Source of the DNA: Sphingobacteriales bacterium JAD_PAG50586_3
Lineage (GTDB): Bacteria > Bacteroidota > Bacteroidia > CAMBQF01
Direction of reading: 5' to 3'
Assembly (NCBI GenBank): GCA_023213195.1
Contig: CP096135.1
Span: 2,040,842 to 2,104,841 of the forward strand
DNA: 64,000 bases
In this document: positions 1 to 64,000 of the stretch, one piece after another
How the letters are laid out: every line of letters begins with the position of its first letter
How positions within the stretch are numbered: the first letter of the stretch is position 1
Notes under the pieces: model-generated
What the model saw: only the letters and a program-made list of their open reading frames with translations
What the model was told of the DNA's origin: nothing
Databases searched by the model: none
Program-made: the position numbers and the translations under genes

Positions 1-64
1 GTAAGTTGTTTGATGCCTTTGCGCTTATGGGCCAATTACTATACTACTGGAGCGTAACAAAGAT

Positions 65-721
65 ATGATACCCGATATTGTAACATCGGGGTTAGACACT
101 GTTGCCGTGCGTATACCCAACCACCCGCTTACTTTAAACCTATTGCAAGAGCTGGACTTTCCACTGGCTGCGCCTAGCGCTAACCCGTTTGGCTATGTAA
201 GCCCAACAACAGCGCAGCATGTTGAGCAGCATTTGGGTGAAGAGGTAGATTATATACTAGATGGTGGCCCTAGCTTGGTTGGCTTAGAGTCTACCATTGT
301 GGGGTTTGAAAATGGTAAAACCATTATTTACCGCCTATGGGGATTAAGTGTTGATAATATAGAAGGCGCGGTGGGCAAGGTTGAATTGCAGATAAATTCA
401 TCATCAGACCCACGGGCACCGGGCCAGTTAAAAAGCCACTATGCGCCGGGTAAAAAGTTATACATACAAGGTACAGAACCTACAGGTATTGACTATAGCA
501 AGGTTGCATTTATAGGGTTTGATATACCACACGATTTGGTTAAACCCGAAAACCAACTGCTACTTTCTAAAACAGGCAATATAAACGAAGCGGCACAAAA
601 GCTGTTTGCCGCTTTGCGTAAAACAGATACGTTGGATGTTGATATTGTTATAGCAGCTAAATTCCCCGATAGTGGATTAGGCCTAGCTATTAATGATAGG
701 CTGAAACGCGCGGCTGGTTAG
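65..721 (+). CDS. tsaC: L-threonylcarbamoyladenylate synthase (YrdC/Sua5 family with Sua5 C-terminal domain); N-terminal ~90 aa missing at the window edge, so 5'-partial or frameshifted
   Basis: Has the YrdC core motif 'PSANPFG' and a Sua5-type C-terminal domain. Stop codons in all three frames within the first 64 nt mean the YrdC N-terminus is absent here. Confidence 0.7.
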   Translation: MIPDIVTSGLDTVAVRIPNHPLTLNLLQELDFPLAAPSANPFGYVSPTTAQHVEQHLGEEVDYILDGGPSLVGLESTIVGFENGKTIIYRLWGLSVDNIEGAVGKVELQINSSSDPRAPGQLKSHYAPGKKLYIQGTEPTGIDYSKVAFIGFDIPHDLVKPENQLLLSKTGNINEAAQKLFAALRKTDTLDVDIVIAAKFPDSGLGLAINDRLKRAAG

Positions 722-771
722 CTGTCGGTCGTCATCCCGAACTTGTTTCGGGATCTGTTTCCTATAAAATA

Positions 772-801
772 AAAAAGCCCCTTTTGGGGCTTTTTTGTTT
801 T
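772..801. terminator. Bidirectional rho-independent terminator between convergent tsaC and glmM
   Basis: GC hairpin aagcccctttt/ggggctt flanked by A and T runs. Confidence 0.7.
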
Positions 802-845
802 ATCAGATTATTCTGGAGATAGTCTCGCTGAGCGCAACTGGAGTG

Positions 846-2240
846 TTAGACCTTGGTCTGTAGCACTTCTTTAATATCAGAAATAATTTTCTTAGCCAGT
901 GTATTAGCCGTTACCTCGTTTGCACTTTCGGCATAAATACGGATGATAGGCTCTGTATTAGAACGGCGCAGGTGTACCCACTCGGTATCAAATTCAATCT
1001 TAACACCATCAACAGTATTAACAGGGTACTTTTTGTACTTATCCTTAATACGCTCCAGCACTTCATCTACATTAATCTCGGGCGTAAGTTCAATCTTGTT
1101 TTTAGATATGTAGTAGTTAGGATATTCGTAACGCAACTTAGAGCACGACTTGCCCGACTTAGCCAAATGGGTAAGGAACAGGGCAATGCCTACTAAAGCA
1201 TCGCGGCCATAATGTAGTTCGGGGTAAATAATACCGCCGTTGCCTTCGCCACCAATAATGGCGTTGTTCTTCTTCATTAGTTCAACTACGTTAACCTCGC
1301 CCACGGCCGATGCTTCGTAAGAACCACCGTGTTTTTGGGTAACATCGCGCAGGGCGCGGGTAGATGACATGTTAGATACCGTATTGCCTTTGGTATTCTT
1401 TAATATATAATCGGCAACGGCAACAAGGGTATACTCCTCGCCAAACATTTCGCCGTCTTCGCACACAATGGTAAGGCGGTCAACATCAGGGTCAACCACA
1501 ATACCTAAATGGGCCTTACTCTTTTTAACCTCTTTGGCAATATCCAACAGGTTTTCGGGCAGCGGCTCGGGGTTGTGTGGAAAATCGCCTGTAGGGTCGC
1601 AGTAAAGTTTAATAACCTTTTTAACGCCAAGTGCGGTAAGTAGCTCGGGCACATAAATGCCGCCGGTAGAATTAACAGCATCAACCGCAACGGTAAACTC
1701 AGCCTTTTTAATGGCTTCAACATCTACCAGCCCAAGGGCTAAAATCTTATCTATGTGTTTTTGAAGGTAAGAGTTGTTTTGGGTGTATTTACCAATATGG
1801 GTTACTTCGGCAAAGCTGATGCCATCGCTCTCGGTCAGGGCCAAAACCTCTTTACCATCAGCATCGCTAATAAACTCACCTTTTTCGTTAAGCAGTTTAA
1901 GGGCGTTCCACTGTTTAGGGTTGTGGCTGGCGGTAATAATAATACCCCCATCGGCCTTTTCTTCAGGTACGGCAATTTCTACCGTTGGGGTTGTAGAAAG
2001 CCCCAAATCAATAACATCAATACCCAAACCAATAAGGGTGCCGCTAACCAGGCTGCGTACCATCTCGCCAGATATACGGGCATCGCGGCCTATAACAATG
2101 GTAGCTTTTTTACCGCTGCGTTGTTTTATCCACGTACCGTATGCTGCCGAGAACTTAACTATATCGTATGGGGTTAGCGCATCGCCGGCTTTGCCACCAA
2201 TGGTTCCCCTAATACCCGAAATTGACTTTATAAGTGCCAT
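846..2240 (-). CDS. glmM: Phosphoglucosamine mutase (alpha-D-phosphohexomutase family)
   Basis: 464 aa. N-terminal GIRGTIGG, active-site loop TASHNPKQWNALK, Mg-binding DPDVDR. Confidence 0.85.
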   Translation of the reverse strand: MALIKSISGIRGTIGGKAGDALTPYDIVKFSAAYGTWIKQRSGKKATIVIGRDARISGEMVRSLVSGTLIGLGIDVIDLGLSTTPTVEIAVPEEKADGGIIITASHNPKQWNALKLLNEKGEFISDADGKEVLALTESDGISFAEVTHIGKYTQNNSYLQKHIDKILALGLVDVEAIKKAEFTVAVDAVNSTGGIYVPELLTALGVKKVIKLYCDPTGDFPHNPEPLPENLLDIAKEVKKSKAHLGIVVDPDVDRLTIVCEDGEMFGEEYTLVAVADYILKNTKGNTVSNMSSTRALRDVTQKHGGSYEASAVGEVNVVELMKKNNAIIGGEGNGGIIYPELHYGRDALVGIALFLTHLAKSGKSCSKLRYEYPNYYISKNKIELTPEINVDEVLERIKDKYKKYPVNTVDGVKIEFDTEWVHLRRSNTEPIIRIYAESANEVTANTLAKKIISDIKEVLQTKV

Positions 2241-2446
2241 GTATATTTTAAAAAGCCCGCAAAGATACGTTTTAAGTCGGGCTTAATGGCTGGAATTATT
2301 CACTTTGTTGATAACCTTTACCTGTGCTTTTTGCACCGTGCCCAATTGTGCGGCTAATAACTATTAGAATAACCTTAGAATGGTTGAAAGGATATTGTTA
2401 ATAGTTCATTTTTCATAACTTAGTGCCCCATTTATTATAACCAAGG

Positions 2447-3919
2447 GTGAATAATACTAACCGGTTTGAATTTTTACGCTTTGACCACCGTTCTATAGGT
2501 TGGTTTCAGGTATTGCTTGGTATTAGCTTGATATACAACCTTGTGCTACGTTTTGGGTATGCTGTTGAGTTATATGGGGAGCATTCTATTATTCCGGGCG
2601 ATATTATGCTAAAGATGAATGGTCCCGCATCGTACTCTGTTTTTGATTATATACGTAACGATTTATTTAGCAAGGTATTTATAGTTATAGCATTGCTGTT
2701 TTGCCTTGGATATATATGGGGCAAATACTACCGGTTTTTTGCCATAGGGCTTACATTTTTGTATTGGAATCTTTTGCAGGGTTCTTCATCTTTTGTGTTT
2801 GGTTTTGAGTTTTTCTCTTTCCAGTTACTGTTCTGGTCGTGCTTTTTGCCTGTAGGCCATAGGCTGTGGTTTACTAAAAGCCATGTATACCAAAAACCAT
2901 ATATGATTGTGTGTGTAGCTTTAACCATACAAATTGTGTGGGTATACTTTGCTACAGGTATAGTAAAGTATGGGGTTAGTTGGCACGAGGGGTATGCCGT
3001 GCGCAATATGCTTATGGACCACATGGCTACCTGGGGCCTTGCTTCGACTATAGCAGGCAGCGCGTTTTTGTATAAATCTCTAACTTATTTTACCCTGTTT
3101 TTTGAGTTAACCTTTCCCTTCTTGATTTTCAACCCTTACAAAAACAACATTACCCGCCTGTTGGCTGTAGTCTTTTTAATATCATTCCATTTAGGTATTA
3201 TGCTTAGCTACCATGTGGCAAACTTCTCGGTATCGGGAGTGGCTGTGGCCATGCTGCTAATACCCGCCTGGTTGTGGGACAAAACACCCGCACGTTCCAT
3301 AAAACCTGAAAATGCAGTGCCAACAGCTAACGTGTGGCTAAAGGTATTTTGCTTTTTTGCCATCTATGTTATATCAATAAAAAGCATAATATTTAGTGTA
3401 AAGTATGGCAGTAAAAAATCTGCTAAAACCGAAAGTACAGCCAAAAAGCTTGGCTATATTGATATTCCTAAACTGGTTAAGGTGTCTTTTTTCACCCAAC
3501 ACTGGAAAATGTTTGCCCCAAACCCACCGGTAAAATGTGGTTGGTTGGCACTTGAAGAATTAAAAGACAATGGCGATATAATTGATGTTATGTCAGGACA
3601 AAAAGTATTGGAACAGCCATTGCAGTTGTGGAAACCATCGGGCTTTGAGTACTATTTACTTATGTATGCCCGAAATTTTGATGCACCAGAAGGCAGTAGT
3701 GGTAAGTTTCAGGTATTTTTAAAATATTGGATACCTTATAAGCTGAAACAGGTAAATAAAGATAAAGTTGATATTAAAAACATCTTCCTAACCGATTATT
3801 TATATATTATTGCAAATCAAAAATCAGTAAGTTCAATCCCAATTAAAAGGAACATTATTGCCGCTACAAAAATTATAAACCAGTCTTTTCCTGTTTTGGA
3901 GAACGAACCAATTAATTAA
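2447..3919 (+). CDS. HTTM-domain (vitamin K-dependent gamma-carboxylase-like) polytopic membrane protein
   Basis: 490 aa with many TM helices and an N-terminal HTTM-like FDHRSIGWFQVLLG signature. Confidence 0.55.
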   Translation: MNNTNRFEFLRFDHRSIGWFQVLLGISLIYNLVLRFGYAVELYGEHSIIPGDIMLKMNGPASYSVFDYIRNDLFSKVFIVIALLFCLGYIWGKYYRFFAIGLTFLYWNLLQGSSSFVFGFEFFSFQLLFWSCFLPVGHRLWFTKSHVYQKPYMIVCVALTIQIVWVYFATGIVKYGVSWHEGYAVRNMLMDHMATWGLASTIAGSAFLYKSLTYFTLFFELTFPFLIFNPYKNNITRLLAVVFLISFHLGIMLSYHVANFSVSGVAVAMLLIPAWLWDKTPARSIKPENAVPTANVWLKVFCFFAIYVISIKSIIFSVKYGSKKSAKTESTAKKLGYIDIPKLVKVSFFTQHWKMFAPNPPVKCGWLALEELKDNGDIIDVMSGQKVLEQPLQLWKPSGFEYYLLMYARNFDAPEGSSGKFQVFLKYWIPYKLKQVNKDKVDIKNIFLTDYLYIIANQKSVSSIPIKRNIIAATKIINQSFPVLENEPIN

Positions 3920-3924
3920 AGCAG

Positions 3925-4803
3925 ATGATTAAAAATTTTACATACTATGTGTTTTTTACCTTTTGCCTACTAGTAAGTTCAAAGGTTTTTGCATTACGCG
4001 ATATTCCTCAAGATTCTTGCTTTTATTCTTTAGACTCGGCAAAAGCGCACCCAACAAAAGTTGCCTTATTGGTACTTAATGGCAAAAAATTAACCGATGT
4101 GCCGGCAGAGGTATTAACCTTTACCAATTTAAAAAGCCTGCACCTAACCCATAACCAACTGGCTACCCTGCCCGCTTGGCTCGCCGATTGCAAAAGCATT
4201 GAAACATTAATACTATCAAACAATAATTTTGATACCATCCCACGGGTAATTACTGAAATGGTAAACCTTAAAGAACTTGATTTTAGTGGCAATAATTTAA
4301 GCATTATACCTTTTGAAATAAACAGGCTGGGTAAATTAGAAATACTTGTACTGTCTGATAATCAGATTATTGATATGGGTGGTGCTTATGAATTATATAA
4401 CCTTAAAAGGCTGTTAGTGCGCAGTAACCGTGTTGTTAACATACCCATGGGCATTATTAAAATGCGCAAATTAGAAGAGGTTTGCTTTGCAAAAAATAAC
4501 CTGGAAGAGCTGCCTGAACAAATTTACTTGTTGCCACAAATAAATTATTTTTCATTTTTCAACAACAAAATAAAAGCCATTTCAGATAAGGTTTGTAATT
4601 TCACCAACTTAACGTACATAAATGTTTTGGGTAATGAGTTAAAAGACTTACCTGAATGCTTATTTAGTTTACCCAAGATTAATATTATAAATGCAGGCGC
4701 CAATAACTATAGTAAAGAAACTATTGAACGCCTTACTAAGCTTAATACAAGAAAAATAAATGTTTTTTTAGAGAAATCGCAAAACGAAGATTGTTTCCAT
4801 TAA
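3925..4803 (+). CDS. Leucine-rich-repeat (LRR) protein with signal peptide
   Basis: Repeated LxxLxLxxNxL(T/S)xLP units, for example LTHNQLATLP and LSNNNFDTIP. Confidence 0.75.
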   Translation: MIKNFTYYVFFTFCLLVSSKVFALRDIPQDSCFYSLDSAKAHPTKVALLVLNGKKLTDVPAEVLTFTNLKSLHLTHNQLATLPAWLADCKSIETLILSNNNFDTIPRVITEMVNLKELDFSGNNLSIIPFEINRLGKLEILVLSDNQIIDMGGAYELYNLKRLLVRSNRVVNIPMGIIKMRKLEEVCFAKNNLEELPEQIYLLPQINYFSFFNNKIKAISDKVCNFTNLTYINVLGNELKDLPECLFSLPKINIINAGANNYSKETIERLTKLNTRKINVFLEKSQNEDCFH

Positions 4804-4816
4804 TCAATTAATAAAC

Positions 4817-7800
4817 ATGAAAAACAAGTACAATTTACATTTACTGTTACTTGTTTGCTTTTTAAGCGTCACGGGGATGCTTACTGCGCAAACACTGCGG
4901 GTACAGGGAAGGGTAACAAACCTGCGTTTATCAGACTGTTCTGACTGTAACAGCAGCGCCGACCCCAGGATTAACTCACGTATTAGTACCGCAGCCCAAC
5001 CTTGGTCTGCTGAGTACAAAAATGAACGTGATGATGTTGGATGTGATGGTGGCCTATCAACAAACCCCGGCATTTATGATGTTTCGGGTGTTGGTATTGG
5101 TGAAGCCTGGTGGGTTGACATCCGTGGTTTTGAGGATGATAACTTTATTTGCTCTGGCGATGATGGCGACTGTAACAGCTATTCAAGCCCTACAGCAATA
5201 TCAGGTGTTATTTTAACTACCTGGGCCCCAAGTTGTGCCGGTGCATGGAATAGCTTTACTGCACAAAGGACTTGTACATCGGGCGGAACCCAAACCTACA
5301 CTAGTGATACAGAATTGCGCTACCACTGGGTTGCTTCAAGCCTTACAAATGCAAATGCAGGCGGTACTGCCTCTTTATCGGTTTCGGCCGATGCCAGTAT
5401 TTGTGTGGGTACTAACCCATCTATTATTAATGGTACATCTTTATTATCAGACCGTTTTGCCGACCGCGATTGGGAATTGAGCTTTAATGGCGGAGGCTTT
5501 ACTTCGTTAGGAAGTGGTGGTCAAAACTACGACCCCCAACATTAAACACTCCCGGTACCTACGTTTACCGTAGAAGGCTGGCTTATTGTACAGACTATAC
5601 CGGTGGAACAACCAGCGTGTATTCTAATACAGTTACTATTGTTGTTAACCCAATAAGGAGTACTGCATTTAACTATTCTGCATCAGCTTACTGCCAAAAC
5701 GCTAGCGACCCTACACCAACAGTAACCCTTAGCGGTGGTACGTTTACAGCTACACCGGCAGGTTTATCTATAAATGCATCTACTGGTGCTATTGATGTTT
5801 CAATATCTACCCCTGGGTCTTATACTGTTACTTACACCCAATCAAATCCTTGTCCTGCATCGCCAACCAGTGTTACTGTAACCATTAACGCGGCAGGCGT
5901 TTCTAACTTTAACTATGCAAATAACTCATATTGCCGCAATGGTATAGACCCTGTGCCGGCAGTTTCTGTTTTAGGTGGCACATTTAGCGCTACCCCGGCA
6001 GGTTTATCATTAGACGTTAACAATGGTACTATTGATGCTTCTGCATCTTCAGCAGGTTCTTATGTTGTTACCTACAACTCTGGTGGCACTTGCCCAACTA
6101 CAACAACAGATAACGTAACTATTGTAAACGCTGACAATGCTACGTTTGCTTACGGTTCTGCCAGTTACTGTATCAATGGTTCAGACGCATCGCCAAGCGT
6201 TTCAGGTTTAGCAGGCGGTACATTCTCTGCACCATCAGGCTTATCAATTGACCCTTCTACGGGTGTTATTGATGTATCAGCTTCTACAGCAGGCGGCCCT
6301 TATACCATTACCTATACAACTAATGGTGCGTGCCCTAACACTTCTACCCAGTCAGTATCTATTACGGCGGCAGGTGTTTCTACCTTTAGCTATGCCAATA
6401 GCTCTTATTGCCAAAATGGAACAGACCCAACGCCTTCTGTTACTGCATTGGGCGGTACTTTTAGCGCAACACCTGCAGGCTTATCATTTAACAATAGCAC
6501 AGGTTTTATAGATCTTTCTGCATCAGCAGCAAATACATATAGTATTACTTACAACTCTGGTGGTCCTTGCCCAACAACAACTACCAATACGGTAACTATA
6601 GTTGCAACAGACGATGCTACATTCAGCTACGGTTCTACTACCTACTGTAAAAATGCAGGTACTAACCCAGCGCCAACCATTACAGGTTTAGGTGGTGGTT
6701 CTTTCTCTGCTACATCAGGTTTGGTAATTGATGGCACTACAGGCGAAATTGACCTTGTTGCGTCTACAGTTGGTGGCCCGTACACAATAACTTATTCTAC
6801 CAACGGCCCATGCCCAACTAGTTCAACCCAATCTGTTACTATTGTAGCAGCTGGTAATTCTACATTTAGCTTTGCCCAAAACACATACTGTAAAAACGCA
6901 GCTAACCCAACGCCAAGCATATCGGCTCCGGGTGGTTCATTTACAGCTACCGCAGGTTTAGTTATAGACAACTCTACCGGACAGATTGATTTAGCAGCTT
7001 CTACAGCAGGTGGCCCATACACGGTAACTTATACCAGCACTGCGCCATGCCAAACACAATCTACCTTTACTATTAATATTACCCCTGCTGATGATGCATC
7101 TTTCAGCTACACTACAAACAGCTACTGTACTAACGGTACTAACCCTGTACCAACGATTACAGGTTTAGCAGGCGGTGTGTTTACTGCACAGTCTGGCTTA
7201 TTTGTAAACAGCGCAACCGGCGAGGTTAACTTAAGTGCATCTACTCCGGGTGGCCCATACACTGTAACCTACACTACAACCGGTGCTTGCCCTGCAAGTG
7301 CTACGTTTGCAATAGCTATTACAGGTGCCGATAACCCATCATTCAACTTCACCCAAGCATCGTACTGCCAAAACTCAGGTACTAACCCTGTAGCTAACAT
7401 TACAGGCTTACCGGGTGGTTCATTTACATCTGCCCCCGCAGGTTTAGTAATTGATGGAACAACAGGCGAGATTGATTTATTAGCATCAACCGTTGGTGGC
7501 CCATACACAGTTACCTATACTACAACAGGTGCTTGTGCCGCATCGCAAAACCAAACAGTAACTATTACTGTTGCCGATAACTCATCGTTTGCTTTTGCCG
7601 ACCCATCAATATGTATTAACGGTACTAACCCAACGCCTACTATTACAGGCTTAACAGGCGGTATATTCTCAGCATCGCCTGCCGGTTTAGATATTAACGC
7701 TTCTACAGGTTTAATCAACCTGGCTAACTCTGCAGTAAACACTCCATTTACAGTTACTTATTTAACTACAGGTGCCTGCCCAACATCTACCACACAGTCA

Positions 7801-10800
7801 ATTATATTATTGCCTGCCCCGGTAGTATCGTTTAGTGGTTTAGACCCTGAGTACTGTATCAGCGAGCCTACTGTTACCCTTGCAGGTTCTCCTGCCGGTG
7901 GTACATTTAGCGGCTTAGGCATTATTGGTAACACGTTTAGCCCAACATTAACTGTTGCCGGCCAACATGTTATTACATACTCTTATACTGATGGCAATGC
8001 TTGTTCTAACACATCAACCCAAACTGTTCAAATTAACGGTTTACCATTTGTTAGCTTAAGCGGTTTAGCTACATCATACTGTACAGATAATTCAAACCCT
8101 GTAGCCTTAACTATACTTCCTGCTGCAGGTGGTACACTTTCTGGTCCTAGTATTTCAGGTACCGATTTTGTTCCATCAAACGCAGGTACAGGTTTTGTAA
8201 CTATTACCTATACTTATACTGATGTTAACGGTTGTTCTAATACATCAACCCAAAATACTGTTGTTAACGCATTACCTGTTGTAGGTATCAGCGGCTTAGC
8301 CAATGCGTACTGCGTAAGCGCATCGCCTGCTAACTTAGGGGGTATACCTAACGGTGGCACTTTTAGCGGCACAGGTATATCGGGCAACACATTTGACCCA
8401 GCAGTAGCCGGTATAGGTACATTTACTATTACCTATGCTTATACTGATGGTAACTCTTGCTCTAACTCTACTACGCAAAACGTAACGGTTAACGACCTTC
8501 CGGTTGTATCAATTTCTAACCTTGCCAATGCTTACTGTGAAGATGCAGGCCCAATCAACCTTATAGCAACACCTCCGGGCGGTTCTTTTACAGGTATTGG
8601 TGTATCAAACAACCAGTTATTCCCATCTATTGTAAACGGTAACCAAACATTGGTAACCTATACCTATACTGATGGTTTAAGCTGTTCAAACTCTACATCT
8701 CAGCTTGTTACTATTAATGATTTACCGGTTGTAAGCTTTACAGGCCTTAACCCTGAGTACTGCGTAAGCGCAGGCCCTGTTACTTTAACAGGCACACCGG
8801 GTGCTGGTACATTTAGCGGTGCTGGCATATCAGGTACTACTTTTGACCCTGCAACAGCAGGCGTAGGCACACACGTAATTACCTTTGCTTATACCGATGG
8901 TAACTCTTGCTCTAATAGCGCTACCCAAACAGTGGTTGTAAATACTCTGCCATTCGTAGCTATCAGCAACTTACAATCTGCATACTGTGTTAGTGTTACT
9001 AACGTTCCATTAACAGGTATACCAGCAGGTGGCACATTTAGCGGTATTGGCGTAAGCGGTAACACTTTTAGCCCGGCTACTGCAGGCCAAGGTTCGCACA
9101 CCATTACCTACACTTATAGCGATGGTAACGGTTGCTCTAACACTGCTACACAAGTAGTAGCTGTTAACCCACTTCCAACATTATCTATAAGCGGCTTAGG
9201 CGCTGCATACTGTGTTGATGCTGCTCCTGTAAACATTGGTGGCTCACCTGTGGGTGGCACATTCAGTGGTTCAGGTATATCAGGCAACACATTTAGCCCT
9301 GCACTAGCCGGTGCCGGTACTTATAACATTACTTACTCTTATACCGATGGTAACGGCTGTTCTAACACAGCTACCCAGGGTGTTGTTGTAAACGCACTTC
9401 CTGTTGTTGCATTTAGCGGCTTAAACTCTACCTACTGTATTGGTAACGTTACCCCACAAGCACTAATTGGTGCCCCAGCGGGTGGCACATTTACCGGTGC
9501 AGGTATTTCAGGTACAGACTTTACTCCATCTGCAACAGGTGTTGGTACACACGTTATTACTTATAGCTATACCGATGTTAACTCTTGTTCAAACTCAGTA
9601 AGCCAAACAGTAACTGTAAACAACTTCCCACAAGTTGCTATAACTAACCTTGCGGCTCAATACTGTATATCAGCAGGTGTACAAACCCTAAGTGGTTTGC
9701 CATCGGGCGGTATATTTAGCGGCACAGGTGTAACCGGTGTTAGCTTTGACCCTGCAGCAGCAGGTGTAGGTATACATACTGTTACTTATACTTATTCTGA
9801 TGTTAATGGCTGTTCAAACACTGCTACCCAACAAGTACAGGTATATGCCCAGCCAACGGTTACTATCAGCGGTTTAGCTTCTACCTTCTGCTCTAACGAT
9901 GCTGCTGTAACCTTTACCGGTACACCTTCTGGTGGAACATTCAGCGGCCCTGAGCGTATCCGGTAACACATTCTTCCCAGCTATAGCAGGTGCAGGTGTA
10001 CATACCGTAACCTATGCTTATACAGATGGTAACGGTTGTGGTAACACCGCTACACAACAAGTAACGGTAGCACCAGCCCCAAGCCCTGTAATATCTGGCT
10101 TAGCCGCAAGCTACTGTATTAGCGCTAACCCTGTAACTGTAAACGTAACACCAGCCGGTGGTACATTCAGCGGTCCGGGCATGTCGGGTAATACCTTTAC
10201 CCCACAAACTGCCGGTGCAGGTTCTCACACTATTACATATACTGTAACCAGCGGAGGTTGTACAGGTACAACATCTGTACAGGTAATTGTTAACCCACTT
10301 CCAACAGTTGGTTTTGCGGGCTTACTAAATGCTTACTGCACCACATCGGCTGATGTTCAAATGACAGCTTTCCCTCAAGGTGGCTCATTTACAGGCACAG
10401 GTGTGTCGGGCAACATATTCAGCCCATCGCAAGCCGGTGTAGGTACATTTACCGTTAACTACTCGTATACTGATGGTAACCTTTGCTCTAACTCATACTC
10501 TCAGTTTGTAACCGTAAACCCTGCTCCGGTAGTATCGTTTACAGGTTTAGGCACTGCTGAGTACTGCGAAGATGCGGTTCCGGTTACTTTAACTGGTACT
10601 CCTGCCGGTGGCACATTTAGCGGTCCAGGCATGTCTGGCGATAACTTTAACCCAACATTTGCGGGTGCCGGTACACACACCATTACCTACCAATACACTA
10701 CAGGTAACGGTTGCAGCGGTACAAGCACACAAACAGTTGTTGTTAACGCTACTCCATCTGTTCAAATTACAGGCCTAAGCAGCAACTACTGTGTTGATGC

Positions 10801-12415
10801 TGCCCCTGTAAACTTAACAGGCAACCCAAGCGGTGGTACATTTAGCGGCCCGGGCGTTGTTAGCAACACATTTACCCCAGCTAACGCCAGCATTGGCCAA
10901 AACATTATTACCTACACTTATACTGATGGTAATACTTGCGCCGGTAGCATCCAACAAATTGTAAACGTTACTCCGCTAGATAATGCTACGTTCTTCTACG
11001 GCCAGTCTGCTTATTGCCAAACAGGCCTAACCAATCCAACACCAACCGTTACAGGTACTTTAGGTGGAACATTTAGCGCTTCTCCTGCGGGCTTAAGCAT
11101 TAACCCTGCTACAGGTTTAATTACATTAGGTGGCAGCACAGCCGGTACTTACACTGTAACATACACTACTAATGGCATTTGCCCTGCAAGCCAAACCTTT
11201 AGCGTATCTGTTACTAACGGTGCCAACGCAGGCTTTAACTATTCTTCTGCACAGTTCTGTAATAACCTAACCAACCCACAGCCTAACATTACCGGCGACT
11301 TTGGTGGTTCTTTCACAGGCTCTAACGGTATTGTAGTTAACCCTGTAACAGGCGAGATTGACCTTGCAAACAGCTCTACCGGTACATTTACCGTTACCTA
11401 CACTGTAGGTGGTTCTTGCCCTGGTTCAACTACTGCCAGCGTAACTATTTCTCAGGCCGATAACGCAGCGTTTGAATACCCATTGTATACTTATTGCCAA
11501 TCATCAACCCTAACACCAACACCTACCATTACCGGTAACCTTGGCGGTGTATTCAGCGGTTCTAATGGTTTATCAATAAGCTCTGTAAACGGTACAATAG
11601 ACTTGTTGGCCAGCCAACAAGGTGTTAATACCGTTACGTACACTACAAGCGGTGTTTGCCCTGCTACTTTCACTCAACAGGTATTCATCAACAATGGTCC
11701 TGTGGCTGATATTACTGCTAATGGCCCAACTACCTTCTGCTTTGGCGGTTCAGTATTGTTAGATGCCGGTTCTGGTTATTTTGATTACCAGTGGAGCACA
11801 GGTGTTAACACGCCTGTTATCAGCGCTTCATCATCTGCTAACTACTGGGTAGTTGTTACCGACTCGTCGGGTTGTTCTTCTAGCGATACTATGTCGGTTC
11901 TTGTTATTCAGGACCCTAACGCATCGTTCACGTTCAACACCTTCAGCCTAACAGCCAGCTTCTCTAACCTGTCAGACAATGGTCAAAGCTTCCTATGGAT
12001 ATTTGGCGATGGTCAGCCAAACTCTACAGAGCCTAACCCTGTTCACACCTATACTGATGATGGCACTTACCAGGTTACTTTAGTTGTAACCAACATTTGT
12101 GGTACAGATTCTATCACCATACCGGTTACAGTTATGAAAATTGGTATAGAAGAGCAACCTGTAGTATCTGCATTCAACTTATATCCAAACCCAACAGAGG
12201 GTAACATTACTGTTACTTTTGATGTTCCGTCTAAACAAAACGTAGGCATTATGCTTACCGATGTTACAGGCCGTATGGTTATGAGCGAAGCACTACAAGG
12301 CTACACAGGCACGTATACTAAACAATACAACTTTGATTACTTAGACCGCGGCGTATACTTATACAGCATACGCACCCAAAACGGTGTAATAACCAAACGT
12401 ATTGTACTTAACTAA
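4817..12415 (+). CDS. Giant T9SS-secreted repetitive surface adhesin (~2530 aa) with a signal peptide, about 25 tandem Ig/HYR-like modules of ~80 and ~95 aa, a PKD domain and a C-terminal Por-secretion (T9SS) sorting domain. It is split into three ORFs (4817-5545, 5617-9966, 9932-12415) by two single-base indels.
   Basis: Signal peptide MKNKYNLHLLLLVCFLSVTGMLTAQ. DNA-level tandem repeats of ~240 bp (5617-7800, 10950-11700) and ~285 bp (7800-10950). PKD motif WIFGDGQ..NPVHTY. CTD LYPNPTEGNITVTF...VYLYSIRTQNG. The frames rejoin across the C5 run at 5533-5537 and across ccctgAgcg at 9948-9956, where other repeat copies read GPGVSGNTF. Confidence 0.85.
5617..11700 (+). repeat. Intragenic tandem coding repeats of the giant adhesin (two module types, ~240 bp and ~285 bp periods)
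   Basis: Recurring protein motifs ...YC.N..(D/N)P.P....L.GG.F.A.P.GL... and ...LP.V.ISGL...YC......L.G.P.GGTFSG.GISGNTF.PA.AG.G.H.ITY.YTDGNGCSNT.TQ.V.VN..P. Confidence 0.85.
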
Positions 12416-12439
12416 GTAGGTTTTAAACCTTTATAATAA

Positions 12440-12477
12440 GCTCCCCTGACAGCAATGTCAGGGGAGCTTTGTTTTTG
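12440..12477 (+). terminator. Rho-independent terminator of the adhesin gene
   Basis: Hairpin gctcccctgacagcaatgtcaggggagc followed by tttgttttt. Confidence 0.75.
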
Positions 12478-12555
12478 GCCCCTACTGTATATGGCAGGTT
12501 TGCTTTGCTTATATTTTTTATCTTTGTAGTGGATTTTTGGATTAGATACATAACA

Positions 12556-13701
12556 ATGAGAGTTTATCTTGATAATGCTGCTACTACTGCCTTGGATAAA
12601 GAAGTGGTAGAGGCAATGCTTCCTTACATGACCGAAAAGTTTGGCAACCCATCATCAACCCACCAATATGGGTCAGAGGTTAGGGTAGCCATAGAGCAGG
12701 CCCGTAAGATTATTGCTAGGCAGCTTAACGTGTCGCCATCAGAGATTATTTTTACCTCTGGCGGTACCGAAGCCAACAATATGGCCCTGCGATGTAGTAC
12801 CGAGTTTATGGGTATTAAACACGCCATAACCTCGCCCCTTGAGCACCACGCCGTGTTGCACACCCTGGAAGATTTACACAAACAGGGCAAGATTAAACTA
12901 AGCCTTGTTAATGTTGATGCCCACGGCAATATTGACCTAAACCACCTGGAGCAACTGCTTACCGGTTACGATGGTCAAACCCTGGTATCGCTAATGCACG
13001 CCAATAACGAGATTGGCAACCTACTCCCCATAGAACAAGTATCTGCCCTTTGCGATAAATACAAGGCCATATTCCATACCGATACGGTGCAGACTATGTG
13101 CCATTACCCGTTAGACTTTCAAGCCATTAAGGTGCACTTTGCATCGTGTGCGGCCCATAAATTCCACGGCCCTAAAGGGGTTGGTTTTTTATACATGAGC
13201 GCCGATGTAAAAATACCCCCATTTATTACCGGTGGCGCCCAAGAGCGTAACATGCGCGGCGGTACCGAGAATGTTTATGGCATTGTAGGTCTTGGCAAAG
13301 CTTTTGAAATTGCCCACCGCGACATGGACAAAGAAACAGCCCACATAAGCGAACTGAAAAGCTACATGATAGGCCGCTTAAAGAACGAGTTTCCCGGTGT
13401 GGAGTTTAACGGCGAAAGCGGCAACATGGAGAAATCGTTATACACTGTTCTTAACGTATCACTACCTAAGACCGATATAGGTGAAATGCTGCTGTTTAAC
13501 CTTGATATTAATGGCGTAGCCGCCTCGGGTGGCTCAGCATGCTCATCAGGCAGCGATATTGGCTCGCACGTACTCCGCGCCCTTAACTGCGATATGGAGC
13601 GCCCTGCCGTTCGTTTCTCCTTCTGCAAAAACACCCAACTGCAAGACATTGACTATGCTGTTGATGTATTAAAGAACATCCTTAAGCCGGTAGTTGCTTA
13701 A
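12556..13701 (+). CDS. iscS: Cysteine desulfurase (class V aminotransferase, IscS/NifS family)
   Basis: MRVYLDNAATT..., GNPSSTH, TSGGTEANN, PLP-lysine region. The ORF-track N-terminal extension from 12469 is judged spurious. Confidence 0.85.
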   Translation: MRVYLDNAATTALDKEVVEAMLPYMTEKFGNPSSTHQYGSEVRVAIEQARKIIARQLNVSPSEIIFTSGGTEANNMALRCSTEFMGIKHAITSPLEHHAVLHTLEDLHKQGKIKLSLVNVDAHGNIDLNHLEQLLTGYDGQTLVSLMHANNEIGNLLPIEQVSALCDKYKAIFHTDTVQTMCHYPLDFQAIKVHFASCAAHKFHGPKGVGFLYMSADVKIPPFITGGAQERNMRGGTENVYGIVGLGKAFEIAHRDMDKETAHISELKSYMIGRLKNEFPGVEFNGESGNMEKSLYTVLNVSLPKTDIGEMLLFNLDINGVAASGGSACSSGSDIGSHVLRALNCDMERPAVRFSFCKNTQLQDIDYAVDVLKNILKPVVA

Positions 13702-13750
13702 TCAGTAGTCAGAATTCAGTAGTCAGAGGTCAGGGTTCAGTAGTCAGAAG
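13702..13750 (+). repeat. 7 x 7-bp tandem repeat (TCAGTAG-like) immediately after the iscS stop codon
   Basis: TAA|tcagtag tcagaat tcagtag tcagagg tcagggt tcagtag tcagaag. A related array lies after the S8 protease stop at 22077-22111. Confidence 0.8.
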
Positions 13751-14970
13751 GTATAAGTTTTGTCTTCCCTTACTCTATGTAGCTAATTCTCAATTTTCGC
13801 GGAGTTTTTTTGTAAAGTATTTTCATGCTCTACAATACCTAATGCACCAACAACTCTCCCTTTTAAAGGGAGTACCTCCAACGTAGTTGGAGGGGAGGGA
13901 TTATTTGCCAATCCCTACAGCATGTCCCAAAGGGATGCCTTTGGCATAGCTAATACACTCGTTTTCGAGGCTGCATTTTAAAGGTCCCTCTCATTGAGAG
14001 GGTGGATGTAGCCAATGGCGACAGACGGGAGAGGGTATTTTTAGGGTGCCGCACGTTGTTATGTCTTTATTTTTCATTTTTAGCTTTTCGTTTTTCATTT
14101 ATAAAACCCTTACAGCGTGTCCCAAAGGGATGCCTTTGGCATAGCTAATGCACTCATTTTCGCGCCCAATTTTTAAGGCTCTCCCCTGCAAAGGGGAGTA
14201 CTCCTATCTCGCTTAGGCGAGATAGGAGGGAGGTATTTCCTCTCCCGTCATCCACCTGACGGCGGCTGCTACCTCCGCCCGGATGAATCCATTCGGACGG
14301 GCTCTCAATGAGAGGGACCTTTCATCTATCCTCATAATTAATAATTCATAATTACTAATTATTGAAAAACACCTTTAGGCAACCTGCCGTAGCAAATCGC
14401 CTAAAAGTGACAATTTCTTATCATAACCGGTTAGCTACTGACCAACAGAATGGCCTGTTGTTTAAGCCTGTCCTCTTGCTAAACTGTTTATCTTAAACTC
14501 TCAATCTATACGCCCCTCTCCTTTGGGGGAGGGGTTGGGGTGGGGCTTCCATTAATTTCTGAATCGTAATAAGCATTGTAGGTACTATAATAAGTTCCCC
14601 CTTTTTAAAGGGGGTGTTTAGTGCAAAGCACTAAACGGGGGATTTTAAAACCTCGTAAAACTCTCCCTTGTAAAGGGAGTGGATGTCGCTACAAAGCGAC
14701 AGACGAGGGATTTCACCGCGCGGCTGTTTTCGTCATCCCGAACTTGTTTCGGGATCTCCTAATTAACCTTTAGGAAAGGGTTGTTTATTTGTATTTGCAA
14801 ATACGTTTACAAAGATACAACAATACAACATCATTTGTCAAGTGTAAAATAAACATTGTTAATAATTATTTTTATTAATAGATCGCAAAGCGCATACTTT
14901 GTAAACAACTCTCCCTTTTAAAGGGAGTACCTCCAACGTAGTTGGAGGGGAGGGATTTTAGTGTAGCGTA
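13751..14970. repeat. 1.2-kb gene-free region composed of several families of short hairpin-forming repeats (MITE/REP-like). The families recur elsewhere in the window.
   Basis: No ORF. The 52-bp unit caactctcccttttaaagggagtacctccaacgtagttggaggggagggatt occurs at 13851-13912 and 14906-14957, with an insertion variant at 16763-16850. cagcgtgtcccaaagggatgcctttggcatagctaat occurs at ~13918 and ~14113. The inverted pair ccctctcattgagaggg / ctctcaatgagaggg occurs at ~13990 and ~14305. cgtcatcccgaacttgtttcgggatc occurs at 14730-14755 and 730-755. Confidence 0.8.
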
Positions 14971-14971
14971 A

Positions 14972-15355
14972 CTACTCCTTCCTCCTCCTAAACACCGCCT
15001 CATATCCGTTAAAAGTATAGTCAAGCGTTAAGGTAGTTTCGTCAATTTTAGTAATGTGGTAGCAATAAGAATAACCGTTATGAATATTGGTTTCTAAAAG
15101 AAACAAAGTGTTTAACCCACACGAGTCTTTAGTGGTAGTATCGCAGCCCATGTAGGTAAACCTATAGCTAAAAGTATCAATCAACGCGCCGTTGTACTTT
15201 TCAATAATGTAGCGGTCGGTAATAGTTAGGGTCGATTTACTGTCTTCGCTATTTTCCCAACTACCCCTAATCAGTAAATCTTCTACAGATATAGCCTGCG
15301 CATGGCACAATACTGATAGTATCACCAAAAAGAATATAAGAACCTTTTTCAGCAT
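14972..15355 (-). CDS. Hypothetical secreted/lipoprotein (signal peptide)
   Basis: 127 aa ORF starting MLKKVLIFFLVILSVLCHAQ. It abuts the upstream ORF (ATG adjacent to TAG). Confidence 0.5.
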   Translation of the reverse strand: MLKKVLIFFLVILSVLCHAQAISVEDLLIRGSWENSEDSKSTLTITDRYIIEKYNGALIDTFSYRFTYMGCDTTTKDSCGLNTLFLLETNIHNGYSYCYHITKIDETTLTLDYTFNGYEAVFRRRKE

Positions 15356-15886
15356 CTATTCTTTATAATATAACCCAATCTGCATATCCTCAATAAACAA
15401 CTTCTTCGTTTCGGCCCATGCAAAAGGCCCAATAAAAAGCGTTTCATCAACGGTGCTGTTGCTAATCCGTATCCTCCAAAACGGTAAAACTTCCACTTTA
15501 GTTTTGTTGTAATGCGTTATTTCGCAATTCTCATTCGGGTTACACAATGTAAACCGTGTGGTGGGTATGTAAAACCAACCGGCTGCAATCTCGTCTTCTG
15601 TAACCAACATAGCCGTTGTGCGCCCACTCAAAAGCCATACTGAAAATACTACAAATAAGGCCGCAAGCTTTAGCTTTGTTGGCTGTTTAAAATAGTAAAC
15701 CAACAGGGCGCCAAACAATAAAACAAAAAGGGTCGGAAAAACAACCAACGGCACAGCGGTATGCACCATATATTCTGCGCTAATGCTTATTAGCATAAGT
15801 TTAGCCAGCGGGTGGTAACACCAGGCAGTCAGCAAGGCCATTACCAGCAATAAAATAGCCGAAAGGATAATTTTTACAGTACGCAT
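15356..15886 (-). CDS. Hypothetical integral membrane protein
   Basis: 176 aa ORF with three hydrophobic helices, in an operon-like arrangement with neighbours. Confidence 0.5.
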   Translation of the reverse strand: MRTVKIILSAILLLVMALLTAWCYHPLAKLMLISISAEYMVHTAVPLVVFPTLFVLLFGALLVYYFKQPTKLKLAALFVVFSVWLLSGRTTAMLVTEDEIAAGWFYIPTTRFTLCNPNENCEITHYNKTKVEVLPFWRIRISNSTVDETLFIGPFAWAETKKLFIEDMQIGLYYKE

Positions 15887-15913
15887 AGCAAGCTAATTTA
15901 ATTAATCTGCGGT

Positions 15914-16450
15914 TCAGATAACAATATACTCAGCCGGTACAAAATCAGTAAGCCAAACATTGTTGTCCGATAGGTAAAATATATGCCCATCGGCCAACAT
16001 GGTTACGGTATCAATATGCAACACTATGGGCTTGCCATGCCTGCTGCCTACCTGTGTGGCAGTAGCTATATTGTCTGATAAATGTACATGCTGCCTTTCG
16101 CCTTTCAGCAGGCCTTTTTCTTTAATACTATCCAGGTTTTTTAACGCTGTGCCGTGGTATAATATAGCCGGCGGGGTTTGTGGTTGAAGTTTTAAATCTA
16201 CCTCGACAGAATGCCCTTGATTAGCCCTTATTTTGGTAAAATCATCGTTAAAGGCAAAACGCTTTTTGGTGTTTTCGTCAACTATTGCTTTCAACTCATC
16301 AAAGGTAATTGCAGTGCCATGGGCGTTGAATTTCTGCAACAAATCAGCCACATCGGCCCAACCGTTTTCATCAAGGGTAACGCCAATGGTTTCGGGCTTG
16401 TGCCTAAGCACCAGGCTTATAAATTTACTAAGGTGTGTGTGGTTCGACAT
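15914..16450 (-). CDS. kptA: RNA 2'-phosphotransferase (Tpt1/KptA family)
   Basis: LSKFISLVLRHKPETIGVTLDENGWADV, IRANQGHS, PPAILYHGT, RQHVHLS and VWLTDFVPAEYI match Tpt1 family motifs. Confidence 0.85.
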   Translation of the reverse strand: MSNHTHLSKFISLVLRHKPETIGVTLDENGWADVADLLQKFNAHGTAITFDELKAIVDENTKKRFAFNDDFTKIRANQGHSVEVDLKLQPQTPPAILYHGTALKNLDSIKEKGLLKGERQHVHLSDNIATATQVGSRHGKPIVLHIDTVTMLADGHIFYLSDNNVWLTDFVPAEYIVI

Positions 16451-16463
16451 TGAATTGTACGTG

Positions 16464-16745
16464 CTATATCTTAGAAACCTTATCTACTATACTGGCTAAA
16501 GCCGTTTCGGTTCCAACTTCATCAATATCCACCTCAAGCAGCTTTTTATTGTTTAGTGTTACTGTGTAAATATTGTGGTTCTCATTGCTATCAACCTGAC
16601 TAATGGTTAGCCTGTGGTATAGTTTAAAAAACACAATATAGGCGGCGCTATCAGGCTCAACTGTTTTACTTTCTTTAATAAGCGCATAGCCCTTTATCTT
16701 TACAATAGGCTGCACCTTTTCTTTTACTAAATCAATAAATAACAT
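16464..16745 (-). CDS. Hypothetical protein (93 aa)
   Basis: ORF immediately upstream of kptA on the same strand. No recognisable motif. Confidence 0.4.
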   Translation of the reverse strand: MLFIDLVKEKVQPIVKIKGYALIKESKTVEPDSAAYIVFFKLYHRLTISQVDSNENHNIYTVTLNNKKLLEVDIDEVGTETALASIVDKVSKI

Positions 16746-16762
16746 AATGGAGCAAAGTTAAA

Positions 16763-17009
16763 CAACTCTCCCTTAATAAGGCCCGCCCGGATAAATGGAT
16801 TTATCCATTCGGACGGGGAGTACCTCCAACGCAGTTGGAGGGGAGGGATTATTAGCAACGAATTTATATTACCGCTTGGTGGGATTCCTGCTTTCGCAGG
16901 AATGACGTTTTAACTATAGTGGTTTAGTAATCTTTAAATCTATTTAATCTTGATTAATCTGCGGTTCAGACAAATAATCTATTTAATCTTGATTAATCTG
17001 CGGTTCAGA
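16763..17009. repeat. Intergenic repeats: a third copy of the 52-bp hairpin unit (with insertion) plus a direct duplication of atctatttaatcttgattaatctgcggttcagac
   Basis: 16763-16850 matches 13851-13912. The direct repeats at 16935-16968 and 16975-17008 end exactly at the pyrB stop. The same ttaatctgcggttcaga motif overlaps the kptA stop (15903-15920). Confidence 0.75.
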
Positions 17010-17948
17010 CTACGCTTCTGAAATATTCTTTTGCCCCGCCAGCAGGTACAGCACCGCCATACGCACCGCAACACCGTTTTCTACCTGGTCTAGTATAATA
17101 GACTGGTCAGAGTCGGCTACATCGCTAGTAATCTCTATGCCACGGTTTATAGGGCCGGGGTGCATTATGGTAATCTTCTTGCTAAGGCTGTCAAGGCGCT
17201 CTTTGTTAAGGCCATACAGCATGGTATACTCCCGCAACGATGGGAAGTACTTAATATCCTGCCTTTCCAGCTGAATGCGCAGCATATTGGCAACATCGCA
17301 CCACTCCAGGGCCTTCATCAGGTTAGGTTCAACACGAACTCCTAGCGATGTGATGAATTTAGGCATTAGGGTAGGAGGGCCGCACACTACCACTTCGGCA
17401 CCCATTTTATTTAGTAGAAAGATGTTTGACAGCGCTACACGCGAGTGCAGAATATCGCCTACAATAGCCACTTTAAGGCCTTTAAGGCTGCCGTGCACCT
17501 CCAGCATTGAGTAGGCATCTAACAACGCTTGTGTAGGGTGCTCGTGCGCGCCATCTCCGGCGTTTACAATTTTGGCCTTTATGTGTTTGGCAAGGAACAC
17601 GCCCGCACCCGGTTTTGGGTGGCGCATTACTACCATATCCACCTTCATGGCCAATATGTTGTTTACGGTATCAATAAGGGTTTCGCCCTTGCTAACGGAT
17701 GATGATGATGCGGCAAAGTTTACCACATCGGCACTCAGGCGTTTCTCGGCCAGCTCAAACGATAAGCGGGTACGGGTACTATTCTCAAAAAACAGGTTAG
17801 CAATGGTTACATCGCGCAGCGATGGCACCCGTTTTATCGGACGGTTTAAAACCTCTTTAAACTGTTTGGCGGTAGATAAAATAAGCTCAATGTCAGACAC
17901 CGTAAGGTCTTTAATTCCTAATAAGTGTTGTACGCTTAAAGCTGACAT
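17010..17948 (-). CDS. pyrB: Aspartate carbamoyltransferase catalytic subunit
   Basis: ENSTRTR carbamoyl-phosphate motif, HPxQ, 312 aa. Confidence 0.9.
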   Translation of the reverse strand: MSALSVQHLLGIKDLTVSDIELILSTAKQFKEVLNRPIKRVPSLRDVTIANLFFENSTRTRLSFELAEKRLSADVVNFAASSSSVSKGETLIDTVNNILAMKVDMVVMRHPKPGAGVFLAKHIKAKIVNAGDGAHEHPTQALLDAYSMLEVHGSLKGLKVAIVGDILHSRVALSNIFLLNKMGAEVVVCGPPTLMPKFITSLGVRVEPNLMKALEWCDVANMLRIQLERQDIKYFPSLREYTMLYGLNKERLDSLSKKITIMHPGPINRGIEITSDVADSDQSIILDQVENGVAVRMAVLYLLAGQKNISEA

Positions 17949-17980
17949 ATATCTTCCGTTTATTTACTTTTCTAATAGTA

Positions 17981-18502
17981 TTACCTATGGTCTGTTCCTT
18001 CATTTTCTACCCACTCTACCTTTACCTTTTGGCTTTGTATGGTATCTACCACACGGCCTACATAATCGGGCTGTATAGGCAGGTGGCGACTATAGCGGCG
18101 GTCTACAAAGGCCAGCAGCTCTACACTTGCAGGGCGGCCAAATTGCAGCAGCGCTTCCATAGCGGCGCGTATGGTGCGGCCGGTATACAATACATCGTCT
18201 ACCAGCACCACTTTTTTATCTTCAATTAAAAAATCAATATTGGTATCGTAAGCCGCTAAAGGCTCTGCCTGGTGCCGAAAATCGTCGCGGTAAAAGGTAA
18301 TATCCAGCGTGCCCGATGTTATGTTTTGTTGGGTAATATCCTTTAACTGTTTAGCCAACCGGTTAGCTACGTAAGCCCCGCGTGGTTGTATGCCAATAAT
18401 AACAGTGTCAGAAAAAGAATTGTGATTTTCAATCAACTCATAACAAAGGCGGCTCAGCGTCAGCTTAAATTCATCCGGACCTAGCAGCACTTTATGGGTC
18501 AT
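17981..18502 (-). CDS. pyrR: Bifunctional pyr operon regulator/uracil phosphoribosyltransferase PyrR
   Basis: PRTase motif VVLVDDVLYTGRTIRAA. Start chosen at the internal MTHKVLL. Confidence 0.85.
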   Translation of the reverse strand: MTHKVLLGPDEFKLTLSRLCYELIENHNSFSDTVIIGIQPRGAYVANRLAKQLKDITQQNITSGTLDITFYRDDFRHQAEPLAAYDTNIDFLIEDKKVVLVDDVLYTGRTIRAAMEALLQFGRPASVELLAFVDRRYSRHLPIQPDYVGRVVDTIQSQKVKVEWVENEGTDHR

Positions 18503-18561
18503 GCTGCAAATATAGTGGTTTACATCAAATTTAGAATAAAAATTTCCCCATATCAATTTAA

Positions 18562-18813
18562 GTGCTCAGTACGTCTCCCGCCCTTTGAATTTGAGGTTAG
18601 AAAACCGGCATAGCGTTTTGAAACGGGGTACCCGCAGAGAAAGTGAACGTCCCGCTTGCCGGGAAAGCGCGCGCTGTTTGAAGTCACGCAAGGCGTGACG
18701 AGTTTGCGCGGTTTAGTGAACGCCCTCGTAGCGGGTCGTTGAAAAATGCAGCCGGGAGTTTTCTTTGTTTCGTTTCTTTTGCGGAAAAAGAAATGAAAAC
18801 CGCCGGTAGGCAA
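18562..18813 (-). ncRNA. Conserved ~230-bp structured element in the pyrR 5' leader (copy B); second copy upstream of ansA. Candidate cis-regulatory RNA or MITE.
   Basis: The reverse complement aligns with 56918-57150 with a near-identical core aaaccgcgcaaactcgtcacgccttgcgtgacttcaaacagcgcgcgcttt and conserved hairpins. Both copies end 45-60 bp before the start codon of the downstream gene, in the same relative orientation. Confidence 0.45.
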
Positions 18814-19131
18814 TAAAGAATTAACAGGTAGGAATTTAACCCCCTCCTAATATTAGGAGGGGGCAGAGGGTGGTAGCTTTTGTAAGGTTTTCCCCACTAC
18901 CCCGTCTAATAAACCAAATGCAATAAGCGGGTGTTCTATACTTAGATAAACGCTGTTTTATCTGTTTTGGCATAGGGCTTGCATTATTAACACTAAGGGC
19001 AAATACTTGTGAAAAACTTACAGGCGTACCCTTTAAAATGGTAAAAGTATTTTGACTAATTATGGAGAAGTAATTTTACCCAAGAACCACCAAGCAAAAT
19101 GCTTGGCGTAAAATGTAAAAATTTAACGCCT

Positions 19132-19695
19132 ATGAAAACGAAGATCGTTAATAGCGTAAAAGCGGGGTCGCTGCTAATATCAGAACCCTTTTTGGTAGAT
19201 TACTATTTTAAACGTGCTGTGGTGTTAATACCCGAGCATAACGAGAAAGGCTCTATGGGCTTTGTGCTAAACAAGCCCCTTAACATAAGTATTAATGATG
19301 TTATAGCCGATTTTCCGGAGTTTGATGCCCAGTTGTATTCTGGCGGGCCGGTACAAAACGATATGCTATACTTTATACATAACCTGGGCAAAGCCATAGA
19401 GGGTAGCCACCGCATTACCAAAGACCTTTACTGGGGCGGCGACTTTGACAAGCTTAAAGCCATGATTTTGGCCGGTAAAGTAACCCCCGAAAATGTGCGC
19501 TTTTTTGCAGGCTACTCAGGTTGGGAAAAAGGCCAGCTCGAAAACGAGATAGGACATAGCTCGTGGCTTATTGCCGATACCCCTAAAGGGTTAATACAGG
19601 AAGATACCGAAGACCTGTGGGGCAAACTAATCCGCGAGAGCGAAACACAATATGCCATTTGGGGCAACTTCCCTGAGAATCCCTCAATGAATTAA
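19132..19695 (+). CDS. yqgE: YqgE/AlgH family protein (UPF0301)
   Basis: GSLLISEPFLVDYYFKRAVVLIPEHNEKGSMGFVLNKPL matches the family signature. Confidence 0.75.
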   Translation: MKTKIVNSVKAGSLLISEPFLVDYYFKRAVVLIPEHNEKGSMGFVLNKPLNISINDVIADFPEFDAQLYSGGPVQNDMLYFIHNLGKAIEGSHRITKDLYWGGDFDKLKAMILAGKVTPENVRFFAGYSGWEKGQLENEIGHSSWLIADTPKGLIQEDTEDLWGKLIRESETQYAIWGNFPENPSMN

Positions 19696-20068
19696 TATTT
19701 TTTTCATATAGTAATTACAGAATAAATAACCCTATAGGGGTTAAATGTACTTCAGTTTTACTATTGACATTCCGCTCGTACGGAGCACTGTTAATTAGAC
19801 CCGGAGAGAGGAAATTACCTTGTGCGTGGGATGTCCACGAAACGTGCGAACCTGAATGGAGTTGAGCAGGTGGTTTTGTGCGGCTGTCTAGCGCGGCGAA
19901 ACGGAATGAGGGTTGGGTTTCGTGGGGTCTTTTTGGTTACTTTTTGGACAAGCAAAAAGTAATAAAGCCGTCGGCAGACAACAAAAAGACATCAAAAAGT
20001 AAAGTCCCTATTTTTTAGGAAAGGCTTAATATTATTAGAACGATAATCACATTGAGCGTAGTCGAACC

Positions 20069-20913
20069 CTACTCCACCGACTCTGCCAGCCACTCCATCA
20101 ACTGTTTTGATGTATTGTTGAAATACCTGCGTTTACCATACGCCATAGCCCAACGTATACCGTTTATGGTATTGGTAAGAAAAATCTCATCAGCTGCTTC
20201 TAATGCGGCAGGCGCCATAGATTGCTCGCGGACTTTTATACCACCTTCTTCGGCAATTTCTATCAGGTTGCGGCGCATTACACCGGCTATGCAGCCATCG
20301 CTCAAAGGAGGAGTAAATATGATGCCATTCTTCACCATAAACAGGTTAGATGATGTGGTTTCTACCACCCGTTCATCATCATTCACCAAAATAGCTTCGT
20401 CCCACTTATGGCTGGCCGCATGCGTTGCAGCCAAAGCATAAAGTAAAGAGTTCCCTGTTTTATATTGAGAATAGGTAGAGCGGTGCTTATGGTTTTCGGT
20501 ATACACCCCAATAGAAAAACCTTTCTCGTTTAAAATGTAGGTAGCATCAGCCAGCGGGCGGAGCTCTAAAACAATAGATACATCATTGCTTTCGGGCTTA
20601 TAGGTAAGGCCGTTGTTGCGGTAGGCTGTCATGCGGGCACGGCCACCGTTGGTAATTTTATTTACCTCTTTCAGCTTGTCAAAAGCCTTTTCTACCACAC
20701 TAACGGTAAGCCATTTGGGCACATCCATTTTAATGGCTTTCATACCGCCGGTAAAACGTTCAAAATGGTCGTCAATAAAACATATATTGCCATTGGCCTA
20801 GCGCACGCTTTCAAACACACAATCGCCAAAGCGGAATGCGCGGTTGGTTACGCCAATGTTTAAATCGGCTTCTTTTACAAACTCGTTGTTATGAAAAATA
20901 GTAAGGTTATCCA
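20069..20913 (-). CDS. Class IV aminotransferase (aminodeoxychorismate lyase/branched-chain aminotransferase fold), interrupted by an in-frame TAG at 20798-20800
   Basis: MDNLTIFHNNEF...FESVR*ANG...MKAIKMDVP... then the class-IV fold motifs. The TAG sits in the pentamer CTAGG and CAG restores CCAGG. Confidence 0.7.
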
Positions 20914-21402
20914 TTAGGCTATCATGCTTAAATAATCGCCAAGGTTGGCGTTTGAGGGGACTAAAATAGAGTTAACACCTGCTGCTTGTGCGGCTTCAAT
21001 ATCGCGCTCGCGGTCGCCAATAAAATAGCTTTGCGCAGGGTCAATATCAAAACGGGCTAGGCCTTTTTCTACCAATAAACTTCCCGGCTTGCGGCACAGG
21101 CATTTGCTAACGGTAGGGTGGTGGGGGCAATAATAAATCTCGGCAAACCGTATACCAAAGTTTGCAAAATGCTCCTTTATGTAACTATGCACTTCGTGTA
21201 CTTCTTCGTGGGTGTAAATATCTTGTGCAATGCCACTTTGGTTGGTAATTATAATGAAGATATAATCCCTGCTGCGCAGTTCCTGCAAAAACTCAACCGC
21301 GCCATCATTAATAATTAAATCATCAACCAGTCAGGTATAATCTCCCCGCTCGTGGTTTATAACCCCGTCTCGGTCTAAAAATATGGCTTTAGCTTTTTGC
21401 AT
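20914..21402 (-). CDS. gmhB: HAD-IIIA family hydrolase (D,D-heptose 1,7-bisphosphate phosphatase/histidinol-phosphatase-like), interrupted by an in-frame TGA at 21331-21333 (reverse strand)
   Basis: MQKAKAIFLDRDGVINHERGDYT*LVDD... then IIITNQSGIAQ and CxCRKP motifs. The TGA sits in CCTGA and TGG would restore CCTGG. Confidence 0.65.
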
Positions 21403-21404
21403 TA

Positions 21405-22027
21405 TTATAGCCCCTGCTGAATTTGGTCTACAAAGCGGGCTGCCGCTCCGGGGTAAACAATTAAGGTGTAGATAATGCCATATACCGCACCCCTAAGTGG
21501 GCGCTGTGGTTAATATTATCGCCACCGCGGCGGCCTGCGTATATCGAATATATAGTATAGAGAATAGCAAAAACTATAGCGGGCATGGGTATAAAAAATA
21601 CCCCAATGGTTGAAAAGGGGAAGAACATGATAAACGAAAATATAACCGCCGATACCGCACCCGATGCGCCCAGCGAGTTATACCAAATATCGTTTTTATG
21701 CTTTTCGAATGTATAGATATCGGCAAATAGTATGCCGCCAATGTATAAACCTATAAAGTAGATAGGTGCTTTGCCCTCAAATAACTCCGCAAATACAGCC
21801 TGTTCCAATACTTTGCCAAACGAGTAAAGGGCAATCATGTTAAAGGCAAGGTGCATAACATCGGCATGCAAAAAAGCGCCGGTAAAAAAGCGCCACCACT
21901 CCCTGCGGTGCTTTACCGCGTAGGGGTTAAACATATAACGGGCTTTAAGCGCGGGCTGGTTAAAAGCCGCTACTGAAAACAATACGTTTATTACAATTAA
22001 TACCAGCGTTATGGGGTGACCTTGCAT
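21405..22027 (-). CDS. Rhomboid family intramembrane serine protease (C-terminal frameshift in a G-run)
   Basis: GASGAV (GxSG) and the AHLGG His motif. The tail rejoins as HLGGAVYGIIYTLIVYPG if G4 is read as G5 at ~21506. Confidence 0.75.
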
Positions 22028-22076
22028 AAGGGCAAAATTAGCTTTTTAGCCAATAGCTTTACTTACTATTTATTTG

Positions 22077-22111
22077 TGATTACTGACTACTGACCTCTGA
22101 CTACTGGAAAC
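22077..22111 (-). repeat. 7-bp tandem repeat ladder directly 3' of the S8 protease stop
   Basis: Reverse strand reads TAG|gagtagt ttccagt agtcaga ggtcagt agtcagt aatcac, the same family as 13702-13750. Confidence 0.75.
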
Positions 22112-23805
22112 TACTCCTTCATCAACGTTTTAGACATGCGCTGCTTGCCGCTTTTAACCGTAACAACGTATTGGCCTTTAGGGGTGTTTTCTAACCCTGT
22201 AAGCACTATGGTATTAGCTTCGCCGGGTTTAACAGCGTAGTTTTTGCTGAATACCTTTTTACCTCCCATATCGGTTACGGTAACATCAATACCCTTGCTT
22301 TTCTCTGGGCGGTAAATAATGTTAAACGTGCCATAAAATGGGTTCGGGAAAATGTTTAGTATCTCGTCTTTATTAGCAGCCAAATTGGCTATATCGGTGG
22401 GTAAAAATTGCCCTGCTACAGAAAAATCAGGAATACCATAGCCCATAAGGCTGTCGGGGTTGTTAAACTGGCTTGCGCTGCGTTGCACGGCATCAATAAT
22501 AGTCATGTTATTGTTGCTAAGGTGGGCCTGCCAAAAACAGGTTACCGCACCCGCCATAATAGGCGATGAGAACGATGTTCCGCTGCCCTGCATAATACCG
22601 CCTGCAAGGTTGGCTACCCAAGCGTTTCGACCACGGGCACACACGTTAGGTTTCACCCTTCCGTCTGCCGATGGGCCTTTAGAGCTAAACTGAACATAAG
22701 TACCGGTAGAATCTACCGCGCCAACGGTGATAATGCTATCAGCATCTGCCGGGGCACCTATGCGCAACCAACCGCCGCTGCCTGAGTTACCTGCGCTGTT
22801 TACCACCATCATTCCGCGCGATGCTGCAAAGTCTGCCGCACGGGTAATAGGGGTTTTATCGCCGTCAAGGTCGGCAAAGGTGTGGTTCGCCAGGGTATCA
22901 TCAAAAACGGTATATCCTAACGATGAGTTAATAACATCAGCGCCTGCGCTATCAGCATATTCAGCGCCCGACGACCAATTGTATTCCTCAATAATATTCT
23001 CACTTGCGCCTTCTTCGGTGCGTAGCAGCCAGTAGCTGGCCTTTGGGGCTGTACCTACCAGTTGGCCGGGCAGGTTACCACCCATGCACGATAGTACGTA
23101 CGTTCCGTGGGTGTTAAACTGGTAAACATCGCTATTTCCGGGGTTTACAAAATCGCGCGTGCCCAGTATCTGGTTGTTTATAAACAAGCTGTCAAAAATA
23201 TCATGCGCGTCAACACCTTGAAAACCGGCATCTAACACTGCAATTTGCATACCCTGGCCCATAAAACCCAGTTGGTGCAACACTTGCCCGTTAAACATAT
23301 TTATTTGGTTAGCGCCTAAGCCATAATCAAGGGTGGCGTTGCCACTTTTAGCCATGCTTGGGGTGCGCACTTTAGGCTCTTTGCCACGGTTTATATCTTT
23401 TACCGGGTTGCTATCATTAGCTTTGCGGCGTGCTATAGGTGCTACCGATTGTACATAAGGTAATGCCGATATTTGGCTAAGCACAGCAGGGTCTGCTGTC
23501 CAAATGGTAACACAATTTAACCACTTCGATTTGTTAAGTATAACAACGCCCGTGTTGGCTACCCCCGTAATGTATTGTGGCGTAACGGGAATATCAACCA
23601 TATCTACCACAATATTATAACGGGCACGGCGGTCTAGCGCACGTTGCGACAGGAACTGCTGTGGATTGTTTACAGAGTAGGGCGAATTATTCTTATTCTT
23701 AAAATACACTACATACCTTGATGGGGCTGCAGGCACCTGGGCCTGCATGGCAAATACCGGCAACAGCAACAGTAAAAGGATAAAAATGCGGTTAGATGTT
23801 TTCAT
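22111..23805 (-). CDS. S8 family subtilisin-like serine peptidase with T9SS C-terminal sorting domain
   Basis: Asp (AVLDAGF), His (HGTYVLS) and Ser (GTSFSSP) triad motifs. Signal peptide present. CTD NIFPNPFYGTFNIIY...YVVTVKSG. Confidence 0.85.
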   Translation of the reverse strand: MKTSNRIFILLLLLLPVFAMQAQVPAAPSRYVVYFKNKNNSPYSVNNPQQFLSQRALDRRARYNIVVDMVDIPVTPQYITGVANTGVVILNKSKWLNCVTIWTADPAVLSQISALPYVQSVAPIARRKANDSNPVKDINRGKEPKVRTPSMAKSGNATLDYGLGANQINMFNGQVLHQLGFMGQGMQIAVLDAGFQGVDAHDIFDSLFINNQILGTRDFVNPGNSDVYQFNTHGTYVLSCMGGNLPGQLVGTAPKASYWLLRTEEGASENIIEEYNWSSGAEYADSAGADVINSSLGYTVFDDTLANHTFADLDGDKTPITRAADFAASRGMMVVNSAGNSGSGGWLRIGAPADADSIITVGAVDSTGTYVQFSSKGPSADGRVKPNVCARGRNAWVANLAGGIMQGSGTSFSSPIMAGAVTCFWQAHLSNNNMTIIDAVQRSASQFNNPDSLMGYGIPDFSVAGQFLPTDIANLAANKDEILNIFPNPFYGTFNIIYRPEKSKGIDVTVTDMGGKKVFSKNYAVKPGEANTIVLTGLENTPKGQYVVTVKSGKQRMSKTLMKE

Positions 23806-23857
23806 TGAAATAATAATTTGCTGTACTACTGAGGGTAATAATCAGTTAAAACCATTT

Positions 23858-24580
23858 TTAGTTTAAAACCCGTCCTAATACGTTGGTCGTAAGGCGGCAG
23901 GGGGTAATGTTGGTATATGCCTCGGTAATCATCAGTTCTTTATAAATTAAACCTACGCCTTTGGCATACACTTCTTTACCTATTTGTTTGTTTATCAAAG
24001 GCTCGCTAAAGCGCTTGGGGAGTATCGTTAATGCCGGTTTGCAGCACGGTAACAGTCTCCGGAAATGTAACCCCGTTTACGGTAAAAGGTTTACCCAGGT
24101 CTACAATTTCATAATCCCAACTGCCAATGGTGTTATACAGGTTACCATTCCATGTTTTGCCTTCTTGCAAGGGAAGCGCAGCTTAATAAAACGCTCGTTT
24201 TCTTCTACTTTTTCTACGGTGGTAGCGGTACGCTTCATGCTCCACACATCTTTAATATACCACGGGCCGGTAATACTGTCGCGGCGCAGGCGCTCCAGGC
24301 GCACGGTGCTGTCGCCCGAGTTATCTAAAAGAATGGTATCGTTCAGCTCGCGGATATCAAATACGAAGCTATCAACCGGATTGTTGGGGTCAAAATCGTT
24401 CCAGCTGATAGAGTCTACCGCAAACTGGTTATAACGGCCTTGGTCGGTAGGAAAATATTCATAACCCTGTACCAAAGTACCGTCAATAGTGTCTTCTTTG
24501 CACGATTGTAAAACCGCTGCTGTTGTAAGAAAAAGTAAGAATAAAGGGATGTAAAGTTTCTTCATGCTTATAAGTTGCAC
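23858..24580 (-). CDS. Hypothetical lipoprotein (signal peptide plus Cys), interrupted by two homopolymer frameshifts
   Basis: MKKLYIPLFLLFLTTAAVLQSC... The frames rejoin across a C-run (~24176) and a C4 run (~24017), continuing through ...IGKEVYAKGVGLIYKEL... Confidence 0.55.
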
Positions 24581-24685
24581 GCTTTGTACGAAGATAGGTA
24601 GAAAAGGTTATTTAAAGGTTTTAAAATTCTAGTGTAAAAAAATATAATAAAGTATATTTACTTATAGAACAACAAGTAAAAAAAA

Positions 24686-25246
24686 ATGAAAACACAATAT
24701 TACTCAAGGATAGTTTACAATACAGAAAACTATATTATCCCTAGTGGGCTAGATGGAAAAAGTACAACTCTTAGAATGCCAGAACGTATAGATGAATTTG
24801 TTAGGGATGAATGGTTGAACAGTCAATTGTTTTGTAGCAACGAATTTCAGTTTGGTTATATTCAATCTATAGATCATGCAATTGTCAATAATTGGTTGAG
24901 TAGAGGCGATGAATTAGATCATTTATTTCTTTATTCAATAAATTCAAATATAGACACCCCTAATAGAATTAATTGGGTGGGAAGAATTGATGGCTTAGCA
25001 ATACTAACAACAGACGAAGCAACAGACATGCATGCTCATTTCGGCGAGCCATTACGTCATCTTGTCCGTAATTCAGAAGAATTGAGTCGTATCTATGCCA
25101 ACAGGCTTAACTTTTTAAATGTTAGGTTTGAAAATATAGAAATTTATGATAGACCAAGACAATTTTATCCCACAGCAACACCAAGGCAATTTGGGAGATA
25201 TGTTTTAAGACCTTTTAATGATTTATATAACCAGCCACTTATATAA
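24686..25246 (+). CDS. Hypothetical protein, orphan gene in a low-GC islet
   Basis: 186 aa ORF. Markedly AT-rich compared with neighbours, with an AT-rich 5' region. No recognisable domain. Confidence 0.5.
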   Translation: MKTQYYSRIVYNTENYIIPSGLDGKSTTLRMPERIDEFVRDEWLNSQLFCSNEFQFGYIQSIDHAIVNNWLSRGDELDHLFLYSINSNIDTPNRINWVGRIDGLAILTTDEATDMHAHFGEPLRHLVRNSEELSRIYANRLNFLNVRFENIEIYDRPRQFYPTATPRQFGRYVLRPFNDLYNQPLI

Positions 25247-25247
25247 C

Positions 25248-26330
25248 CTACTTATCAATAAACCCACCACCTATAAGGTCGTTGCCATCGTAAAACACTG
25301 CGCTTTGGCCGGGGGCCACGGCCTTTACCTGCTTACGGAACTCTACCTTAATACGGTCGCCTTCATGCACTATGGTACTCATAGCGCCGGGGTCTTTATA
25401 GCGTATTTTGGTAAGGGCTTCTACAGGGGTATCTAAATTATCAAGTTTGATAAGGTTGGGGTTGCGCACCCACATTTCCTGCTTTTCCAGTTCATGCTCT
25501 GGGCCCAAAACAACCGTGTTGGTTTCAGGTATTATCTGGGTAACAAATATGGGCTCGCCTGCGGCTATTAAGCCCTTACGCTGACCAATAGTATAAAACG
25601 GGTAGCCATGGTGTTGGCCTAATACGCGGCCGGTACGGTCTACAAAGCTGCCACCGTCTAGCTTTTCAATACGATCAACCCGGCGTTTTAAAAAGCCGCG
25701 GTAGTCGTTATCGGGTACAAAGCAAATCTCGTAACTCTCGTTTTTATTAGCCAGTTCCTAGTAACCTGCATCAAAAGCCATTTGGCGTATAGCCGGTTTG
25801 GTAAAGCCCCCTAAGGGGAAACGGGTGCGGGCCAAAGCCTCTTGCGTTAAGCCCCACAGCACATAGCTTTGGTCTTTCTTTTCGTCAAGGCCCTTAGAAA
25901 CAACATAGCGGCCATTTTCATGCCTTACCTGCGCATAGTGGCCGGTGGCAATAAACTCACAATCAAGCTTATCGGCACGTTTTAACAGGGCATCCCACTT
26001 AATATGGGTGTTGCATAAAACACAAGGGTTAGGCGTGCGCCCGGCCATGTATTCATCAACAAAATTGTCAATTATATAGTCGCCAAACTCGTTGCGTATA
26101 TCCAGTATCATGTGCGGAAACCCTAAGTTTACCGCTAGCTGGCGTGCATCGTTAATACTATCTAAATTGCAGCAGCCTGTCTCTTTTTTACTTCCTCCGC
26201 TCGATGCGTAATCCCACGTTTTCATGGTAATGCCCACAACCTCGTAACCCTGCTCGTGCAACATAAGTGCCGTAACAGAACTATCAATGCCGCCACTCAT
26301 GGCTACTAGTACGCGTCCTAATTTGCTCAT
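25248..26330 (-). CDS. mnmA: tRNA-specific 2-thiouridylase MnmA, interrupted by an in-frame TAG at 25758-25760
   Basis: PP-loop SGGIDSS, CCNLD, ...ESYEICFV..., C-terminal domain. The TAG lies in CTAGG and CAG restores CCAGG. Confidence 0.85.
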
Positions 26331-26331
26331 T

Positions 26332-27105
26332 TTATTTTCCTCCTCCCGTTGTGCCTCCCGGTTTTGGGGTGGTTTTGGTATCTTTCTTTTTGGGCTCTAT
26401 CAATTGGCCCATGTTGTACTTCTCGTTAACCATTTTGCCTTCGGGGTTTTGAACTATCCAAACACCGTGGCGCATGCCTTTTTCAAATCTTCCCTCGGCT
26501 ACTTTTTTGCCATCTAAGGCGTAATAGGTGGCAACCCCTTGCAGCATTCCCTTTACGTACGTTGCCTTTAGGCGGGGAGTGCCATCTTCAAAATATTCTA
26601 ACCAAGCACCTTCTAAAAGGTCGTTCTTATAAATCTTGGAGTCAAATAACTTACCACTGGGGTAAAATGTTTTCCAGGTGCCTGTTTTTATTCCTTTATC
26701 GTAACTCTCGGTAGATATTAACTGGCTTTCCTGCTTGGCATCTAAAGTATAATACGTCCAAATGCTGTCTTTCTTCTCATTTACATACCTGCCTTCAGCC
26801 ATAACCTTAGAGTACAGCTCATCGTAAGTTTTTACACGGGCCACGGTGCCATTAGCCGAGTAAACCGAAACCATTTTGGTTTTACCATCGCCATAGTAAT
26901 ATGTAAACTTACCATCTGGCTTATCGTCTTTAAACTGGCCTTCGTATTTGAGTTTGCCCTCGGCATCATACTTTTTCCAAGGGCCTTGCTTTTTACCGTT
27001 AGCATCGGTTTGGTTGGCAGGCTGCGCAAATAACATTGCCGGAACCGCCAATAAAGCAGCCAGCAATACCACTACATTAAGTCTTTTAAGGTTTTTTATG
27101 CTCAT
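26332..27105 (-). CDS. MORN-repeat (YwqK-like) secreted protein
   Basis: Signal peptide. Repeated YxGxxKDGKxxGxWxxYYxNGK units. Confidence 0.7.
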   Translation of the reverse strand: MSIKNLKRLNVVVLLAALLAVPAMLFAQPANQTDANGKKQGPWKKYDAEGKLKYEGQFKDDKPDGKFTYYYGDGKTKMVSVYSANGTVARVKTYDELYSKVMAEGRYVNEKKDSIWTYYTLDAKQESQLISTESYDKGIKTGTWKTFYPSGKLFDSKIYKNDLLEGAWLEYFEDGTPRLKATYVKGMLQGVATYYALDGKKVAEGRFEKGMRHGVWIVQNPEGKMVNEKYNMGQLIEPKKKDTKTTPKPGGTTGGGK

Positions 27106-27196
27106 CAGAAATCTACTACGAAGGTACGTATAAAATGGTTAGCATATAGTATGCCATAGTTAGAATTGCTTTGCAATTCAGTACCCCTACAATTAT

Positions 27197-27228
27197 TACT
27201 ATTGACATTTTGCTCCTTCGGAGCTGTT
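27197..27228. repeat. Conserved intergenic motif tactattgacattYYgctcNNNcggagcRctgtt (copy 2; copy 1 at 19759-19792)
   Basis: Near-identical 32-bp element containing a TTGACA box and a UUCG/GUAC-capped hairpin at both loci. It is followed here by the 7-bp ladder 27234-27267. Confidence 0.6.
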
Positions 27229-27267
27229 GTTTATGATGACTCAAGACTCAGCCCTCAAGACTCACTA

Positions 27268-27819
27268 CTATTCTACCATCTCCGGCAACGCCTTATCAAT
27301 AACCTTTAGCAGTTGCTTGGCATCGGCCTCTTCTATTTGCATGGCTACGCGCTGTTCGCGGCCATCAACAGAGAACGATACCATTTCGCCGCCTATGCTG
27401 TACCACGATTTATAAAAAGCACGCTGAAAGTCGCTGTCTTTGTAGTCTACCATTTTTAGGTTACGCACCTTTTGGGCATCAAAGCTAAGCACCTTGCCAA
27501 TGCCATTAATCTCGCGTGAGTAGGTCATTTTATCGCCCTCAATTTTAAGTATTTCAATACCCCCTTTGCGCCAGCGCAAAATGTAGTACACCGCATACTC
27601 AAAATACAGCCAAAAAGCCAGCATTACTGCCAAAACCAACTTTTGGTCGCGACTGTAGTCAGCAAACAGTTCCACCAAAATAATAGTGCCGCAAATAGTC
27701 CACAGCAAAAGCCAAATGGTAGCTAGCAAAACCTGTTGCTTAGTGCCACGGCCATCAATATTTACCAATAGCTTTTCGGGCGTTTGCTCGTAGGCTACTT
27801 TTTTTCCTATTTTCTTCAT
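27268..27819 (-). CDS. Hypothetical membrane protein
   Basis: 183 aa with two TM helices. It is followed 3' by a 7-bp tandem ladder. Confidence 0.45.
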   Translation of the reverse strand: MKKIGKKVAYEQTPEKLLVNIDGRGTKQQVLLATIWLLLWTICGTIILVELFADYSRDQKLVLAVMLAFWLYFEYAVYYILRWRKGGIEILKIEGDKMTYSREINGIGKVLSFDAQKVRNLKMVDYKDSDFQRAFYKSWYSIGGEMVSFSVDGREQRVAMQIEEADAKQLLKVIDKALPEMVE

Positions 27820-27820
27820 T

Positions 27821-28568
27821 CTATACCATAAATTCTACCTCTTTAAAGCCAAAAGCCCTTTGCCCGGTAGATGTTTCCATTATTAATTTTCCTTCGGCAC
27901 TAACCGCTTTTATGCTGCCGGTAAAGGCATCGCCGTAGGCACCATATACCCGCTCCTGGTTATAAAACAGCAGGTTTTCAATATAGCGGTCGTACAAATC
28001 GGTAAAGCGCAGGGCTTTTAGCAACAGGTATTCCGCCTCCAGGTAATCTAAAAAGCTTTCTAAAAGGGGTTCAATAGCATTCTTTTTGCCCGTTATCAAC
28101 TTAACCGATGTTGCATTGCGCAGCTCCTCATCAAACAAATCCTGGTTTATATTCAGGCCAATGCCAATAACGCTGAAGCCCAGGTTTTGCCCCCGTAAGG
28201 TGTTCTCTATCAGTATGCCGGCTATTTTATCGTAATCAACATAAATATCGTTGGGCCACTTTATTTTAGCATCAATGCTTAACTCGTTCTTCAAAAATTT
28301 AACCAGCGCCTAAGGCATACGGCCATATTAAGGTAAAACTGCTGGGTAGCGGCTAAAAAACGGGTTCATAAATAACGCTAAAGGTAAGGTTCTCGCCGGG
28401 TTCGCTAAGCCATTTGTTCTCGCGCTGGCCCCGCCCTGCGGGTTGGTGGTAGGCGGCATACACTGTCCCCTCGGCAACCAAACCTTTTTTAATTTGGTTA
28501 CCGGCAAACTCGTTGGTAGAATTTAAATGATCGTACCAAACAATGGGTTTACCCGTAAATAGCGACAT
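27821..28568 (-). CDS. birA: Biotin--[acetyl-CoA-carboxylase] ligase BirA (class I), interrupted by two homopolymer frameshifts
   Basis: N-terminal GRGQRENKWLS and C-terminal KIKWPNDIYVDYDKIAGILIE motifs. The pieces 28353-28568 and 27821-28294 rejoin via a T6 run (~28343) and a GG/GGG run (~28306). Confidence 0.8.
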
Positions 28569-28738
28569 GGTTAAACAATTATGGCTGCAAAATTATTAAT
28601 TAATAGCCCAGCTTATTACGGTAGTTATACAATAAAGATTAAACTGCTGCGTCTACCAACTTAGTAAGGCCAAAATGCCGGGGTAACCCTACTTAATAAA
28701 AAAACGTACTTTTACCCCTTAATACTATTTAATAATTG

Positions 28739-29372
28739 ATGGCAAAGAAAGTTACACCCGAAACAACAACAACTAAAAAAGCAGCCCCTAAAAAAGCGGC
28801 GGTAAAAACGGTAAAGGCCGATAAACCTGCTAAAGTTGTAAAAGATAAAGTGGCAGCCCCTAAAAAAGCGGCTGTAAAAAAGTAGCAGCTAAAGCACCGG
28901 CTACAGATAAAGCGGCTCCTAAAAAGGTTGCAGCAAAAAAAGCGGCCCCTAAAAAGGCAGCGGCAAAAAAGGCGGCTACCAAAGTAGCTAAGCCACTTAA
29001 AAAAGTAGAAACAGACCCTGCGCAGTTGCTTATTGATACAATTGTAGATGGTATGCTTGATAAAAAAGCCCACCATATTTTGGTGCTGGATTTACGCCCT
29101 ACCGGCAACTCTGTGGCCGATTGGTTTATTATATGCCACGGTAACTCTAATACCCAAGCCGATGCTATTGCAGACTCGGTTGAAGATACCGTTAGAAAAA
29201 ACTGAACGAGAAACCTTGGCATACCGAAGGTTTTCAAAATGCGGAATGGATTTTGTTAGACTACGTAAACGTTGTTGTTCACGTGTTCCAGGAGCCTATC
29301 CGCGAATTTTATCGTTTAGAAGACCTGTGGGCGGACGCGCCTGTGGTTAAAATTGAAGAATCTTTTAAATAA
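28739..29372 (+). CDS. rsfS: Ribosomal silencing factor RsfS (Iojap) with an N-terminal Ala/Lys-rich histone-H1-like extension; two A-run frameshifts
   Basis: MAKKVTPETTTTKKAAPKKAAVK... then HILVLDLRPTGNSVADWFIICHGNSNTQADAIADSV and LDYVNVVVHVFQEPIREFYRLEDLWADAP. The frames rejoin at A-runs ~28873 and ~29206. The reverse-strand ORFs in the track are spurious. Confidence 0.8.
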
Positions 29373-29435
29373 TAAGTTAGGTTACTGCAGAACCAAAGCG
29401 CACAACGTTTGTTAATACTAGCAGAAAGAAACAAA

Positions 29436-31652
29436 ATGTCTGATAATCAAGAAAAGAACACCAACCCGGGGAACAACCAAAACCCGTTTAACCGCATGCG
29501 CGACTCGTTTGGCGGCGGTAATAAAAAGCCGGGCGATAAAAAGCCCAAATTTACCTTTAGCTTATACTGGATATATGCAATTTTAGCTATTGCTTTTATT
29601 GCTATTACATACTCTGACTTTGGCGGCGGCATAAAAACCTTAGATGCCCCTAAAGACTTTTACCAGGACATGCTTTTAAAAGGCCATGTTGAAAAGGTAG
29701 TTATTGTTAAGCGTAACGATGAGGCCGAGATTTACATCAAAAAAGACTCGTTGCTTAGCCCTAAATACAAGGCATATTACGAGCAAAAACTAGGTGTTAA
29801 AAAATTCAGTATACTGATAAGCGCCCCCAGTTTAAACTGAACATTACCAAGCCCGAAGATTTTGAAAAGCAGCTTACCGATTTTCAGGATAAGAATGCTG
29901 TAGCCCCTGAGAACCGCGTTATTGCCGAAACCAACAACGATAAAGATTGGGGTGGCGATATTATAAGCATACTGCTACCTATTGTGGTTATTGTGCTTAT
30001 ATGGATGTTTATTATGCGTCGTATGGGCGGTGGTGCCGGTGGCGGTGGCCAAATATTTAATATTGGCAAGTCTAAAGCTACCTTGTTTGATAAAGATACC
30101 CAGGTAAACATAACCTTTGATAATGTTGCCGGCTTAGATGAAGCCAAGGTAGAGATTAAAGAGATTGTAGATTTCCTTAAACATCCTAAAAAGTATACAT
30201 CGCTCGGGGGTAAAATACCGCGCGGGGCACTGTTAATAGGCCCTCCCGGTACCGGTAAAACCCTTTTGGCTAAAGCTGTAGCAGGCGAGGCTCAAGTGCC
30301 TTTCTTCTCGCTATCGGGTTCAGATTTTGTGGAGATGTTTGTGGGCGTGGGTGCAAGCCGCGTGCGCGACCTTTTCCGTCAAGGCAAAAGAAAAAGCGCC
30401 GTGTATTATATTTATTGATGAGATTGATGCCATTGGTCGTGCCCGTGGCCGCAACGCCATGCAAGGCGCTAACGATGAGCGCGAGAACACCCTTAACCAG
30501 TTGCTTACAGAGATGGACGGCTTTGGTACCAACAACGGTGTTATTATACTAGCAGCTACCAACCGTGCCGATATTCTGGACCGTGCATTACTTCGCCCGG
30601 GCCGATTTGACCGCCAGATATTTGTAGACCTGCCCGATTTAGTGGGCCGTCGCGAGATTTTTCAGGTGCATTTAAAACCACTTAAGCTTGATCCGCATTT
30701 AGACCTTGAGTTTTTGGCTAAACAAACCCCCGGTTTCTCAGGTGCTGATATTGCTAACGTGTGTAACGAGGCTGCCCTTATTGCCGCCCGTAAAAACAAA
30801 GAATCTATTGGCAAGCAAGATTTTCTTGATGCCGTAGACCGTATAATTGGTGGTTTAGAGAAGAAAAACAAAATCATATCTAAACAAGAAAAAGAGGTTA
30901 TTGCTTACCACGAGGCAGGCCACGCCGCAACCAGCTGGTTGTTGCGCTACGCCCACCCCTTGTTAAAAGTAACCATAGTACCCCGTGGCCGCTCTTTAGG
31001 CGCTGCATGGTACCTACCCGAAGAACGCCAGATAACTACTACAGAGCAGTTAATGGACGAGATGGTAGCAACCCTGGGTGGCCGTGCTGCCGAAGAGGTG
31101 GTGTTTGGTAAAATATCTACCGGCGCCCTTAGCGACCTTGAGAAAGTAACCAAACAGGCTTATGCCATGGTTACCGTATATGGCCTTAACGCCAAGCTGG
31201 GTAATATCAGCTATTACGATAGCAGTGGTCAGGAGTATTCATTCTCTAAACCCTATAGCGAGAAACGCTCAGAAACTATTGACGATGAAGTAAGCAAAAT
31301 GATTGCAGGAGCTTATGAAGTTGCCAAGAAGATACTTATTGAAAACAAAGATAAGCTGACCAAACTGGCCGAAACGCTGTTGGAGAAAGAGGTTATCTTC
31401 CGCGAAGATTTAGAAGAGATTTTTGGTAAACGCCCGTTTGAAGACGAGGAGGATATTGAAGGCTTAAAAGGCGATTATAACGCCGCTAAAATAGAGGAGG
31501 AAGCCAAACTGCGTGAGCAAGGTAAAGACGAAGAGGCTAAAAAGGTTGATGAATCTCCGGCTACCGAAAGGCCCCGCGATTTAGGTGACACCATAGTGCA
31601 GCCACCCCCACCAAAAGACGAAGACAAACCTGAAGATAAGCAGGAAGTTTAG
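29436..31652 (+). CDS. ftsH: ATP-dependent zinc metalloprotease FtsH, interrupted by two frameshifts
   Basis: TM helix plus periplasmic domain. Walker [30 protein letters not shown], zinc site HEAGHA, KE-rich C-terminal tail. The frames rejoin at the C5 run 29826-29830 and at ~30385. Confidence 0.9.
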
Positions 31653-31667
31653 AAGATAGAAAATCCC

Positions 31668-31697
31668 CGGTAGTAAAAACTATCGGGGATTTTTTTA
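31668..31697 (+). terminator. Rho-independent terminator after ftsH
   Basis: aaatccccggtagtaaaaactatcggggattttttt. Confidence 0.75.
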
Positions 31698-31708
31698 ATA
31701 TTTGCCTT

Positions 31709-32368
31709 ATGAGCCATAACCTTATAAATGGAATATTAATTGCATTGGGTATAGCTTTAATAAGGTGGACTAATGAAATTAGCCGTTCAGGAAGCCCTAA
31801 CCCATTTCCTCAATTATCAAGACGTAAAGAAAGACTTGTATGGGACCTGATACACTCTAAAGGAGCATTTACCCGAGATAATATTTGGCTGCTGTACTAT
31901 TTTGCTCCGGCGCATCTTTACACAAGGTATATAAAAGAGAATAAGCTGTTGTTTACAGGGATGGATGAGGAAACTAATACCATTCACTACGCAGTTATAA
32001 ATAACCCTTTTGATAAGAAAATTATAGATACCTGTAGCTTACGCTATTCGCCCGAAACTTTTGAGAATTTGGCACCCCTGTTTACCAAAACTGTTTTTAA
32101 ACATAGGTTTGGCAATGATTATGATATTATTGTAGACTTTATAACAGGTAATTTTTTAGAATTATCAAAAGCGTATGATGATGAAAGGGGTCTTGTAACT
32201 GTATGTGTAACTTACCGCATTAAGCGCGAAAAAGCTGATACTAAAAAGAAAAAATACATGTATGTGAGAGAGTACACAGGCTGTACGGCGGGTGAATTCA
32301 AAGATATCTTTTACAAATACTTAGATTGGCAAGATAATATCCCTGCCCAACGAGAACCGTTAACATAA
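31709..32368 (+). CDS. Hypothetical protein (orphan, AT-rich)
   Basis: 219 aa ORF with no recognisable motif and lower GC than its neighbours. Confidence 0.45.
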   Translation: MSHNLINGILIALGIALIRWTNEISRSGSPNPFPQLSRRKERLVWDLIHSKGAFTRDNIWLLYYFAPAHLYTRYIKENKLLFTGMDEETNTIHYAVINNPFDKKIIDTCSLRYSPETFENLAPLFTKTVFKHRFGNDYDIIVDFITGNFLELSKAYDDERGLVTVCVTYRIKREKADTKKKKYMYVREYTGCTAGEFKDIFYKYLDWQDNIPAQREPLT

Positions 32369-32407
32369 AATCAACATTGCCTTTTTTTAAGTAATTTTAC
32401 CAACTAG

Positions 32408-33046
32408 ATGAAAGACTCAACAGCAAAAGAAAAAATGTTGAAACGTATACGCGAGGCCCTTATAGAGCCATCGCCGTACGTTATTCCTGATGTGGATTTT
32501 GATAGCCCTATATATGTGCAAAGCGATGAGCCGCTGGAGATTCAGTTTGCACAGGAGTTTCAAAAGATAGATGGCAAGTTTGTTTTTTGCGAGAATAAGG
32601 AAGAGCTTGTAGAAGCCTTTACCGCCCTAGCAAAGCAATTCGACTGGAAAGATATTTACTGCTATAACGACGATATTACCCAGTGGTTTGAGGGTACTGA
32701 TGTAAAGATAAAAGATAAAATTTGGGATGTGCTGGAAGCCAAGGTTGCCATTACCAAATGCGAGAGTTTGGTGGCAAGGTTAGGGTCTGTCCTTATGTCG
32801 TCTAAACTATCATCGGCACGCAAGCTGCCTGCTATTGTAGATACGCATGTGGTTGTTGCCTACACATCACAACTGGTGCCCGATATTAAAGATGCCTTTA
32901 ATGCCATTACCGAAAAGTATGGCGAAAGGCCACCATCATTAATATACCTGGCTGCCGGCCCCAGCCGTACCGCCGATATTGAAAAGACACTGGTAATGGG
33001 GGCACACGGCCCTAAAGAGATTTACGTATTTTTAATAGACGGCTAA
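32408..33046 (+). CDS. LUD-domain protein (LutC/YkgG-like lactate-utilisation family)
   Basis: C-terminal AAGPSRTADIEKTLVMGAHGP signature of the LUD/DUF162 family. Confidence 0.7.
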   Translation: MKDSTAKEKMLKRIREALIEPSPYVIPDVDFDSPIYVQSDEPLEIQFAQEFQKIDGKFVFCENKEELVEAFTALAKQFDWKDIYCYNDDITQWFEGTDVKIKDKIWDVLEAKVAITKCESLVARLGSVLMSSKLSSARKLPAIVDTHVVVAYTSQLVPDIKDAFNAITEKYGERPPSLIYLAAGPSRTADIEKTLVMGAHGPKEIYVFLIDG

Positions 33047-33051
33047 ACATC

Positions 33052-33255
33052 TTGAATACAGACTGGGTTAAAATATACAGTGCCGACTCTCCTTACAAGG
33101 CAGAAATAGCCATGGGGTTGTTAGCCGAGCATGGTATAGAAGCCATCACGTTTAATAAAATAGATTCGGTTTACCTTTTGGGCGATGTGGAGGTGTATGT
33201 ACACCGCGATTTGGTTGCCCTAGCAAAACATATTTTAGAAACTACACTAAATTGA
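33052..33255 (+). CDS. DUF2007-like small protein
   Basis: 67 aa. The KIYSADSPYKAEIAMGLLAEHGIEA pattern is typical of the DUF2007 family. Confidence 0.5.
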   Translation: MNTDWVKIYSADSPYKAEIAMGLLAEHGIEAITFNKIDSVYLLGDVEVYVHRDLVALAKHILETTLN

Positions 33256-34099
33256 GCAACATACTTCAACGCCTTATTACAGGCATCTTTTTTGTATTAA
33301 TTCTTGTAGGTGGTATGGTATGGAACCGCTACTCGTTTGGCGCGTTGTTCCTGCTTATTACCGTACTAAGCCTTATAGAGTTTTACGGCCTTATTAAAAA
33401 CAGCAAATGGAATACACAACCCCAAATGGTGCAGGGTGTTGGTGCCGGGGCATTGCTTTTTATTACTAATTATTTTGTTGCCTTTGGTTTTATAACCCCC
33501 AAATGGCTTGTGGTTAATGTGTTTGCATTGGTATTAATATTTATATCAGAATTGTACCGAAAAAAGAAAACCCCTTTGCCAACATCAGCTTTACGGTTTT
33601 GGGTGTAATCTATTTAGCCATCCCTTTTTCGTTAGTATCATACATAGCAACTCCTGCAATTAAAAATTTGGGTGTGCAAGCCTCCGGCCATATTGTATTT
33701 TACCCGTGGATTATTTTCGGCAGTTTTATGATTGTTTGGGCTAACGACTCGTGGGCATACCTTGGTGGCCGCTGGTTTGGCAAGCATAAGTTGTTCGAGC
33801 GTATATCGCCCGGCAAAACATGGCAGGGCAGTATTGTAGGTGGTATGGTTGCTTTGCTGTTCGGCTATTTAATGTCGCTGTTTTTTGATCAGTATACAGT
33901 AATAGACTGGCTGGTTATTGCCGCCATACTTATTGTTACATCAACCCTTGGCGACCTTGTAGAATCTATGCTTAAACGCAGCCTGGGTGTTAAAGACAGT
34001 GGCACCATGCTACCAGGCCACGGCGGCGTGTTAGACCGTTTTGATGGTATGTTCCTAGCCCTGCCTACTATTTGGGTGTATTTGTTCCTTACGGCTTAG
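33252..34099 (+). CDS. cdsA: Phosphatidate cytidylyltransferase CdsA, interrupted by one A-run frameshift (~33565)
   Basis: C-terminal GKTWQG...GDLVESMLKRSLGVKDSGTMLPGHGGVLDRFDG CTP-transferase signature. The ORFs 33252-33608 and 33599-34099 rejoin as ...KKENPFANISFTVLGVIYLAIPF. Confidence 0.85.
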
Positions 34100-34177
34100 A
34101 ATAATAAATATAATAGGTGACGAATTATGAAGGTTTTAATTCTCATAATTTATAATTACTAATTCATAATTAGTAAC

Positions 34178-36652
34178 CTATTCCGGCTGATACACAAATT
34201 TAGCTACCGCAGGCGCGGTACCATCATCTAAACGGATAAAATATACACCCGGTTTTAGGCTGGTAGCAGATAAATCTACGGTATGGATATAGTCGCCGCT
34301 AAAGCTTATGTTTTGCTGGCTATAAACCAGTTGCCCGGTAGTAGAAAGTACGCTTAAAGCAAGGGGCTTATTACGTGCTCCGCTTAGTTTAATATTTAGT
34401 TGGTTATTAGTTGGCGATGGATATACATCAACACCAAATTTGGCGTTTTGCTCGTCAATACCAATAATCAAAATCTTTTTAAAGTGCGCCCAAATGGTAT
34501 CGGTAGTGGTAAGGTTAACGGTAATATTTTCTGAGAAATTATCGGGCGTGGGGGTGTTGTTGTTAAACGACCAGTACTGGAATTCAGAGTCTATAGCCGG
34601 TAGCGCGGTTAGCGTTATGCTGTTGTTGCCATAAAACGCGCCTGTGTATGGGTAACTTGTTGGCACAATAGTGTTTACCCGCACGTTGTTGTTTTGGGCA
34701 GGCGGGTCTATTTTTACCACAATATTGTAAGGGCCGGTAAGGTCGTAGCAATCAACCATGCCATCGGCAATTTCGCTGCAACGGCTGTTTATATTGTCGC
34801 GTATGCGCTGCACATTTTGGTTCCAAGTGTTTACATCACCGCCCCAACGTTGGGTTTGCCTGCCCATTTCGGGTGCCAGCAGTAGCGCCAGGCTATCCAG
34901 GTGGGCTATCATTTTGGTACAATCAAAGGCGGTGTTTATAAGGTCGGCATAGCGGTTTATATAAAGTTGCCTAAAACCATCATTCTCCAACATCTTGTTA
35001 AACATGCCTGTATGGGGTATGTCAGGGTCGCCGGGAAAAAGGTCTTCAACCGCGCAAGGGTCGGCATCGGGCCCTGTGGTAGGCAGGCCGGTATAGTTTT
35101 GGCCAAGGTCAAAGGTATTGTCCATATCCCACAGGTGGTAACGCCAGCGCACACCGGCATTTTTAGTGCCACGCCACCAGGCGGTGTTCCAGTTAAGCCA
35201 GTCGCTGTTTACGGTATAGGTGTTTATTATAAAATAGTCAATAAGGCTTAGGGGGTCAAAACGTTGCACTACATAATCGTAATTAGCCTGTACCGCCAGG
35301 TTATTGCTCATCATAAAATTATATAACGATACCCATGCCGTATCGCTGCCCTCGTCTAACTGCAGGCCACCCCAAAAGGCCAGCATATCTACTTTGCCTT
35401 TGGGCTGGTCGTAATAAAACTCGGTAAAGTCGGCATCAACCCGCTCACGCAGTTCATACAAACCCCAGTATTGGCCATTAATATAAATTACAATGGGGCG
35501 ATAAGAACGGCCATCAACATTCAGGTTATACTTATCGGCCAGTGTTTGGCAAAAACCATCGCGTATATGGGCACTTTGGTAGCCTGCGTGCGCAGGGTAA
35601 TTATCAGAGCCTGCCGCTTTTAAAATTATAACATCAAACTCAGCGCGCGGGGTTGACGGAAAAAGCTGGGCTTCTATGTTGTTAGAAAAGCCATACTCAT
35701 CGCGGGTATAAAAGCGCATACCTTTTTGGTCAAAAGCCCAAGAGTCGTTACCATGGCGTTTCATATCGCCCTCGGTTTTAAATATTATTTGCCCGTTTTC
35801 GTCATAGTACTCTATGGCATGCATAATATCATTGCCCGAATTGAATAAGCTGTTAAATGGCCCGTTTAAGCAAATGGTAGGCATGGTATGGGTTGTGCCT
35901 ATTATGTAAGTATTAGTTTCTATAAAGCTGGCAGGTATATTGACATTCGTGCTAAAAGTACGTGCGCGGATAGACCTTGTTGCATTTACCGGAATAGGAG
36001 CAGAGTATAGGGTTGATGCTGTTGTAGGTTCAGAACCATCTATGGTATAACGTATAACGCTGTTTGGTTCTGTGGTGGTTAGGGTAACAGTTATGCCTGT
36101 ACCGTAAAAACCGCCTTGTTGGCTTACGGTAGGCTGGGCTGCATAATATTGTTTTACGCTGCTATTGGTAGCGCCCGGCGTAGGGGTTAAACCAATACCC
36201 CAGGTAGCTGCGCCGTCTGTTAGGCGGGCATAAGAGTGGTTGCGTTGGGTGTAGCGGGTAATGTGTACAGAGTCTATAATAACTCCTGCCGGGTTGGCAA
36301 TTAAAATATACTCTTGCCTGGTTTGGGTTATTTTAAAGTTGGTATGCTGCTGGTTGCCCTGGGTAATATTCCGGTCTGAACAAAAGAAAACCCTTTTGCC
36401 CAGTGCGGGTATGCTGGTGCCTGCGGGTATTGGCCATTTGGTGGGGTTGTCGGCCTTATCGCTAAGGTGGTAGCCCGATATATCTACCGCGTTGGCCGAT
36501 GGGTTGTATATCTCCACCCAGTCTTCATACTCATTAAAGGCATCTTGTAATTGATTTCTATTAGAGCAAGAAAACTCATTTATATATAATTGTTGCGCGT
36601 TGGTAGAATAACATACTGTTAGAGCAACGGCAAAAAGTAAAAACTTTTTCAT
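34178..36652 (-). CDS. CotH kinase-family protein with N-terminal lamin-tail (LTD) domain and T9SS C-terminal sorting domain
   Basis: Signal peptide. LTD LYINEFSCSN...DWVEIYNPSANAVDISGYHLSD. CotH core ...IVIYINGQYWGLYELRERVD...HLWDMDNTFD. CTD VYPSPTNNQLNIKL...VYFIRLDDG. Confidence 0.8.
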   Translation of the reverse strand: MKKFLLFAVALTVCYSTNAQQLYINEFSCSNRNQLQDAFNEYEDWVEIYNPSANAVDISGYHLSDKADNPTKWPIPAGTSIPALGKRVFFCSDRNITQGNQQHTNFKITQTRQEYILIANPAGVIIDSVHITRYTQRNHSYARLTDGAATWGIGLTPTPGATNSSVKQYYAAQPTVSQQGGFYGTGITVTLTTTEPNSVIRYTIDGSEPTTASTLYSAPIPVNATRSIRARTFSTNVNIPASFIETNTYIIGTTHTMPTICLNGPFNSLFNSGNDIMHAIEYYDENGQIIFKTEGDMKRHGNDSWAFDQKGMRFYTRDEYGFSNNIEAQLFPSTPRAEFDVIILKAAGSDNYPAHAGYQSAHIRDGFCQTLADKYNLNVDGRSYRPIVIYINGQYWGLYELRERVDADFTEFYYDQPKGKVDMLAFWGGLQLDEGSDTAWVSLYNFMMSNNLAVQANYDYVVQRFDPLSLIDYFIINTYTVNSDWLNWNTAWWRGTKNAGVRWRYHLWDMDNTFDLGQNYTGLPTTGPDADPCAVEDLFPGDPDIPHTGMFNKMLENDGFRQLYINRYADLINTAFDCTKMIAHLDSLALLLAPEMGRQTQRWGGDVNTWNQNVQRIRDNINSRCSEIADGMVDCYDLTGPYNIVVKIDPPAQNNNVRVNTIVPTSYPYTGAFYGNNSITLTALPAIDSEFQYWSFNNNTPTPDNFSENITVNLTTTDTIWAHFKKILIIGIDEQNAKFGVDVYPSPTNNQLNIKLSGARNKPLALSVLSTTGQLVYSQQNISFSGDYIHTVDLSATSLKPGVYFIRLDDGTAPAVAKFVYQPE

Positions 36653-36691
36653 GTACTTGAATTAATCAATTCAAATATAAGAAAATTAAGC

Positions 36692-38026
36692 CTAAGTAAC
36701 TATTTCGTTAAATATAACGCCGTGTTCTTCAAGTTCCTGTAATACAGGGTTATATATTAGTGGCTCGTTGGGTATCTTAACCCCGCTAAGTTGCCATTTA
36801 CCGGTTAAAATAAGCTTTGCGGCAATAGCTACCGGCAAGCCCACTGTTTTAGCCATAGCGGTATGCAAGGCATCGTCGCCTTTTAGGGCCAGGGTTGATG
36901 TTACTTTTTTAGCCTGCCCGTTTAGGGTGTATTCAAACTCGTGCAGCATAACCACCAGGTCAAGGTCGCCGGGGTTTAGCTTCCATTTTTGTTCCAACAG
37001 GTGTTGCAATAGCCTGGCGGGCGATGCATCGGGTATTCCGGCTTTATCGTTACTAAAAATGCCTGTCCATTGCAGCATAGCAAACAACTCGGGCCTGTTA
37101 TCCAACCCTAAAAAAGCAATAAGGCTTGCCTCATCGGCAGTAATACCTTCGGGCAATAGCGATTGTACCAACTCTATATAGCTAAGGTTTTCACTATGTG
37201 GGATGATAAAGCTATCATCGGTTAAGCCCAGTTGCACAAAGCAATCCCATGCGTTGCAATAGTTTTTATAGCGCAGGGTGCCGCGTAACATAGTGCTAAT
37301 GCCATGCAGGTTATATGGCTCAATGTACCCTAATGAGTCTCGGTTGGCGTAGCCTTCCAGCATACCCAGCCCTGCAATATCAAACTGCTCTACATTTTTA
37401 AATAAGCGGTTATAGGGAATAAATTTAAGCTTGCAATTGTGCAGGTAACGGGCGGTGCTTTGGCCTGCCACTATTACGTTGCGTGGGTTCCAGGTAAATT
37501 TATAGCCCCAGGGGTTGTCTATACTCTCGGGTGCAACCAAACCACCGGTAAACGACTTGAACGAGGTTATTTTTCCACCTTCGTTTTGTATGCGGTGTAT
37601 AATTTGCAGGGCCGACATATGGTCTATGCCCGGGTCCAGCCCCATTTCATTTAACAACACGCAGCCTCTTTCTTTGGCTTGCTCATCAAGCACTGCCATT
37701 TCAGGCGACACGTACGATGCTGTAATTAAGTGCTTGCCAAACTTTATGCAACTGTGGGCTACAGGCACATGCATAGTGGCTGGCAGCATAGATATAACCA
37801 AGTCGGCACGGCTTACCAACTCATCGCGGGTGCTGTCGTCGTCGGCATTAAAAAGAGTAACGCTGCCATGGCTATGGCCTTTTAATTTAGATGCCGCAGT
37901 GTGCGGGTCGGCATCGCCAATGGTAAGGTGCCAGCCGTATGTACCGGCATTGTTAAGTAAATAATCTATAAGTACGGTGGCCGATTTACCGGCCCCTATC
38001 AATAATATCTGTTTCATTGGTTGCAA
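36692..38026 (-). CDS. Saccharopine dehydrogenase family oxidoreductase (NADP-binding)
   Basis: Rossmann GAGKSA and the saccharopine-DH C-terminal domain (PGIDHM, WNPRNVI). Confidence 0.8.
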   Translation of the reverse strand: MQPMKQILLIGAGKSATVLIDYLLNNAGTYGWHLTIGDADPHTAASKLKGHSHGSVTLFNADDDSTRDELVSRADLVISMLPATMHVPVAHSCIKFGKHLITASYVSPEMAVLDEQAKERGCVLLNEMGLDPGIDHMSALQIIHRIQNEGGKITSFKSFTGGLVAPESIDNPWGYKFTWNPRNVIVAGQSTARYLHNCKLKFIPYNRLFKNVEQFDIAGLGMLEGYANRDSLGYIEPYNLHGISTMLRGTLRYKNYCNAWDCFVQLGLTDDSFIIPHSENLSYIELVQSLLPEGITADEASLIAFLGLDNRPELFAMLQWTGIFSNDKAGIPDASPARLLQHLLEQKWKLNPGDLDLVVMLHEFEYTLNGQAKKVTSTLALKGDDALHTAMAKTVGLPVAIAAKLILTGKWQLSGVKIPNEPLIYNPVLQELEEHGVIFNEIVT

Positions 38027-39220
38027 AATTAAGGGGCTTATAGGTTAGTTGGTCGTAAACTATTTTAAGCCATACCAAAATGCAGGGCAAAACCTTTAAC
38101 TGGTAGGGGATTATAATGTCGGTACGGATGGCGCGGGGGAATAAATCGGTAGGGGAGAGGCAGGTAAAAACAAATACCAGCACCAGTAAAACCAGGTTGA
38201 ATGTGCTTTGCTTTTGACTGAAATACCAAATAACAATACCCGCCACAGCAATAATAAACGTGGGCGACTCTGCCTTGTGGTTGAAGATAACAGTCCATAT
38301 TAGGGCAGATGCCAGCAACAGCAGTTTAAAGCCCGGTTGTTGCCATGCTTTAATGTTGAGGTAGGTCAAACAAAACAAGCCTACGCCCGCAATGGTAATA
38401 AGCATTTTGTTGGGTGTAGCCCCAAACCAAGCCTCTAAACCTCCGGCAACAGATAAACCTAACGATGCGGCATGGTCGGCTTGCAGCATGGTAAACCAGC
38501 TATTGTACTGCCATTGCAGCGTAGCCCAGGGCGTAACTAGCACAGGAATAATTGCAAGCAATACACTAAACCCGGCTATACTGCCAATAAATTTTACTTT
38601 TTAGGATAGAATAAGAATAGCGCCGCCGCCACCAACCCAAAGGGTTTTATAAATGTTGCCAATGCTATAAATAATGCGGCACGGGCCACTTTGCCGCTTT
38701 CAAAACAATTGTAGGCCCATATCATCAACCCTGCAATAAGCGCGTTGCTTTGGCTGTTTTGCATATTGGTCATTAATTCAACAACCACAAACAGCAGGGC
38801 AAAGGCCCGTTGTTTATCGGTAAACCGTTTAATAGATACAATAGCCGAGAATAATACAACCGAGTTTAGAATGTTCCACCAGATAAGGCCAAGCCAAACG
38901 GGCATCCACGCAAAAATGCCAAAAAACAAGGCAAATACCGGCGGGTATTTATACAGGTCGTAATACTGTGTGGGGTGATTAATATATAAATCAACACCGT
39001 TTACCAGGTTGTAAAACGATGCCCTGAAAATCATAAAGTTATTGTAGTGGGTTTGCGTATCGGCCTTGGTGCCTTTAGCAAGCTCAGCAACAGATGCCCC
39101 AATGGCCAGCAGCACAAACAGGCACAGCAGCACTTGTGGGTTGGTTATAAACCGTATTATACGCTCTTTTATTGCCATTCTATTGTGCCAACGGGGTAAA
39201 CGGTTAGGGTATCGGGGCAT
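37986..39220 (-). CDS. DUF2029/GT87-like polytopic membrane glycosyltransferase-family protein, split by one T/A-run frameshift (~38597)
   Basis: Two ORFs (38594-39220 and 37986-38561) that join as ...LFLFYPKKVKFIGSIAGFSVLLAIIPVLV. About 12 TM helices in total. Confidence 0.55.
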
Positions 39221-39669
39221 TCATTTAGCAACTGCCCAATGGTTTTATTTAATACGGGGTGAAGATAGTCTTTTGCAATTTCAGCCAAGGGCACAAGGGT
39301 AAACCTGCGGTTTGCCATAGCAGGGTGGGGCACGGTTAATTCAGGGGTGTTTACTATTTCATCGCCATAAATTAATATGTCAATGTCTATAATGCGGGGA
39401 CCGTTTTTAGGCACTAAACGGGTTCGGCCCAGTTGGCGCTCTATTTCTAAAATAGTAACAAGTAATTGGGCAGGTGGCAGGCTAGGTTCAATTTCTACAA
39501 CGGCATTCAAAAACAAATCTTGGTCTTTAAATCCCCACGGGGCGGTTTCGTATAGCGCCGATGTTTGAACAACTTTGCCCGCATCAGAGTTTATTTGCCT
39601 GATGGCTGTAATAATTACCTCTTGTTTGTTACCAATATTACTGCCTAACAGCAAAAACACCCTTTTCAT
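39169..39669 (-). CDS. folK: 2-amino-4-hydroxy-6-hydroxymethyldihydropteridine diphosphokinase (HPPK)
   Basis: LLGSNIG, ETAPWG, RIIDIDIL, PHP motifs. Confidence 0.85.
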   Translation of the reverse strand: MKRVFLLLGSNIGNKQEVIITAIRQINSDAGKVVQTSALYETAPWGFKDQDLFLNAVVEIEPSLPPAQLLVTILEIERQLGRTRLVPKNGPRIIDIDILIYGDEIVNTPELTVPHPAMANRRFTLVPLAEIAKDYLHPVLNKTIGQLLNECPDTLTVYPVGTIEWQ

Positions 39670-39729
39670 TTGGCAAAGATACTTTGCCTGTTCAATAATC
39701 ATATATTTGCAAAACATCAACTATTCAAA

Positions 39730-41493
39730 ATGAAACAATTCTTTAAATTTTTCTTTGCCTCGTGCCTTAGCTTTTTAGTAAGCGTTGGGTTATTAGTACT
39801 AATAGGTTTTTGGGTTATCAGCGCCGCAACCTCGTCTGCCGCAAAAGATGGCGGCGTAGATGTTGAAGACAATTCTGTACTGTATGTTACCCTTAACAAC
39901 GCTATTGTAGACCATACAACATCAGATGGTTTTCCCAGCATGTTGGGTGGCAGCTCTACCATGGGTCTTGATGATATTTTAACATCAATAAAATATGCTA
40001 AAACCGACGATAAAATTAAAGGCATATTTTTAGAAGTAACCAACCTTACTACCGGTATGGCCACTGCTGAAGAGCTGCGCAACTCGCTTATAGATTTTAA
40101 AACATCGGGTAAGTTTATTTATGCCTACTCTGATTATTATAGCTAGGGTGCCTACTACCTTTCATCGGTTGCCGATAAAGTGTATGTAAACCCACAAGGT
40201 GGTGTTGAGTTTAAAGGCCTTTCTGCCGAATTGATATTTATTAAAGGAACACTGGAAAAATTAGGCGTAGAGCCGCAAATTATTCGCCATGGCAAGTTTA
40301 AAAGCGCTATAGAGCCTTTAATTAACGATAAAATGAGCGAGAGTAACCGCTTGCAAACCCGCACCTACATTAGCGCTTTGTGGAATAAAATGCTGGATGG
40401 CATTAGCAAATCGCGCAAAATTACCACTGCCGAATTACAAACTATTGCTGATGGTTTATTGCTTGTAGATTCTAAAGCCGCTGTAGACCGCAAGTTTGTT
40501 GATGGCGTTAAGTACAGGGATGAGGTGCTGGATATGCTGAAAGATAAAACCGGTGCCGAATCTGTTAAAAAAATTGAGTTTGTTACCCTTAACAACTACG
40601 TAAAAGTTGGCAAGCCTGATGTGGGCGACCGTAACAAAAAAGTAGCCGTTATATTTGCTGAAGGTAGCATTGTTGATGGTAAAGGCGATGATAGCAGCAT
40701 TGGTTCGGCAACCCTGTCTCGCCACCTGCGCAATGCCCGTTTAGATGATAAAATTAAAGCCGTAGTGCTTCGTGTTAACTCGCCGGGTGGTAGCGCCTTA
40801 GCATCTGATGTTATTTGGAGGGAAGTATTATTGTTGAAAAAAGCCAAGCCTGTTATTGTTTCTATGGGCGATGTAGCCGCATCGGGCGGTTACTACATTG
40901 CTTGTGCTGCCGATACTATTGTGGCGCAACCTAATACCATTACCGGTTCTATTGGTGTGTTTGGTGTATTGTGGAATGCAAAAGGCCTTACAGATAAACT
41001 GGGTGTTAGCGTTGATACGGTTAAAACCGGTGCCATGGCCGACCTTGGTACTGCCAGCCGCGCTATGACAGAGCCTGAACGCAAATACATTCAAAATCAA
41101 ATAGAAATGATTTACGATGTGTTTATTGGCAAAGTGGCCGATGGACGCCGAATGACTAAAGCCGATGTAGATAGCATAGGTCAGGGCCGTGTGTGGAGTG
41201 GAATTGATGCCAAACGCATTGGTTTGGTAGATGTGCTTGGCGGTATGGATGTGGCTATAGCAATTGCAGCTAAAAAAGCCAAGCTTGACGATTACAGCGT
41301 TGTGTTTTTACCACGCACCGAAAAAGGCATTACCAAACTACTTAAAGACCTTAGCGGCGAAGATGACGATAAGGTGAGCAAGATTATGATGCATGAGTTA
41401 GGCCCTGATTACAGGTACTACCAATACCTGCGCAATGCCCGCCAAATAAAAGGCATACAGGCCCGCATGCCTTATCAAATTGAGATTAACTAA
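39730..41493 (+). CDS. sppA: Signal peptide peptidase SppA (67K type, tandem S49 domains), interrupted by an in-frame TAG at 40144-40146
   Basis: ...YAYSDYYS*GAYYLSSVADKVYVNPQGG... and a second domain with the GSIGV serine motif. The TAG lies in CTAGG and CAG (Gln, the consensus residue) restores CCAGG. Confidence 0.85.
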
Positions 41494-41513
41494 CCGTTTA
41501 ATTCATATTACAG

Positions 41514-41550
41514 AAAAATCCCGGCTGTTACAGTCGGGATTTTTGTTTTT
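41514..41550 (+). terminator. Rho-independent terminator after sppA
   Basis: aaaaatcccggctgttacagtcgggatttttgttttt. Confidence 0.75.
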
Positions 41551-41667
41551 AACAGAATACATATCTTGTTGAAAACAGGTTTTTGTTTTATTGGTTGTTT
41601 CTACTATCTTGCGGATGCTTAATCAGAAAAACGCCATTTTGGCATGGTTTTTGCAAACACAAGCGCA

Positions 41668-42194
41668 ATGAAAAAATTTGTACTCGTTTTATTATTCGTT
41701 TTTAGTGTAGGCTTTGCTAATCAAGGCTTTGCAGCTAATACCGGTACTGTTTCAGTTCCAACAGATTCTGTAGTAAATACCAAAACCAGCTTTTTTCTTG
41801 GTCTACCTTAGACCACATGGTATGCTATGCTAAAGATTTTATTGGAATTCCTTACCGCTACGGCTCTATGAGTTTAAAGGCTTTTGATTGTTCTGGTTTT
41901 ACCTCTTATGTATTTCAGCAATTTGGTATGTTGTTGCCACGTTCTGCCCGCGACCAAGCCGGTTTGGGTAAAAAAGTACACGAGTGCGATGCCCGCAAAG
42001 GCGACCTTGTTTTCTTTAAAGGCCGCAGTACATCATCATCATTTGTTGGCCACGTAGGTATTGTTATTTCAGAGATTGGCGATAAACTAACCTTTATTCA
42101 CGCATCGGTACACAAAGGCATTACTATAGATACTATAGACCTGCGCTACTACAAAGACCGCTTTTTGTACGTTAAGCGCGTATTAGATTTGTAA
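41668..42194 (+). CDS. NlpC/P60 (C40) family peptidase with signal peptide; one T-run frameshift (~41788)
   Basis: The signal peptide MKKFVLVLLFVF is in one frame and the P60 core FDCSGF...GDLVFF...GHVGIVI in the next. They rejoin if T6 is read as T7. Confidence 0.75.
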
Positions 42195-42225
42195 GATTAT
42201 TCAACCGATATATTATTAAAAAGCC

Positions 42226-42256
42226 CTTTGAGAAATCGAAGGGCTTTTTGTTTTGA
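42226..42256. terminator. Bidirectional terminator between convergent genes
   Basis: aaaagccctttgagaaatcgaagggctttttgtttt. Confidence 0.7.
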
Positions 42257-42269
42257 TATACTTAGAGTG

Positions 42270-43364
42270 TTACTTCTCCTCTATATTATATACCGATATC
42301 CATCCGCCCTGATAGCTGGTAGCCCACAGGCGTTTCCCATCGGGCGATACGCTTACACCCATGGGCTTAAATATGGTTGTTGAGCCTACCTCCTTAAAGG
42401 TTTTCATATCTATTATAGAAATCTTGTTCGACTCGTGTACCGCAGCAAACATATACCGTTCATCGGGCGTTAGGCAAATGGTACGCACTTGCGAGCCCAA
42501 GCTAACCGACCGTGTTACCTTCTTCTTGTATATATTATACTCCAAGGCCTTACCCCCTGTGTTTTCTGATACATACAACAGGCTGTCGTTTTTAGATAGC
42601 ACTATGTGGCGTGGGTTGGGAGTAATGTGCAGTTCCTTTATCTGTTTAAGGCTATCAAGGTCTATAACACTAATAGTGCCGCCGCGCATGTTGCACACGT
42701 AGGCCGTTTTAGAGTTTGATGTTACCGCAATGCCCCGCGGAATATACCCGCCGTTGCCTACTGTAATGTCTTTAATCTTCTTTAAGCTATCGGTAGTAAC
42801 AACGCTAATGTTGCTGCTATGCCAGTTGGCAATAAGGGCTAGCTTACCATCGGGTGTTACTTTAATAACCTTGGGGGTATGGCCTACAGAGACTTTAGGC
42901 ATTTCTACCCGGTTGCTATCGCCACCTTTAGGGTTTTTTACAGTAGCCTTTTGGCCCTGTGTTTTAAAGCAAACTACGCTACTATCGTTACCGGGGTTAT
43001 ATGGGTTGTACCGCACTACGCACGCCCCGTTGTGGAATGATACCCAAAGGTACTTACCCCGTTCAGAAAAATCGCACTCTACGGGCTTCTCTGCAAAAGA
43101 GGCAATAGGCTTTTTCAAATCATAGTCCCACCCCGTGGCAGCGGTTTGGTCAAACTCTACCTTTTGGCGTATGTAAAAGCTATCAGCATCAATAATCCAG
43201 ATATTGCAGCCCTCCAGGTTCATAACCGCGGCATAGTTACTATCAGGCGATAACTCTACCGACTTAGGTGCCTGTGCACCTTCAATCTTCTTAACCAGTT
43301 TTAGGGAAACGGATTGGGCGGATAAAAAAAATGGCAGTAGTAATATTATTAGGAATATACGCAT
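42270..43364 (-). CDS. YncE/YVTN-type beta-propeller repeat protein (secreted)
   Basis: Signal peptide MRIFLIILLLPFFLSAQ. Repeated ~40 aa blades with S..G..L.V...D...I..ID motifs. Confidence 0.6.
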   Translation of the reverse strand: MRIFLIILLLPFFLSAQSVSLKLVKKIEGAQAPKSVELSPDSNYAAVMNLEGCNIWIIDADSFYIRQKVEFDQTAATGWDYDLKKPIASFAEKPVECDFSERGKYLWVSFHNGACVVRYNPYNPGNDSSVVCFKTQGQKATVKNPKGGDSNRVEMPKVSVGHTPKVIKVTPDGKLALIANWHSSNISVVTTDSLKKIKDITVGNGGYIPRGIAVTSNSKTAYVCNMRGGTISVIDLDSLKQIKELHITPNPRHIVLSKNDSLLYVSENTGGKALEYNIYKKKVTRSVSLGSQVRTICLTPDERYMFAAVHESNKISIIDMKTFKEVGSTTIFKPMGVSVSPDGKRLWATSYQGGWISVYNIEEK

Positions 43365-43410
43365 ATTCGATTTTTTACAAATTTGTAACATTTATTGTAA
43401 TTTTGACTAA

Positions 43411-44238
43411 ATGGAACCTATTATTCGCCAAGCACTTTTAGATTTAGTTGCAAGCCCTGTTGATGAATTGTTTAATAATCAAGTATTCCAAAAAGATAAT
43501 GGAGCTTTTTATCGTAATACAGTTTTAAGTTAAGGTAGAACTGATTTTACAGAACCTTTTGTTACTGATAATGCTACAGTAATAACAGCTGAGCAAAAGG
43601 TTTTATTGTACTGTTATTATTACATGCAAATGCATTTTGAAAGTAGTAGCGAACTGTTTAGTAAATATAATAAAGTTGTAGAAAAGCCATTAATATTTGT
43701 TGACTTTGGATGTGGTCCTTTAACAGGAGGTATAGCATTACAAAATCATTTTTCCGATCCTTCGTTTCATCTACATTATGTTGGGATTGATATTTCTAAC
43801 GAAATGATTTCTAAAGCAAAAGAATTTCAAAATTACCAAGAATTATTCAATCCTGTAAATCAACATTTTGAATGGCTCAATGATTATATTCAATTGCCAG
43901 AAATATTATTACCCTTAATGCAACATTTAAAAGAATATTCATTAATATTCAATTTTTCTTATTTTTTTGCAAGTCATAGTGTTGATCCTCAAATAGTATT
44001 TGCTACTACACAACAAATATTGCAAAGTTTGGGAGATAATACATTTTGGGTTTTATATCAAAATCCCACAGCTTGGAGCCTACATGAAAAATGGACAGTT
44101 TATAGAAACTTATTACTTCAAAATTTGTTTGTTAACAAGGCGTTGATTTCTAATCCATTTCCATACGGATATCAAGATATTTTTGCAGAAAAACCATTAA
44201 ATTTGTATACTACTTGCGAAATATTACGTAGAAACTAG
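43411..44238 (+). CDS. Class I SAM-dependent methyltransferase (low-GC island); in-frame TAA at 43531-43533, so either a pseudogene or the true start is TTG 43606
   Basis: Motif I FVDFGCGPLTGG and post-I YVGIDISNEMISKA. About 30% GC. An N-terminal 40-codon in-frame segment precedes the TAA. Confidence 0.55.
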
Positions 44239-44243
44239 TTGTA

Positions 44244-44847
44244 ATGAATTTATTTAGTCAAATATTGGAAAGTCCCGAAACTGAAATTGCAAAAATTTCA
44301 GGATTGCAATACGTTGAAAATTATTTGACTAGGCAAGAGCATGACGAGATTTTGAATGCAATAGACGCTGCTCAATGGATTAATGATATAAAGCGTAGGG
44401 TTCAGCATTATGGCTTTAAATATGATTATAAAGCGAGAAGAATAGATTATTCGATGAAAATTGGGGACTTACCTGAATGGGCTCAAAAAGTTGCAGTTAG
44501 ATTATATAGAGATGGTTATTTTGACGTTATTCCTGATCAAGTAATTGTTAATGAATATATGCCTAGGTCAAGGTATAACACCTCATATTGATTGTGAACC
44601 TTGTTTTGAGGATACTTTAATCTCTATATCTTTGGGTTCTTATTGTGTAATGGACTTTGGTAAAAAGTTAAGTTCAGAAAAAGTGCCTGTACTATTAGCT
44701 CCAAGAAGCATTGTCATCTTAAAAGGTGAAAGTCGTTATACATGGACTCATGGAATAGCCCCTCGCAAAACTGATGTTTATCATGATATGAAGATTGAGC
44801 GTAGAAGGCGTATTTCACTTACTTTCCGCAAAACAATCATTAAGTAA
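44244..44847 (+). CDS. alkB: AlkB-like Fe(II)/2-oxoglutarate-dependent dioxygenase (nucleic-acid demethylase), with a +1 frameshift at cctAgg 44562-44567
   Basis: VIVNEYMP(G)QGITPHID.E...SLGS.CVM.F......PRSIVILKGESRYTWTHGI......RISLTFR. The ORFs 44244-44591 and 44545-44847 rejoin if cctagg was CCTGG. Confidence 0.75.
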
Positions 44848-44855
44848 CTATCTTA

Positions 44856-45038
44856 CTATAACGACTGGTTACTGTTTGCTGAAATAATGTTTTTCAATAC
44901 TCTCTTAGCTTCTTCTGTGTTATAACCCAGATTGTTTTTAGATTCTGCTAGAGCATTATTAAGGCGTTCAACAAATATTTGCTTTTCAGTATCTGGTATA
45001 GGGTTTATAATATCAGGAACTTTATGTTTCTTAGCCAT
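44856..45038 (-). CDS. Small hypothetical protein (60 aa) whose last 8 codons duplicate the M23 peptidase C-terminus
   Basis: It ends ...ISANSNQSL. The M23 gene ends ...ISANSNQSFD. The DNA is aacgactggttact at 44863-44876 and 45062-45075. Confidence 0.4.
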   Translation of the reverse strand: MAKKHKVPDIINPIPDTEKQIFVERLNNALAESKNNLGYNTEEAKRVLKNIISANSNQSL

Positions 45039-45055
45039 ATAATTTATTTATACGC

Positions 45056-46031
45056 TTAATCAAACGACTGGTTACTATTGGCCGAGATCTTCAACATAGC
45101 CTCATACTCGTCGGGGGTAAGGTCGTTAAAGTAGTAGTTAATGGGGTTTTGGTGCTCCCCGTTCTTCATTACCTCATAATGTAAGTGGGGCCCGGTAGAT
45201 TTACCCGTGTTGCCTACATAGCCAATAACCTCGCCACGTTTAACCTTTTGGCCGGGGCGTACTTTGGTACGGCTCAAGTGGCCGTAAAGCGTCATATATC
45301 CATAGCCGTGGTCTACCCTTATGTGGTTGCCGTAGCCCGATGCCTGCGCATCGGCACGTTGTACTACACCATCGCCTGTTGCATACACTTCTGTACCAAT
45401 AGGGGCGGCAAAGTCCATACCGGCGTGGAACTTGGGCATTTTATAAATAGGGTCGGTACGCCAGCCAAAGCCCGAAGCCATTTGCTTTAAATCTTTGGTA
45501 GATACAGGTTGAATGGCAGGTATAGCGCCCAACATATTAGCCTTATTCTGCACCAGCTTTAAAATCTCGTCGTACGATTTTGACTGTACTACAATTTGCT
45601 TAGAAAGAAAATCGAGCTTTTGCGTAGCACGCACCATCAGTTCAGAGTTATCGTAGCCCTGCAACTGGGCGTAACGGTCGGTACCGCCGTAGCCTGCCCT
45701 GCGCACTCCGGTAGGTATAGGCTCGGCCTCAAAAATAACCCGGTAAATATTGTCGTCGCGCTTTTGTAAATCGTCCAACACCATAAAAGACTGGTCTATG
45801 CGCTTGTTTAGCAGGTCGTATTGTAGTTTAAGCTGGTCAAGCTCGCGTGCAAGTTGCTTTTCTTTAGGCGACTCAAAAGTGTTGTAGGCAATAATCATGG
45901 TTATGGCAGCAAAAACCAGCCCCGTTGCTAAGGTACCAAAGCCCTTGTTTTATAATATCAGCCGGACGCAAACGTACTTTTTCGTACGATAGCGACTTAG
46001 TATTAAAATAATATCTCTTTTTTGTAGACAT
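45056..46031 (-). CDS. M23 family metallopeptidase with N-terminal TM anchor; G-run frameshift near 45930
   Basis: HAGMDFAAP, HIRVDHG and PHLHYEV zinc motifs. The N-terminus MSTKKRYYF...GLGTLATGLVFAAITMIIA rejoins via a GGG/GG run. Confidence 0.8.
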
Positions 46032-46172
46032 ATTGCCGTTAGTTCAATGTTTACAAGGGTTTTAAGCCTTGTTGTATTGTCTTAGCGTTAATTTTAGGCA
46101 CATCTCTGCACCGTTATAACCACAAATTTAGCTAATTAGCTTATTTTTGCCAAGTTTACAATAAAAACCATA

Positions 46173-47039
46173 ATGAAAGGAATTATTTTGGCAGGCGGTT
46201 CGGGTACACGTTTATACCCTATAACCATGGCTATAAGCAAGCAGTTAATGCCTATTTATGATAAGCCAATGATTTATTATCCGCTATCGGTTTTAATGTC
46301 GGCGGGCATAAACGAGATATTAATAATATCAACCCCCAAGATTTGCCGGGTTTTAAACGTTTGCTTGGCGATGGTAACAGTTTGGGCTGTAGCTTTAGCT
46401 ATGCAGAACAGCATGTGCCTAACGGACTGGCCCAGGCTTTTGTTATTGGCAAAGAGTTTATTGGTAACGATAAGGTAGCCCTTATTTTGGGCGATAATAT
46501 ATTTTATGGTACCGGGCTAGACCAGTTGCTGGTAGAAAATAACGACCCAACCGGCGGTATTGTGTTTGCCTACCACGTTTCAGACCCCGAGCGCTATGGT
46601 GTGGTGGAGTTTGATAGCGATAAAAAAGCCATTTCTATTGAAGAAAAGCCGGAGAAACCTAAATCGAACTATGCGGTACCGGGCTTGTATTTTTATGATA
46701 ACAGCGTGGTAGAAGTTGCCGAAAACCTGCAACCCAGCCCACGCGGTGAGTATGAAATTACCGATGTAAACAAGTATTACCTTAAAAACAATCTGCTAAA
46801 AGTAGGGGTTTTAGACAGGGGTACTGCCTTAGTTAGATACCGGCACGTTTGCATCGTTAATGCAGGCATCGCAATTTGTGCAGGTTATAGAAGAGCGCCA
46901 GGGCCTAAAAATTGGCTGTATAGAAGAGGTTGCTTACAAGTCTGGTTTTATTAACGCAGCAGCGTTAGAAAAACTTGCGCAACCCCTGTTAAAGAGTGGT
47001 TATGGTAACTACCTTTTGAGTGTTCTAAATACAATCTAG
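46173..47039 (+). CDS. rfbA: Glucose-1-phosphate thymidylyltransferase RfbA, interrupted at the C5 run 46337-46341 and at ccttag 46826-46834
   Basis: [11 protein letters not shown], ...GDNIFYG..., and GTA(W)LDTGT restored when ccttagtt is read as cctggtt. The C-terminus ...[23 protein letters not shown] is in the third frame. Confidence 0.85.
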
Positions 47040-47051
47040 TAAAAGCAGAAA

Positions 47052-48002
47052 ATGATACGTACAGATTTAACTAATATTTTGGTTACCGGTGGGGCGGGCT
47101 TTGTTGGTAGCGCCATTGCAGAAAAACTTGCATCAAACCCACAAAACTTTGTGGTGGTGGTAGATAACCTGCTTACGGGCAGCATGAATAAGGTGCCAAA
47201 ATCAGAACACAACAACGTAAAATTCATTAAATGTGATGTAAACAACTTTGCCGATATATCAGGCGTGTTTTTTGCTTACCGCTTTGAATATGTGTGGCAT
47301 TATGCCGCATTAGTGGGTGTTAAACGTACGCTGGAAAATCCTGTACTGGTATTAAAAGATATTGAAGGGATAAACAATATCCTTAGCCTGTCTAAAAACA
47401 CAGGGGTTAAAAGGGTGTTCTTCTCATCATCTAGCGAGGTGTATGGCGAACCGGTAGAGTTTCCTCAAAACGAAGAAACTACCCCGCTAAACTCGCGCCT
47501 GCCTTATGCTATTGTTAAAAACGTGGGCGAGGCTTACCTGCGCTCTTTTAAAAGGGAATATGGTTTAGACTACACTATTTTCCGTTTCTTCAATACCTAT
47601 GGCCCTAAGCAAAGTAAAGATTTTGTAATTTCTAAATTCATATCGCGCGCTATGGCTAATAAAGACATTACCATTTATGGCGATGGTAGCCAAACACGTA
47701 CCTTCTGCTATATTGAAGATAATGTGGATGCATGTTTAGCCGCTTTTTATGATAATAAGTACATTAACGATGTGGTAAACGTAGGCGGTGCCGATGAATT
47801 ACCTATTGTTGACCTTGCTAAACTTATTATTAAGGTTACCAACTCAAAGTCTAACATTGTACACCACGAGGCGTTGGAAGAGGGCGATATGACGCGCCGC
47901 CAGCCCGATACCGAGAAAATGAAAAAGCTGCTTAAGCGCGACCCCATTACACTGGAAGAAGGCATAAAACGTATTATTGAAAACCCTAAGTACATTCTGT
48001 AA
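47052..48002 (+). CDS. NAD-dependent epimerase/dehydratase family protein (nucleotide-sugar 4-epimerase/decarboxylase-like)
   Basis: TGGAGFVGS Rossmann motif, the YxxxK triad region, 316 aa. Confidence 0.8.
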   Translation: MIRTDLTNILVTGGAGFVGSAIAEKLASNPQNFVVVVDNLLTGSMNKVPKSEHNNVKFIKCDVNNFADISGVFFAYRFEYVWHYAALVGVKRTLENPVLVLKDIEGINNILSLSKNTGVKRVFFSSSSEVYGEPVEFPQNEETTPLNSRLPYAIVKNVGEAYLRSFKREYGLDYTIFRFFNTYGPKQSKDFVISKFISRAMANKDITIYGDGSQTRTFCYIEDNVDACLAAFYDNKYINDVVNVGGADELPIVDLAKLIIKVTNSKSNIVHHEALEEGDMTRRQPDTEKMKKLLKRDPITLEEGIKRIIENPKYIL

Positions 48003-48322
48003 TGCTGTATAACAAGCATATTTTTATATGCACCAACCAGCGTACAGAAGGTACACGCCCCAGTTGTGGGCACGATAGGGGCCTTGAATTGGTAGGCGCT
48101 TTTAAAAAAGCAATAAAAGACCGTGGGCTAAATACTGAAATACGCGCCCAAAAGGCCGGTTGCTTAGATGTGTGTGAGTGGGGCCCAAGCCTGGTGGTTT
48201 ACCCCGAAGGTGTTTTTTATAAGCATGTTACGTTGGCTGATGTGGAGGAGATAGTAGAAGAACACATTGTAAATAACCGCCCTGTTGTAAGATTAGTTAA
48301 CACTTTTGAAAAATCAGAATAG
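48002..48322 (+). CDS. (2Fe-2S) ferredoxin-like protein (thioredoxin-like [2Fe-2S] fold)
   Basis: CxxxxxxxxxxxCGH...C...C cysteine pattern (CTNQ..., PSCGHD, GCLDVCEWGP). Confidence 0.6.
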   Translation: MLYNKHIFICTNQRTEGTRPSCGHDRGLELVGAFKKAIKDRGLNTEIRAQKAGCLDVCEWGPSLVVYPEGVFYKHVTLADVEEIVEEHIVNNRPVVRLVNTFEKSE

Positions 48323-48382
48323 TAAAAAGAGTTATATTTGGAATTATATTTGATATATTTGAAAAACGAAAATTTTTACGCT

Positions 48383-48745
48383 ATGAAAAAGCTGGTTTAC
48401 ATATTCGCATTCTTCGCAATGTTTTTAGTGGTTAACACTGCTAAAGCACAATCTAACTTACCTGCAACCGTAGGTAAAGTAATTTTGGTAAAGGTAGACC
48501 CATCTACAATGGCCGAAGCCCGTGGCAAAATTAACGCTGTGCTTACAGATGGTAAACTAAACGGTTACCTTAAAGCAGAACAATCGTACATTGTTACAAT
48601 ACCTGACAATGCATCACAAATTAATACTGCTAAAACGCAGCTTTTAACAGCTTACCCAACAGCACAGTTAAGCGTAATTACCGTTGCCGATGCTAACTTA
48701 CTGATAGCCGCCCAGCGCAACGCTAACAACCCGGGCCACGAATAA
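48383..48745 (+). CDS. Hypothetical secreted protein
   Basis: Signal peptide MKKLVYIFAFFAMFLVVNTAKAQ. Confidence 0.45.
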   Translation: MKKLVYIFAFFAMFLVVNTAKAQSNLPATVGKVILVKVDPSTMAEARGKINAVLTDGKLNGYLKAEQSYIVTIPDNASQINTAKTQLLTAYPTAQLSVITVADANLLIAAQRNANNPGHE

Positions 48746-48767
48746 CGAAATATCCTGTTGATATAAA

Positions 48768-48801
48768 TTAAATCCCACCTATGGTGGGATTTTCTGTTTT
48801 T
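48768..48801 (+). terminator. Rho-independent terminator
   Basis: aaatcccacctatggtgggattttctgttttt. Confidence 0.7.
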
Positions 48802-48806
48802 ATACC

Positions 48807-49322
48807 ATGGCACAAAACATAGAATTAAAGGCCAACGTTGCAAATAGGGCAGAACTGGAACAAAAGGTTATCGTCTTGGTGGGCAATGCTACAGCCCAAT
48901 TGGTGCAGCGCGATGTATACTATGGCATACGCAAAGGCAGGTTAAAGTACCGCACAATAAATAATAGGCAACACGAGCTTATATACTATAACCGCCCCAA
49001 CACGGTTGAAGCTAAAAAATCAACTTTTTATAAATTCAACCTTTGGTTTCCAAAGCTAACCCACGGTATACTTAAAACCCTGTATGGTGAAACAGGTATT
49101 GTGGAGAAAGAGCGAACACTCTATATGCTGGATAATATTCGCATCCATTTAGATGATGTTAAGGGCTTGGGCCACTGCATGGAGTTTGAATATTTGGTAG
49201 ATGCCCAACATACCGAGGACATGGGTAAGCAACGCCTGCTTCAGTTAAAAGAGCAGTTAGCCTTGCCTGACTACAGCATCTTAACCCATTCGTATGTTGA
49301 TATAGCCGCTCAACGCTTATAG
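48807..49322 (+). CDS. CYTH-domain protein (class IV adenylate cyclase/CyaB-like triphosphate tunnel metalloenzyme)
   Basis: N-terminal IELK/EIE-type motif (NIELKANV), 171 aa, conserved acidic and basic tunnel residues. Confidence 0.65.
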   Translation: MAQNIELKANVANRAELEQKVIVLVGNATAQLVQRDVYYGIRKGRLKYRTINNRQHELIYYNRPNTVEAKKSTFYKFNLWFPKLTHGILKTLYGETGIVEKERTLYMLDNIRIHLDDVKGLGHCMEFEYLVDAQHTEDMGKQRLLQLKEQLALPDYSILTHSYVDIAAQRL

Positions 49323-49381
49323 GTTAATAAGTTGTAGCGTAAGGTTGCTGCATTTGCCTGTATTCTTCTTTTCTTAGCTAC

Positions 49382-50823
49382 ATGGCAGAACAAAAAGATG
49401 TAAAACGTACCCTTGGCTTTTGGGTAGCGCTTTCTATTGTTATAGGGTCGGTAATAGGCTCGGGTATATTTAAAAAACCGGCAGTAATGGCAAGCCAGCT
49501 AGGCTCTGCCGAGTGGCTAATTGCTGTATGGGTAGTAGCGGGTATTGTTACCTTGTTTGGCGCCCTTACCACAGCGGAAATTGCAGGCATGATACCCGCT
49601 ACCGGCGGGCAATTTATGTTTTTAAAAAGGTATATGGCAATTTTGCAGGCTTTATCTATGGCTGGGCATTGTTCTCGGTTATCCAATCAGGCTCTATAGC
49701 ATCCATCACCTACATATTTGCTGAATATACAGGGTACTTTGTACACCTGCCGCGCTTTTCGGCAGATGTTGAACAATCGGTAATACTGCACCTGCCGGGC
49801 ATAGGCAAAATATTTCCACTAGAAAATTTTGGTGTAAAGCTTTTGACTATTGCCACAATATGGTTGCTAACGGCTATAAACTACCGTGGGGCAAAATTTG
49901 GCGGCGGCATACAGGTAATATTTACAGCCCTAAAGCTATTTGCCATGGTATTTATAGTAGGTATGGTATTTGGCTGGGGCAGTAACGCCCAAGTGCCGGA
50001 TATGCCTGTAATACGCACTGTAGGTACTGTAACCCTGGTAAGCTTTATGGCGGCTATGAGTGGTGCCTTTTGGGGCTACGATGGCTGGAACAGCCTTACC
50101 TACATAGCGGGCGAGATTAAGAACCCGCAGCGCAATATTGTAAGGGCCTTGTTTTTTGGGTTGCTTACCGTTATTGCCGTGTATGTAACCATCAACTTTG
50201 CTTATTTGTACGTGTTTGACATTCAAGAAATGGCACAGTCTAAGCTGGTAGCATCAGATGTTGCGGTGGCTGTAGCGGGTTTAATAGGCGGTTCTATTGT
50301 GGCTGCCGCTATTATGATGTCAACCTTTGGCGCATCTAACGGGTCGGTAATGAGCAGCGCCCGTATATATTTTGCCATGGCCCGCGAGGGGTTATTCTTT
50401 AAAAACATTGGCAAGCTGCACCCTAAATACGAAACACCCCACAACTCGTTGCTGCTGCAAGCCACCTGGGCAAGCTTATTAGTTTTAAGCGGCACGTTTG
50501 ATATATTAACCGATATGCTGGTATTTGTAGCCTGGATATTTTATGCATTCTCAGCAGGTAGTGTTATTCTGTTGCGCATACGCGAGCCCGAAACACCCCG
50601 CCCCTATAAAGTATGGGGCTACCCGTTTATCCCGGTAATATTCATATTAGTATCGAGCACCTTTTTAGGTGTAACCCTATACAATGATATTAGTATGTAT
50701 ATGCGCGGCGAAACCCAGATAATAAACTCGGTATTTGGTTTGGTAATAGTAGCTACAGGCATACCATTCTATTTCTTGTTTAAGAAGAGTGGGGGAGAGA
50801 ATGACAAGAAGCTAGCAGAGTAA
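49382..50823 (+). CDS. APC-family amino acid permease, one frameshift in T/A runs near 49600-49640
   Basis: 12 TM helices. ...GSGIF..P...GGQ(F/Y)... then KKVYGNFAGFIYGWALF... in the adjacent frame. Confidence 0.8.
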
Positions 50824-50834
50824 AAGAATAAGCC

Positions 50835-51814
50835 ATGCGTAATCTTTTATTTCTTCTACTAAGTGCCACATTTTATGGATGTGCTTTGCCTGAGGGGTGG
50901 GAGAAAATTGATGCGGAAGGCTTACCCGAAAATACTATGTTTTCAAATGTTGTATTTGCTGATGATTCTGTAGGTTATGCCGCAACCGTTATTCCTAAAA
51001 TGTCGGTACACAAAACTACAAATGGCGGTAAAAATTGGACAAAGATACCATTAAATGGGCAAGATGCTTCTGTAAGGCAGATGTATGCCTTTAAAGGTAG
51101 TTTAGTGGTATTAGTGCAAACCTTTAGGGAGCTTTCTGATTATATTTTGAGGTATGATAACGGAAGCTGGGATACTATTTACCAAAGTAAAGACGGCTTT
51201 GATATACATAATATGTATTTTGAAGAACCGGCCAAAGGCTTTGCTGTACTTGGTAAATCAAGTAGTAGTCAAAAGCCGGTTTTAATCAGCCTTAAAGGAA
51301 AAGCAATTGATACGTTAAATGAAATTCAATACGAATACCGTAACAGTTATTTTACAAAGGATACGGTTTATTCATTTCAACAACATACGCCTTCGAATTC
51401 ATACATAGCAACATCTTTAGTAACAGGAAACCAATACCTGCATAAGTTTGAAAAAAGACTATTGTAGATTATATAACTACCGGAAACCATGCTAATGAGC
51501 TGATTTATATCACGAACAATAATCATCAGTATTCCATTATAAGAAATAATAAGCCAATTACAATTAAGGGCTATACAGACTATAGTATAGATGGCTTTTA
51601 TACCAATAAGAATTTTATGATAGCAGTGGGTTACAGGCCAAAAGATGCCAATATAGTAGGAGTGTACCATGCCATATTTGTTTCTGTAGATGCTGGGAAG
51701 ACTTGGAAGATGGAAGAATCGCCGGAACCACTTAAGCCAGATGTTTGTTACATGTTTGATGATAACCGTTTTCTTATTTTTGGTTTGATGAATATAATTT
51801 ATTTACGGAAATAA
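50835..51814 (+). CDS. BNR/Ycf48-like (sialidase-fold) lipoprotein, split by an A6-run frameshift at ~51451
   Basis: Lipobox LLSATFYGC. BNR-like TTNGGKNWTK and SVDAGKTWKM motifs. Low GC. Confidence 0.5.
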
Positions 51815-52509
51815 TGCTTCAAATTAAACTACCATCGGCACCGGGAAAAGATACATCGGGTAAAACATTTTATTTTGATGATGCTTTGGAAACAGGCAAA
51901 CGCTACTTTGTTACAGGCATAGGTACCGATGTGGGTAAAACGGTTGCATCGGCTATATTGGTTGAGTCGCTGGAAGCCGATTATTGGAAACCCATCCAAT
52001 CGGGTGCTACTGCAGATAGCGACAGGCTTACTGTACAATCGTTAATATCAAATACAAAATCGGTTTTTCACGCCGAGGTTTATAGTTTAAGAGAACCCCT
52101 ATCGCCGCACGCCGCCGCCGAGTTGGATAATATTGAAATAAAGCTGGAGAATATTCCCCTGCCCTATACCCACAACACCCTTATTATTGAGGGTGCCGGC
52201 GGGCTTATGGTACCCTTAAACTACAATGGCTTGATGGTTATTGATTTGATAAACCATTGCAAGGCCGAGGCCATAGTGGTATCGCGCAACTACCTGGGTA
52301 GCATCAACCATACACTATTATCAATAGAAGCATTAAAAAGCCGCAACATACCTATTGCGGGCATCATATTTAACGGGGCAGAAAATAAGGCTACAGAGCG
52401 TGTTATACTGGAAGAAACAGGAGTGCGTATGTTGGGCAGGATTAATGAAGAGCCTGTTGTAACTAAAGAAGTAGTATTGGGGTATAAGACAGTGTTCCAA
52501 ACCATCTGA
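51814..52509 (+). CDS. bioD: ATP-dependent dethiobiotin synthetase
   Basis: P-loop FVTGIGTDVGKTV, ...DYWKPIQSG..., EGAGG. Confidence 0.8.
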   Translation: MLQIKLPSAPGKDTSGKTFYFDDALETGKRYFVTGIGTDVGKTVASAILVESLEADYWKPIQSGATADSDRLTVQSLISNTKSVFHAEVYSLREPLSPHAAAELDNIEIKLENIPLPYTHNTLIIEGAGGLMVPLNYNGLMVIDLINHCKAEAIVVSRNYLGSINHTLLSIEALKSRNIPIAGIIFNGAENKATERVILEETGVRMLGRINEEPVVTKEVVLGYKTVFQTI

Positions 52510-52514
52510 ACAGT

Positions 52515-52946
52515 ATGAAAAAAACACTTGCAATGGGTGCCATTGTGGCTCTTGTTTTTATTGCCTGCAATGCAATAGAAAAACGCACTAACGACCCTAA
52601 AGACATTGCCGAGGCAACTAAGGTTGCTGATGAATTTATCAATAATGTAAAGGCTAAGAATTACGATAAAGCCATGGAGTTGACCACCATAAGCGAGGAT
52701 AACCCCGAACACCAAAAGCACATAAATATTTTTAAAGATTTGAATAATAAGCTGGGAGAAATTACCGGTTTTAAGCAAGATACCGCCGCCGCCATTGTAG
52801 CGCAGGAAGGAAACCATATAGAAGGGGTAATAGACCTGCAATACACGGTTAATTACCAACGGGGGCAAACTAAAGAGAGCTATACATTACAATATGATGA
52901 TGATGGTAAGATTATTGTAAGAAGCTATGCTATAACAACTCAATAA
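52515..52946 (+). CDS. Hypothetical lipoprotein (DUF4878-like)
   Basis: Signal peptide plus Cys lipobox (ALVFIACN). Confidence 0.45.
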   Translation: MKKTLAMGAIVALVFIACNAIEKRTNDPKDIAEATKVADEFINNVKAKNYDKAMELTTISEDNPEHQKHINIFKDLNNKLGEITGFKQDTAAAIVAQEGNHIEGVIDLQYTVNYQRGQTKESYTLQYDDDGKIIVRSYAITTQ

Positions 52947-52970
52947 AGAGCCTTGTTATAAGCAGTGTAA

Positions 52971-53501
52971 TTGAATATGAAAGGAGCAAAAAGGATAGTG
53001 CTGTTATTTACTGCCGTGCTTTTGAGTTTGTGTTTACAAGCCCAAAAAACGCCCGAGGAATTGGCCGATTATTTATTTAAAGCCATGAAGGCCGAAAATG
53101 TAAAGGCGGTAGGTACCTATTTATGTACGCCCGAAGAGGCCTTGTTATTTTCTAAAAAGCTGGGCTACTCCTATACCAAAGACCAGGGCGACGATTATAA
53201 AACGGAGCAGCTTAAGCTGGATACCGCTTTTATAGATCAGGTAAACTACGTTTTAAAAGACGGCAAAAACCAAAAAGGCATTGTGTGGAACAAAGCCGAA
53301 TTGGTAAAAATAAAGTCGGGGGTAGAGACTTATATACTAAGCAGTTTAGATGAAAGCAAGACCGCCGACATGGGTCCTGTTTCTGTAATTTTTAAGAGCG
53401 GTACAAATCAATTTATCCTCACCTTTGCAAACGCTTTTGATGCTACCGGCAGGTGGCGTATTAATGGTGAGAGTATTAAGTTGAAGAGATATACAGAATG
53501 A
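52971..53501 (+). CDS. Hypothetical secreted protein
   Basis: Signal peptide MNMKGAKRIVLLFTAVLLSLCLQAQ. Confidence 0.45.
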   Translation: MNMKGAKRIVLLFTAVLLSLCLQAQKTPEELADYLFKAMKAENVKAVGTYLCTPEEALLFSKKLGYSYTKDQGDDYKTEQLKLDTAFIDQVNYVLKDGKNQKGIVWNKAELVKIKSGVETYILSSLDESKTADMGPVSVIFKSGTNQFILTFANAFDATGRWRINGESIKLKRYTE

Positions 53502-54769
53502 GTTTAGCTGAACGCGACAGCAAAGTTATATGGCACCCCTTTACCCCACAAAAGGGTTCGCCGCTGCCTGTTGGCATTGTTAGGGCCGAGGGATCTTATT
53601 TATACGATGAAGACGGCAAGCGCTATATAGATGGCATATCTAGCTGGTGGGTAAATTTACATGGGCATTCGCACCCTTATATTGCCGATAAAGTATCGGA
53701 GCAACTACGCACCTTAGAGCATATTATTTTTGCCGGTTTTACCCACGAACCCGCTGTGCAACTGGCCGAGCGTTTACTGGAACTTTTGCCCGGCGAACAA
53801 ACCCGTGTTTTCTATTCAGATAACGGTTCTACAGCCGTAGAAGTAGCCCTTAAAATGGCGCTGCAATACTGGTACAACAAGGGCGAAAAGCGCACCAAGA
53901 TTATTGTGCTGGAAGACAGTTACCACGGCGATACGTTTGGTTCTATGTCGCTTAGCGCACGCAGTGCGTTTACCCAGGCCTTTAACGATTGGCTTTTTGA
54001 AGTAGAGGTTGTTCCCGTACCAGTAGAGGGTAGGGAAGTAGAAGCCGTGGAAGCCATACAGGCCATTGTAAACACAGGCGAAGTTGCCGCATTTATTTTT
54101 GAGCCTATGGTGCAGGGCGTAGCCGGTATGCAGGTTATGGAACGTAGGGCTTTATCAGAAATGATGCGTGTGTGTAAAGATGCAGGCGTGGTGTGTATAG
54201 GCGATGAGGTGTTCACGGGCTTTGGCCGCACAGGTAAAGTGTTTGCATCGGAGTTCCTATCAACCAAGCCCGATATTTATTGCCTTTCTAAAGGCTTAAC
54301 AGGCGGCACCATGGCCCTTGGGGTTACTACCTGCAACCAGACGATATACGATGTCTTTGTTAGCGAGGATAGGTTAAAAACCTTCTTCCACGGGCATTCT
54401 TTTACGGCTAACCCGCTGGCCTGCGCTGCTGCTTTAGCCAGTATGGATTTGTTGATGCGCCAGTAAACCTTTGCTGCCATTCAACATATAAGCAACCGCC
54501 ATTTCGATTTTTATACCCGTATATACAATCACCCTAAAGTAAAAGCCATACGCCATAAGGGCACTATACTGGCTATTGAAATTAAGAATGAGGAAGAAAC
54601 ATCGTACTTCAATAACATAGGCCAAACAGCGCACGAGTATTTTATGGATAGGGGCGTGTTTCTTCGCCCACTAGGTAATGTGCTTTACACCTTGCCGCCC
54701 TACTGCATAAGCGATGCCGATTTAGACGAGATATACGCGGCGTTGGAAGGTTTTTTGAATAATCTATAA
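53498..54769 (+). CDS. bioA: Adenosylmethionine-8-amino-7-oxononanoate aminotransferase BioA, interrupted by an in-frame TAA at 54464-54466
   Basis: Class III PLP aminotransferase motifs and the typical C-terminus RGVFLRPLGNVLYTLPPYCISDADLDE, in frame after the TAA. The TAA context ccagTaaacc would be CCAGG if the codon were GAA. Confidence 0.85.
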
Positions 54770-54803
54770 AATATTTTTTGTACCTTTAGGTTAAAGAATA
54801 AAT

Positions 54804-55037
54804 ATGATAACTGCGACAGATAGAAAAAAGATTGCTAAGTTGGTTTTAACCACCAATGATGATACGATTATTGAAAAGATTAAAACTTTGGTATCTGCAA
54901 ATCTTATAAAAGAAAAACAAAGCTTTGTTAAAACATATAATAATGAAATTGATAAAGCTGTAAAAGAAGCTAAGCAAGGCAAATTTTACACTCAGGAGCA
55001 AGCCGAATTATTTTTAGCCGCATGGGAAAAAGAATAA
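54804..55037 (+). CDS. Putative type II antitoxin (partner of the RelE/ParE toxin)
   Basis: 77 aa, overlapping the toxin gene by 16 nt. AT-rich islet. Confidence 0.5.
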   Translation: MITATDRKKIAKLVLTTNDDTIIEKIKTLVSANLIKEKQSFVKTYNNEIDKAVKEAKQGKFYTQEQAELFLAAWEKE

Positions 55038-55333
55038 CTAAGGGCAAGGTTATTTGGAATCAAAAGGCACTTCATAATTTTATTGATATTCTTAATTACA
55101 TTAAATCTGAATCGCCTACTAATGCCAAGCGCGTAAAAACCCGCATTATAAACATCATCAATAGTATTCCTCTTAATCCTGAAATGTTTAGGGCAGATGA
55201 CTGGAAATTTAATAACGACGGTTCTTTCAGGGTTTTTAATTATGATAGTATTAGGGTTTCATATAAAATTGAGCCTAATACAATTCTTATTGCAAGGGTA
55301 TCTCATACAAGTGAAGAACCCAAGCAATACTAA
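55022..55333 (+). CDS. Type II toxin-antitoxin system RelE/ParE family toxin
   Basis: 103 aa. RelE/ParE-like pattern (..W...A..D...I..YI........A.R....I......L...P.....). Confidence 0.6.
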   Translation: MGKRITKGKVIWNQKALHNFIDILNYIKSESPTNAKRVKTRIINIINSIPLNPEMFRADDWKFNNDGSFRVFNYDSIRVSYKIEPNTILIARVSHTSEEPKQY

Positions 55334-55385
55334 AAGCACCTATCTCTGTTGCTAATTACTACCTTTGAATAATCAAATTACAACT

Positions 55386-56144
55386 ATGGATTTTATATTA
55401 ATAGAACGCAACGGGGCAAAAGCAACCGTACGTTTAAACCGTGGCAAGGCCAATACGCTTAACCATCAAATGGTGCAGGAGCTTACAGCCGCTTTTAAAG
55501 AACTGGAAAGTGATGAAGCTGTTAAAGCAGTAATATTAACCGGGCATGGAGAGTTTTTCTCTGCCGGGTTAGATGTGCTGGAACTGTACGACTATAACGA
55601 GGAAAAAATGTACCAGTTTTGGAAAGATTTTTCAATTGCGTTTGAGACTGTGGCCCGTTTTCCTAAGCTGTTGGTTTGCGCGATTAATGGGCACTCGCCG
55701 GCAGGTGGCTGTGTATTTGCCGTAGGTGCAGACTTCCGCGTTATGGCCGAAGGTAAATACCGCATAGGGTTGAATGAGATACCTGTTGGTATTGTAATTC
55801 CACCGGCTATTTTCCGCATGTATAATTTTTGGATTGGCGAACGTACTGCATATCAATACCTGTTGCAAGGTAAACTATACACAGCCGAAGAAGGCAGCAA
55901 AATTGGTTTGATTGATGTTGTTTGTCCGCTGGAAGAGGTAGAAGCCAAAGCCAACGAGATTATAGACAACCTATTGAAATTTGATACTACCGTATGGCAA
56001 ATGAGTAAGGCTATTATGCGCGAAGATATGCTTACGGTATTTGACAAAGATTTTGATTTAACATTTACACCCATAATAAAACAGTGGTGGAGCCCCGGCG
56101 CACGCGCAGCCATGGGTGCATTAGTAGCCAGTTTGAAAAAATAA
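55386..56144 (+). CDS. Enoyl-CoA hydratase/isomerase (crotonase) family protein
   Basis: Oxyanion hole region GEFFSAGLDV and ...INGHSPAGGCVFA.... Confidence 0.8.
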   Translation: MDFILIERNGAKATVRLNRGKANTLNHQMVQELTAAFKELESDEAVKAVILTGHGEFFSAGLDVLELYDYNEEKMYQFWKDFSIAFETVARFPKLLVCAINGHSPAGGCVFAVGADFRVMAEGKYRIGLNEIPVGIVIPPAIFRMYNFWIGERTAYQYLLQGKLYTAEEGSKIGLIDVVCPLEEVEAKANEIIDNLLKFDTTVWQMSKAIMREDMLTVFDKDFDLTFTPIIKQWWSPGARAAMGALVASLKK

Positions 56145-56146
56145 GC

Positions 56147-56911
56147 ATGGTTATTACAGATACCCACACCCACCTGTATGCCACAGAGTTTACCGAGTAT
56201 ATTGATGAGGTAATAAGCAGAGCACAAGAAGCGGGAGTAAATAGGTTTTTTCTGCCTAATGTTGATTTAGCTACTGCTGATGCGTTGGTGGCTTTAGCCA
56301 AGCGCTACCCCGGTGTTTGCTACCCTATGATGGGCCTGCATCCCTGCCATGTAAAAGAAAATTTTGAGGAAGAACTGGCAGCCTTGTTTGCCTATTTTGA
56401 CCGCGAAACATTTTGTGCCGTGGGCGAGATTGGCATTGACCTGTATTGGGATAAAACAACGTTGGATATTCAGACTACAGCATTTAAAAGGCAGGTAGAG
56501 TTTGCCATAGAACGTAAGCTGCCTATCTGTATACACAGCCGCGAATCGTTTGATGTGATAGCCGATATATTGGAAGAGTACAAAGGCAAAGTAACAGGCG
56601 TGTTTCATTGCTTTACAGGTAATCTGGCGCAGGCAGAACGTGCCATAGGCTTTGGCTTTATGCTTGGCATTGGCGGTGTGCTTACCTTTAAAAATTCAGG
56701 GCTTGATACGGTGGTTAAAGACATTGACTTAAAGCATTTAGTGTTAGAAACAGATTCGCCCTACCTAGCACCGGTGCCACACCGTGGTAAGCGTAACGAG
56801 AGTGCCTATACTGCTTTGGTAGCGCAAAAACTGGCTGATATTAAGCAAATGCCTTTAGCAGAACTGGCTAGGATTACTACCGAAAATTCAATAAAATTAT
56901 TCAATATTTAA
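56147..56911 (+). CDS. tatD: TatD family hydrolase/DNase
   Basis: N-terminal DTHTHL, IGEIGLD, HSR, and C-terminal ETDSPYLAP motifs. Confidence 0.85.
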   Translation: MVITDTHTHLYATEFTEYIDEVISRAQEAGVNRFFLPNVDLATADALVALAKRYPGVCYPMMGLHPCHVKENFEEELAALFAYFDRETFCAVGEIGIDLYWDKTTLDIQTTAFKRQVEFAIERKLPICIHSRESFDVIADILEEYKGKVTGVFHCFTGNLAQAERAIGFGFMLGIGGVLTFKNSGLDTVVKDIDLKHLVLETDSPYLAPVPHRGKRNESAYTALVAQKLADIKQMPLAELARITTENSIKLFNI

Positions 56912-56917
56912 GTATAT

Positions 56918-57150
56918 CGCCTACCGGCGGGGTTTTCATTTCTTTTGGCAGCAAAAGAAACGAAACAAAGAAAACTGCCGGCGGTATTTCTCAACGACCA
57001 GCTACGGGTTGTGTGCTAAACCGCGCAAACTCGTCACGCCTTGCGTGACTCAAACAGCGCGCGCTTTACCCGCCTACGGCGAGGCCGCTTACTTCCCTTG
57101 CTGGTTCCCGTTTCGAAATAAAAGCCGGATAGTAGTGCGCAAAGCGCACT
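56918..57150 (+). ncRNA. Conserved ~230-bp structured leader element (copy A) upstream of ansA; homologue of 18562-18813
   Basis: See copy B. Contains the hairpins ttcttttggcagcaaaagaa, gtcacgccttgcgtgac and gtgcgcaaagcgcac. It ends 46 nt before the ansA ATG. Confidence 0.45.
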
Positions 57151-57195
57151 TAGGGTTTTAAAAGAAGATACTACCTTAGCACCTAAGTTTACATT

Positions 57196-58221
57196 ATGGC
57201 AAAAAAATCGGTTTTAATAATATATACGGGCGGTACTATAGGTATGGTGGCCGATAGGCGCACAGGTAGCCTTAAAGCGTTTGATATTGGGCATATTTTA
57301 AAGAATGTGCCCGAGTTGGGTAAGATGAACCTGCGCTTAGAGTCGGTGTCGTTTGCGCAGCCTGTAGACTCGTCAGATATTCAACCTAAACACTGGATAG
57401 AGATAGCCGAATTGGTTTATAAAAACTACAATGCCTTTGATGGCTTTGTGGTGTTGCATGGTACTGATACTATGGCCTATACCGCATCGGGTGTTAGCTT
57501 TTTGCTGGAGAACCTAGGCAAGCCCGTAATATTTACCGGGGCGCAATTGCCTATTGGGGTGCTGCGTACCGATGCTAGGGAAAACCTGATAACATCGGTA
57601 GAGTTGGCAGCCCATAGCACTAATGGTAAACCCACAGTGCCCGAGGTGTGTGTGTACTTTAAAAACCAACTATACAGGGGCAACCGCTCGCATAAAATAA
57701 ACTCGGAACTATTACAGGCATTTAACTCTGTTAACTATCCTGTATTGGCCGAGGCCGGTGTAAACCTAAACTTTTATGATGATGCTATTGCCAGCCAGCC
57801 CATACTTCCCATTAAACTATACAAAAAGCTGGATAGCAACATTGCTATACTAAAGATATTCCCCGGCCTTAGTGCCGATGTAGTAAAGGCCGTAACAGCT
57901 ATAAAAGGCTTAAAGGCGCTGATACTGGAAACATACGGAAGTGGCAATGCCCCTACCGAAAAATGGTTTGTTAGCGCCATTAAGCAGGCTGTAAACAGCG
58001 GGTTGATAGTGTTGAATGTAACACAGTGCTATGGTGGTGCGGTAGAGCAGGGCAAGTACGAAACAAGCAGGCAACTGGATGAGGTAGGCGTTGTTGGCGG
58101 TGCCGATTTAACAACCGAAGCTGCGGTAGCTAAGCTGATGTTTTTGCTGGGTAATTATAAAAGCAAAGAAGAGATACTGGAATTGCTGGGAGAGCCTATG
58201 CGTGGCGAATTAACCCTTTAA
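57196..58221 (+). CDS. ansA: Type I (cytoplasmic) L-asparaginase
   Basis: N-terminal TGGTIGM threonine motif, HGTDTMAYTAS, 341 aa. Confidence 0.85.
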   Translation: MAKKSVLIIYTGGTIGMVADRRTGSLKAFDIGHILKNVPELGKMNLRLESVSFAQPVDSSDIQPKHWIEIAELVYKNYNAFDGFVVLHGTDTMAYTASGVSFLLENLGKPVIFTGAQLPIGVLRTDARENLITSVELAAHSTNGKPTVPEVCVYFKNQLYRGNRSHKINSELLQAFNSVNYPVLAEAGVNLNFYDDAIASQPILPIKLYKKLDSNIAILKIFPGLSADVVKAVTAIKGLKALILETYGSGNAPTEKWFVSAIKQAVNSGLIVLNVTQCYGGAVEQGKYETSRQLDEVGVVGGADLTTEAAVAKLMFLLGNYKSKEEILELLGEPMRGELTL

Positions 58222-58243
58222 AAAAAGTGTAATGGGTATAAAG

Positions 58244-58285
58244 TAAAAGGCAGTCTCGTTTTAAACGAGACTGCCTTTTGTATTT
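58244..58285. terminator. Bidirectional terminator between ansA and the csp cluster
   Basis: aaaaggcagtctcgttttaaacgagactgccttttgtatttt. Confidence 0.75.
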
Positions 58286-58305
58286 TATAAGAAGCCTTAT
58301 AAAAA

Positions 58306-58497
58306 TTACGCTAAACGTACGTTTACCGCGTTAAGGCCTTTTTTGCCTTCTTGAGTGTCAAAGGTAACTTTGTCATTCTCGCGAACTGGTTGAGATAAAC
58401 CAGAAACGTGAACGAAAATTTCTTTGTTAGAGTTGTCGTCTACAATAAAGCCAAAACCTTTAGATTCATTGAAAAATTTAACTGTACCGGTGTTCAT
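58306..58497 (-). CDS. cspA: Cold-shock protein (CspA family), copy 1
   Basis: KFFNESKGFGFI and VHVS RNP motifs. 63 aa. Confidence 0.9.
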   Translation of the reverse strand: MNTGTVKFFNESKGFGFIVDDNSNKEIFVHVSGLSQPVRENDKVTFDTQEGKKGLNAVNVRLA

Positions 58498-58595
58498 GGG
58501 TAATAATTGTTAATTGTTTATTATTTATTGATTATTTAGATGTAAGGCGCAAAAACACCTGCAAAAATTATTGCAGGTATTGTTGCGGTGGTAAT

Positions 58596-58786
58596 TTACG
58601 CTAATTTAACGTTGATAGCGTTTAAACCTTTTTGCCTTGCTGCACATCGTAAGTAACGTTATCGTTTTCACGAATTTCTTGAGCTAAGCCTGAAACGTGA
58701 ACGAAGATTTCTTGTCCTGAGCCGTTTTCTGTAATAAAACCAAAACCTTTTGATTCATTAAAAAATTTTACTGTACCTGAGTTCAT
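58596..58786 (-). CDS. Cold-shock protein, copy 2 (A5 versus A6 run gives an apparent frameshift 8 codons before the end)
   Basis: MNSGTVKFFNESKGFGFITENGSGQEIFVHVSGLAQEIRENDNVTYDVQQGKK then a frame change at ggcaaaaaggttt. Not in the ORF track because it is split. Confidence 0.8.
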
Positions 58787-58870
58787 TGTAATTTATTGTT
58801 TATTGTATATTAAATTTTAAGTGTTGGGTGCAATAGGCCGCAAGTACTGCGGGGTATTGCAGGGGGTAAA

Positions 58871-59061
58871 CTAGGCTAACTTTACGTTAACGGCGTTTAA
58901 ACCTTTTTGCCTTGCTGAACGTCGAAAGTAACGTTATCGTTTTCACGAATTTCCTGAGCTAGACCTGATACGTGAACGAAGATTTCTTCGCCTGACGCGC
59001 TGTCTGTAATAAAACCAAATCCTTTTGATTCATTAAAAAATTTTACTGTGCCTGTTTTCAT
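58871..59061 (-). CDS. Cold-shock protein, copy 3 (same A5-run frameshift)
   Basis: MKTGTVKFFNESKGFGFITDSASGEEIFVHVSGLAQEIRENDNVTFDVQQGKK... Confidence 0.8.
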
Positions 59062-59103
59062 TATTTGTTATTGTTAATTATTAATGCAATGTAGTGTTTA
59101 ATT

Positions 59104-60231
59104 TTAAACAAATGGGTGGCTTTTAACAACCTCTATGTTTTTATTTATCAGTTTACTTATATCCTTAAAGTAAGACAGTTCTTCTTTGTCGCAAAAAGAA
59201 AGGGCTATGCCTTCTTCGCCGGCACGGCCCGTACGGCCAATACGGTGAACATAGGTTTCTGCCTGCTCTGGTATTTCAAAGTTTATAACGTGGCTTAATT
59301 TGTCCACATCAATTCCGCGCGATGCTATATCTGTTGCTACTAAAATACGGATAGTACGGTTTTTAAATCCGTTAAGGGCACGCTCGCGTGCTCCCTGAGA
59401 TTTATTGCCATGTATAGCTTCGGCTTTAATACCCACTTTTACAAGGTCTTTTACCACCTTATCGGCACCACGCTTAGTGCGTGTAAACACTAACGCATGT
59501 TCAATATTATTATTTTCGATAATGTGTTTTAGCAAGTGGCGCTTATCAGACTTGTGTACATAGTATACCGACTGTTTAACCAACTCTGCTGCCGAAGAAA
59601 CAGGGGTTATGTTAACCTTAACCGGGTTATGTAGCAGGGTGTTAGCCAGCTTCATAATATCGGGCGCCATAGTAGCCGAGAAAAACAAGGTTTGCTTTTC
59701 TACGGGCAGCTTGGTAATTATCTTTTTAATGTCGTTAATAAAGCCCATATCTAACATACGGTCGGCCTCGTCTAACACAAAGTATTGTATGTCGTTAAGT
59801 TTAATGTACCCTTGGTTCATTAAATCTAACAAGCGGCCCGGTGTGGCCACTAATACATCAACACCCTGCCTAAGTGTATTAACCTGGGCATGTTGCGATA
59901 CGCCACCAAAAATAACGGCGTGCTTAATATTAGTGCCTTTGCCGTAAGCGGTAAAGTTTTCGCTTATTTGCAAAGCAAGTTCGCGGGTTGGGGCTAATAT
60001 CAACGCCTTTACTACACCTTTGGGCTTATTGCCGTTGGCGTGTATAAGTTGTAGAATGGGTAGGGCAAACGCGGCGGTTTTGCCGGTGCCTGTTTGGGCG
60101 CAACCAAAAATATCTTTACCTGCTAAAATGTGGGGAATAGATTGTTGCTGGATTGGGGTGGGGGTTGTATAACCCTTTTTCGTCAAGGCCTCAGTAAGAG
60201 TACCTATCAGTTGTAAATCAGAAAATGTCAT
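59104..60231 (-). CDS. DEAD-box ATP-dependent RNA helicase (RhlE/CsdA-like)
   Basis: Q-motif, AQTGTGKT, PTRELA, DEAD, SAT, HRIGRTGR. Confidence 0.9.
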   Translation of the reverse strand: MTFSDLQLIGTLTEALTKKGYTTPTPIQQQSIPHILAGKDIFGCAQTGTGKTAAFALPILQLIHANGNKPKGVVKALILAPTRELALQISENFTAYGKGTNIKHAVIFGGVSQHAQVNTLRQGVDVLVATPGRLLDLMNQGYIKLNDIQYFVLDEADRMLDMGFINDIKKIITKLPVEKQTLFFSATMAPDIMKLANTLLHNPVKVNITPVSSAAELVKQSVYYVHKSDKRHLLKHIIENNNIEHALVFTRTKRGADKVVKDLVKVGIKAEAIHGNKSQGARERALNGFKNRTIRILVATDIASRGIDVDKLSHVINFEIPEQAETYVHRIGRTGRAGEEGIALSFCDKEELSYFKDISKLINKNIEVVKSHPFV

Positions 60232-60453
60232 TTATACTATTCAGTTTTAAAAAGTGAGCTTGAGTAACTGCGTGCTACCCGGCTCGGGCTACTTTTTAAG
60301 AAAATGTAAATAAAACTGAATGTAAAATTGGAATTACAAAAAAGCGTTATAAAACAATATTCAAAAAGAAGACCACAAAGATAAAATTAATAATTGGAAT
60401 AACCTAATTATAATAATTGTAGTGTAATATGTGCATATTTGCAGCCGCAAACA

Positions 60454-60541
60454 GGAGAGGTGTCCGAGTGGTTGAAGGAGCAAGCCTGGAAAGTTTGTAT
60501 ACTCGCAAGGGTATCGCGGGTTCGAATCCCGCCCTCTCCGC
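60454..60541 (+). tRNA. tRNA-Ser (anticodon GGA), type II with long variable arm
   Basis: Acceptor ggagagg/cctctcc. D-loop gagtggttgaa. Anticodon loop cuGGAaa. Variable arm tatactcgcaagggtatc. T-arm gcgggttcgaatcccgc. Discriminator G. Confidence 0.85.
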
Positions 60542-60551
60542 AATGAATAAT

Positions 60552-60580
60552 GAAAAGCCCGTAAGGGGCTTTTTTTATTT
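60552..60580 (+). terminator. Rho-independent terminator after tRNA-Ser
   Basis: aaaagcccgtaaggggcttttttt. Confidence 0.75.
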
Positions 60581-60728
60581 GTGGGCAACGTAAGCTTGCT
60601 TACAAGTTGACCAAGAAATAAAATAAGACAAGTCGCGCAGCGACTGCTTTTCATTTGAATTGCAACCCCACCTACGGGATCACTGAAGGTAATCCCCGAA
60701 TTACTACAGGTAATCCCAACATGGTTAA

Positions 60729-61289
60729 CTAGTTTTTCAAATACCTAAGCGCCACATGGCCCGATTTAAAAACTGTAGAGTCGACAAGGTTTAGTTCTGG
60801 ATAATCAGTCAGGCTAATATTATCAAACAACCTTCTGCCTTCGCCTACAATTATGGGGTGGATAACAATATGAAACTCATCAATTAAGCCCAGCTGTAAA
60901 AGCTGCGAAGGAACATCTACACCACCGGTTAAAATATTCTTACCCTCTTGTTGCTTTAGTTTGAGTACTTCGTCTTTTAGGTTATTGTTAATAATGTGGG
61001 TGTTTTTGCTTTCTACAGCTTGCAGCGATTGTGATACTAAAGTAATCCTATTAACAGCATTAAAAGCTTGTGCAAAATCGTTCATTGCTTTATTACTACT
61101 CGAATTATTTTTTGCAATATCAGGCCAAAATGGAACCATCAATTCATAGGTTTTGCGGCCGTATAAAAGTTCACCGGCATCCAGCGTTAATTGGGTAAAA
61201 TATTCATGTACCTCTTCGTTGGGAATGCCTTTGGTATGGTCGCAACAGCCATCTAAGGTTAGGTTTATGCCAAAAAGTAGCTTTCTCAT
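60729..61289 (-). CDS. Dihydrofolate reductase family protein (RibD C-terminal domain-like)
   Basis: MRKLLFGINLTLDGCCDHT...LYGRKTYE...TGGVDV pattern of the RibD_C/DHFR-like family. Confidence 0.7.
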   Translation of the reverse strand: MRKLLFGINLTLDGCCDHTKGIPNEEVHEYFTQLTLDAGELLYGRKTYELMVPFWPDIAKNNSSSNKAMNDFAQAFNAVNRITLVSQSLQAVESKNTHIINNNLKDEVLKLKQQEGKNILTGGVDVPSQLLQLGLIDEFHIVIHPIIVGEGRRLFDNISLTDYPELNLVDSTVFKSGHVALRYLKN

Positions 61290-61332
61290 TGGATTAGTCT
61301 TCAGCTATATATTAATTAGGAGTAATAAAAAA

Positions 61333-62478
61333 CTACAGTAACTTTTTGTATTCAGCTAATAGCTTTTGGGTGTATTCATCAATATCAAAACCCTTGGCAA
61401 AGTTGCGGGCGTAGGTACTCATTTCTTTATACTGTTGTGGATTGGATGTAATGGCAATAATTTTATCGGCAAAATCTTCGGGCGTAGTATTGGCAGGCAT
61501 TAAATAGCCTGTTTTGCCCTCTACATTAACATCGCGGTTGCCATGGCCATCTAATGCAATTACCGGTAAGCCTGCAGCCATAGCTTCTACCAATACCAAG
61601 CCAAAGGGCTCGAATGTAGCAGCGTGTAAATAAAGGTGGCTGGCGGCTAAATAATCTTCTACATTTTCTACCAGTCCAGGGGCAATTACATGGTCTTTTA
61701 AATTTAAAGATGCAACCAGGTTTTCTATATTATTACGCTCTACACCGTTGCCCAACAAATGTAGTTTAGCATTTATACCTTTTTGTATAAGGGCATGCAA
61801 TACCTGTACTAAATACTGCTGGTTTTTGCGGGTAATAAAAGAGCCTGTGTTTATAAGCCTTAACTCTGTAGTGGGAGCTGTAGGTAGCGGTGCTTTTGCA
61901 AAAGAGTTATAGTTAATTGCATTAAGCTGCAGTATAATATTTTCTTTTAGCGGTGAAGGCAGGTTTTCTTTAAAAAACAGTTGCGTGTCTTTAGATATGG
62001 CAATGTAGCTATTGGCCTTTGCAAGTTTAGTGTGTTTTAAAACAAAAGCCCGCTCAAACAAACGGGTAAATAGGGTTTTATTTAATAACGATGCAAAACT
62101 AAATTTTTTATACTCAACAGTATTATAATGGCAATGGGTAATATATACTGCGTTGTAATATTCTGTTGCCCGTGCAGCAATTTCAGCTTCAAATAAATGC
62201 AAGTGTATTACATGTGGTTTAAACCTATCAAAAAAACTGCGCAGTGCTGTTGTATTGTTTACAGATTTGCCTGTTAACGATGGAGTATAGTTAGATGGTA
62301 TAATTTCAACATCAACTGTGCTGCTAAGTTGGGGGTAAGTATTAACATCAGAAAAAACAACAAGTTTAACTTCAAGTCCGGGCTGCTTGTTTAATGCATT
62401 GCAAATATCTAGCGCCAATCTTTCGGCTCCACCTTTTGCTAAAGAGGGAATAATATGCGCTATCCTGATATTTTCCAT
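61333..62478 (-). CDS. Family 4 glycosyltransferase (GT4)
   Basis: C-terminal EPFGLVLVEAMAAGLPVIA E-x7-E motif region. Confidence 0.8.
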   Translation of the reverse strand: MENIRIAHIIPSLAKGGAERLALDICNALNKQPGLEVKLVVFSDVNTYPQLSSTVDVEIIPSNYTPSLTGKSVNNTTALRSFFDRFKPHVIHLHLFEAEIAARATEYYNAVYITHCHYNTVEYKKFSFASLLNKTLFTRLFERAFVLKHTKLAKANSYIAISKDTQLFFKENLPSPLKENIILQLNAINYNSFAKAPLPTAPTTELRLINTGSFITRKNQQYLVQVLHALIQKGINAKLHLLGNGVERNNIENLVASLNLKDHVIAPGLVENVEDYLAASHLYLHAATFEPFGLVLVEAMAAGLPVIALDGHGNRDVNVEGKTGYLMPANTTPEDFADKIIAITSNPQQYKEMSTYARNFAKGFDIDEYTQKLLAEYKKLL

Positions 62479-63365
62479 TAAACACTTTGTAATGAAGCGT
62501 CTTTAAACGCCTGCAAACCCTCTTCAACCCCGCGCATTTTTGTTTGCACAGTGGCCGTTAATTTATCAATGGTAAGGTGCGATTTAAATGGACGTGGAAC
62601 CAGCACTGCCGGAGGATTTGCAACTTCATTTATCAAGCCTGTGTCAAAGCCCAATACTTCGGCGTAGCGCTTAGCCCAGGTAAAACGGTCAATATAATCA
62701 GGACCAACAACATGGTAAATACCACTTGCTTCTTTCTCGCACAATTCAACAATAGCAGCAGCTAAATCTTCGGCCAAAGTTGGGTTGCCATATAAAAACG
62801 AAGGAGCATTAACGCTCTCTCCCGCTTTTAATTTGGGGTAGATGCCTATTAAAAAGTTAGGAGTTTTGGTATGCGGATCCCAACCGTAAACGTTGGTAGT
62901 GCGGGCCACAAGTCCTTTATCGCCCAACGTTTCCAGTATATAATTTTCGGCACACAGTTTTTCTTTGCCGTATACGTTTAGCGGGTTGGTAGCATCACCT
63001 TCACTATACGGTGGCTTAGTGCCATCAAATACATAATCTGTAGATATTAGCACCATGCGGGCGCCGTATTCCTTAGCCAAATTGGCCATATCTTTATTAG
63101 CCTGGCAATGGAATGCCTTAGCTAACTCAGGGTTATTCTCGCAAAAATCTACACCTCCGGCAAGGTTGGTAGAGTTGATTACCACATCGGGCTTTGCCTG
63201 TTCAAAAGCACGTTTCAAATCGTCGTACTTTAAAATATCGCAAATAATTTGGCCATCCGCATTGTTGTTGCGGTAAGTAGCTAAAACGCTGTGCCCGTGT
63301 TTGGTTATAATGGTTTGCAGCTCTTTGCCAACAAGGCCATTACCGCCGAAGATTAGAAATTTCAT
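62478..63365 (-). CDS. rfbD: dTDP-4-dehydrorhamnose reductase
   Basis: MKFLIFGGNGLVGK Rossmann motif and the RmlD-type layout. Stop overlaps the GT4 start (TAATG). Confidence 0.75.
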   Translation of the reverse strand: MKFLIFGGNGLVGKELQTIITKHGHSVLATYRNNNADGQIICDILKYDDLKRAFEQAKPDVVINSTNLAGGVDFCENNPELAKAFHCQANKDMANLAKEYGARMVLISTDYVFDGTKPPYSEGDATNPLNVYGKEKLCAENYILETLGDKGLVARTTNVYGWDPHTKTPNFLIGIYPKLKAGESVNAPSFLYGNPTLAEDLAAAIVELCEKEASGIYHVVGPDYIDRFTWAKRYAEVLGFDTGLINEVANPPAVLVPRPFKSHLTIDKLTATVQTKMRGVEEGLQAFKDASLQSV

Positions 63366-63407
63366 TTTTGCAAGAATAAACTCCCCCGTCTGCCTTGCGG
63401 CAGACAC

Positions 63408-63451
63408 CCCCTCAAGAGGGGGATTAGTATCCCACGGAGGAGGGATTGTAA
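63408..63451. repeat. Pair of GC-rich hairpins between rfbC and rfbD (same hairpin-repeat family as 13751-14970)
   Basis: ccccgtctgccttgcggcagac and ccccctcaagaggggg, then cccacggaggaggg. Confidence 0.6.
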
Positions 63452-63901
63452 TTACTTCATTTCAATTTCCCATTTGTAGGGAACGCGGTCGCCAAAAGGT
63501 GGGTAGCGTAGCATTTCGCCATCTTTATGGGGCGTTGTTGCACAGTTGGCTACCATAGCGGTTTGGGTACCAATGGCTTTCCAACCGTTGATAATGCCAA
63601 AAGGTATACGCACCAAAACGTAGTTAAGGTCGCCCATAAAAATTTCCATCAACTCGCCGCGTGTAGGCGAGCCTTCGCGGTCGTCATACATTACCAACTT
63701 AATCATACCGCTTACTACACAGTAAAATTGAGTTTGCTCGGTATGCTCGTGCCAGCCTTTAATTACGCCCGGGTAAGCAGTGGCAAAATAGGCTTCGCCA
63801 AAATGCTCAAAATGCTCATCGGTGCTGCGTAGCATGTGCATAATAACACCGCGCTCGTCGGCAATTTTTCTAAGGGGGATTACTTTAACTCCGTCAATCA
63901 T
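63452..63901 (-). CDS. rfbC: dTDP-4-dehydrorhamnose 3,5-epimerase-like cupin
   Basis: ...RGVIMHMLRS...GWHEHTEQTQFYCVVSG... RmlC-like cupin pattern. Confidence 0.7.
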   Translation of the reverse strand: MIDGVKVIPLRKIADERGVIMHMLRSTDEHFEHFGEAYFATAYPGVIKGWHEHTEQTQFYCVVSGMIKLVMYDDREGSPTRGELMEIFMGDLNYVLVRIPFGIINGWKAIGTQTAMVANCATTPHKDGEMLRYPPFGDRVPYKWEIEMK

Positions 63902-64000
63902 GGTTATACAAAAAATAGTTGTTTGTCAATTGTGTTGCTTTCCATCAAATAGTTAAGCTGTTTCAACCTAACATACTTGCGCGACTGTACCTCTTCAGCA

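Follow-up and report, generated by a model that had tools for sequence, protein, structure and literature searches.

The window analysed here is the whole 64-kb stretch of contig CP096135.1 from JAD_PAG50586_3, in which genes including ftsH, cdsA, birA, rsfS and pyrR are disrupted by apparent stops or frameshifts. A homology-based census counted approximately 25 gene disruptions across it, of which 12 lie at would-be CCWGG pentamers and 13 are 1-bp homopolymer indels. Frame changes were located by tblastn against fetched homologous loci, which was taken in place of a codon-usage coding-potential score too coarse to detect them. The local homolog database consisted of relatives from a metagenome scan with the S8 peptidase, at ≤63% identity. 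A preceding sequence-only reading had placed eight disruptions on would-be CCWGG. All eight were found in the window at the positions and with the bases it gave, and relatives, homologs or contiguous repaired frames agree with the assignments. The CCWGG group comprises these eight together with sites in pyrR, birA, ftsH and an M23 peptidase gene. Pfam matches were single and contiguous across the repairs in all repaired proteins.

Disruptions at would-be CCWGG pentamers

The class-IV aminotransferase gene (AT4) is interrupted by an in-frame TAG (20798-20800) within CTAGG (20797-20801, minus strand), which derives from CCAGG by a C>T change at the inner C. Relative L127 has GCCAGGCC at the same place (GTACGCCAGGCCA aligned with GTGCGCTAGGCCA in the window), and PF01063 is contiguous after repair. 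In the gmhB-like HAD-IIIA phosphatase gene, the in-frame TGA (21331-21333) falls in CCTGA (21331-21335, minus strand), from CCTGG by an outer-position G>A change; the four closest homologs (P0121, P0122, P0124 and L127) have Trp at this position (GDYVWL), and replacing TGA with TGG yields CCTGG. The TAG of mnmA (25758-25760), within CTAGG (25757-25761, minus strand; presumably once CCAGG), is the single stop in a full-length alignment at 73% identity, and PF03054 is contiguous upon repair. A repair to the consensus residue had been proposed here; Gln is compatible and restores CCAGG, but it is not the consensus, as the position varies among H, E, D, Q and K in 16 homologs. The sppA TAG (40144-40146), within CTAGG (40143-40147, plus strand) from CCAGG, corresponds to CCCAGGG in L003, which encodes Gln and bears out the proposed repair to Gln and CCAGG. 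Finally, the TAA of bioA (54464-54466) ends a CCAGTAA (54460-54466, plus strand) derived from CCAGGAA by G>T. Here, L039 has CAGGAA, with GAA encoding Glu, a 95%-identical alignment runs across the stop, and T>G in the window gives CCAGG.

Seven frameshifts complete the group. The adhesin gene passes from frame 1 to frame 2 at CCTGAG (9949-9954, plus strand), probably CCTGG with an additional A, whose removal yields one 2308-residue open reading frame with SGPGVSG in register with SGAGISG repeats. The expectation that other adhesin repeats read GPGVSGNTF from ccctggcg failed, as none do so; the repeats read GAGISG from GCTGGC or GCAGGT. In pyrR, CCATAGG (17984-17990, minus strand), most simply CCAGG with an inserted TA, truncates a C-terminus ending in GTDQVILLEK to one ending in GTDHR; L127 has GACC--AGGT, and removal of TA makes the C-terminus identical to that of the L127 PyrR. 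The same TA insertion is seen at the second birA frameshift, CCTTAGG (28309-28315, minus strand), putatively from CCTGG, where no relative confirms the pentamer and repair leaves PF03099 contiguous. The second ftsH frameshift, TCAAGG (30379-30384, plus strand), is derived from CCAGG by C>T plus an additional A; L125 and L126 have CGCC-AGGCAAAAG, and repair makes the AAA domain contiguous. In the AlkB-like dioxygenase gene, CCTAGG (44562-44567, plus strand) carries one base more than CCTGG or CCAGG. Its conserved Pro-Gly is restored only by deleting T or A, either of which also gives CCWGG, and PF13532 then becomes contiguous (E = 4e-24). At the second rfbA frameshift, CCTTAG (46827-46832, plus strand) derives from CCTGG; L001 and L002 have GCC-TGGTT, and repair restores GTAWLDTGT and PF00483. 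The same hexamer, CCTTAG, underlies the N-terminal frameshift of the M23 peptidase gene (45928-45933, minus strand), for which relatives have CCTTGC and an origin from CCTGG is plausible rather than proven.

All five in-frame stops, those of AT4, gmhB, mnmA, sppA and bioA, are thus of the CCWGG type, and a scan of every stop with long open flanks gave no others in a real coding frame, as the sequence-only reading had maintained. A random stop-creating substitution would be repairable to CCWGG in 8.7% of cases overall (TAG 16%, TGA 9%, TAA 2%), so that five out of five has a chance P of ~5e-6. More generally, the 12 non-homopolymer disruptions all lie at would-be CCWGG. Intact CCWGG was present in relatives (short-read or independent sequences) at five of the eight covered non-homopolymer sites (AT4, pyrR, ftsH, sppA and rfbA), against approximately 1% expected (binomial P = 5e-9), and at none of the six covered homopolymer sites. 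A repair by deletion plus substitution reaches CCWGG by chance in 33-51% of cases; the rfbA site was therefore counted only because relatives show CCTGG. For mnmA, birA and the M23 peptidase gene, the CCWGG origin is put forward on grounds other than a relative's sequence.

Stop-codon reassignment or programmed frameshifting, whereby the genes would be translated through these sites, would accommodate the gmhB TGA aligned with a conserved Trp and the use of TGA as terminator in only 2 of 34 genes. It has, in our estimate, next to no probability. TAG, TGA and TAA are all found in-frame, a single in-frame TGA occurs in ~55 kb of coding sequence, and the frameshifts, of +1, +2 and -1, share no common slippery motif. 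Moreover, the 34 well-supported genes terminate in TAG (11), TAA (21) or TGA (2); since TAG is a genuine terminator in 11 of them, recoding is rejected, in line with what had been argued from TAG stops elsewhere in the window.

Homopolymer frameshifts and sequence context

The 13 remaining disruptions are 1-bp indels, all in runs of three to seven identical bases. The rhomboid protease gene carries a 1-bp deletion in a G run (21488-21496, minus strand; TTAGGGGTG), where L127 is one base longer, and repair restores HLGGAVYG. A lipoprotein gene (23879-24601), which alternates between tblastn frames -1, -3 and -1, has its first frameshift in a CCC/TT run (24167-24175, minus strand) and its second in a C4 run (24014-24022, minus strand). 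A T6 run accounts for the first birA frameshift (28353-28361, minus strand), a 1-bp deletion in an A6 run for that of rsfS (29195-29202, plus strand), and another A6 run for the first in ftsH (29797-29807, plus strand), whose FtsH_ext domain is contiguous once repaired. Further indels were located in A6/A4 runs of cdsA (33558-33571, plus strand), a T5/A5 run of a membrane protein gene (38016-39280; indel at 38596-38605, minus strand), a T6 run of an NlpC/P60 gene (41789-41797, plus strand) that has one more T in three relatives, a C5 run at the first rfbA site (46331-46340, plus strand), and T5/A5 runs of an amino-acid permease gene (49618-49629, plus strand). Copies 2 and 3 of a cold-shock gene (58620-58633 and 58895-58908, both minus strand) share an identical indel in an identical AAAAAGG(G) context, and the error is therefore systematic. 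The claim that the frameshifts outside the eight listed disruptions sit in homopolymers accordingly holds for these 13 and fails for those in pyrR, birA, ftsH and the M23 peptidase gene, which lie at would-be CCWGG.

Visible errors affect 12 of about 83 CCWGG sites, and 71 are read correctly. The only motif common to the reconstructed sites is CCWGG itself. On the strand reading CCAGG, a purine directly precedes the pentamer at all 12 affected sites (8 G, 4 A) versus 33 of the 71 intact ones (Fisher P = 3e-4); sequence context therefore contributes. A symmetric extended motif, RCCWGGY, was dropped because it would exclude 4 of the 12. Conservation and density comparisons were less informative. 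CCWGG conservation between relatives and window is 34%, within the 4-53% seen for all pentamers at 75-90% nucleotide identity, a divergence too great to discriminate. As a gauge of further CCWGG errors that would be silent or missense, CTAGG/CCTAG is ~4-fold denser in the window than in pooled close relatives (0.44 versus ~0.11 per kb), with CTAG overall also denser and k-mer densities giving no enrichment of CTAGG among CTAGN in the window; two of these sites, at 21057 and 32626, align with CCTGG in relatives.

The purine bias and the 71 correctly read sites might also reflect a pure k-mer weakness of R9.4.1, Guppy and Flye at (G/A)CCAGG that would operate on unmodified DNA, and Guppy models from ~2020 onwards mostly cope with Dcm sites (Trycycler paper), which points the same way. 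We consider this improbable. CCWGG errors have been tied to Dcm methylation and disappeared once the basecalling model had learned from methylated DNA, a benefit restricted to Enterobacteriaceae (Wick 2019). In addition, modification-induced strand-specific errors are general in bacterial nanopore reads and absent in WGA controls (PMC11610603), and it would be an odd coincidence if a pure k-mer effect struck precisely a palindromic 5-mer known as a classic target of methylases. We infer that it takes a modification, and not just the sequence, to produce the miscalls.

Provenance and origin of the disruptions

The JAD_PAG50586_3 genome, a metagenome-assembled genome, was obtained from native DNA on a PromethION R9.4.1 with the SQK-LSK110 kit; Guppy 5.1.15 served for basecalling and Flye 2.9 for assembly, with no polishing step named in the methods. 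It is reported to contain 4869 CDS on 4.16 Mb (PMC9583780). The window open reading frame 20914-21288, the truncated gmhB, equals P0125 of this genome in 124 of 124 residues, and exact protein matches were also found for pyrB (UPT69140.1), kptA (UPT69138.1), a DEAD helicase (UPT65199.1) and the S8 peptidase (UPT69146.1); the contig is 4,155,772 bp long. The reads are deposited as SRX14779367; the present analysis works from the final consensus sequence.

The disruptions are, with high confidence, systematic ONT errors of an unpolished native-DNA R9.4.1 assembly, located at likely modified CCWGG sites and at homopolymers, and the organism itself almost certainly carries intact versions of the disrupted genes. 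The explanation favoured in the sequence-only reading, that long reads are systematically miscalled where CCWGG is modified, is borne out by both the provenance and the CCWGG-plus-homopolymer spectrum. Two error classes persist in the consensus, namely wrong homopolymer lengths and miscalls at CCAGG/CCTGG. For the latter, the most likely cause is a modified cytosine in the motif, which would take the pore current off the training of the basecalling model; a miscall within a gene in the right register would then appear as a stop or a frameshift. The miscalls are heterogeneous (CTAGG, TCAGG, CCAGT, CCTGAG, CCTAGG, CCTTAG(G), CCATAGG and TCAAGG) and affect positions 1, 2, 4 and 5 of CCWGG as well as the W/G junction.

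Real mutations had been offered as the alternative, whereby a Vsr-deficient organism would have acquired genuine pseudogenes through deamination of 5mC at Dcm sites. The AT4, mnmA and sppA stops are exact inner-C C>T changes, and synonymous differences at 21057 and 32626, where the window has CTA and relatives have CTG within CCTGG, would also be explained. Nevertheless, the other 9 of the 12 changes are incompatible with deamination, being a G>A change at an outer position, a transversion (G>T), +1/+2 insertions or complex changes. The 12 changes also occur together with 13 homopolymer indels. Deamination would require ftsH, cdsA, birA and pyrR all to be dead, though the organism is predicted to be fast-growing (PMC9583780), and the data source is an unpolished nanopore assembly. 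With inner-C C>T in only 3 of the 12 changes, deamination is rejected as very improbable.

Basecalling error as the origin has practical consequences. Within the window, CP096135.1 carries approximately one gene-breaking error per 2.5 kb, which affects the calling of pseudogenes and the reconstruction of metabolism as well as the estimated completeness and the count of 4869 CDS, and the contig needs polishing ahead of use. False positives are to be expected when such assemblies are scanned for pseudogenes, recoding or frameshifting, and the pairing of CCWGG with homopolymer errors is a fast diagnostic of them. As a known artefact, the disruptions are of low biological interest in themselves. 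For an uncultivated lineage from fresh water, the error pattern does provide indirect evidence that CCWGG is modified in its DNA.

Nature of the putative modification and known systems

A putative CCWGG modification in the JAD_PAG50586_3 organism is a reasonable inference. The sequence-only reading had gone further, proposing 5-methylcytosine of the Dcm type and, with it, an m5C methyltransferase active at CCWGG. Both are candidates only, as consensus miscalls separate neither 5mC from N4mC nor inner from outer cytosine and so do not identify the modified base. The Trycycler paper of 2021 examined R9.4.1 assemblies with later basecalling; by then, Guppy assemblies made from Dcm+ species were largely free of Dcm errors, which had lost their prominence, and canonical Dcm 5mC would therefore be expected to be better handled by Guppy 5.1.15. 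That so late a Guppy version still fails might reflect another type of modification, the use of a fast model or an influence of sequence context. Tentatively, the modification might be N4-methylcytosine, outer-C methylation or something bulkier instead of canonical Dcm-type inner-C 5mC, a reading to which we give a minor share of the probability. If true, it would account for the failure of a 2021-22 Guppy model at CCWGG and for miscalls dominated by TA or A insertions rather than substitutions.

Among known systems, Dcm/EcoRII of E. coli, with inner-C C5-methylation of CCWGG accompanied by Vsr very-short-patch repair, acts on the identical pentamer, and three of the changes found here resemble the C>T of 5mC deamination. 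It differs in that neither a C5-methyltransferase gene (PF00145-type) nor a vsr gene lies within the 64-kb window, whose only methyltransferase-like open reading frame (43606-44238) matched generic SAM-methyltransferase models below gathering scores. N4-methylcytosine CCWGG methylases also exist, of the MvaI/BstNI type, and would fit the miscalls equally well. The Hammerhead approach (Genome Res 2024, PMC11610603) likewise reveals a methylated motif through basecalling errors, there from strand asymmetry at read level and here from the final consensus.

The CCWGG-plus-homopolymer error profile is an already known and published artefact. In a Dcm+ genome, ~70% of ONT consensus errors were found in CCAGG/CCTGG and the rest mostly in homopolymers (Wick, Judd & Holt 2019, Genome Biol 20:129). 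That study concerned an enterobacterium, whereas the present organism belongs to the Bacteroidota (order AKYH767), comes from fresh water and is uncultivated, and its reads were called with the much later Guppy 5.1.15. Here, visible errors are confined to the subset of sites with a 5' purine, and many are 1-2 bp TA or A insertions rather than substitutions. The two cases nonetheless share the motif, the accompanying homopolymer-length errors, the R9.4 platform family and the native DNA, and in both the errors, being systematic, persist even where coverage exceeds 100x.

Gene disruptions in the window

Gene disruptions were sought by running tblastn against the window with all ORFs of 80 aa or longer in 124 retrieved loci, chaining frame changes and in-alignment stops from the matches, aligning the DNA to close relatives and reading three-frame translations at each suspect junction; all stop codons flanked by long open segments were also scanned. 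This homology-based census and stop-codon scan yielded about 25 disruptions in 64 kb of sequence with a G+C content of 42.6% and 71 intact CCWGG pentamers. A sequence-only reading had placed eight disruptions at would-be CCWGG, i.e. sites whose repair gives CCAGG or CCTGG, and the coordinates and bases of all eight were confirmed. Its five in-frame stops, in the class-IV aminotransferase gene (AT4; 20798), the gmhB-like HAD-IIIA phosphatase gene (gmhB; 21331), mnmA (25758), sppA (40144) and bioA (54464), were exactly those of the census. Seven frameshifts lay outside homopolymers: the three already listed, in an adhesin gene (CCTGAG, 9949–9954), alkB (CCTAGG, 44562–44567) and rfbA (CCTTAG, 46827–46832), plus four new ones, at the pyrR C-terminus (CCATAGG on the gene strand, 17984–17990), in birA (CCTTAGG, 28309–28315) and ftsH (TCAAGG, 30379–30384), and at the M23 peptidase N-terminus (CCTTAG, 45928–45933). 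A further 13 were each a 1-bp length error in a run of identical bases and affected the rhomboid, lipoprotein (two), birA, rsfS, ftsH, cdsA, NlpC/P60, rfbA and permease genes, a membrane protein at 38.6 kb and two cold-shock paralogs, the latter with an identical deletion in an identical AAAAAGG(G) context. The assertion that homopolymers account for the other frameshifts is thus incomplete, leaving out those in pyrR, birA, ftsH and M23, which fall at would-be CCWGG; these four, missed by that reading, strengthen its case. Three cold-shock protein genes lie in tandem (58306–59067); copy 1 is intact, and the two paralogs with the shared 1-bp deletion are copies 2 and 3.

Comparison with relatives and chance expectation

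Syntenic contigs from freshwater Bacteroidota MAGs were retrieved by scanning a genome collection with the M23 peptidase (45056–45898) as query, with nucleotide identities to the window of 89.6% (L001), about 75% (L002) and 71–86%, by segment (L003 and L039); their synteny with the window is unbroken over 33.7–56.7 kb. Loci L125 and L126, around ftsH, and L127, covering rhomboid, gmhB, AT4, pyrR and pyrB, came from protein searches and contig look-ups. The record names (megahit 'k141' contigs, Logan, JGI) indicate short-read-style assemblies, which therefore offer an independent look at the ancestral sequence where the window is disrupted. AT4 reads GCGCTAGGCC in the window and ACGCCAGGCC in L127; pyrR, GACCATAGGT against GACC--AGGT in L127; ftsH, CGTCAAGGCA against CGCC-AGGCA in L125 and L126; sppA, GCTAGGG against CCCAGGG in L003; and rfbA, GCCTTAGTT against GCC-TGGTT in L001 and L002. 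Without the inserted TA, pyrR regains the C-terminus GTDQVILLEK*, identical to that of L127. The gmhB stop occupies a position that is Trp in all four closest homologs, and changing TGA to TGG completes CCTGG together with the ACC codon that lies upstream in the window itself; likewise, the bioA stop corresponds to Glu (GAA) in L039, and a T-to-G change completes CCAGG together with the CGC codon present in the window. At the M23 site, relatives read CCTTGC, and a putative CCTGG origin is read solely from the aberrant hexamer, identical to that of rfbA. The mnmA and birA sites are without a close relative. The position of the mnmA stop is variable (H/E/D/Q/K), so that a repair to Gln fits there without being the consensus. 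Each repaired protein (mnmA, sppA, bioA, AT4, gmhB, rfbA, ftsH, birA, pyrR, M23 and alkB) gave a single Pfam match running unbroken through the repaired site.

Chance expectation was estimated by simulating every sense-to-stop substitution in 25 long intact ORFs, whereby 8.7% of stops were repairable to CCWGG (TAG 16%, TGA 9%, TAA 2%), so that five of five would arise with P ~5e-6. For random 1-nt insertions, repair to CCWGG within 3 nt by deletion only was possible in 3.5%, and 'deletion plus one substitution' succeeded in 33–51%; because of this high chance rate, rfbA-like sites count only through confirmation by relatives. The relatives-based test is cleaner: their intact CCWGG overlaps the disruption at five of eight covered non-homopolymer sites (about 1% expected; binomial P = 5e-9) and at none of six covered homopolymer sites. 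Comparing how well the relatives' CCWGG sites and control pentamers are conserved lacked power at this level of divergence, and CTAG-family k-mer densities were ambiguous as a sign of CCWGG errors. The disruption pattern is real, highly non-random and larger than previously reported.

Other features of the window

GATC occurs 19 times in 64 kb versus ~240 expected from base composition, and is also rare (0–0.9 per kb) in the independent assemblies of L001, L002, L003, L125 and L126; its scarcity reflects genuine avoidance across the lineage, not an artefact of sequencing. TCCGA, GAGAC and ACGTC are 3–4-fold below Markov expectation in the window. A 1.7-kb insertion (43378–45056), missing from L001, L002 and L003, encodes an AlkB-like 2OG-Fe(II) dioxygenase (44244–44847; PF13532, E = 4e-24 after repair) and a weak SAM-methyltransferase-like ORF (43606–44238; generic Pfam matches below threshold), the only methyltransferase candidate inside the 64-kb window. 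The segment at ~31636–32408, between ftsH and a LUD-domain gene, does not align to L125 and L126, and its 219-aa ORF (31709–32368) has no Pfam match. REP-like palindromic repeats occur at 13700–14970 and 16760–16850 and densely fill a 1.2-kb ORF-free stretch; among the repeats are a perfect 54-nt direct repeat (13849–13902 and 14904–14957) and a third copy at 16797–16850 (69% identity overall, 3' half near-identical), and Rfam gave no match there. A 207-nt dispersed inverted repeat of 84% identity, upstream of the pyrR–pyrB operon (18616–18815) and of an asparaginase gene (56915–57118), could have a regulatory function or be mobile. Compared with 16 homologs, mnmA is one residue short in each of two places (GQRKGL-IAAG, 25557–25586, and KRRV-DRIEKL, 25659–25688), which may be genuine 3-nt deletions or additional errors left uncorrected. 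At 21057–21061 and 32626–32630, CCTAG in the window stands against CCTGG in relatives (L127 and L125); both differences are synonymous (Leu, CTA/CTG) and could be either true divergence or silent miscalls at CCWGG.

Sequencing origin and probable cause of the miscalls

The truncated gmhB ORF (20914–21288) is identical over 124/124 residues to an NCBI protein encoded on a 4,155,772-bp contig of JAD_PAG50586_3. From this MAG, UPT69140.1, UPT69138.1, UPT65199.1 and UPT69146.1 exactly match pyrB, kptA, the DEAD-box helicase and the S8 peptidase, respectively; the broken mnmA, sppA and bioA fragments lack a protein record. The accession numbers jump from UPT69138–69146 at 15–23 kb (15914–23805) to UPT65199 at 59 kb (59104–60231), so the point where the circular record CP096135.1 starts and ends probably lies within the window. 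The MAG derives from HMW native DNA of a Lake Zurich amoeba co-culture, sequenced on PromethION FLO-PRO002 (R9.4.1) with SQK-LSK110, basecalled with Guppy 5.1.15 and assembled with Flye 2.9 at 115x coverage; the announcement names no polishing step and reports 4869 CDS for 4.16 Mb (PMC9583780).

Recoding had been excluded, and this was borne out: among 34 supported genes, TAG ends 11, TAA 21 and TGA 2, and all three stops occur in-frame. Deamination of 5mC, the alternative previously offered, accounts for the inner-C C>T seen in only three of 12 changes, and was rejected given that the other nine are of other kinds. The preferred explanation, systematic basecalling error, is upheld. On the CCAGG strand, the miscalls concentrate towards the CC end, taking the forms CTAGG (x3), TCAGG, CTCAGG, CTAAGG (x2), CCTAAGG, CCATAGG, TCAAGG and CCTAGG, with inserted bases nearly always 'A' or 'TA' after W. 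Most create a spurious TAG, hence the three in-frame TAG stops. The base 5' of the CCAGG strand is a purine in 12/12 affected sites (G 8, A 4) versus 33/71 intact ones (Fisher P = 3e-4), and GCCAGG is disrupted at 8/18 occurrences in the window; the error thus depends in part on sequence context. With a cytosine in CCWGG modified, the pore current would change and the basecaller would output wrong k-mers, and such errors, being systematic, would persist in the 115x consensus. Modification, as opposed to bare sequence context, probably caused the miscalls, and it may be Dcm-type 5mC. Dcm errors were largely gone from R9.4.1 assemblies by 2021 (Trycycler paper), and that Guppy 5.1.15 failed here could be due to a fast model or to a non-canonical modification, 4mC for example. 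The pattern is not biological but a sequencing artefact of a known kind; the disrupted genes are almost certainly intact in the organism, and all that the pattern says about biology is that CCWGG is probably modified in this lineage. In ONT assemblies of a Dcm+ genome, ~70% of consensus errors fell in CCAGG/CCTGG and most others in homopolymers, and the CCWGG errors disappeared once the model was trained on methylated DNA (Wick et al. 2019); the window displays the same two-component profile of CCWGG and homopolymer errors.

Follow-up and report, generated by a model that had tools for sequence, protein, structure and literature searches.

In the window, the 64,000-nucleotide stretch of DNA analysed here, two copies of one folded, non-coding element stand upstream of pyrR-pyrB (copy A) and of ansA (copy B), and comparison with related genomes indicates that this element is a lineage-specific dispersed structured repeat and not an ancient regulatory leader. 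The orthologous sites at both pyrR and ansA are empty in most relatives, which makes the element an insertion rather than an ancestral leader. An earlier note on the same DNA had offered two readings, a cis-regulatory leader shared by two aspartate operons and an orientation-biased MITE. Our preferred reading, which we hold with slightly better than even confidence, is a structured insertion element of the ERIC, YPAL or CIR kind that may now have a cis role on the downstream gene.

The window derives from Sphingobacteriales bacterium JAD_PAG50586_3 (CP096135.1, 4.16 Mb, GTDB order AKYH767), a circular metagenome-assembled genome whose PyrR and AnsA proteins in the window are UPT69141.1 and UPT65197.1. 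The genome comes from a Lake Zurich amoeba culture; it is an unpolished Flye assembly built solely on Nanopore R9.4.1 reads (PMC9583780). Since FtsH within the window is also broken across three frames, single-base indels between copies A and B are unreliable. The GC skew changes sign at ~29 kb of the window, which marks a possible replication origin; no DnaA-box cluster was found. Relative to this possible origin the two copies have the same orientation, which would place them on the leading strand (n=2). A shared orientation of two copies is expected by chance in 50% of cases and is here also confounded by the GC-skew flip. The coordinates of all features are collected in Table 1.

Table 1. 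Positions in the window of the two element copies, their parts and the neighbouring genes and motifs.
Feature	Position	Strand	Description
Copy A, conserved unit	18615..18811	minus	D1 18811 to 18748 and D2 18747 to 18615; BLASTN, nhmmer, consensus fold
Copy B, conserved unit	56919..57119	plus	D1 56919-56985 and D2 56986-57119; BLASTN, nhmmer, consensus fold
Maximal lineage-specific insert at pyrR site	18562..18828	minus	copy A plus unshared 15-nt 5' stretch and 41-53-nt 3' tail; borders approximate
Complete 284-nt insert at ansA site	56912..57195	plus	between tatD stop TAA (56909-56911) and ansA ATG (57196)
3' tail of ansA-site insert	57135-57195	plus	contains hairpin GTGCGC-AAA-GCGCAC (57135-57149); A+U-rich
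Terminator-like 5' edge, copy A	18799..18814	minus	G+C hairpin GCC-TACC-GGC, then T-rich run
Terminator-like 5' edge, copy B	56917..56940	plus	CGCC-TACC-GGCG, then GGTTTTCATT; starts 6 nt past tatD stop
Identical core, copy A	18683..18714	minus	CGCGC...GTCACGC-CTT-GCGTGAC; inner hairpin 18699 to 18683
Identical core, copy B	57018..57049	plus	inner hairpin 57033-57049
pyrR	17981..18502	minus	ATG at 18502; then pyrB
pyrB	17010-17948	minus	3' of pyrR
tatD	56147..56911	plus	gene upstream of ansA; overlaps ansA in relatives
ansA, type I asparaginase	57196..58221	plus	
-7 box TAAATTTG	18533-18526	minus	TTG 20 nt upstream; between copy A and pyrR
-7 box TATATTTG	18514-18507	minus	ends 4 nt before pyrR ATG; conserved in relatives
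Near -7 box TAAGTTTA	57184..57191	plus	ends 4 nt before ansA ATG; also right member of 8-bp flanking repeat

Both copies are intergenic and lie sense to the next gene, pyrR-pyrB for copy A and ansA for copy B. The reverse complement of 18562-18813 does align with 56918-57150, as had been reported: BLASTN pairs copy A (18815 to 18616) with copy B (56915 to 57118) at 83.6% identity over 207 nt (E 1.5e-51), and with flanks included the mean column identity is 79% (MAFFT). When a profile of the copies was searched against the window with nhmmer, copies A and B were the only matches (E 1e-75 to 1e-83); a repeat search of the window likewise recovered the A/B pair and no further copy. A core of 34 nt is fully identical between the copies; its 32-nt sequence has exactly two occurrences in the window, where shuffles lead one to expect 0. 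The core G+C content of the element is 58-59%. Significant homology ends at ~18603-18615 in copy A and ~57119-57134 in copy B. The main body of the span first ascribed to the shared element thus stands, but its 3' tails (ending at 18562 and 57150) show no significant similarity (172/500 shuffles reach the same score). Measured from these outer ends to the respective start codons (from 18562 to 18502 at pyrR and from 57150 to 57196 at ansA), the copies do stop 45-60 nt short of the genes, in agreement with the original description.

An 86-aa ORF (18553-18813, minus strand) overlies the pyrR copy. It is not conserved, for copy B contains only a 50-aa ORF whose frame leaves that of the 86-aa ORF between the core and hairpin H3. 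None of the 12 frames of copies A and B found a match at E up to 10 in a 5.8-billion-sequence protein database; this search used a concatenated 12-frame translation, so that false ORF calls on further copies would also be recovered. Because the open frame across D2 is frame-shifted in its middle third between the copies and has no homologues, the element is non-coding, as the earlier note had proposed.

The RNAalifold consensus of copies A, B and C, the last from another species (see below), consists of two long independent hairpin domains, D1 and D2. D1 (~65 nt) has the form GCC..CCGGC..GGUUUUC.UUUCUUUU / AAAAGAAA..GAAAAC..GCCGG. D2 (~135 nt) is closed by the helices AUUUC/GAAAU, AACG/CGUU and ACCAGC/GCUGGU and encloses a CGCGC/GCGCG helix bearing the inner hairpin GTCACGC-CTT-GCGTGAC, plus the side hairpin H3. 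The shared hairpins noticed at the outset are indeed retained through compensatory changes. Four base pairs are preserved by two-sided changes in the three sequences, e.g. ACCCGC/GCGGGT in copy A vs ACCAGC/GCTGGT in copies B and C, and both the inner core hairpin and H3 vary in sequence and length with the hairpin kept in all three copies (in copy C, at L023, the inner hairpin reads GTCC-TGC-GGAC). The sequences are too few to secure the covariation statistically; computed from two of them, it is equalled by 54/500 shuffles. The reverse strand folds equally well as the sense strand, so a structure acting at the level of RNA is indistinguishable from one acting at the level of single-stranded DNA; paired and unpaired columns were also compared for conservation, which brought no discriminating signal. 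At its end copy A has the closing stem followed by TTTTCT, and copies B and C have a G+C hairpin and then a U-rich run ~45 nt before the ansA ATG.

Searches for relatives of the element returned little. A scan of the window against Rfam 15 at gathering thresholds found only a tRNA, and a scan of both copies at E up to 10 gave scattered sub-threshold matches, none of them common to A and B and none to the PyrR element RF00515. The nhmmer profiles yielded no additional copy in the window and 193 kb of related loci. Exact scans for the core hairpin AAACTCGTCACGCNNNGCGTGAC across 185,579 species genomes and JGI metagenomes produced chance matches within coding DNA only; since the inner hairpin differs in copy C, such scans say little on the distribution of the element. 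Scans and BLASTN of viral contigs, plasmids and phages gave nothing related. In total, three loci are known to carry the element. Hallmarks of mobility are equally sparse: neither insert has terminal inverted repeats in a 6-nt seed repeat search, which returned internal inverted repeats only, and the target-site evidence at both inserts consists of imperfect flanking repeats only. TTAA stands 5' of both copies (n=2). Among the 50 ORFs of 100 aa or more in the window, no transposase was found.

The insertion at pyrR is evident from the length of the algH(DUF179)-pyrR spacer, which is 329 nt in L003-L009 vs ~630 nt in the window; L010 aligns in the same way, with the element likewise missing. 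These loci (L003-L010), seven contigs of one relative plus a second relative, thus have a pyrR spacer ~300 nt shorter, and in L003 and L010 ~60 nt take the place of ~360 nt in the window, the extra DNA lying between two conserved anchors. The element is also absent from L018-L020 (PyrR 88%), where other hairpins occupy its place. These three loci share the flanks of the window, among them the palindrome at 18840-18863 and the proximal AAACCACTATATTTGCAGCATG; in L018 the common flanks read ATTCCT... and ...GGGGAAATTTT. The palindrome, which is perfect and lies beside copy A (~30 nt away), is already present in L018. A D1-like stretch in L018 does not reach significance (53/1000 shuffles). Copy A itself is flanked by an imperfect repeat, TTAATTCTTTAT/TTAAATTGATAT, in which 8/12 bases match. 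Other spacers of the window are swollen by many small palindromic inserts that are missing from L003.

At ansA the empty site is exact. In L014 (AnsA 90% identical) the element is absent and the tatD/ansA overlap reads ...gcataTAATGgcaaaaaaatc (TAATG). The same one-base TAATG overlap is found in 10 further contigs, 1 of P0121 and 9 of P0255, which form the AnsA cluster nearest the window (94%); the empty sites were read from eight sequenced P0255 loci (L024-L031) and, for two contigs of JGI sample 3300059473, from gene coordinates only. The window junction instead reads ...atatTTAA/gtatatcgcc...(284 nt)...tttacatt/ATGgcaaaaaaatc. L022 also lacks the element, with a junction that reads TAACCATG. 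In L017, where the element is absent too, an unrelated 49-nt CCCCTCCCC/GGGGAG hairpin sits at the exact tatD-ansA junction, and this hairpin has a twin in the window at 14512-14547 on the other strand. The L017 hairpin, its twin and the other palindromic inserts of the window argue that the lineage hosts several small mobile hairpin families, and copies A and B are thus insertions into hot spots used by several small hairpin elements.

Compared with the empty site TAATG, insert B has a target duplication of 1 nt at most. An imperfect 8-bp repeat, TAAGTATA (56909-56916) and TAAGTTTA, flanks 56917-57183. If this repeat is what remains of a target duplication, 56917-57183 would be the mobile unit and the ancestral spacer would have measured 9 nt; otherwise the element would have inserted without duplication. 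The right junction ATT/ATGG is also present in L021 and L023 and is thus not an assembly error.

Among the related loci compared, the ansA-site element was found only in L023 and L021, which belong to a second AnsA cluster (89% to the window). Copy C is a full element at L023:9721-10000, on a 3.55-Mb JGI contig from another species, at the same tatD-ansA junction. L021 carries a partial copy; this short-read contig starts within the core, and a break there would be expected if that genome held further copies of the element's 5' half. Copies B and C are identical at 256/277 aligned nt (92.4%), with merely 2 differences in the first 115 nt, and the conservation extends over D1 (66/67), the 5' arm of D2 (47/47) and the tail (53/61), the 3' tail of insert B being kept in L023 and L021 and not in copy A. 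By comparison, four-fold degenerate sites in ECH, tatD and ansA are identical between the window and L023 at only 182/335 positions (54%; Fisher p 1e-27 vs the element), the flanking ECH, tatD and ansA genes as a whole are 83-85% identical, and two other spacers are 78-80% identical. The same holds between L021 and L023, with 155/159 identical nt in the element vs 120/156 at four-fold sites (p 1e-8). The coding flanks are normally divergent right up to the junction, and hence no recombination tract brought the element in. The retained ansA copy is either constrained or much younger than the species split, and it evolves roughly ten-fold slower than synonymous sites, with a conservation far beyond what neutrality would predict. 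As avoiding selection would need repeated independent recent insertions at one nucleotide, purifying selection on the ansA copy is favoured. The three species groups are equidistant, every pair being ~54% identical at four-fold sites, so a history with one gain, before the window and L023 lineages parted, is no less plausible than any alternative; on these distances, one gain would look the same as a gain followed by precise loss.

Bacteroidota promoters have the -7 box consensus TAnnTTTG. A motif scan of the algH-pyrR spacer on the strand of pyrR found perfect boxes only downstream of copy A, which suggests that copy A probably lies upstream of the pyrR promoter and not in the leader. No Bacteroidota-type promoter motif was found by the motif scan upstream of copy A or B. 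A sigma-70 promoter scan was set aside as uninformative for Bacteroidota. Furthermore, A and B have no common 3' module and hence no shared 'expression platform'. The proposal of a shared leader for two aspartate operons therefore survives only in part: a conserved leader is contradicted by the absence of the element at both loci in most relatives, by the -7 boxes downstream of copy A, by the missing 3' module and by the lack of an Rfam match, but the 92% identity of B and C vs 54% at four-fold sites leaves room for a role in cis. The idea of an aspartate riboswitch is not supported, though it keeps a small probability. The MITE proposal divides in a similar way. The element is small and non-coding, has dispersed copies and shows both filled and empty orthologous sites, as MITEs do, so that its status as an inserted, dispersed repeat is upheld by the exact empty sites; it is not a classical MITE, since it has neither terminal inverted repeats nor a clear target duplication.

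Several known systems share parts of this architecture. Non-autonomous elements derived from IS200/IS605 have subterminal hairpins, a fixed target of 4-5 nt on the 5' side of the left end and a partner Y1 transposase. The element resembles them in being hairpin-rich, in having no terminal inverted repeats or clear target duplication and in its same orientation to the possible origin, but no partner transposase was found in the window, its left and right ends carry no matching hairpins, and TTAA is a putative 5' target from n=2. REP, BIME and REPIN palindromes are moved by RAYT transposases; like the element they are extragenic hairpins that form mosaics with other hairpins and for which single-strand mobilisation is proposed, and CGTC occurs at the foot of the core hairpin here. 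REP units are 20-40 bp with an unpaired GTAG/CGTC tag, and the CGTC type has an 8-9-bp stem starting with A-T pairs, a 4-5-nt loop and a CCA tail (PMC3733652). The element differs, with a G+C-rich stem of 7 bp (GTCACGC), a loop of 3 nt (CTT), a largely paired tag and a unit of ~200 nt. Membership in the CGTC-type REPs was therefore rejected, as stem, loop, tag pairing and unit size are all off the definition.

The closest parallels in kind are with the structured repeats ERIC, YPAL and CIR. ERIC/IRU elements are small (127 bp), non-coding, folded, intergenic and co-transcribed, carry terminal inverted repeats, TA termini and a target duplication, and in Yersinia have an orientation-dependent effect on mRNA stability (Delihas 2008, PMC2229807). 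The present element is likewise small, non-coding, strongly folded, intergenic and present or absent at orthologous sites, but neither terminal inverted repeats nor TA termini nor a clear target duplication were found, and its sequence is not similar to ERIC. YPAL/RU-2 (168 bp, Yersinia) has no classical terminal TA or inverted repeats; it has internal inverted repeats, is not A+T-rich, inserts beside dyad symmetries and makes target duplications of 3-26 bp, and in CIR (Caulobacter/Brucella) the 5' and 3' halves fold as two independent long stem-loops (PMC2229807). Structured repeats of this type are units of 100-200 bp. Our element shares much of this, namely two independent hairpin domains, internal inverted repeats only, a core with 58-59% G+C and a palindrome beside copy A; it differs in its imperfect flanking repeats, and with no sequence relationship and a host in another phylum the match is one in kind alone. 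A PyrR attenuator (RF00515) or riboswitch would share with the element its place upstream of pyrR-pyrB, its folded, RNA-like architecture and its conserved sequence, but no RF00515 or other Rfam match appears at E up to 10, the orthologous locus lacks the element and the probable promoter lies downstream.

On our preferred reading, that of a structured insertion element since given a cis role, the copies would belong to a small family of non-coding two-hairpin elements of mobile origin, with ~200-210 nt conserved and 260-285 nt inserted. One copy entered a variable stretch of the algH-pyrR spacer, and another went in exactly between the overlapping tatD stop and ansA start, thereby uncoupling these two genes. 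Insertion, structure and constraint are shown by the comparisons above; as to mobility, transcription and effect on expression, we infer the following. As it encodes nothing, the element was presumably mobilised in trans by an enzyme whose gene lies elsewhere, and the lack of terminal inverted repeats and of a clear target duplication, together with the hairpin build, points as a best guess to a single-strand, hairpin-recognising mechanism (IS200/IS605- or RAYT-like). Purifying selection on the ansA copy in two species suggests that this copy now acts in cis, most likely as a folded RNA in or beside the tatD-ansA transcript. Its 5' hairpin and U-run would terminate or insulate upstream transcription, and the A+U-rich tail, whose -7-like box ends 4 nt short of the ATG, would permit an independent ansA start.

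A first alternative is a dedicated cis-regulatory RNA, either riboswitch-like or a protein-binding leader, that joins pyrR-pyrB and ansA under one aspartate or pyrimidine signal and was spread by duplication within the lineage. The two operons are linked metabolically through aspartate, both copies have the same orientation to the downstream gene, the hairpins are maintained with compensatory pairs, and the G+C hairpin and U-rich run ~45 nt before the ATG in copies B and C could be an expression platform. The strong constraint on the ansA copy in two species also speaks for it; indeed, the B/C conservation, 98% over D1 together with the 5' arm of D2, fits a dedicated regulatory RNA at least as well as it fits our preferred reading. 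We nevertheless consider it unlikely, because most congeners lack the element at both loci, the conserved pyrR -7 box suggests that A lies outside the transcript leader, A and B have no 3' module in common, neither an Rfam match nor a PyrR-binding motif was found, the covariation comes from 2-3 sequences (54/500 shuffles match it), and an unrelated hairpin element occupies the same junction in L017. Somewhat less probable again is a purely selfish non-autonomous transposon, MITE- or PATE-like and with no host function, for which the similarity of B and C would stem not from selection but from independent site-specific insertions of recent date, or from gene conversion. The presence/absence pattern across equidistant species, the flanks without a recombination tract, the L021 contig that breaks within the element and a genome rich in other small inserts would all suit such a transposon. 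It would, however, have to hit the same nucleotide independently in the window and L023/L021 lineages, and the low divergence would be needed again within the L023/L021 lineage (2.5% vs 23% at four-fold sites). Moreover, copies A and B differ by 16% within one genome, so that neither homogenisation nor a recent burst is visible, and the searches showed neither terminal inverted repeats nor a clear target duplication nor a partner transposase in the window.

Two further readings carry still less weight. A family of trans-acting small RNA genes, or an sRNA derived from the tatD 3'-UTR, could stand upstream of pyrR and ansA by chance; the conserved sequence and structure, a compatible size of ~200-240 nt and the 3' ends (closing stem and TTTTCT in A, hairpin and U-rich run in B/C) would fit. 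We regard this as very improbable given that neither copy has a Bacteroidota-type promoter motif upstream, copy B starts 8 nt past the tatD stop codon, A and B have unrelated 3' ends and no Rfam family matches. A small protein-coding gene, read from the frame that is open through D2 in all copies (86, 50 and 47 aa), has practically no chance of being correct. That frame is open in A, B and C and the B/C indels compensate mutually, but the frame shift in the middle third gives unrelated peptides between copies, the start codons are TTG, G+C-rich hairpin DNA is naturally stop-poor, and no frame has a homologue among 5.8 billion proteins; we rejected this reading on the frame shifts between copies and the lack of a protein homologue.

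If the reading as a structured insertion element with a later cis role is true, the tatD-ansA junction would be a clean natural case of a structured insertion that split a translationally coupled TAATG pair and was then retained under constraint. It would also be a case of a mobile repeat turned cis-acting element, in a Bacteroidota order without cultured members or described repeat families. The comparison carries a warning for motif searches, as a riboswitch-like pair before metabolically linked genes turned out to be insertions once empty orthologous sites were compared. If the dedicated regulatory RNA is true instead, the locus pair would define a new regulatory RNA class that is testable on defined loci. 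In its boldest and rather doubtful form, this would be a structured cis-regulatory RNA class restricted to the freshwater order AKYH767, controlling ansA and here also pyrR-pyrB, which propagates by inserting itself before start codons and is held there by strong purifying selection.

In the spacer between algH (DUF179) and pyrR, some 120 nt of non-coding sequence form a block that is near-invariant in the window and in three relatives' loci (L003, L010 and L018), whereas four-fold sites in the neighbouring genes are only ~54% identical. A search of this block against Rfam gave no match. Candidate identities for it are an unknown RNA, or the promoter or leader of one of the two flanking genes, algH and pyrR. 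Close to copy A, the conserved hairpin element upstream of pyrR, we observed a perfect palindrome that the window has in common with L018. The palindrome is missing in L003 and L010, and is therefore a separate, older insert. Both pyrR and ansA carry a TAnnTTT(G/A) box whose end lies exactly 4 nt 5' of the ATG, a spacing that suggests their transcripts would be leaderless or near-leaderless.

Other small hairpins occur in the window (see table). One of them is the reverse complement of positions 2904-2952 of L017, a relative's locus, where the sequence forms an insert at the tatD-ansA junction; these two occurrences represent a second small mobile hairpin family using that same junction. Nested hairpin repeats of the GGGAG/CTCCC type (families D12, D13 and D16) swell two spacers relative to L003, and a 21-nt hairpin is found in two identical, far-apart occurrences. 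A very large, repetitive ORF contains tandem domain repeats and has a ~2670-aa protein as its L003 counterpart, cold-shock-domain paralogues number three in tandem in the window versus two in relatives, and A-rich 15-nt tandem repeats with lysine/alanine-type codons may encode a histone-H1-like tail.

Features of the window, with positions and sequence or size.
Feature	Position	Sequence or size
Conserved algH-pyrR block	18935-19056
Palindrome	18840-18863	CCCCCTCCTAATATTAGGAGGGGG
pyrR box	18507-18514
ansA box	57184-57191
Hairpin shared with L017	14512-14547	~36 nt; GCCCCACCCC..AACCCCTCCCC..AAAGGAGAGGGG
Swollen spacer	13702-14971	1270 nt (L003, 393 nt)
Swollen spacer	16746-17009	264 nt (L003, 156 nt)
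21-nt hairpin	734-754; 14735-14755	ATCCCGAACTTGTTTCGGGAT
Repetitive ORF	~5546-12415	repeats ~225-240 nt
Cold-shock-domain paralogues	58306-59061	units ~275-289 nt
15-nt repeats	28759-28984	AAAAAAGCGGCn...
GC-skew change	~28500-29300
Biotin ligase region	27824-28562
FtsH	29409-31652

Where the biotin ligase and RsfS-FtsH genes diverge, GC skew turns from negative to positive (the cumulative-skew minimum). This change may mark a replication origin or may be an effect of gene orientation only; DnaA boxes are not enriched there. FtsH is broken into three reading frames; a shift falls in an A-rich run near position 30390. The biotin ligase region likewise gives matches in two frames. These breaks fit uncorrected Nanopore indels of an unpolished assembly, and they bear on every argument made from 1-nt indels.

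Between L021 and L023, two loci of the second AnsA cluster, the 82-nt ansA-csp spacer 3' of ansA is 100% identical, whereas 23% of four-fold sites in ansA differ. In this clade, intergenic DNA as a rule shows far stronger conservation than synonymous sites do.

Follow-up and report, generated by a model that had tools for sequence, protein, structure and literature searches.

A horizontally acquired gene pair for a predicted class I methyltransferase and an ALKBH8-like oxygenase, a candidate writer/eraser module

In eukaryotes, ALKBH8 joins an RRM, an AlkB-type oxygenase, a zinc finger and a Trm9-like class I methyltransferase (MTase) in one fusion protein. Its two enzymes are known to act successively on a single nucleoside, in the synthesis and hydroxylation of mcm5U in tRNA. 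The group of bacterial ALKBH8-like AlkB proteins known as 2A was delineated in 2009, and as late as 2014 its natural substrate was described as unknown. Most of the published members come from Alphaproteobacteria, and an MTase neighbor is reported in neither study (van den Born 2009, PMC2790896; Zdzalik 2014, PMC4051686). A further candidate relative, C3a159, was presented as a 'methyl transferase' with a link to type III CRISPR-Cas; the entry for this family defines it from three CRISPR-adjacent occurrences only and does not mention AlkB (Shah 2018, PMC6546367). Our literature searches found no description of this MTase paired with an ALKBH8-like oxygenase. Such a pair was present in the window analyzed here, a stretch of 64,000 nucleotides from Sphingobacteriales bacterium JAD_PAG50586_3, to which all coordinates refer.

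The pair lies on an AT-rich segment of about 1.68 kb (43380–45055), inserted in the interval between a β-propeller gene and an M23 peptidase gene. The GC content of this 1676-bp segment was 0.307, compared with a mean of 0.428 elsewhere (z = −4.7; 1180 other intervals of 1676 bp each, standard deviation 0.026, minimum 0.344), which was the lowest value of the whole 64 kb. The three ORFs of the segment had GC3 values of 0.17–0.25, while those of the flanking genes were 0.40–0.55. The segment was absent at the orthologous site in four close relatives, where a gap of only 9–46 bp separated the M23 and propeller genes, with neither MTase nor AlkB between them. The M23 proteins of these segment-free relatives were 97–98% identical to that of the window. 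Similarity to the relatives ended with the stop codon of M23 (45056) and picked up again at 43379/43320. The empty site in four relatives, together with the deviating GC and GC3, identified the segment as a horizontally acquired insertion. A sequence-only reading of the window had already proposed an acquired AT-rich island at about 43400–45050. Its suggested limits (43392–45055) were nearly exact, and at the M23 loci of the relatives the genes were missing rather than present at ordinary GC. No integrase or transposase was found among the segment ORFs of at least 40 aa. The search for a donor genome returned none, the best DNA matches being about 68% identical, and further scans matched no Rfam family, detected no terminator and showed sigma-70-like promoters to be no commoner than expected.

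The first gene of the segment (43411–44238, plus strand) has 275 codons including one TAA. Its product has the Rossmann-like fold, in a predicted model, together with the glycine-rich motif I and the acidic residue closing strand 2 of a class I SAM-dependent MTase. The hallmarks DFGCGP (motif I) and YxGID were conserved, and the protein kept 11 of the 11 invariant positions of its family, including DFGCGP and NFSY. The AlphaFold2 model was of high confidence (pLDDT 93.4), with the alternating β and α elements of the Rossmann MTase fold. A fold search with this model gave 186 PDB matches at E ≤ 0.001, and the best 50 of the 186 were almost all class I MTases. The top match was a mitoribosomal small-subunit assembly factor. 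We refrained from naming a substrate on this ground, as the TM score of 0.56 was too moderate and the other matches were generic class I MTases. Family assignment by sequence pointed to the uncharacterized PADLOC family C3a159 (PDLC01079), matched at E = 8.4e-23 by residues 20–249 over model positions 22–236 of 265. No Pfam MTase family scored above its cut-off (best Methyltransf_12, 23.3 bits against the 30 required), every NCBIfam MTase match was far under its cut-off, and PHROGs likewise gave no assignable family. A Trm9-type match was not found, with Methyltransf_11 at E = 0.015 (16.3 bits, where 21.2 are required) and no Trm9 in the PDB profile search. The best match in that search was an uninformative one to trans-aconitate MTase, confined to motif I (E = 0.005). 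The possibility that the gene encodes a housekeeping small-molecule MTase is not borne out by these uniformly subthreshold scores.

The second gene (44244–44847, plus strand) begins 5 bp past the MTase stop and encodes 200 aa after removal of one base. The frameshift-corrected protein matched PF13532 well above the curated cut-off of 31.2 bits (86.3 bits, E = 4e-24). The iron triad H114, D116 and H169 and the arginines R189...R195 (RxxxxxR) were all present and are invariant in the subfamily alignment, in which 53 of 53 invariant columns were kept in the window protein. The closest solved structure was human ALKBH8 (3thp; E = 2.5e-32, residues 19–179 aligned), while E. coli AlkB gave about 1e-10 with an alignment of the core only (residues 90–196). 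The window oxygenase is a single domain of 200 aa, lacking an RRM, a zinc finger and an MTase domain. By sequence it is classed as an ALKBH8-like oxygenase of the group 2A type, in a comparison with ALKBH8 and E. coli AlkB that placed its N-terminal and nucleotide-recognition-lid region nearer to ALKBH8 than to the EcAlkB/ALKBH2/3-like groups. The arrangement is as first described, with an MTase carrying an in-frame TAA near its 5' end and an AlkB gene 5 bp downstream. The AlkB family was also named correctly; the classical repair-type demethylase that had been implied gives way to the ALKBH8-like group 2A type.

The third ORF (44856–45038) had been reported as a 60-aa ORF following the pair. 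It exists, but it is encoded on the minus strand and converges with AlkB, and by sequence comparison it is an orphan outside the conserved module. A search of 1.84 billion representative proteins returned only itself and one repeat protein, and the ORF was absent at every other MTase-AlkB locus. Its last 8–9 codons copy the C-terminus of the M23 protein; beyond these codons, derivation from a diverged M23 C-terminal domain was rejected. The copied part belongs to a direct repeat of 34 nt, in which the native M23 3' end (45055–45088, in agreement with the M23 ends of the relatives) and its internal copy (44852–44885) share 79% identity and a 14-nt exact core, AACGACTGGTTACT. The four differences within the eight codons shared by the copies were all synonymous, and the M23 tail ISANSNQSFD was specific to the clade of the window. 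An att-site model for the whole island was discarded, as the repeat brackets only the small ORF (about 200 bp). The flanking M23 metallopeptidase (45056–46031, minus strand; PF01551, E = 5e-37) has 324 aa in relatives and is frameshifted near its 5' end here, its tblastn match falling in two frames. On the other side, the β-propeller (42270–43364, minus strand; lactonase/YncE-like by Pfam) probably starts at the ATG at 43364, as suggested by the alignment to relatives, which begins at the signal peptide. These two genes, rmlA and the SppA-like gene were syntenic with the relatives and are not type III CRISPR-Cas genes.

The combination of the two enzymes had been regarded as unusual, but neighborhood searches showed that it recurs widely. 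AlkB was directly downstream of the MTase on the same strand at 61 of 80 genome loci, a set covering five phyla (Poribacteria, Latescibacterota, Cyanobacteria, Bacteroidota and Planctomycetota). In the reverse test from AlkB, the MTase was directly upstream at 38 of 65 metagenome loci. The MTase and AlkB distances were correlated (Mantel r = 0.80, p = 0.001; 52 pairs). Among the genome-derived loci these were the sole ORF families common to different phyla, and ORF clustering over 84 loci revealed no third universal partner gene. Judged from these sequence data, the pair is a conserved module whose genes co-evolve and which is present in at least five phyla. In almost every lineage it was richer in AT than its flanks. 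In Poribacteria it sat within conserved chromosomal synteny. The module is mobile and minimal, and the window copy is a horizontally acquired one. Each gene also occurred without the other. Ten of 80 genome loci had the MTase without AlkB within 10 kb (an AlkB elsewhere in the genome is possible), and solo AlkB genes (20–24 of 65) were commoner than solo MTase genes (10 of 77). At four AlkB loci, the MTase position was taken by an unrelated BMT5-like RNA N3-uridine MTase (PF10354, E = 1e-33).

In a plain tally of its loci, the pair was often found beside defense genes. The plasmids of PCC 7002 carry two copies, WP_012308535/WP_012308536 on pAQ5 and WP_012308583/WP_012308582 on pAQ6, with type III-B CRISPR, reverse transcriptase, Abi and restriction genes nearby; the copy on pAQ6 lies just downstream of the cmr genes and is the sole CRISPR-adjacent case. 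In Chitinophaga the neighbors were ApeA (HEPN) and an integrase, and some further loci had type III restriction-modification, toxin-antitoxin clusters or HerA. A UvrD-like helicase and an ADP-ribosyltransferase/glycohydrolase (ART-ARG) fusion lay upstream at 10 loci, the copies being only 21–41% identical to one another. In Bergeyella porcorum, a protein of 1438 aa joins a helicase that matched MkoA (E = 9e-60) to the MTase as its C-terminal domain. Four loci had an upstream KTI12/polynucleotide-kinase-like P-loop protein (AAA_33) with a WYL/WCX domain. The window copy had no helicase, kinase or ART-ARG partner, and no cas genes were found in about 17 kb around it.

Taken together, these features led us to propose, tentatively and at a little under an even chance, that the pair is a host-side writer/eraser conflict module in which the MTase acts before the ALKBH8-like oxygenase. 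The proposal draws on sequence comparison and on analogy to DarT-DarG. The MTase would methylate a nucleic-acid base, most likely in RNA, and the oxygenase would oxidize the same methyl group. On an N-methyl base, the oxidized methyl would then be lost as formaldehyde. The MTase might serve as the harmful effector and the oxygenase as its antidote or reset. A more specific form of this proposal is that the MTase N-methylates RNA bases to disable translation and the oxygenase continuously reverses this with Fe(II), 2-oxoglutarate and O2, as an unrecognized toxin-antidote or abortive-infection system. We consider this form doubtful. That methylation is the coupled step was suggested by the BMT5-like rRNA MTase, which replaces the MTase at the same upstream position in four loci, and this displacement plausibly strengthens the writer-plus-eraser reading. 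A nucleic-acid substrate, probably RNA, is implied by the tRNA hydroxylase ALKBH8 as closest solved relative, the MkoA-like SF1 helicase fused to the MTase in Bergeyella, the upstream KTI12-like P-loop protein and the mitoribosomal factor as best fold match of the MTase. The CRISPR, Abi, ApeA, restriction-modification, toxin-antitoxin, HerA and ART-fusion neighbors, with the AT-richness relative to flanks, point to a role in conflict. The operon structure, the defense contexts and the excess of solo AlkB over solo MTase lend the writer/eraser logic indirect support. However, the product of human ALKBH8 is a stable hydroxylated nucleoside rather than a demethylated one. The loci with an MTase and no nearby AlkB are awkward for a strict toxin/antidote pair, and the Poribacteria synteny gives the module more of a housekeeping look. 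The lack of a helicase, kinase or ART-ARG partner at the window copy also speaks against the proposal. The tested bacterial group 2A proteins repaired etheno adducts weakly in vitro (PMC2790896, PMC4051686), and the A. tumefaciens group 2A knockout had no phenotype (PMC4051686).

The closeness to ALKBH8 might instead reflect a two-step hypermodification, in which a nucleoside of tRNA or rRNA is methylated or methyl-esterified by the MTase and then hydroxylated by the oxygenase, giving a stable final modification; such a product might shield host RNA against cleavage by anticodon nucleases or adjust translation. This seems unlikely, though several features agree with it. The oxygenase is far nearer ALKBH8 than the repair AlkBs, and ALKBH8 holds both activities in one polypeptide. 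The KTI12-like protein upstream at some loci, the conserved synteny in Poribacteria and the ApeA (HEPN) gene adjoining the pair in Chitinophaga also fit, and an RNA-modification role was favored for the bacterial ALKBH8-like proteins (PMC4051686). On the other hand, the MTase is not Trm9-like, and a patchy, AT-rich, plasmid- and island-borne spread is unusual for tRNA modification. The alternative partner belongs to the BMT5-like N3-uridine MTases, and by AlkB chemistry the oxidized N-methyl product of such an enzyme would proceed to demethylation and not to a stable alcohol. In the A. tumefaciens knockout, tRNA-Gly(UCC) was unchanged, which speaks against hydroxylation of its mcm5U34 by the bacterial homologues (PMC4051686). 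We found it distinctly improbable that the two enzymes share no methyl group and serve the repair of RNA or DNA in conflict islands, with the MTase marking or protecting nucleic acid, as Hen1 does, that AlkB has cleared of alkyl or etheno lesions. The AlkB family includes repair enzymes, with group 2A acting on etheno adducts in vitro (PMC2790896, PMC4051686); the pair adjoins nucleic-acid-damaging systems, and an AAA_33 polynucleotide-kinase-like protein lies upstream at four loci. But this kinase is confined to a minority of loci, there is neither a ligase nor a phosphatase partner, the swap of the MTase for another RNA base MTase singles out methylation as the coupled step, and the group 2A knockout was not sensitive to MMS or chloroacetaldehyde (PMC4051686). 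The earlier suggestion of a phage-related or anti-restriction cassette, whose genes would come from a phage and protect the DNA of phage or host from restriction by modifying it, is very improbable. The low GC and horizontal acquisition of the segment would suit it, as would the AlkB-like genes of a few jumbo phages (PMC7824862). However, no MTase homologue was found in 50,697 phage records, 2.9 million viral contigs contained one partial motif-I match, and a viral structure library returned generic folds only for the MTase. The loci are chromosomes, plasmids and host defense islands.

For this genome alone, a different explanation had to be weighed, namely that the cassette has lost its function and persists as a decaying remnant, its TAA and frameshift being real and the small ORF and repeat being insertion scars. 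The TAA (codon 41; 43531–43533, plus strand) aligns with the R/Q of an 'RGR..F' motif and breaks the conserved, well-folded N-terminal domain of the MTase. The AlkB reading frame is also interrupted in the assembly, which the sequence-only reading had missed. One surplus base at 44564–44565 (plus strand) causes a +1 frameshift directly ahead of the catalytic HxD iron-binding motif, and removal of base 44564 or 44565 recovers NEYMPGQGITPHID and a single ORF for the 200-aa protein. The island retains neither a mobility gene nor a partner gene, which would also suit decay. We nevertheless regard decay as rather unlikely. The conserved neighboring core genes contained 6 frameshifts and 2–3 in-frame stops in about 14 kb, or about one defect per 1.6 kb (in rmlA, M23, SppA-like S49, bioA-like, permease, GT87 and NlpC/P60), and since the error rate is the same, the two defects of the cassette are poor evidence of decay. 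The core-gene stops at 54464 and 40144 were comparable to the MTase TAA, and recoding of TAA was set aside for this reason. All invariant residues of both proteins were intact, and the source name of the genome appears to resemble a nanopore flow-cell identifier. On these comparisons, the TAA and the frameshift are probably assembly errors and the copy is probably intact. AlkB may still be truly inactivated, because its frameshift context, GCCTAGGTC, is not homopolymeric, unlike that of 5 of the 6 core-gene frameshifts.

These results have implications beyond the window. That an MTase is conserved upstream suggests its product as the substrate of the ALKBH8-like oxygenase, and the replacement by a BMT5-like N3-uridine MTase at some loci supports the same view. 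The substrate question can thereby be put to a direct test, also in PCC 7002, a tractable cyanobacterium. If true, the writer/eraser reading would extend the few reversible nucleic-acid-modification defense systems by one based on methylation, and the toxin-antidote form, if true, would give group 2A AlkB proteins a long-sought physiological role. For this genome, what look like pseudogenes are most likely errors of assembly.

Compared with the described systems, the pair resembles ALKBH8 in combining an AlkB-type oxygenase with a class I MTase, but it consists of two separate genes, the MTase preceding AlkB, has no RRM or zinc finger, uses a non-Trm9 MTase, and shows a mobile, patchy distribution instead of a housekeeping one. 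The window oxygenase agrees with the bacterial group 2A proteins in being stand-alone, about 200 aa long and often plasmid-borne, with an ALKBH8-like nucleotide-recognition lid, whereas its subfamily occurs in Bacteroidota, Cyanobacteria, Poribacteria and others. The window MTase matched the C3a159 HMM over nearly its full length, in a copy without cas genes. In B. porcorum, the MTase occupies the place of the nuclease effector in the MkoA-helicase protein of Mokosh; that fusion lacks the PLD nuclease, and at the window copy a helicase is missing altogether. Pnkp-Hen1 likewise teams a class I MTase with end- or lesion-processing enzymes, and a kinase-like P-loop protein occurs at some loci of the pair. 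However, the pair has no ligase or phosphatase, its MTase is unrelated to Hen1 in sequence, and Pnkp-Hen1 has no AlkB. The proposed logic of the pair would be that of DarT-DarG, an operon of a nucleic-acid-modifying writer and a reversing enzyme in mobile and defense contexts. The two share no sequence relationship, and the chemistry proposed for the pair would be methylation and oxidative demethylation in place of ADP-ribosylation and its hydrolysis.

The AT-rich segment between the genes for the M23 peptidase (45056-46031, minus strand) and the beta-propeller protein (42270-43364, minus strand) was exceptional within the window. The GC content at 43380-45055 was 0.307 (z = -4.7), whereas the remaining 1180 windows of 1676 bp had a mean of 0.428 (sd 0.026, minimum 0.344). 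Third-position GC was 0.17-0.25 in the ORFs of the segment, compared with 0.40-0.55 in the flanking genes. The sequence-only reading had proposed a low-GC island here, and both this composition and a comparison with relatives, set beforehand as the test, bore the proposal out. The window derives from the MAG 'Sphingobacteriales bacterium JAD_PAG50586_3'. Contigs from relatives whose M23 peptidase shares 97-98% identity (84-89% for the DNA) kept the gene order rmlA, M23, beta-propeller, NlpC/P60 and S49 peptidase. Four of them (L086, L087, L088 and L090) lacked the segment, with 9-46 bp between the M23 stop codon and the propeller gene. The relatives' homology to the window ended at 45056 and restarted at 43379/43320, so about 1.68 kb is extra in JAD_PAG50586_3. 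The relative L089, whose M23 protein is identical, carried a different 262-aa gene at the equivalent site (L089:1560-2348), whose product has a signal peptide but matches no Pfam family; the M23-propeller site is thus a variable spot. Next lowest in GC within the window was the stretch at 3301-4976 (0.344), which takes in the last part of the gene for a 490-aa membrane protein and the gene for a 292-aa leucine-rich-repeat protein.

Most of the gene layout read from the sequence stood: an MTase-like ORF (43411-44238, plus strand) with an in-frame TAA (43531-43533), an AlkB-like ORF on the same strand starting at 44244, 5 bp past the MTase stop, and a 60-aa ORF. What had been missed was a frameshift splitting the AlkB-like ORF, and the small ORF (44856-45038) lies on the minus strand. 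The AlkB frameshift (+1, at about 44564/44565) is immediately 5' of the HxD motif, and removing one base restored NEYMPGQGITPHID and a 200-aa protein. We surveyed errors by comparing the proteins of the relative L086 with positions 38040-54763 of the window. Within about 14 kb, conserved core genes contained six frameshifts (permease, rmlA twice, M23, NlpC/P60 and GT87; examples at 46331-46340, 46833-46834, 45906-45946, 41781-41796, 38597-38600 and 49621-49630), five of which were in homopolymer runs. Two clear in-frame stops were also found, in the bioA-like gene (54464) and the S49 peptidase gene (40144), with a third close to the HPPK end (39171). We take frameshifts in homopolymer runs as typical of nanopore assemblies, and the form of PAG50586 suggests the identifier of a nanopore flow cell. 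Pseudogene calls anywhere in the window are thus unsafe, given an assembly that appears rich in errors and probably rests on nanopore reads alone. One stop and one frameshift in a 1.7-kb segment equal the background rate of the neighboring core genes, and the family-invariant residues were all kept (11/11 in the MTase, 53/53 in AlkB). Both defects are probably assembly errors. The context of the frameshift, GCCTAGGTC, is not a homopolymer, so AlkB may have been genuinely inactivated. If real, the TAA would be damaging, because it substitutes a conserved R/Q of the MTase N-terminal domain, which folded at high confidence in the structure model. The window copy is an ordinary passenger, possibly damaged, and the interest rests with the module.

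The 60-aa ORF lacked relatives among 1.84 billion representative proteins, and other MTase-AlkB pairs had no such ORF beside them. It ends in 8-9 codons (ISANSNQSL) that duplicate the C-terminus of M23 (ISANSNQSFD), and this M23 tail is specific to the clade of the window organism. In the DNA, the M23 3' end forms an imperfect direct repeat, 34 nt long (44852-44885 and 45055-45088, 203 bp apart) and 79% identical, with a 14-nt exact core; the copies differ at four places within the eight shared codons, each time synonymously. The repeat brackets the 60-aa ORF only, not the whole insert. It resembles a scar left by recombination or at an attachment site, and tandem accretion could also be its origin. 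At the other end of the segment, TAATTTTG (43398-43405) fits TAnnTTTG, which we take to be the -7 promoter motif of Bacteroidota, and lies 5 nt before the start codon of the MTase; a -33 TTTG at the proper spacing was absent. If used, this promoter would give an almost leaderless MTase transcript.

The MTase is a class I methyltransferase, as judged from the conserved DFGCGP and YxGID motifs, the AlphaFold2 model (pLDDT 93.4) and fold matches to class I MTases. It missed every Pfam and NCBIfam cut-off, and a PDB profile search found no solved relative by sequence. Its match was the PADLOC model C3a159 (E = 8e-23), which originates from a 2018 survey of type III CRISPR-Cas neighbor genes, where the entry has three occurrences and the sole label 'methyl transferase' (PMC6546367). 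The family is distinguished by a conserved helical domain at the N-terminus (LLYCYYYMQMH) and by an invariant N..Y at the motif IV position (NFSY); the latter resembles the NPPY motif of amino-group MTases, which is only a lead. Three homologues (P0016, P0018 and P0020) bear an extremely acidic, low-complexity N-terminal extension of about 150 aa, and a fourth (P0040) bears a cysteine-rich, zinc-ribbon-like one of about 140 aa. The oxygenase matched PF13532 (E = 4e-24) and contains both the iron triad and the arginines that bind 2-oxoglutarate. Its closest solved relative was the human ALKBH8 AlkB domain (E = 2.5e-32), with the match extending over the N-terminal lid region, whereas E. coli AlkB aligned to the core only (about 1e-10). 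This placed the oxygenase among the bacterial 'group 2A' ALKBH8-like proteins. Little has been published on that group: its in vitro repair activity is described as weak or variable, a knockout in A. tumefaciens showed no phenotype, and the physiological substrate is explicitly termed unknown (PMC2790896, PMC4051686).

The neighborhood search upheld the MTase-AlkB association noticed from the sequence. Scanning one genome per species, we found the MTase in 134 species, mostly Poribacteria, but also Latescibacterota, Nostocales cyanobacteria, Bacteroidota and Planctomycetota. An ALKBH8-like gene lay directly downstream on the same strand in 61 of the 80 loci retrieved, and 1-5 kb away or upstream in six; the contig end was too near in three, and ten had none within 10 kb. 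Starting conversely from the oxygenase in metagenomes, the MTase was directly upstream in 38 of 65 loci with room upstream and nearby in another arrangement in three, while 24 had none, HMM search included. The closest oxygenase homologues (64-66% identical), from Chitinophaga ginsengisoli and metagenome contig L093, both follow an MTase-like gene at 20-23 bp; that of Chitinophaga is a confirmed family member (hhalign E = 3e-49), and that of L093 had a sub-threshold Pfam MTase match only. ORF clustering of 84 genome-derived loci found the two genes to be the only ones common across phyla. Their pairwise distances correlated (Mantel r = 0.80, p = 0.001, 52 pairs), with the MTase diverging faster (mean distance 0.61 vs 0.42). 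The pair was AT-richer than its surroundings almost everywhere, with median differences of -0.10 in cyanobacteria and Latescibacterota, -0.06 in Poribacteria and -0.035 in Bacteroidota, and -0.12 in the window. These results show that the MTase and the ALKBH8-like oxygenase form an inserted, conserved, co-evolving and compositionally foreign two-gene module. Some genomes hold more than one MTase copy. Seven loci, mostly of Poribacteria (L020, L030, L051, L053, L056, L073 and L080), have two ALKBH8-like paralogues beside the MTase, in most cases one on each side.

Taken one by one, the loci show that the module recurs in conflict contexts and is linked to nucleic-acid enzymes. Synechococcus (Picosynechococcus) PCC 7002, a tractable cyanobacterium, carries the pair twice, just downstream of type III-B CRISPR cmr genes on plasmid pAQ6 and amid reverse transcriptase, Abi and restriction genes on pAQ5. 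Ahead of both copies stands a gene for a 686-aa protein that combines a KTI12/polynucleotide-kinase-like P-loop domain with a WYL/WCX domain. The two trio blocks (L094:4867-8534 on pAQ6, L095:4860-8534 on pAQ5) share 83% DNA identity, and the trio occurs in two further loci, one being a metagenome contig (L138:925-4585). A contig from a MAG labelled Sphingobacterium thalpophilum (L018) encodes proteins 85-95% identical to those of pAQ6, genes outside the pair included, and is probably cyanobacterial and mis-binned. In ten loci (L022, L111, L112, L114, L124, L125, L127, L130, L135 and L151), a UvrD-like helicase and an ADP-ribosyltransferase/ADP-ribose glycohydrolase fusion (ART-ARG, PF22546/PF22545) precede the MTase by about 1-3 kb, in the order helicase, ART-ARG, MTase, oxygenase. 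The ART-ARG proteins share just 21-41% identity, which indicates a conserved neighborhood, not single-lineage synteny. The fusion had no PADLOC match, and with the helicase it could belong to a larger system not yet characterised. Further neighbors included ApeA with an integrase, type III restriction-modification, HerA, toxin-antitoxin clusters and a transposase. No member of the MTase family turned up in 50,697 phage records, and 2.9 million viral contigs were effectively free of it.

In four of the 24 metagenome loci lacking the MTase, an unrelated BMT5-like MTase lay directly upstream of the oxygenase on the same strand (L158:3172-3978, L162:3281-3945, L164:1560-2267 and L171:3124-3996), with matches to the rRNA uridine-N3 MTases of PF10354 (E = 1e-33 and 1e-30). 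The BMT5-like gene of L162 is itself split by a frameshift. The replacement of the usual MTase by another one at this position argues for methylation as the step to which the oxygenase is coupled and also points to an RNA base as the target. We propose that the MTase would place a methyl group on a nucleic-acid base, probably of RNA, and that the oxygenase would oxidize this group. AlkB chemistry removes N-linked methyl groups as formaldehyde. If the methyl were on nitrogen, as for BMT5-type enzymes, it would be released in this way, so the pair would be a writer and an eraser.

An operon for a writer that would be harmful and for its eraser, carried in defence islands, would follow the logic of DarT-DarG, and this is the reading that we tentatively favor. 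The recurring ART-ARG neighbor, itself a fusion of an ADP-ribosyl writer and eraser, fits this picture, but the ten MTase loci with no nearby oxygenase and the stable chromosomal synteny of the pair in Poribacteria speak against a toxin with its antidote. The main rival, a two-step modification of the ALKBH8 type that would leave a stable hydroxylated nucleoside, seems rather unlikely. A repair module is less likely still.

The components of the pair belong to known superfamilies; the oxygenase falls in a named bacterial group, and the MTase family was previously a label only. We found no description in the literature of the MTase/ALKBH8-like pair, of the variant with a BMT5-like MTase or of the defence contexts, although an earlier account may exist. 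The word methyltransferase is absent from the 2009 group 2A paper (PMC2790896), and the relevant parts of the 2014 paper report no MTase neighbor (PMC4051686). A 1438-aa protein of Bergeyella porcorum (L041:6413-10726) has the MTase as its C-terminal domain, behind a ~680-aa N-terminal region without assignment and an SF1 helicase, and the ALKBH8-like gene comes next; this helicase matches MkoA of the Mokosh defence system (E = 9e-60), so that a MkoA-like helicase is here fused to the MTase. DarT-DarG, in which a harmful writer and its eraser form an operon, supplies the logic that we tentatively propose for the MTase-oxygenase pair.
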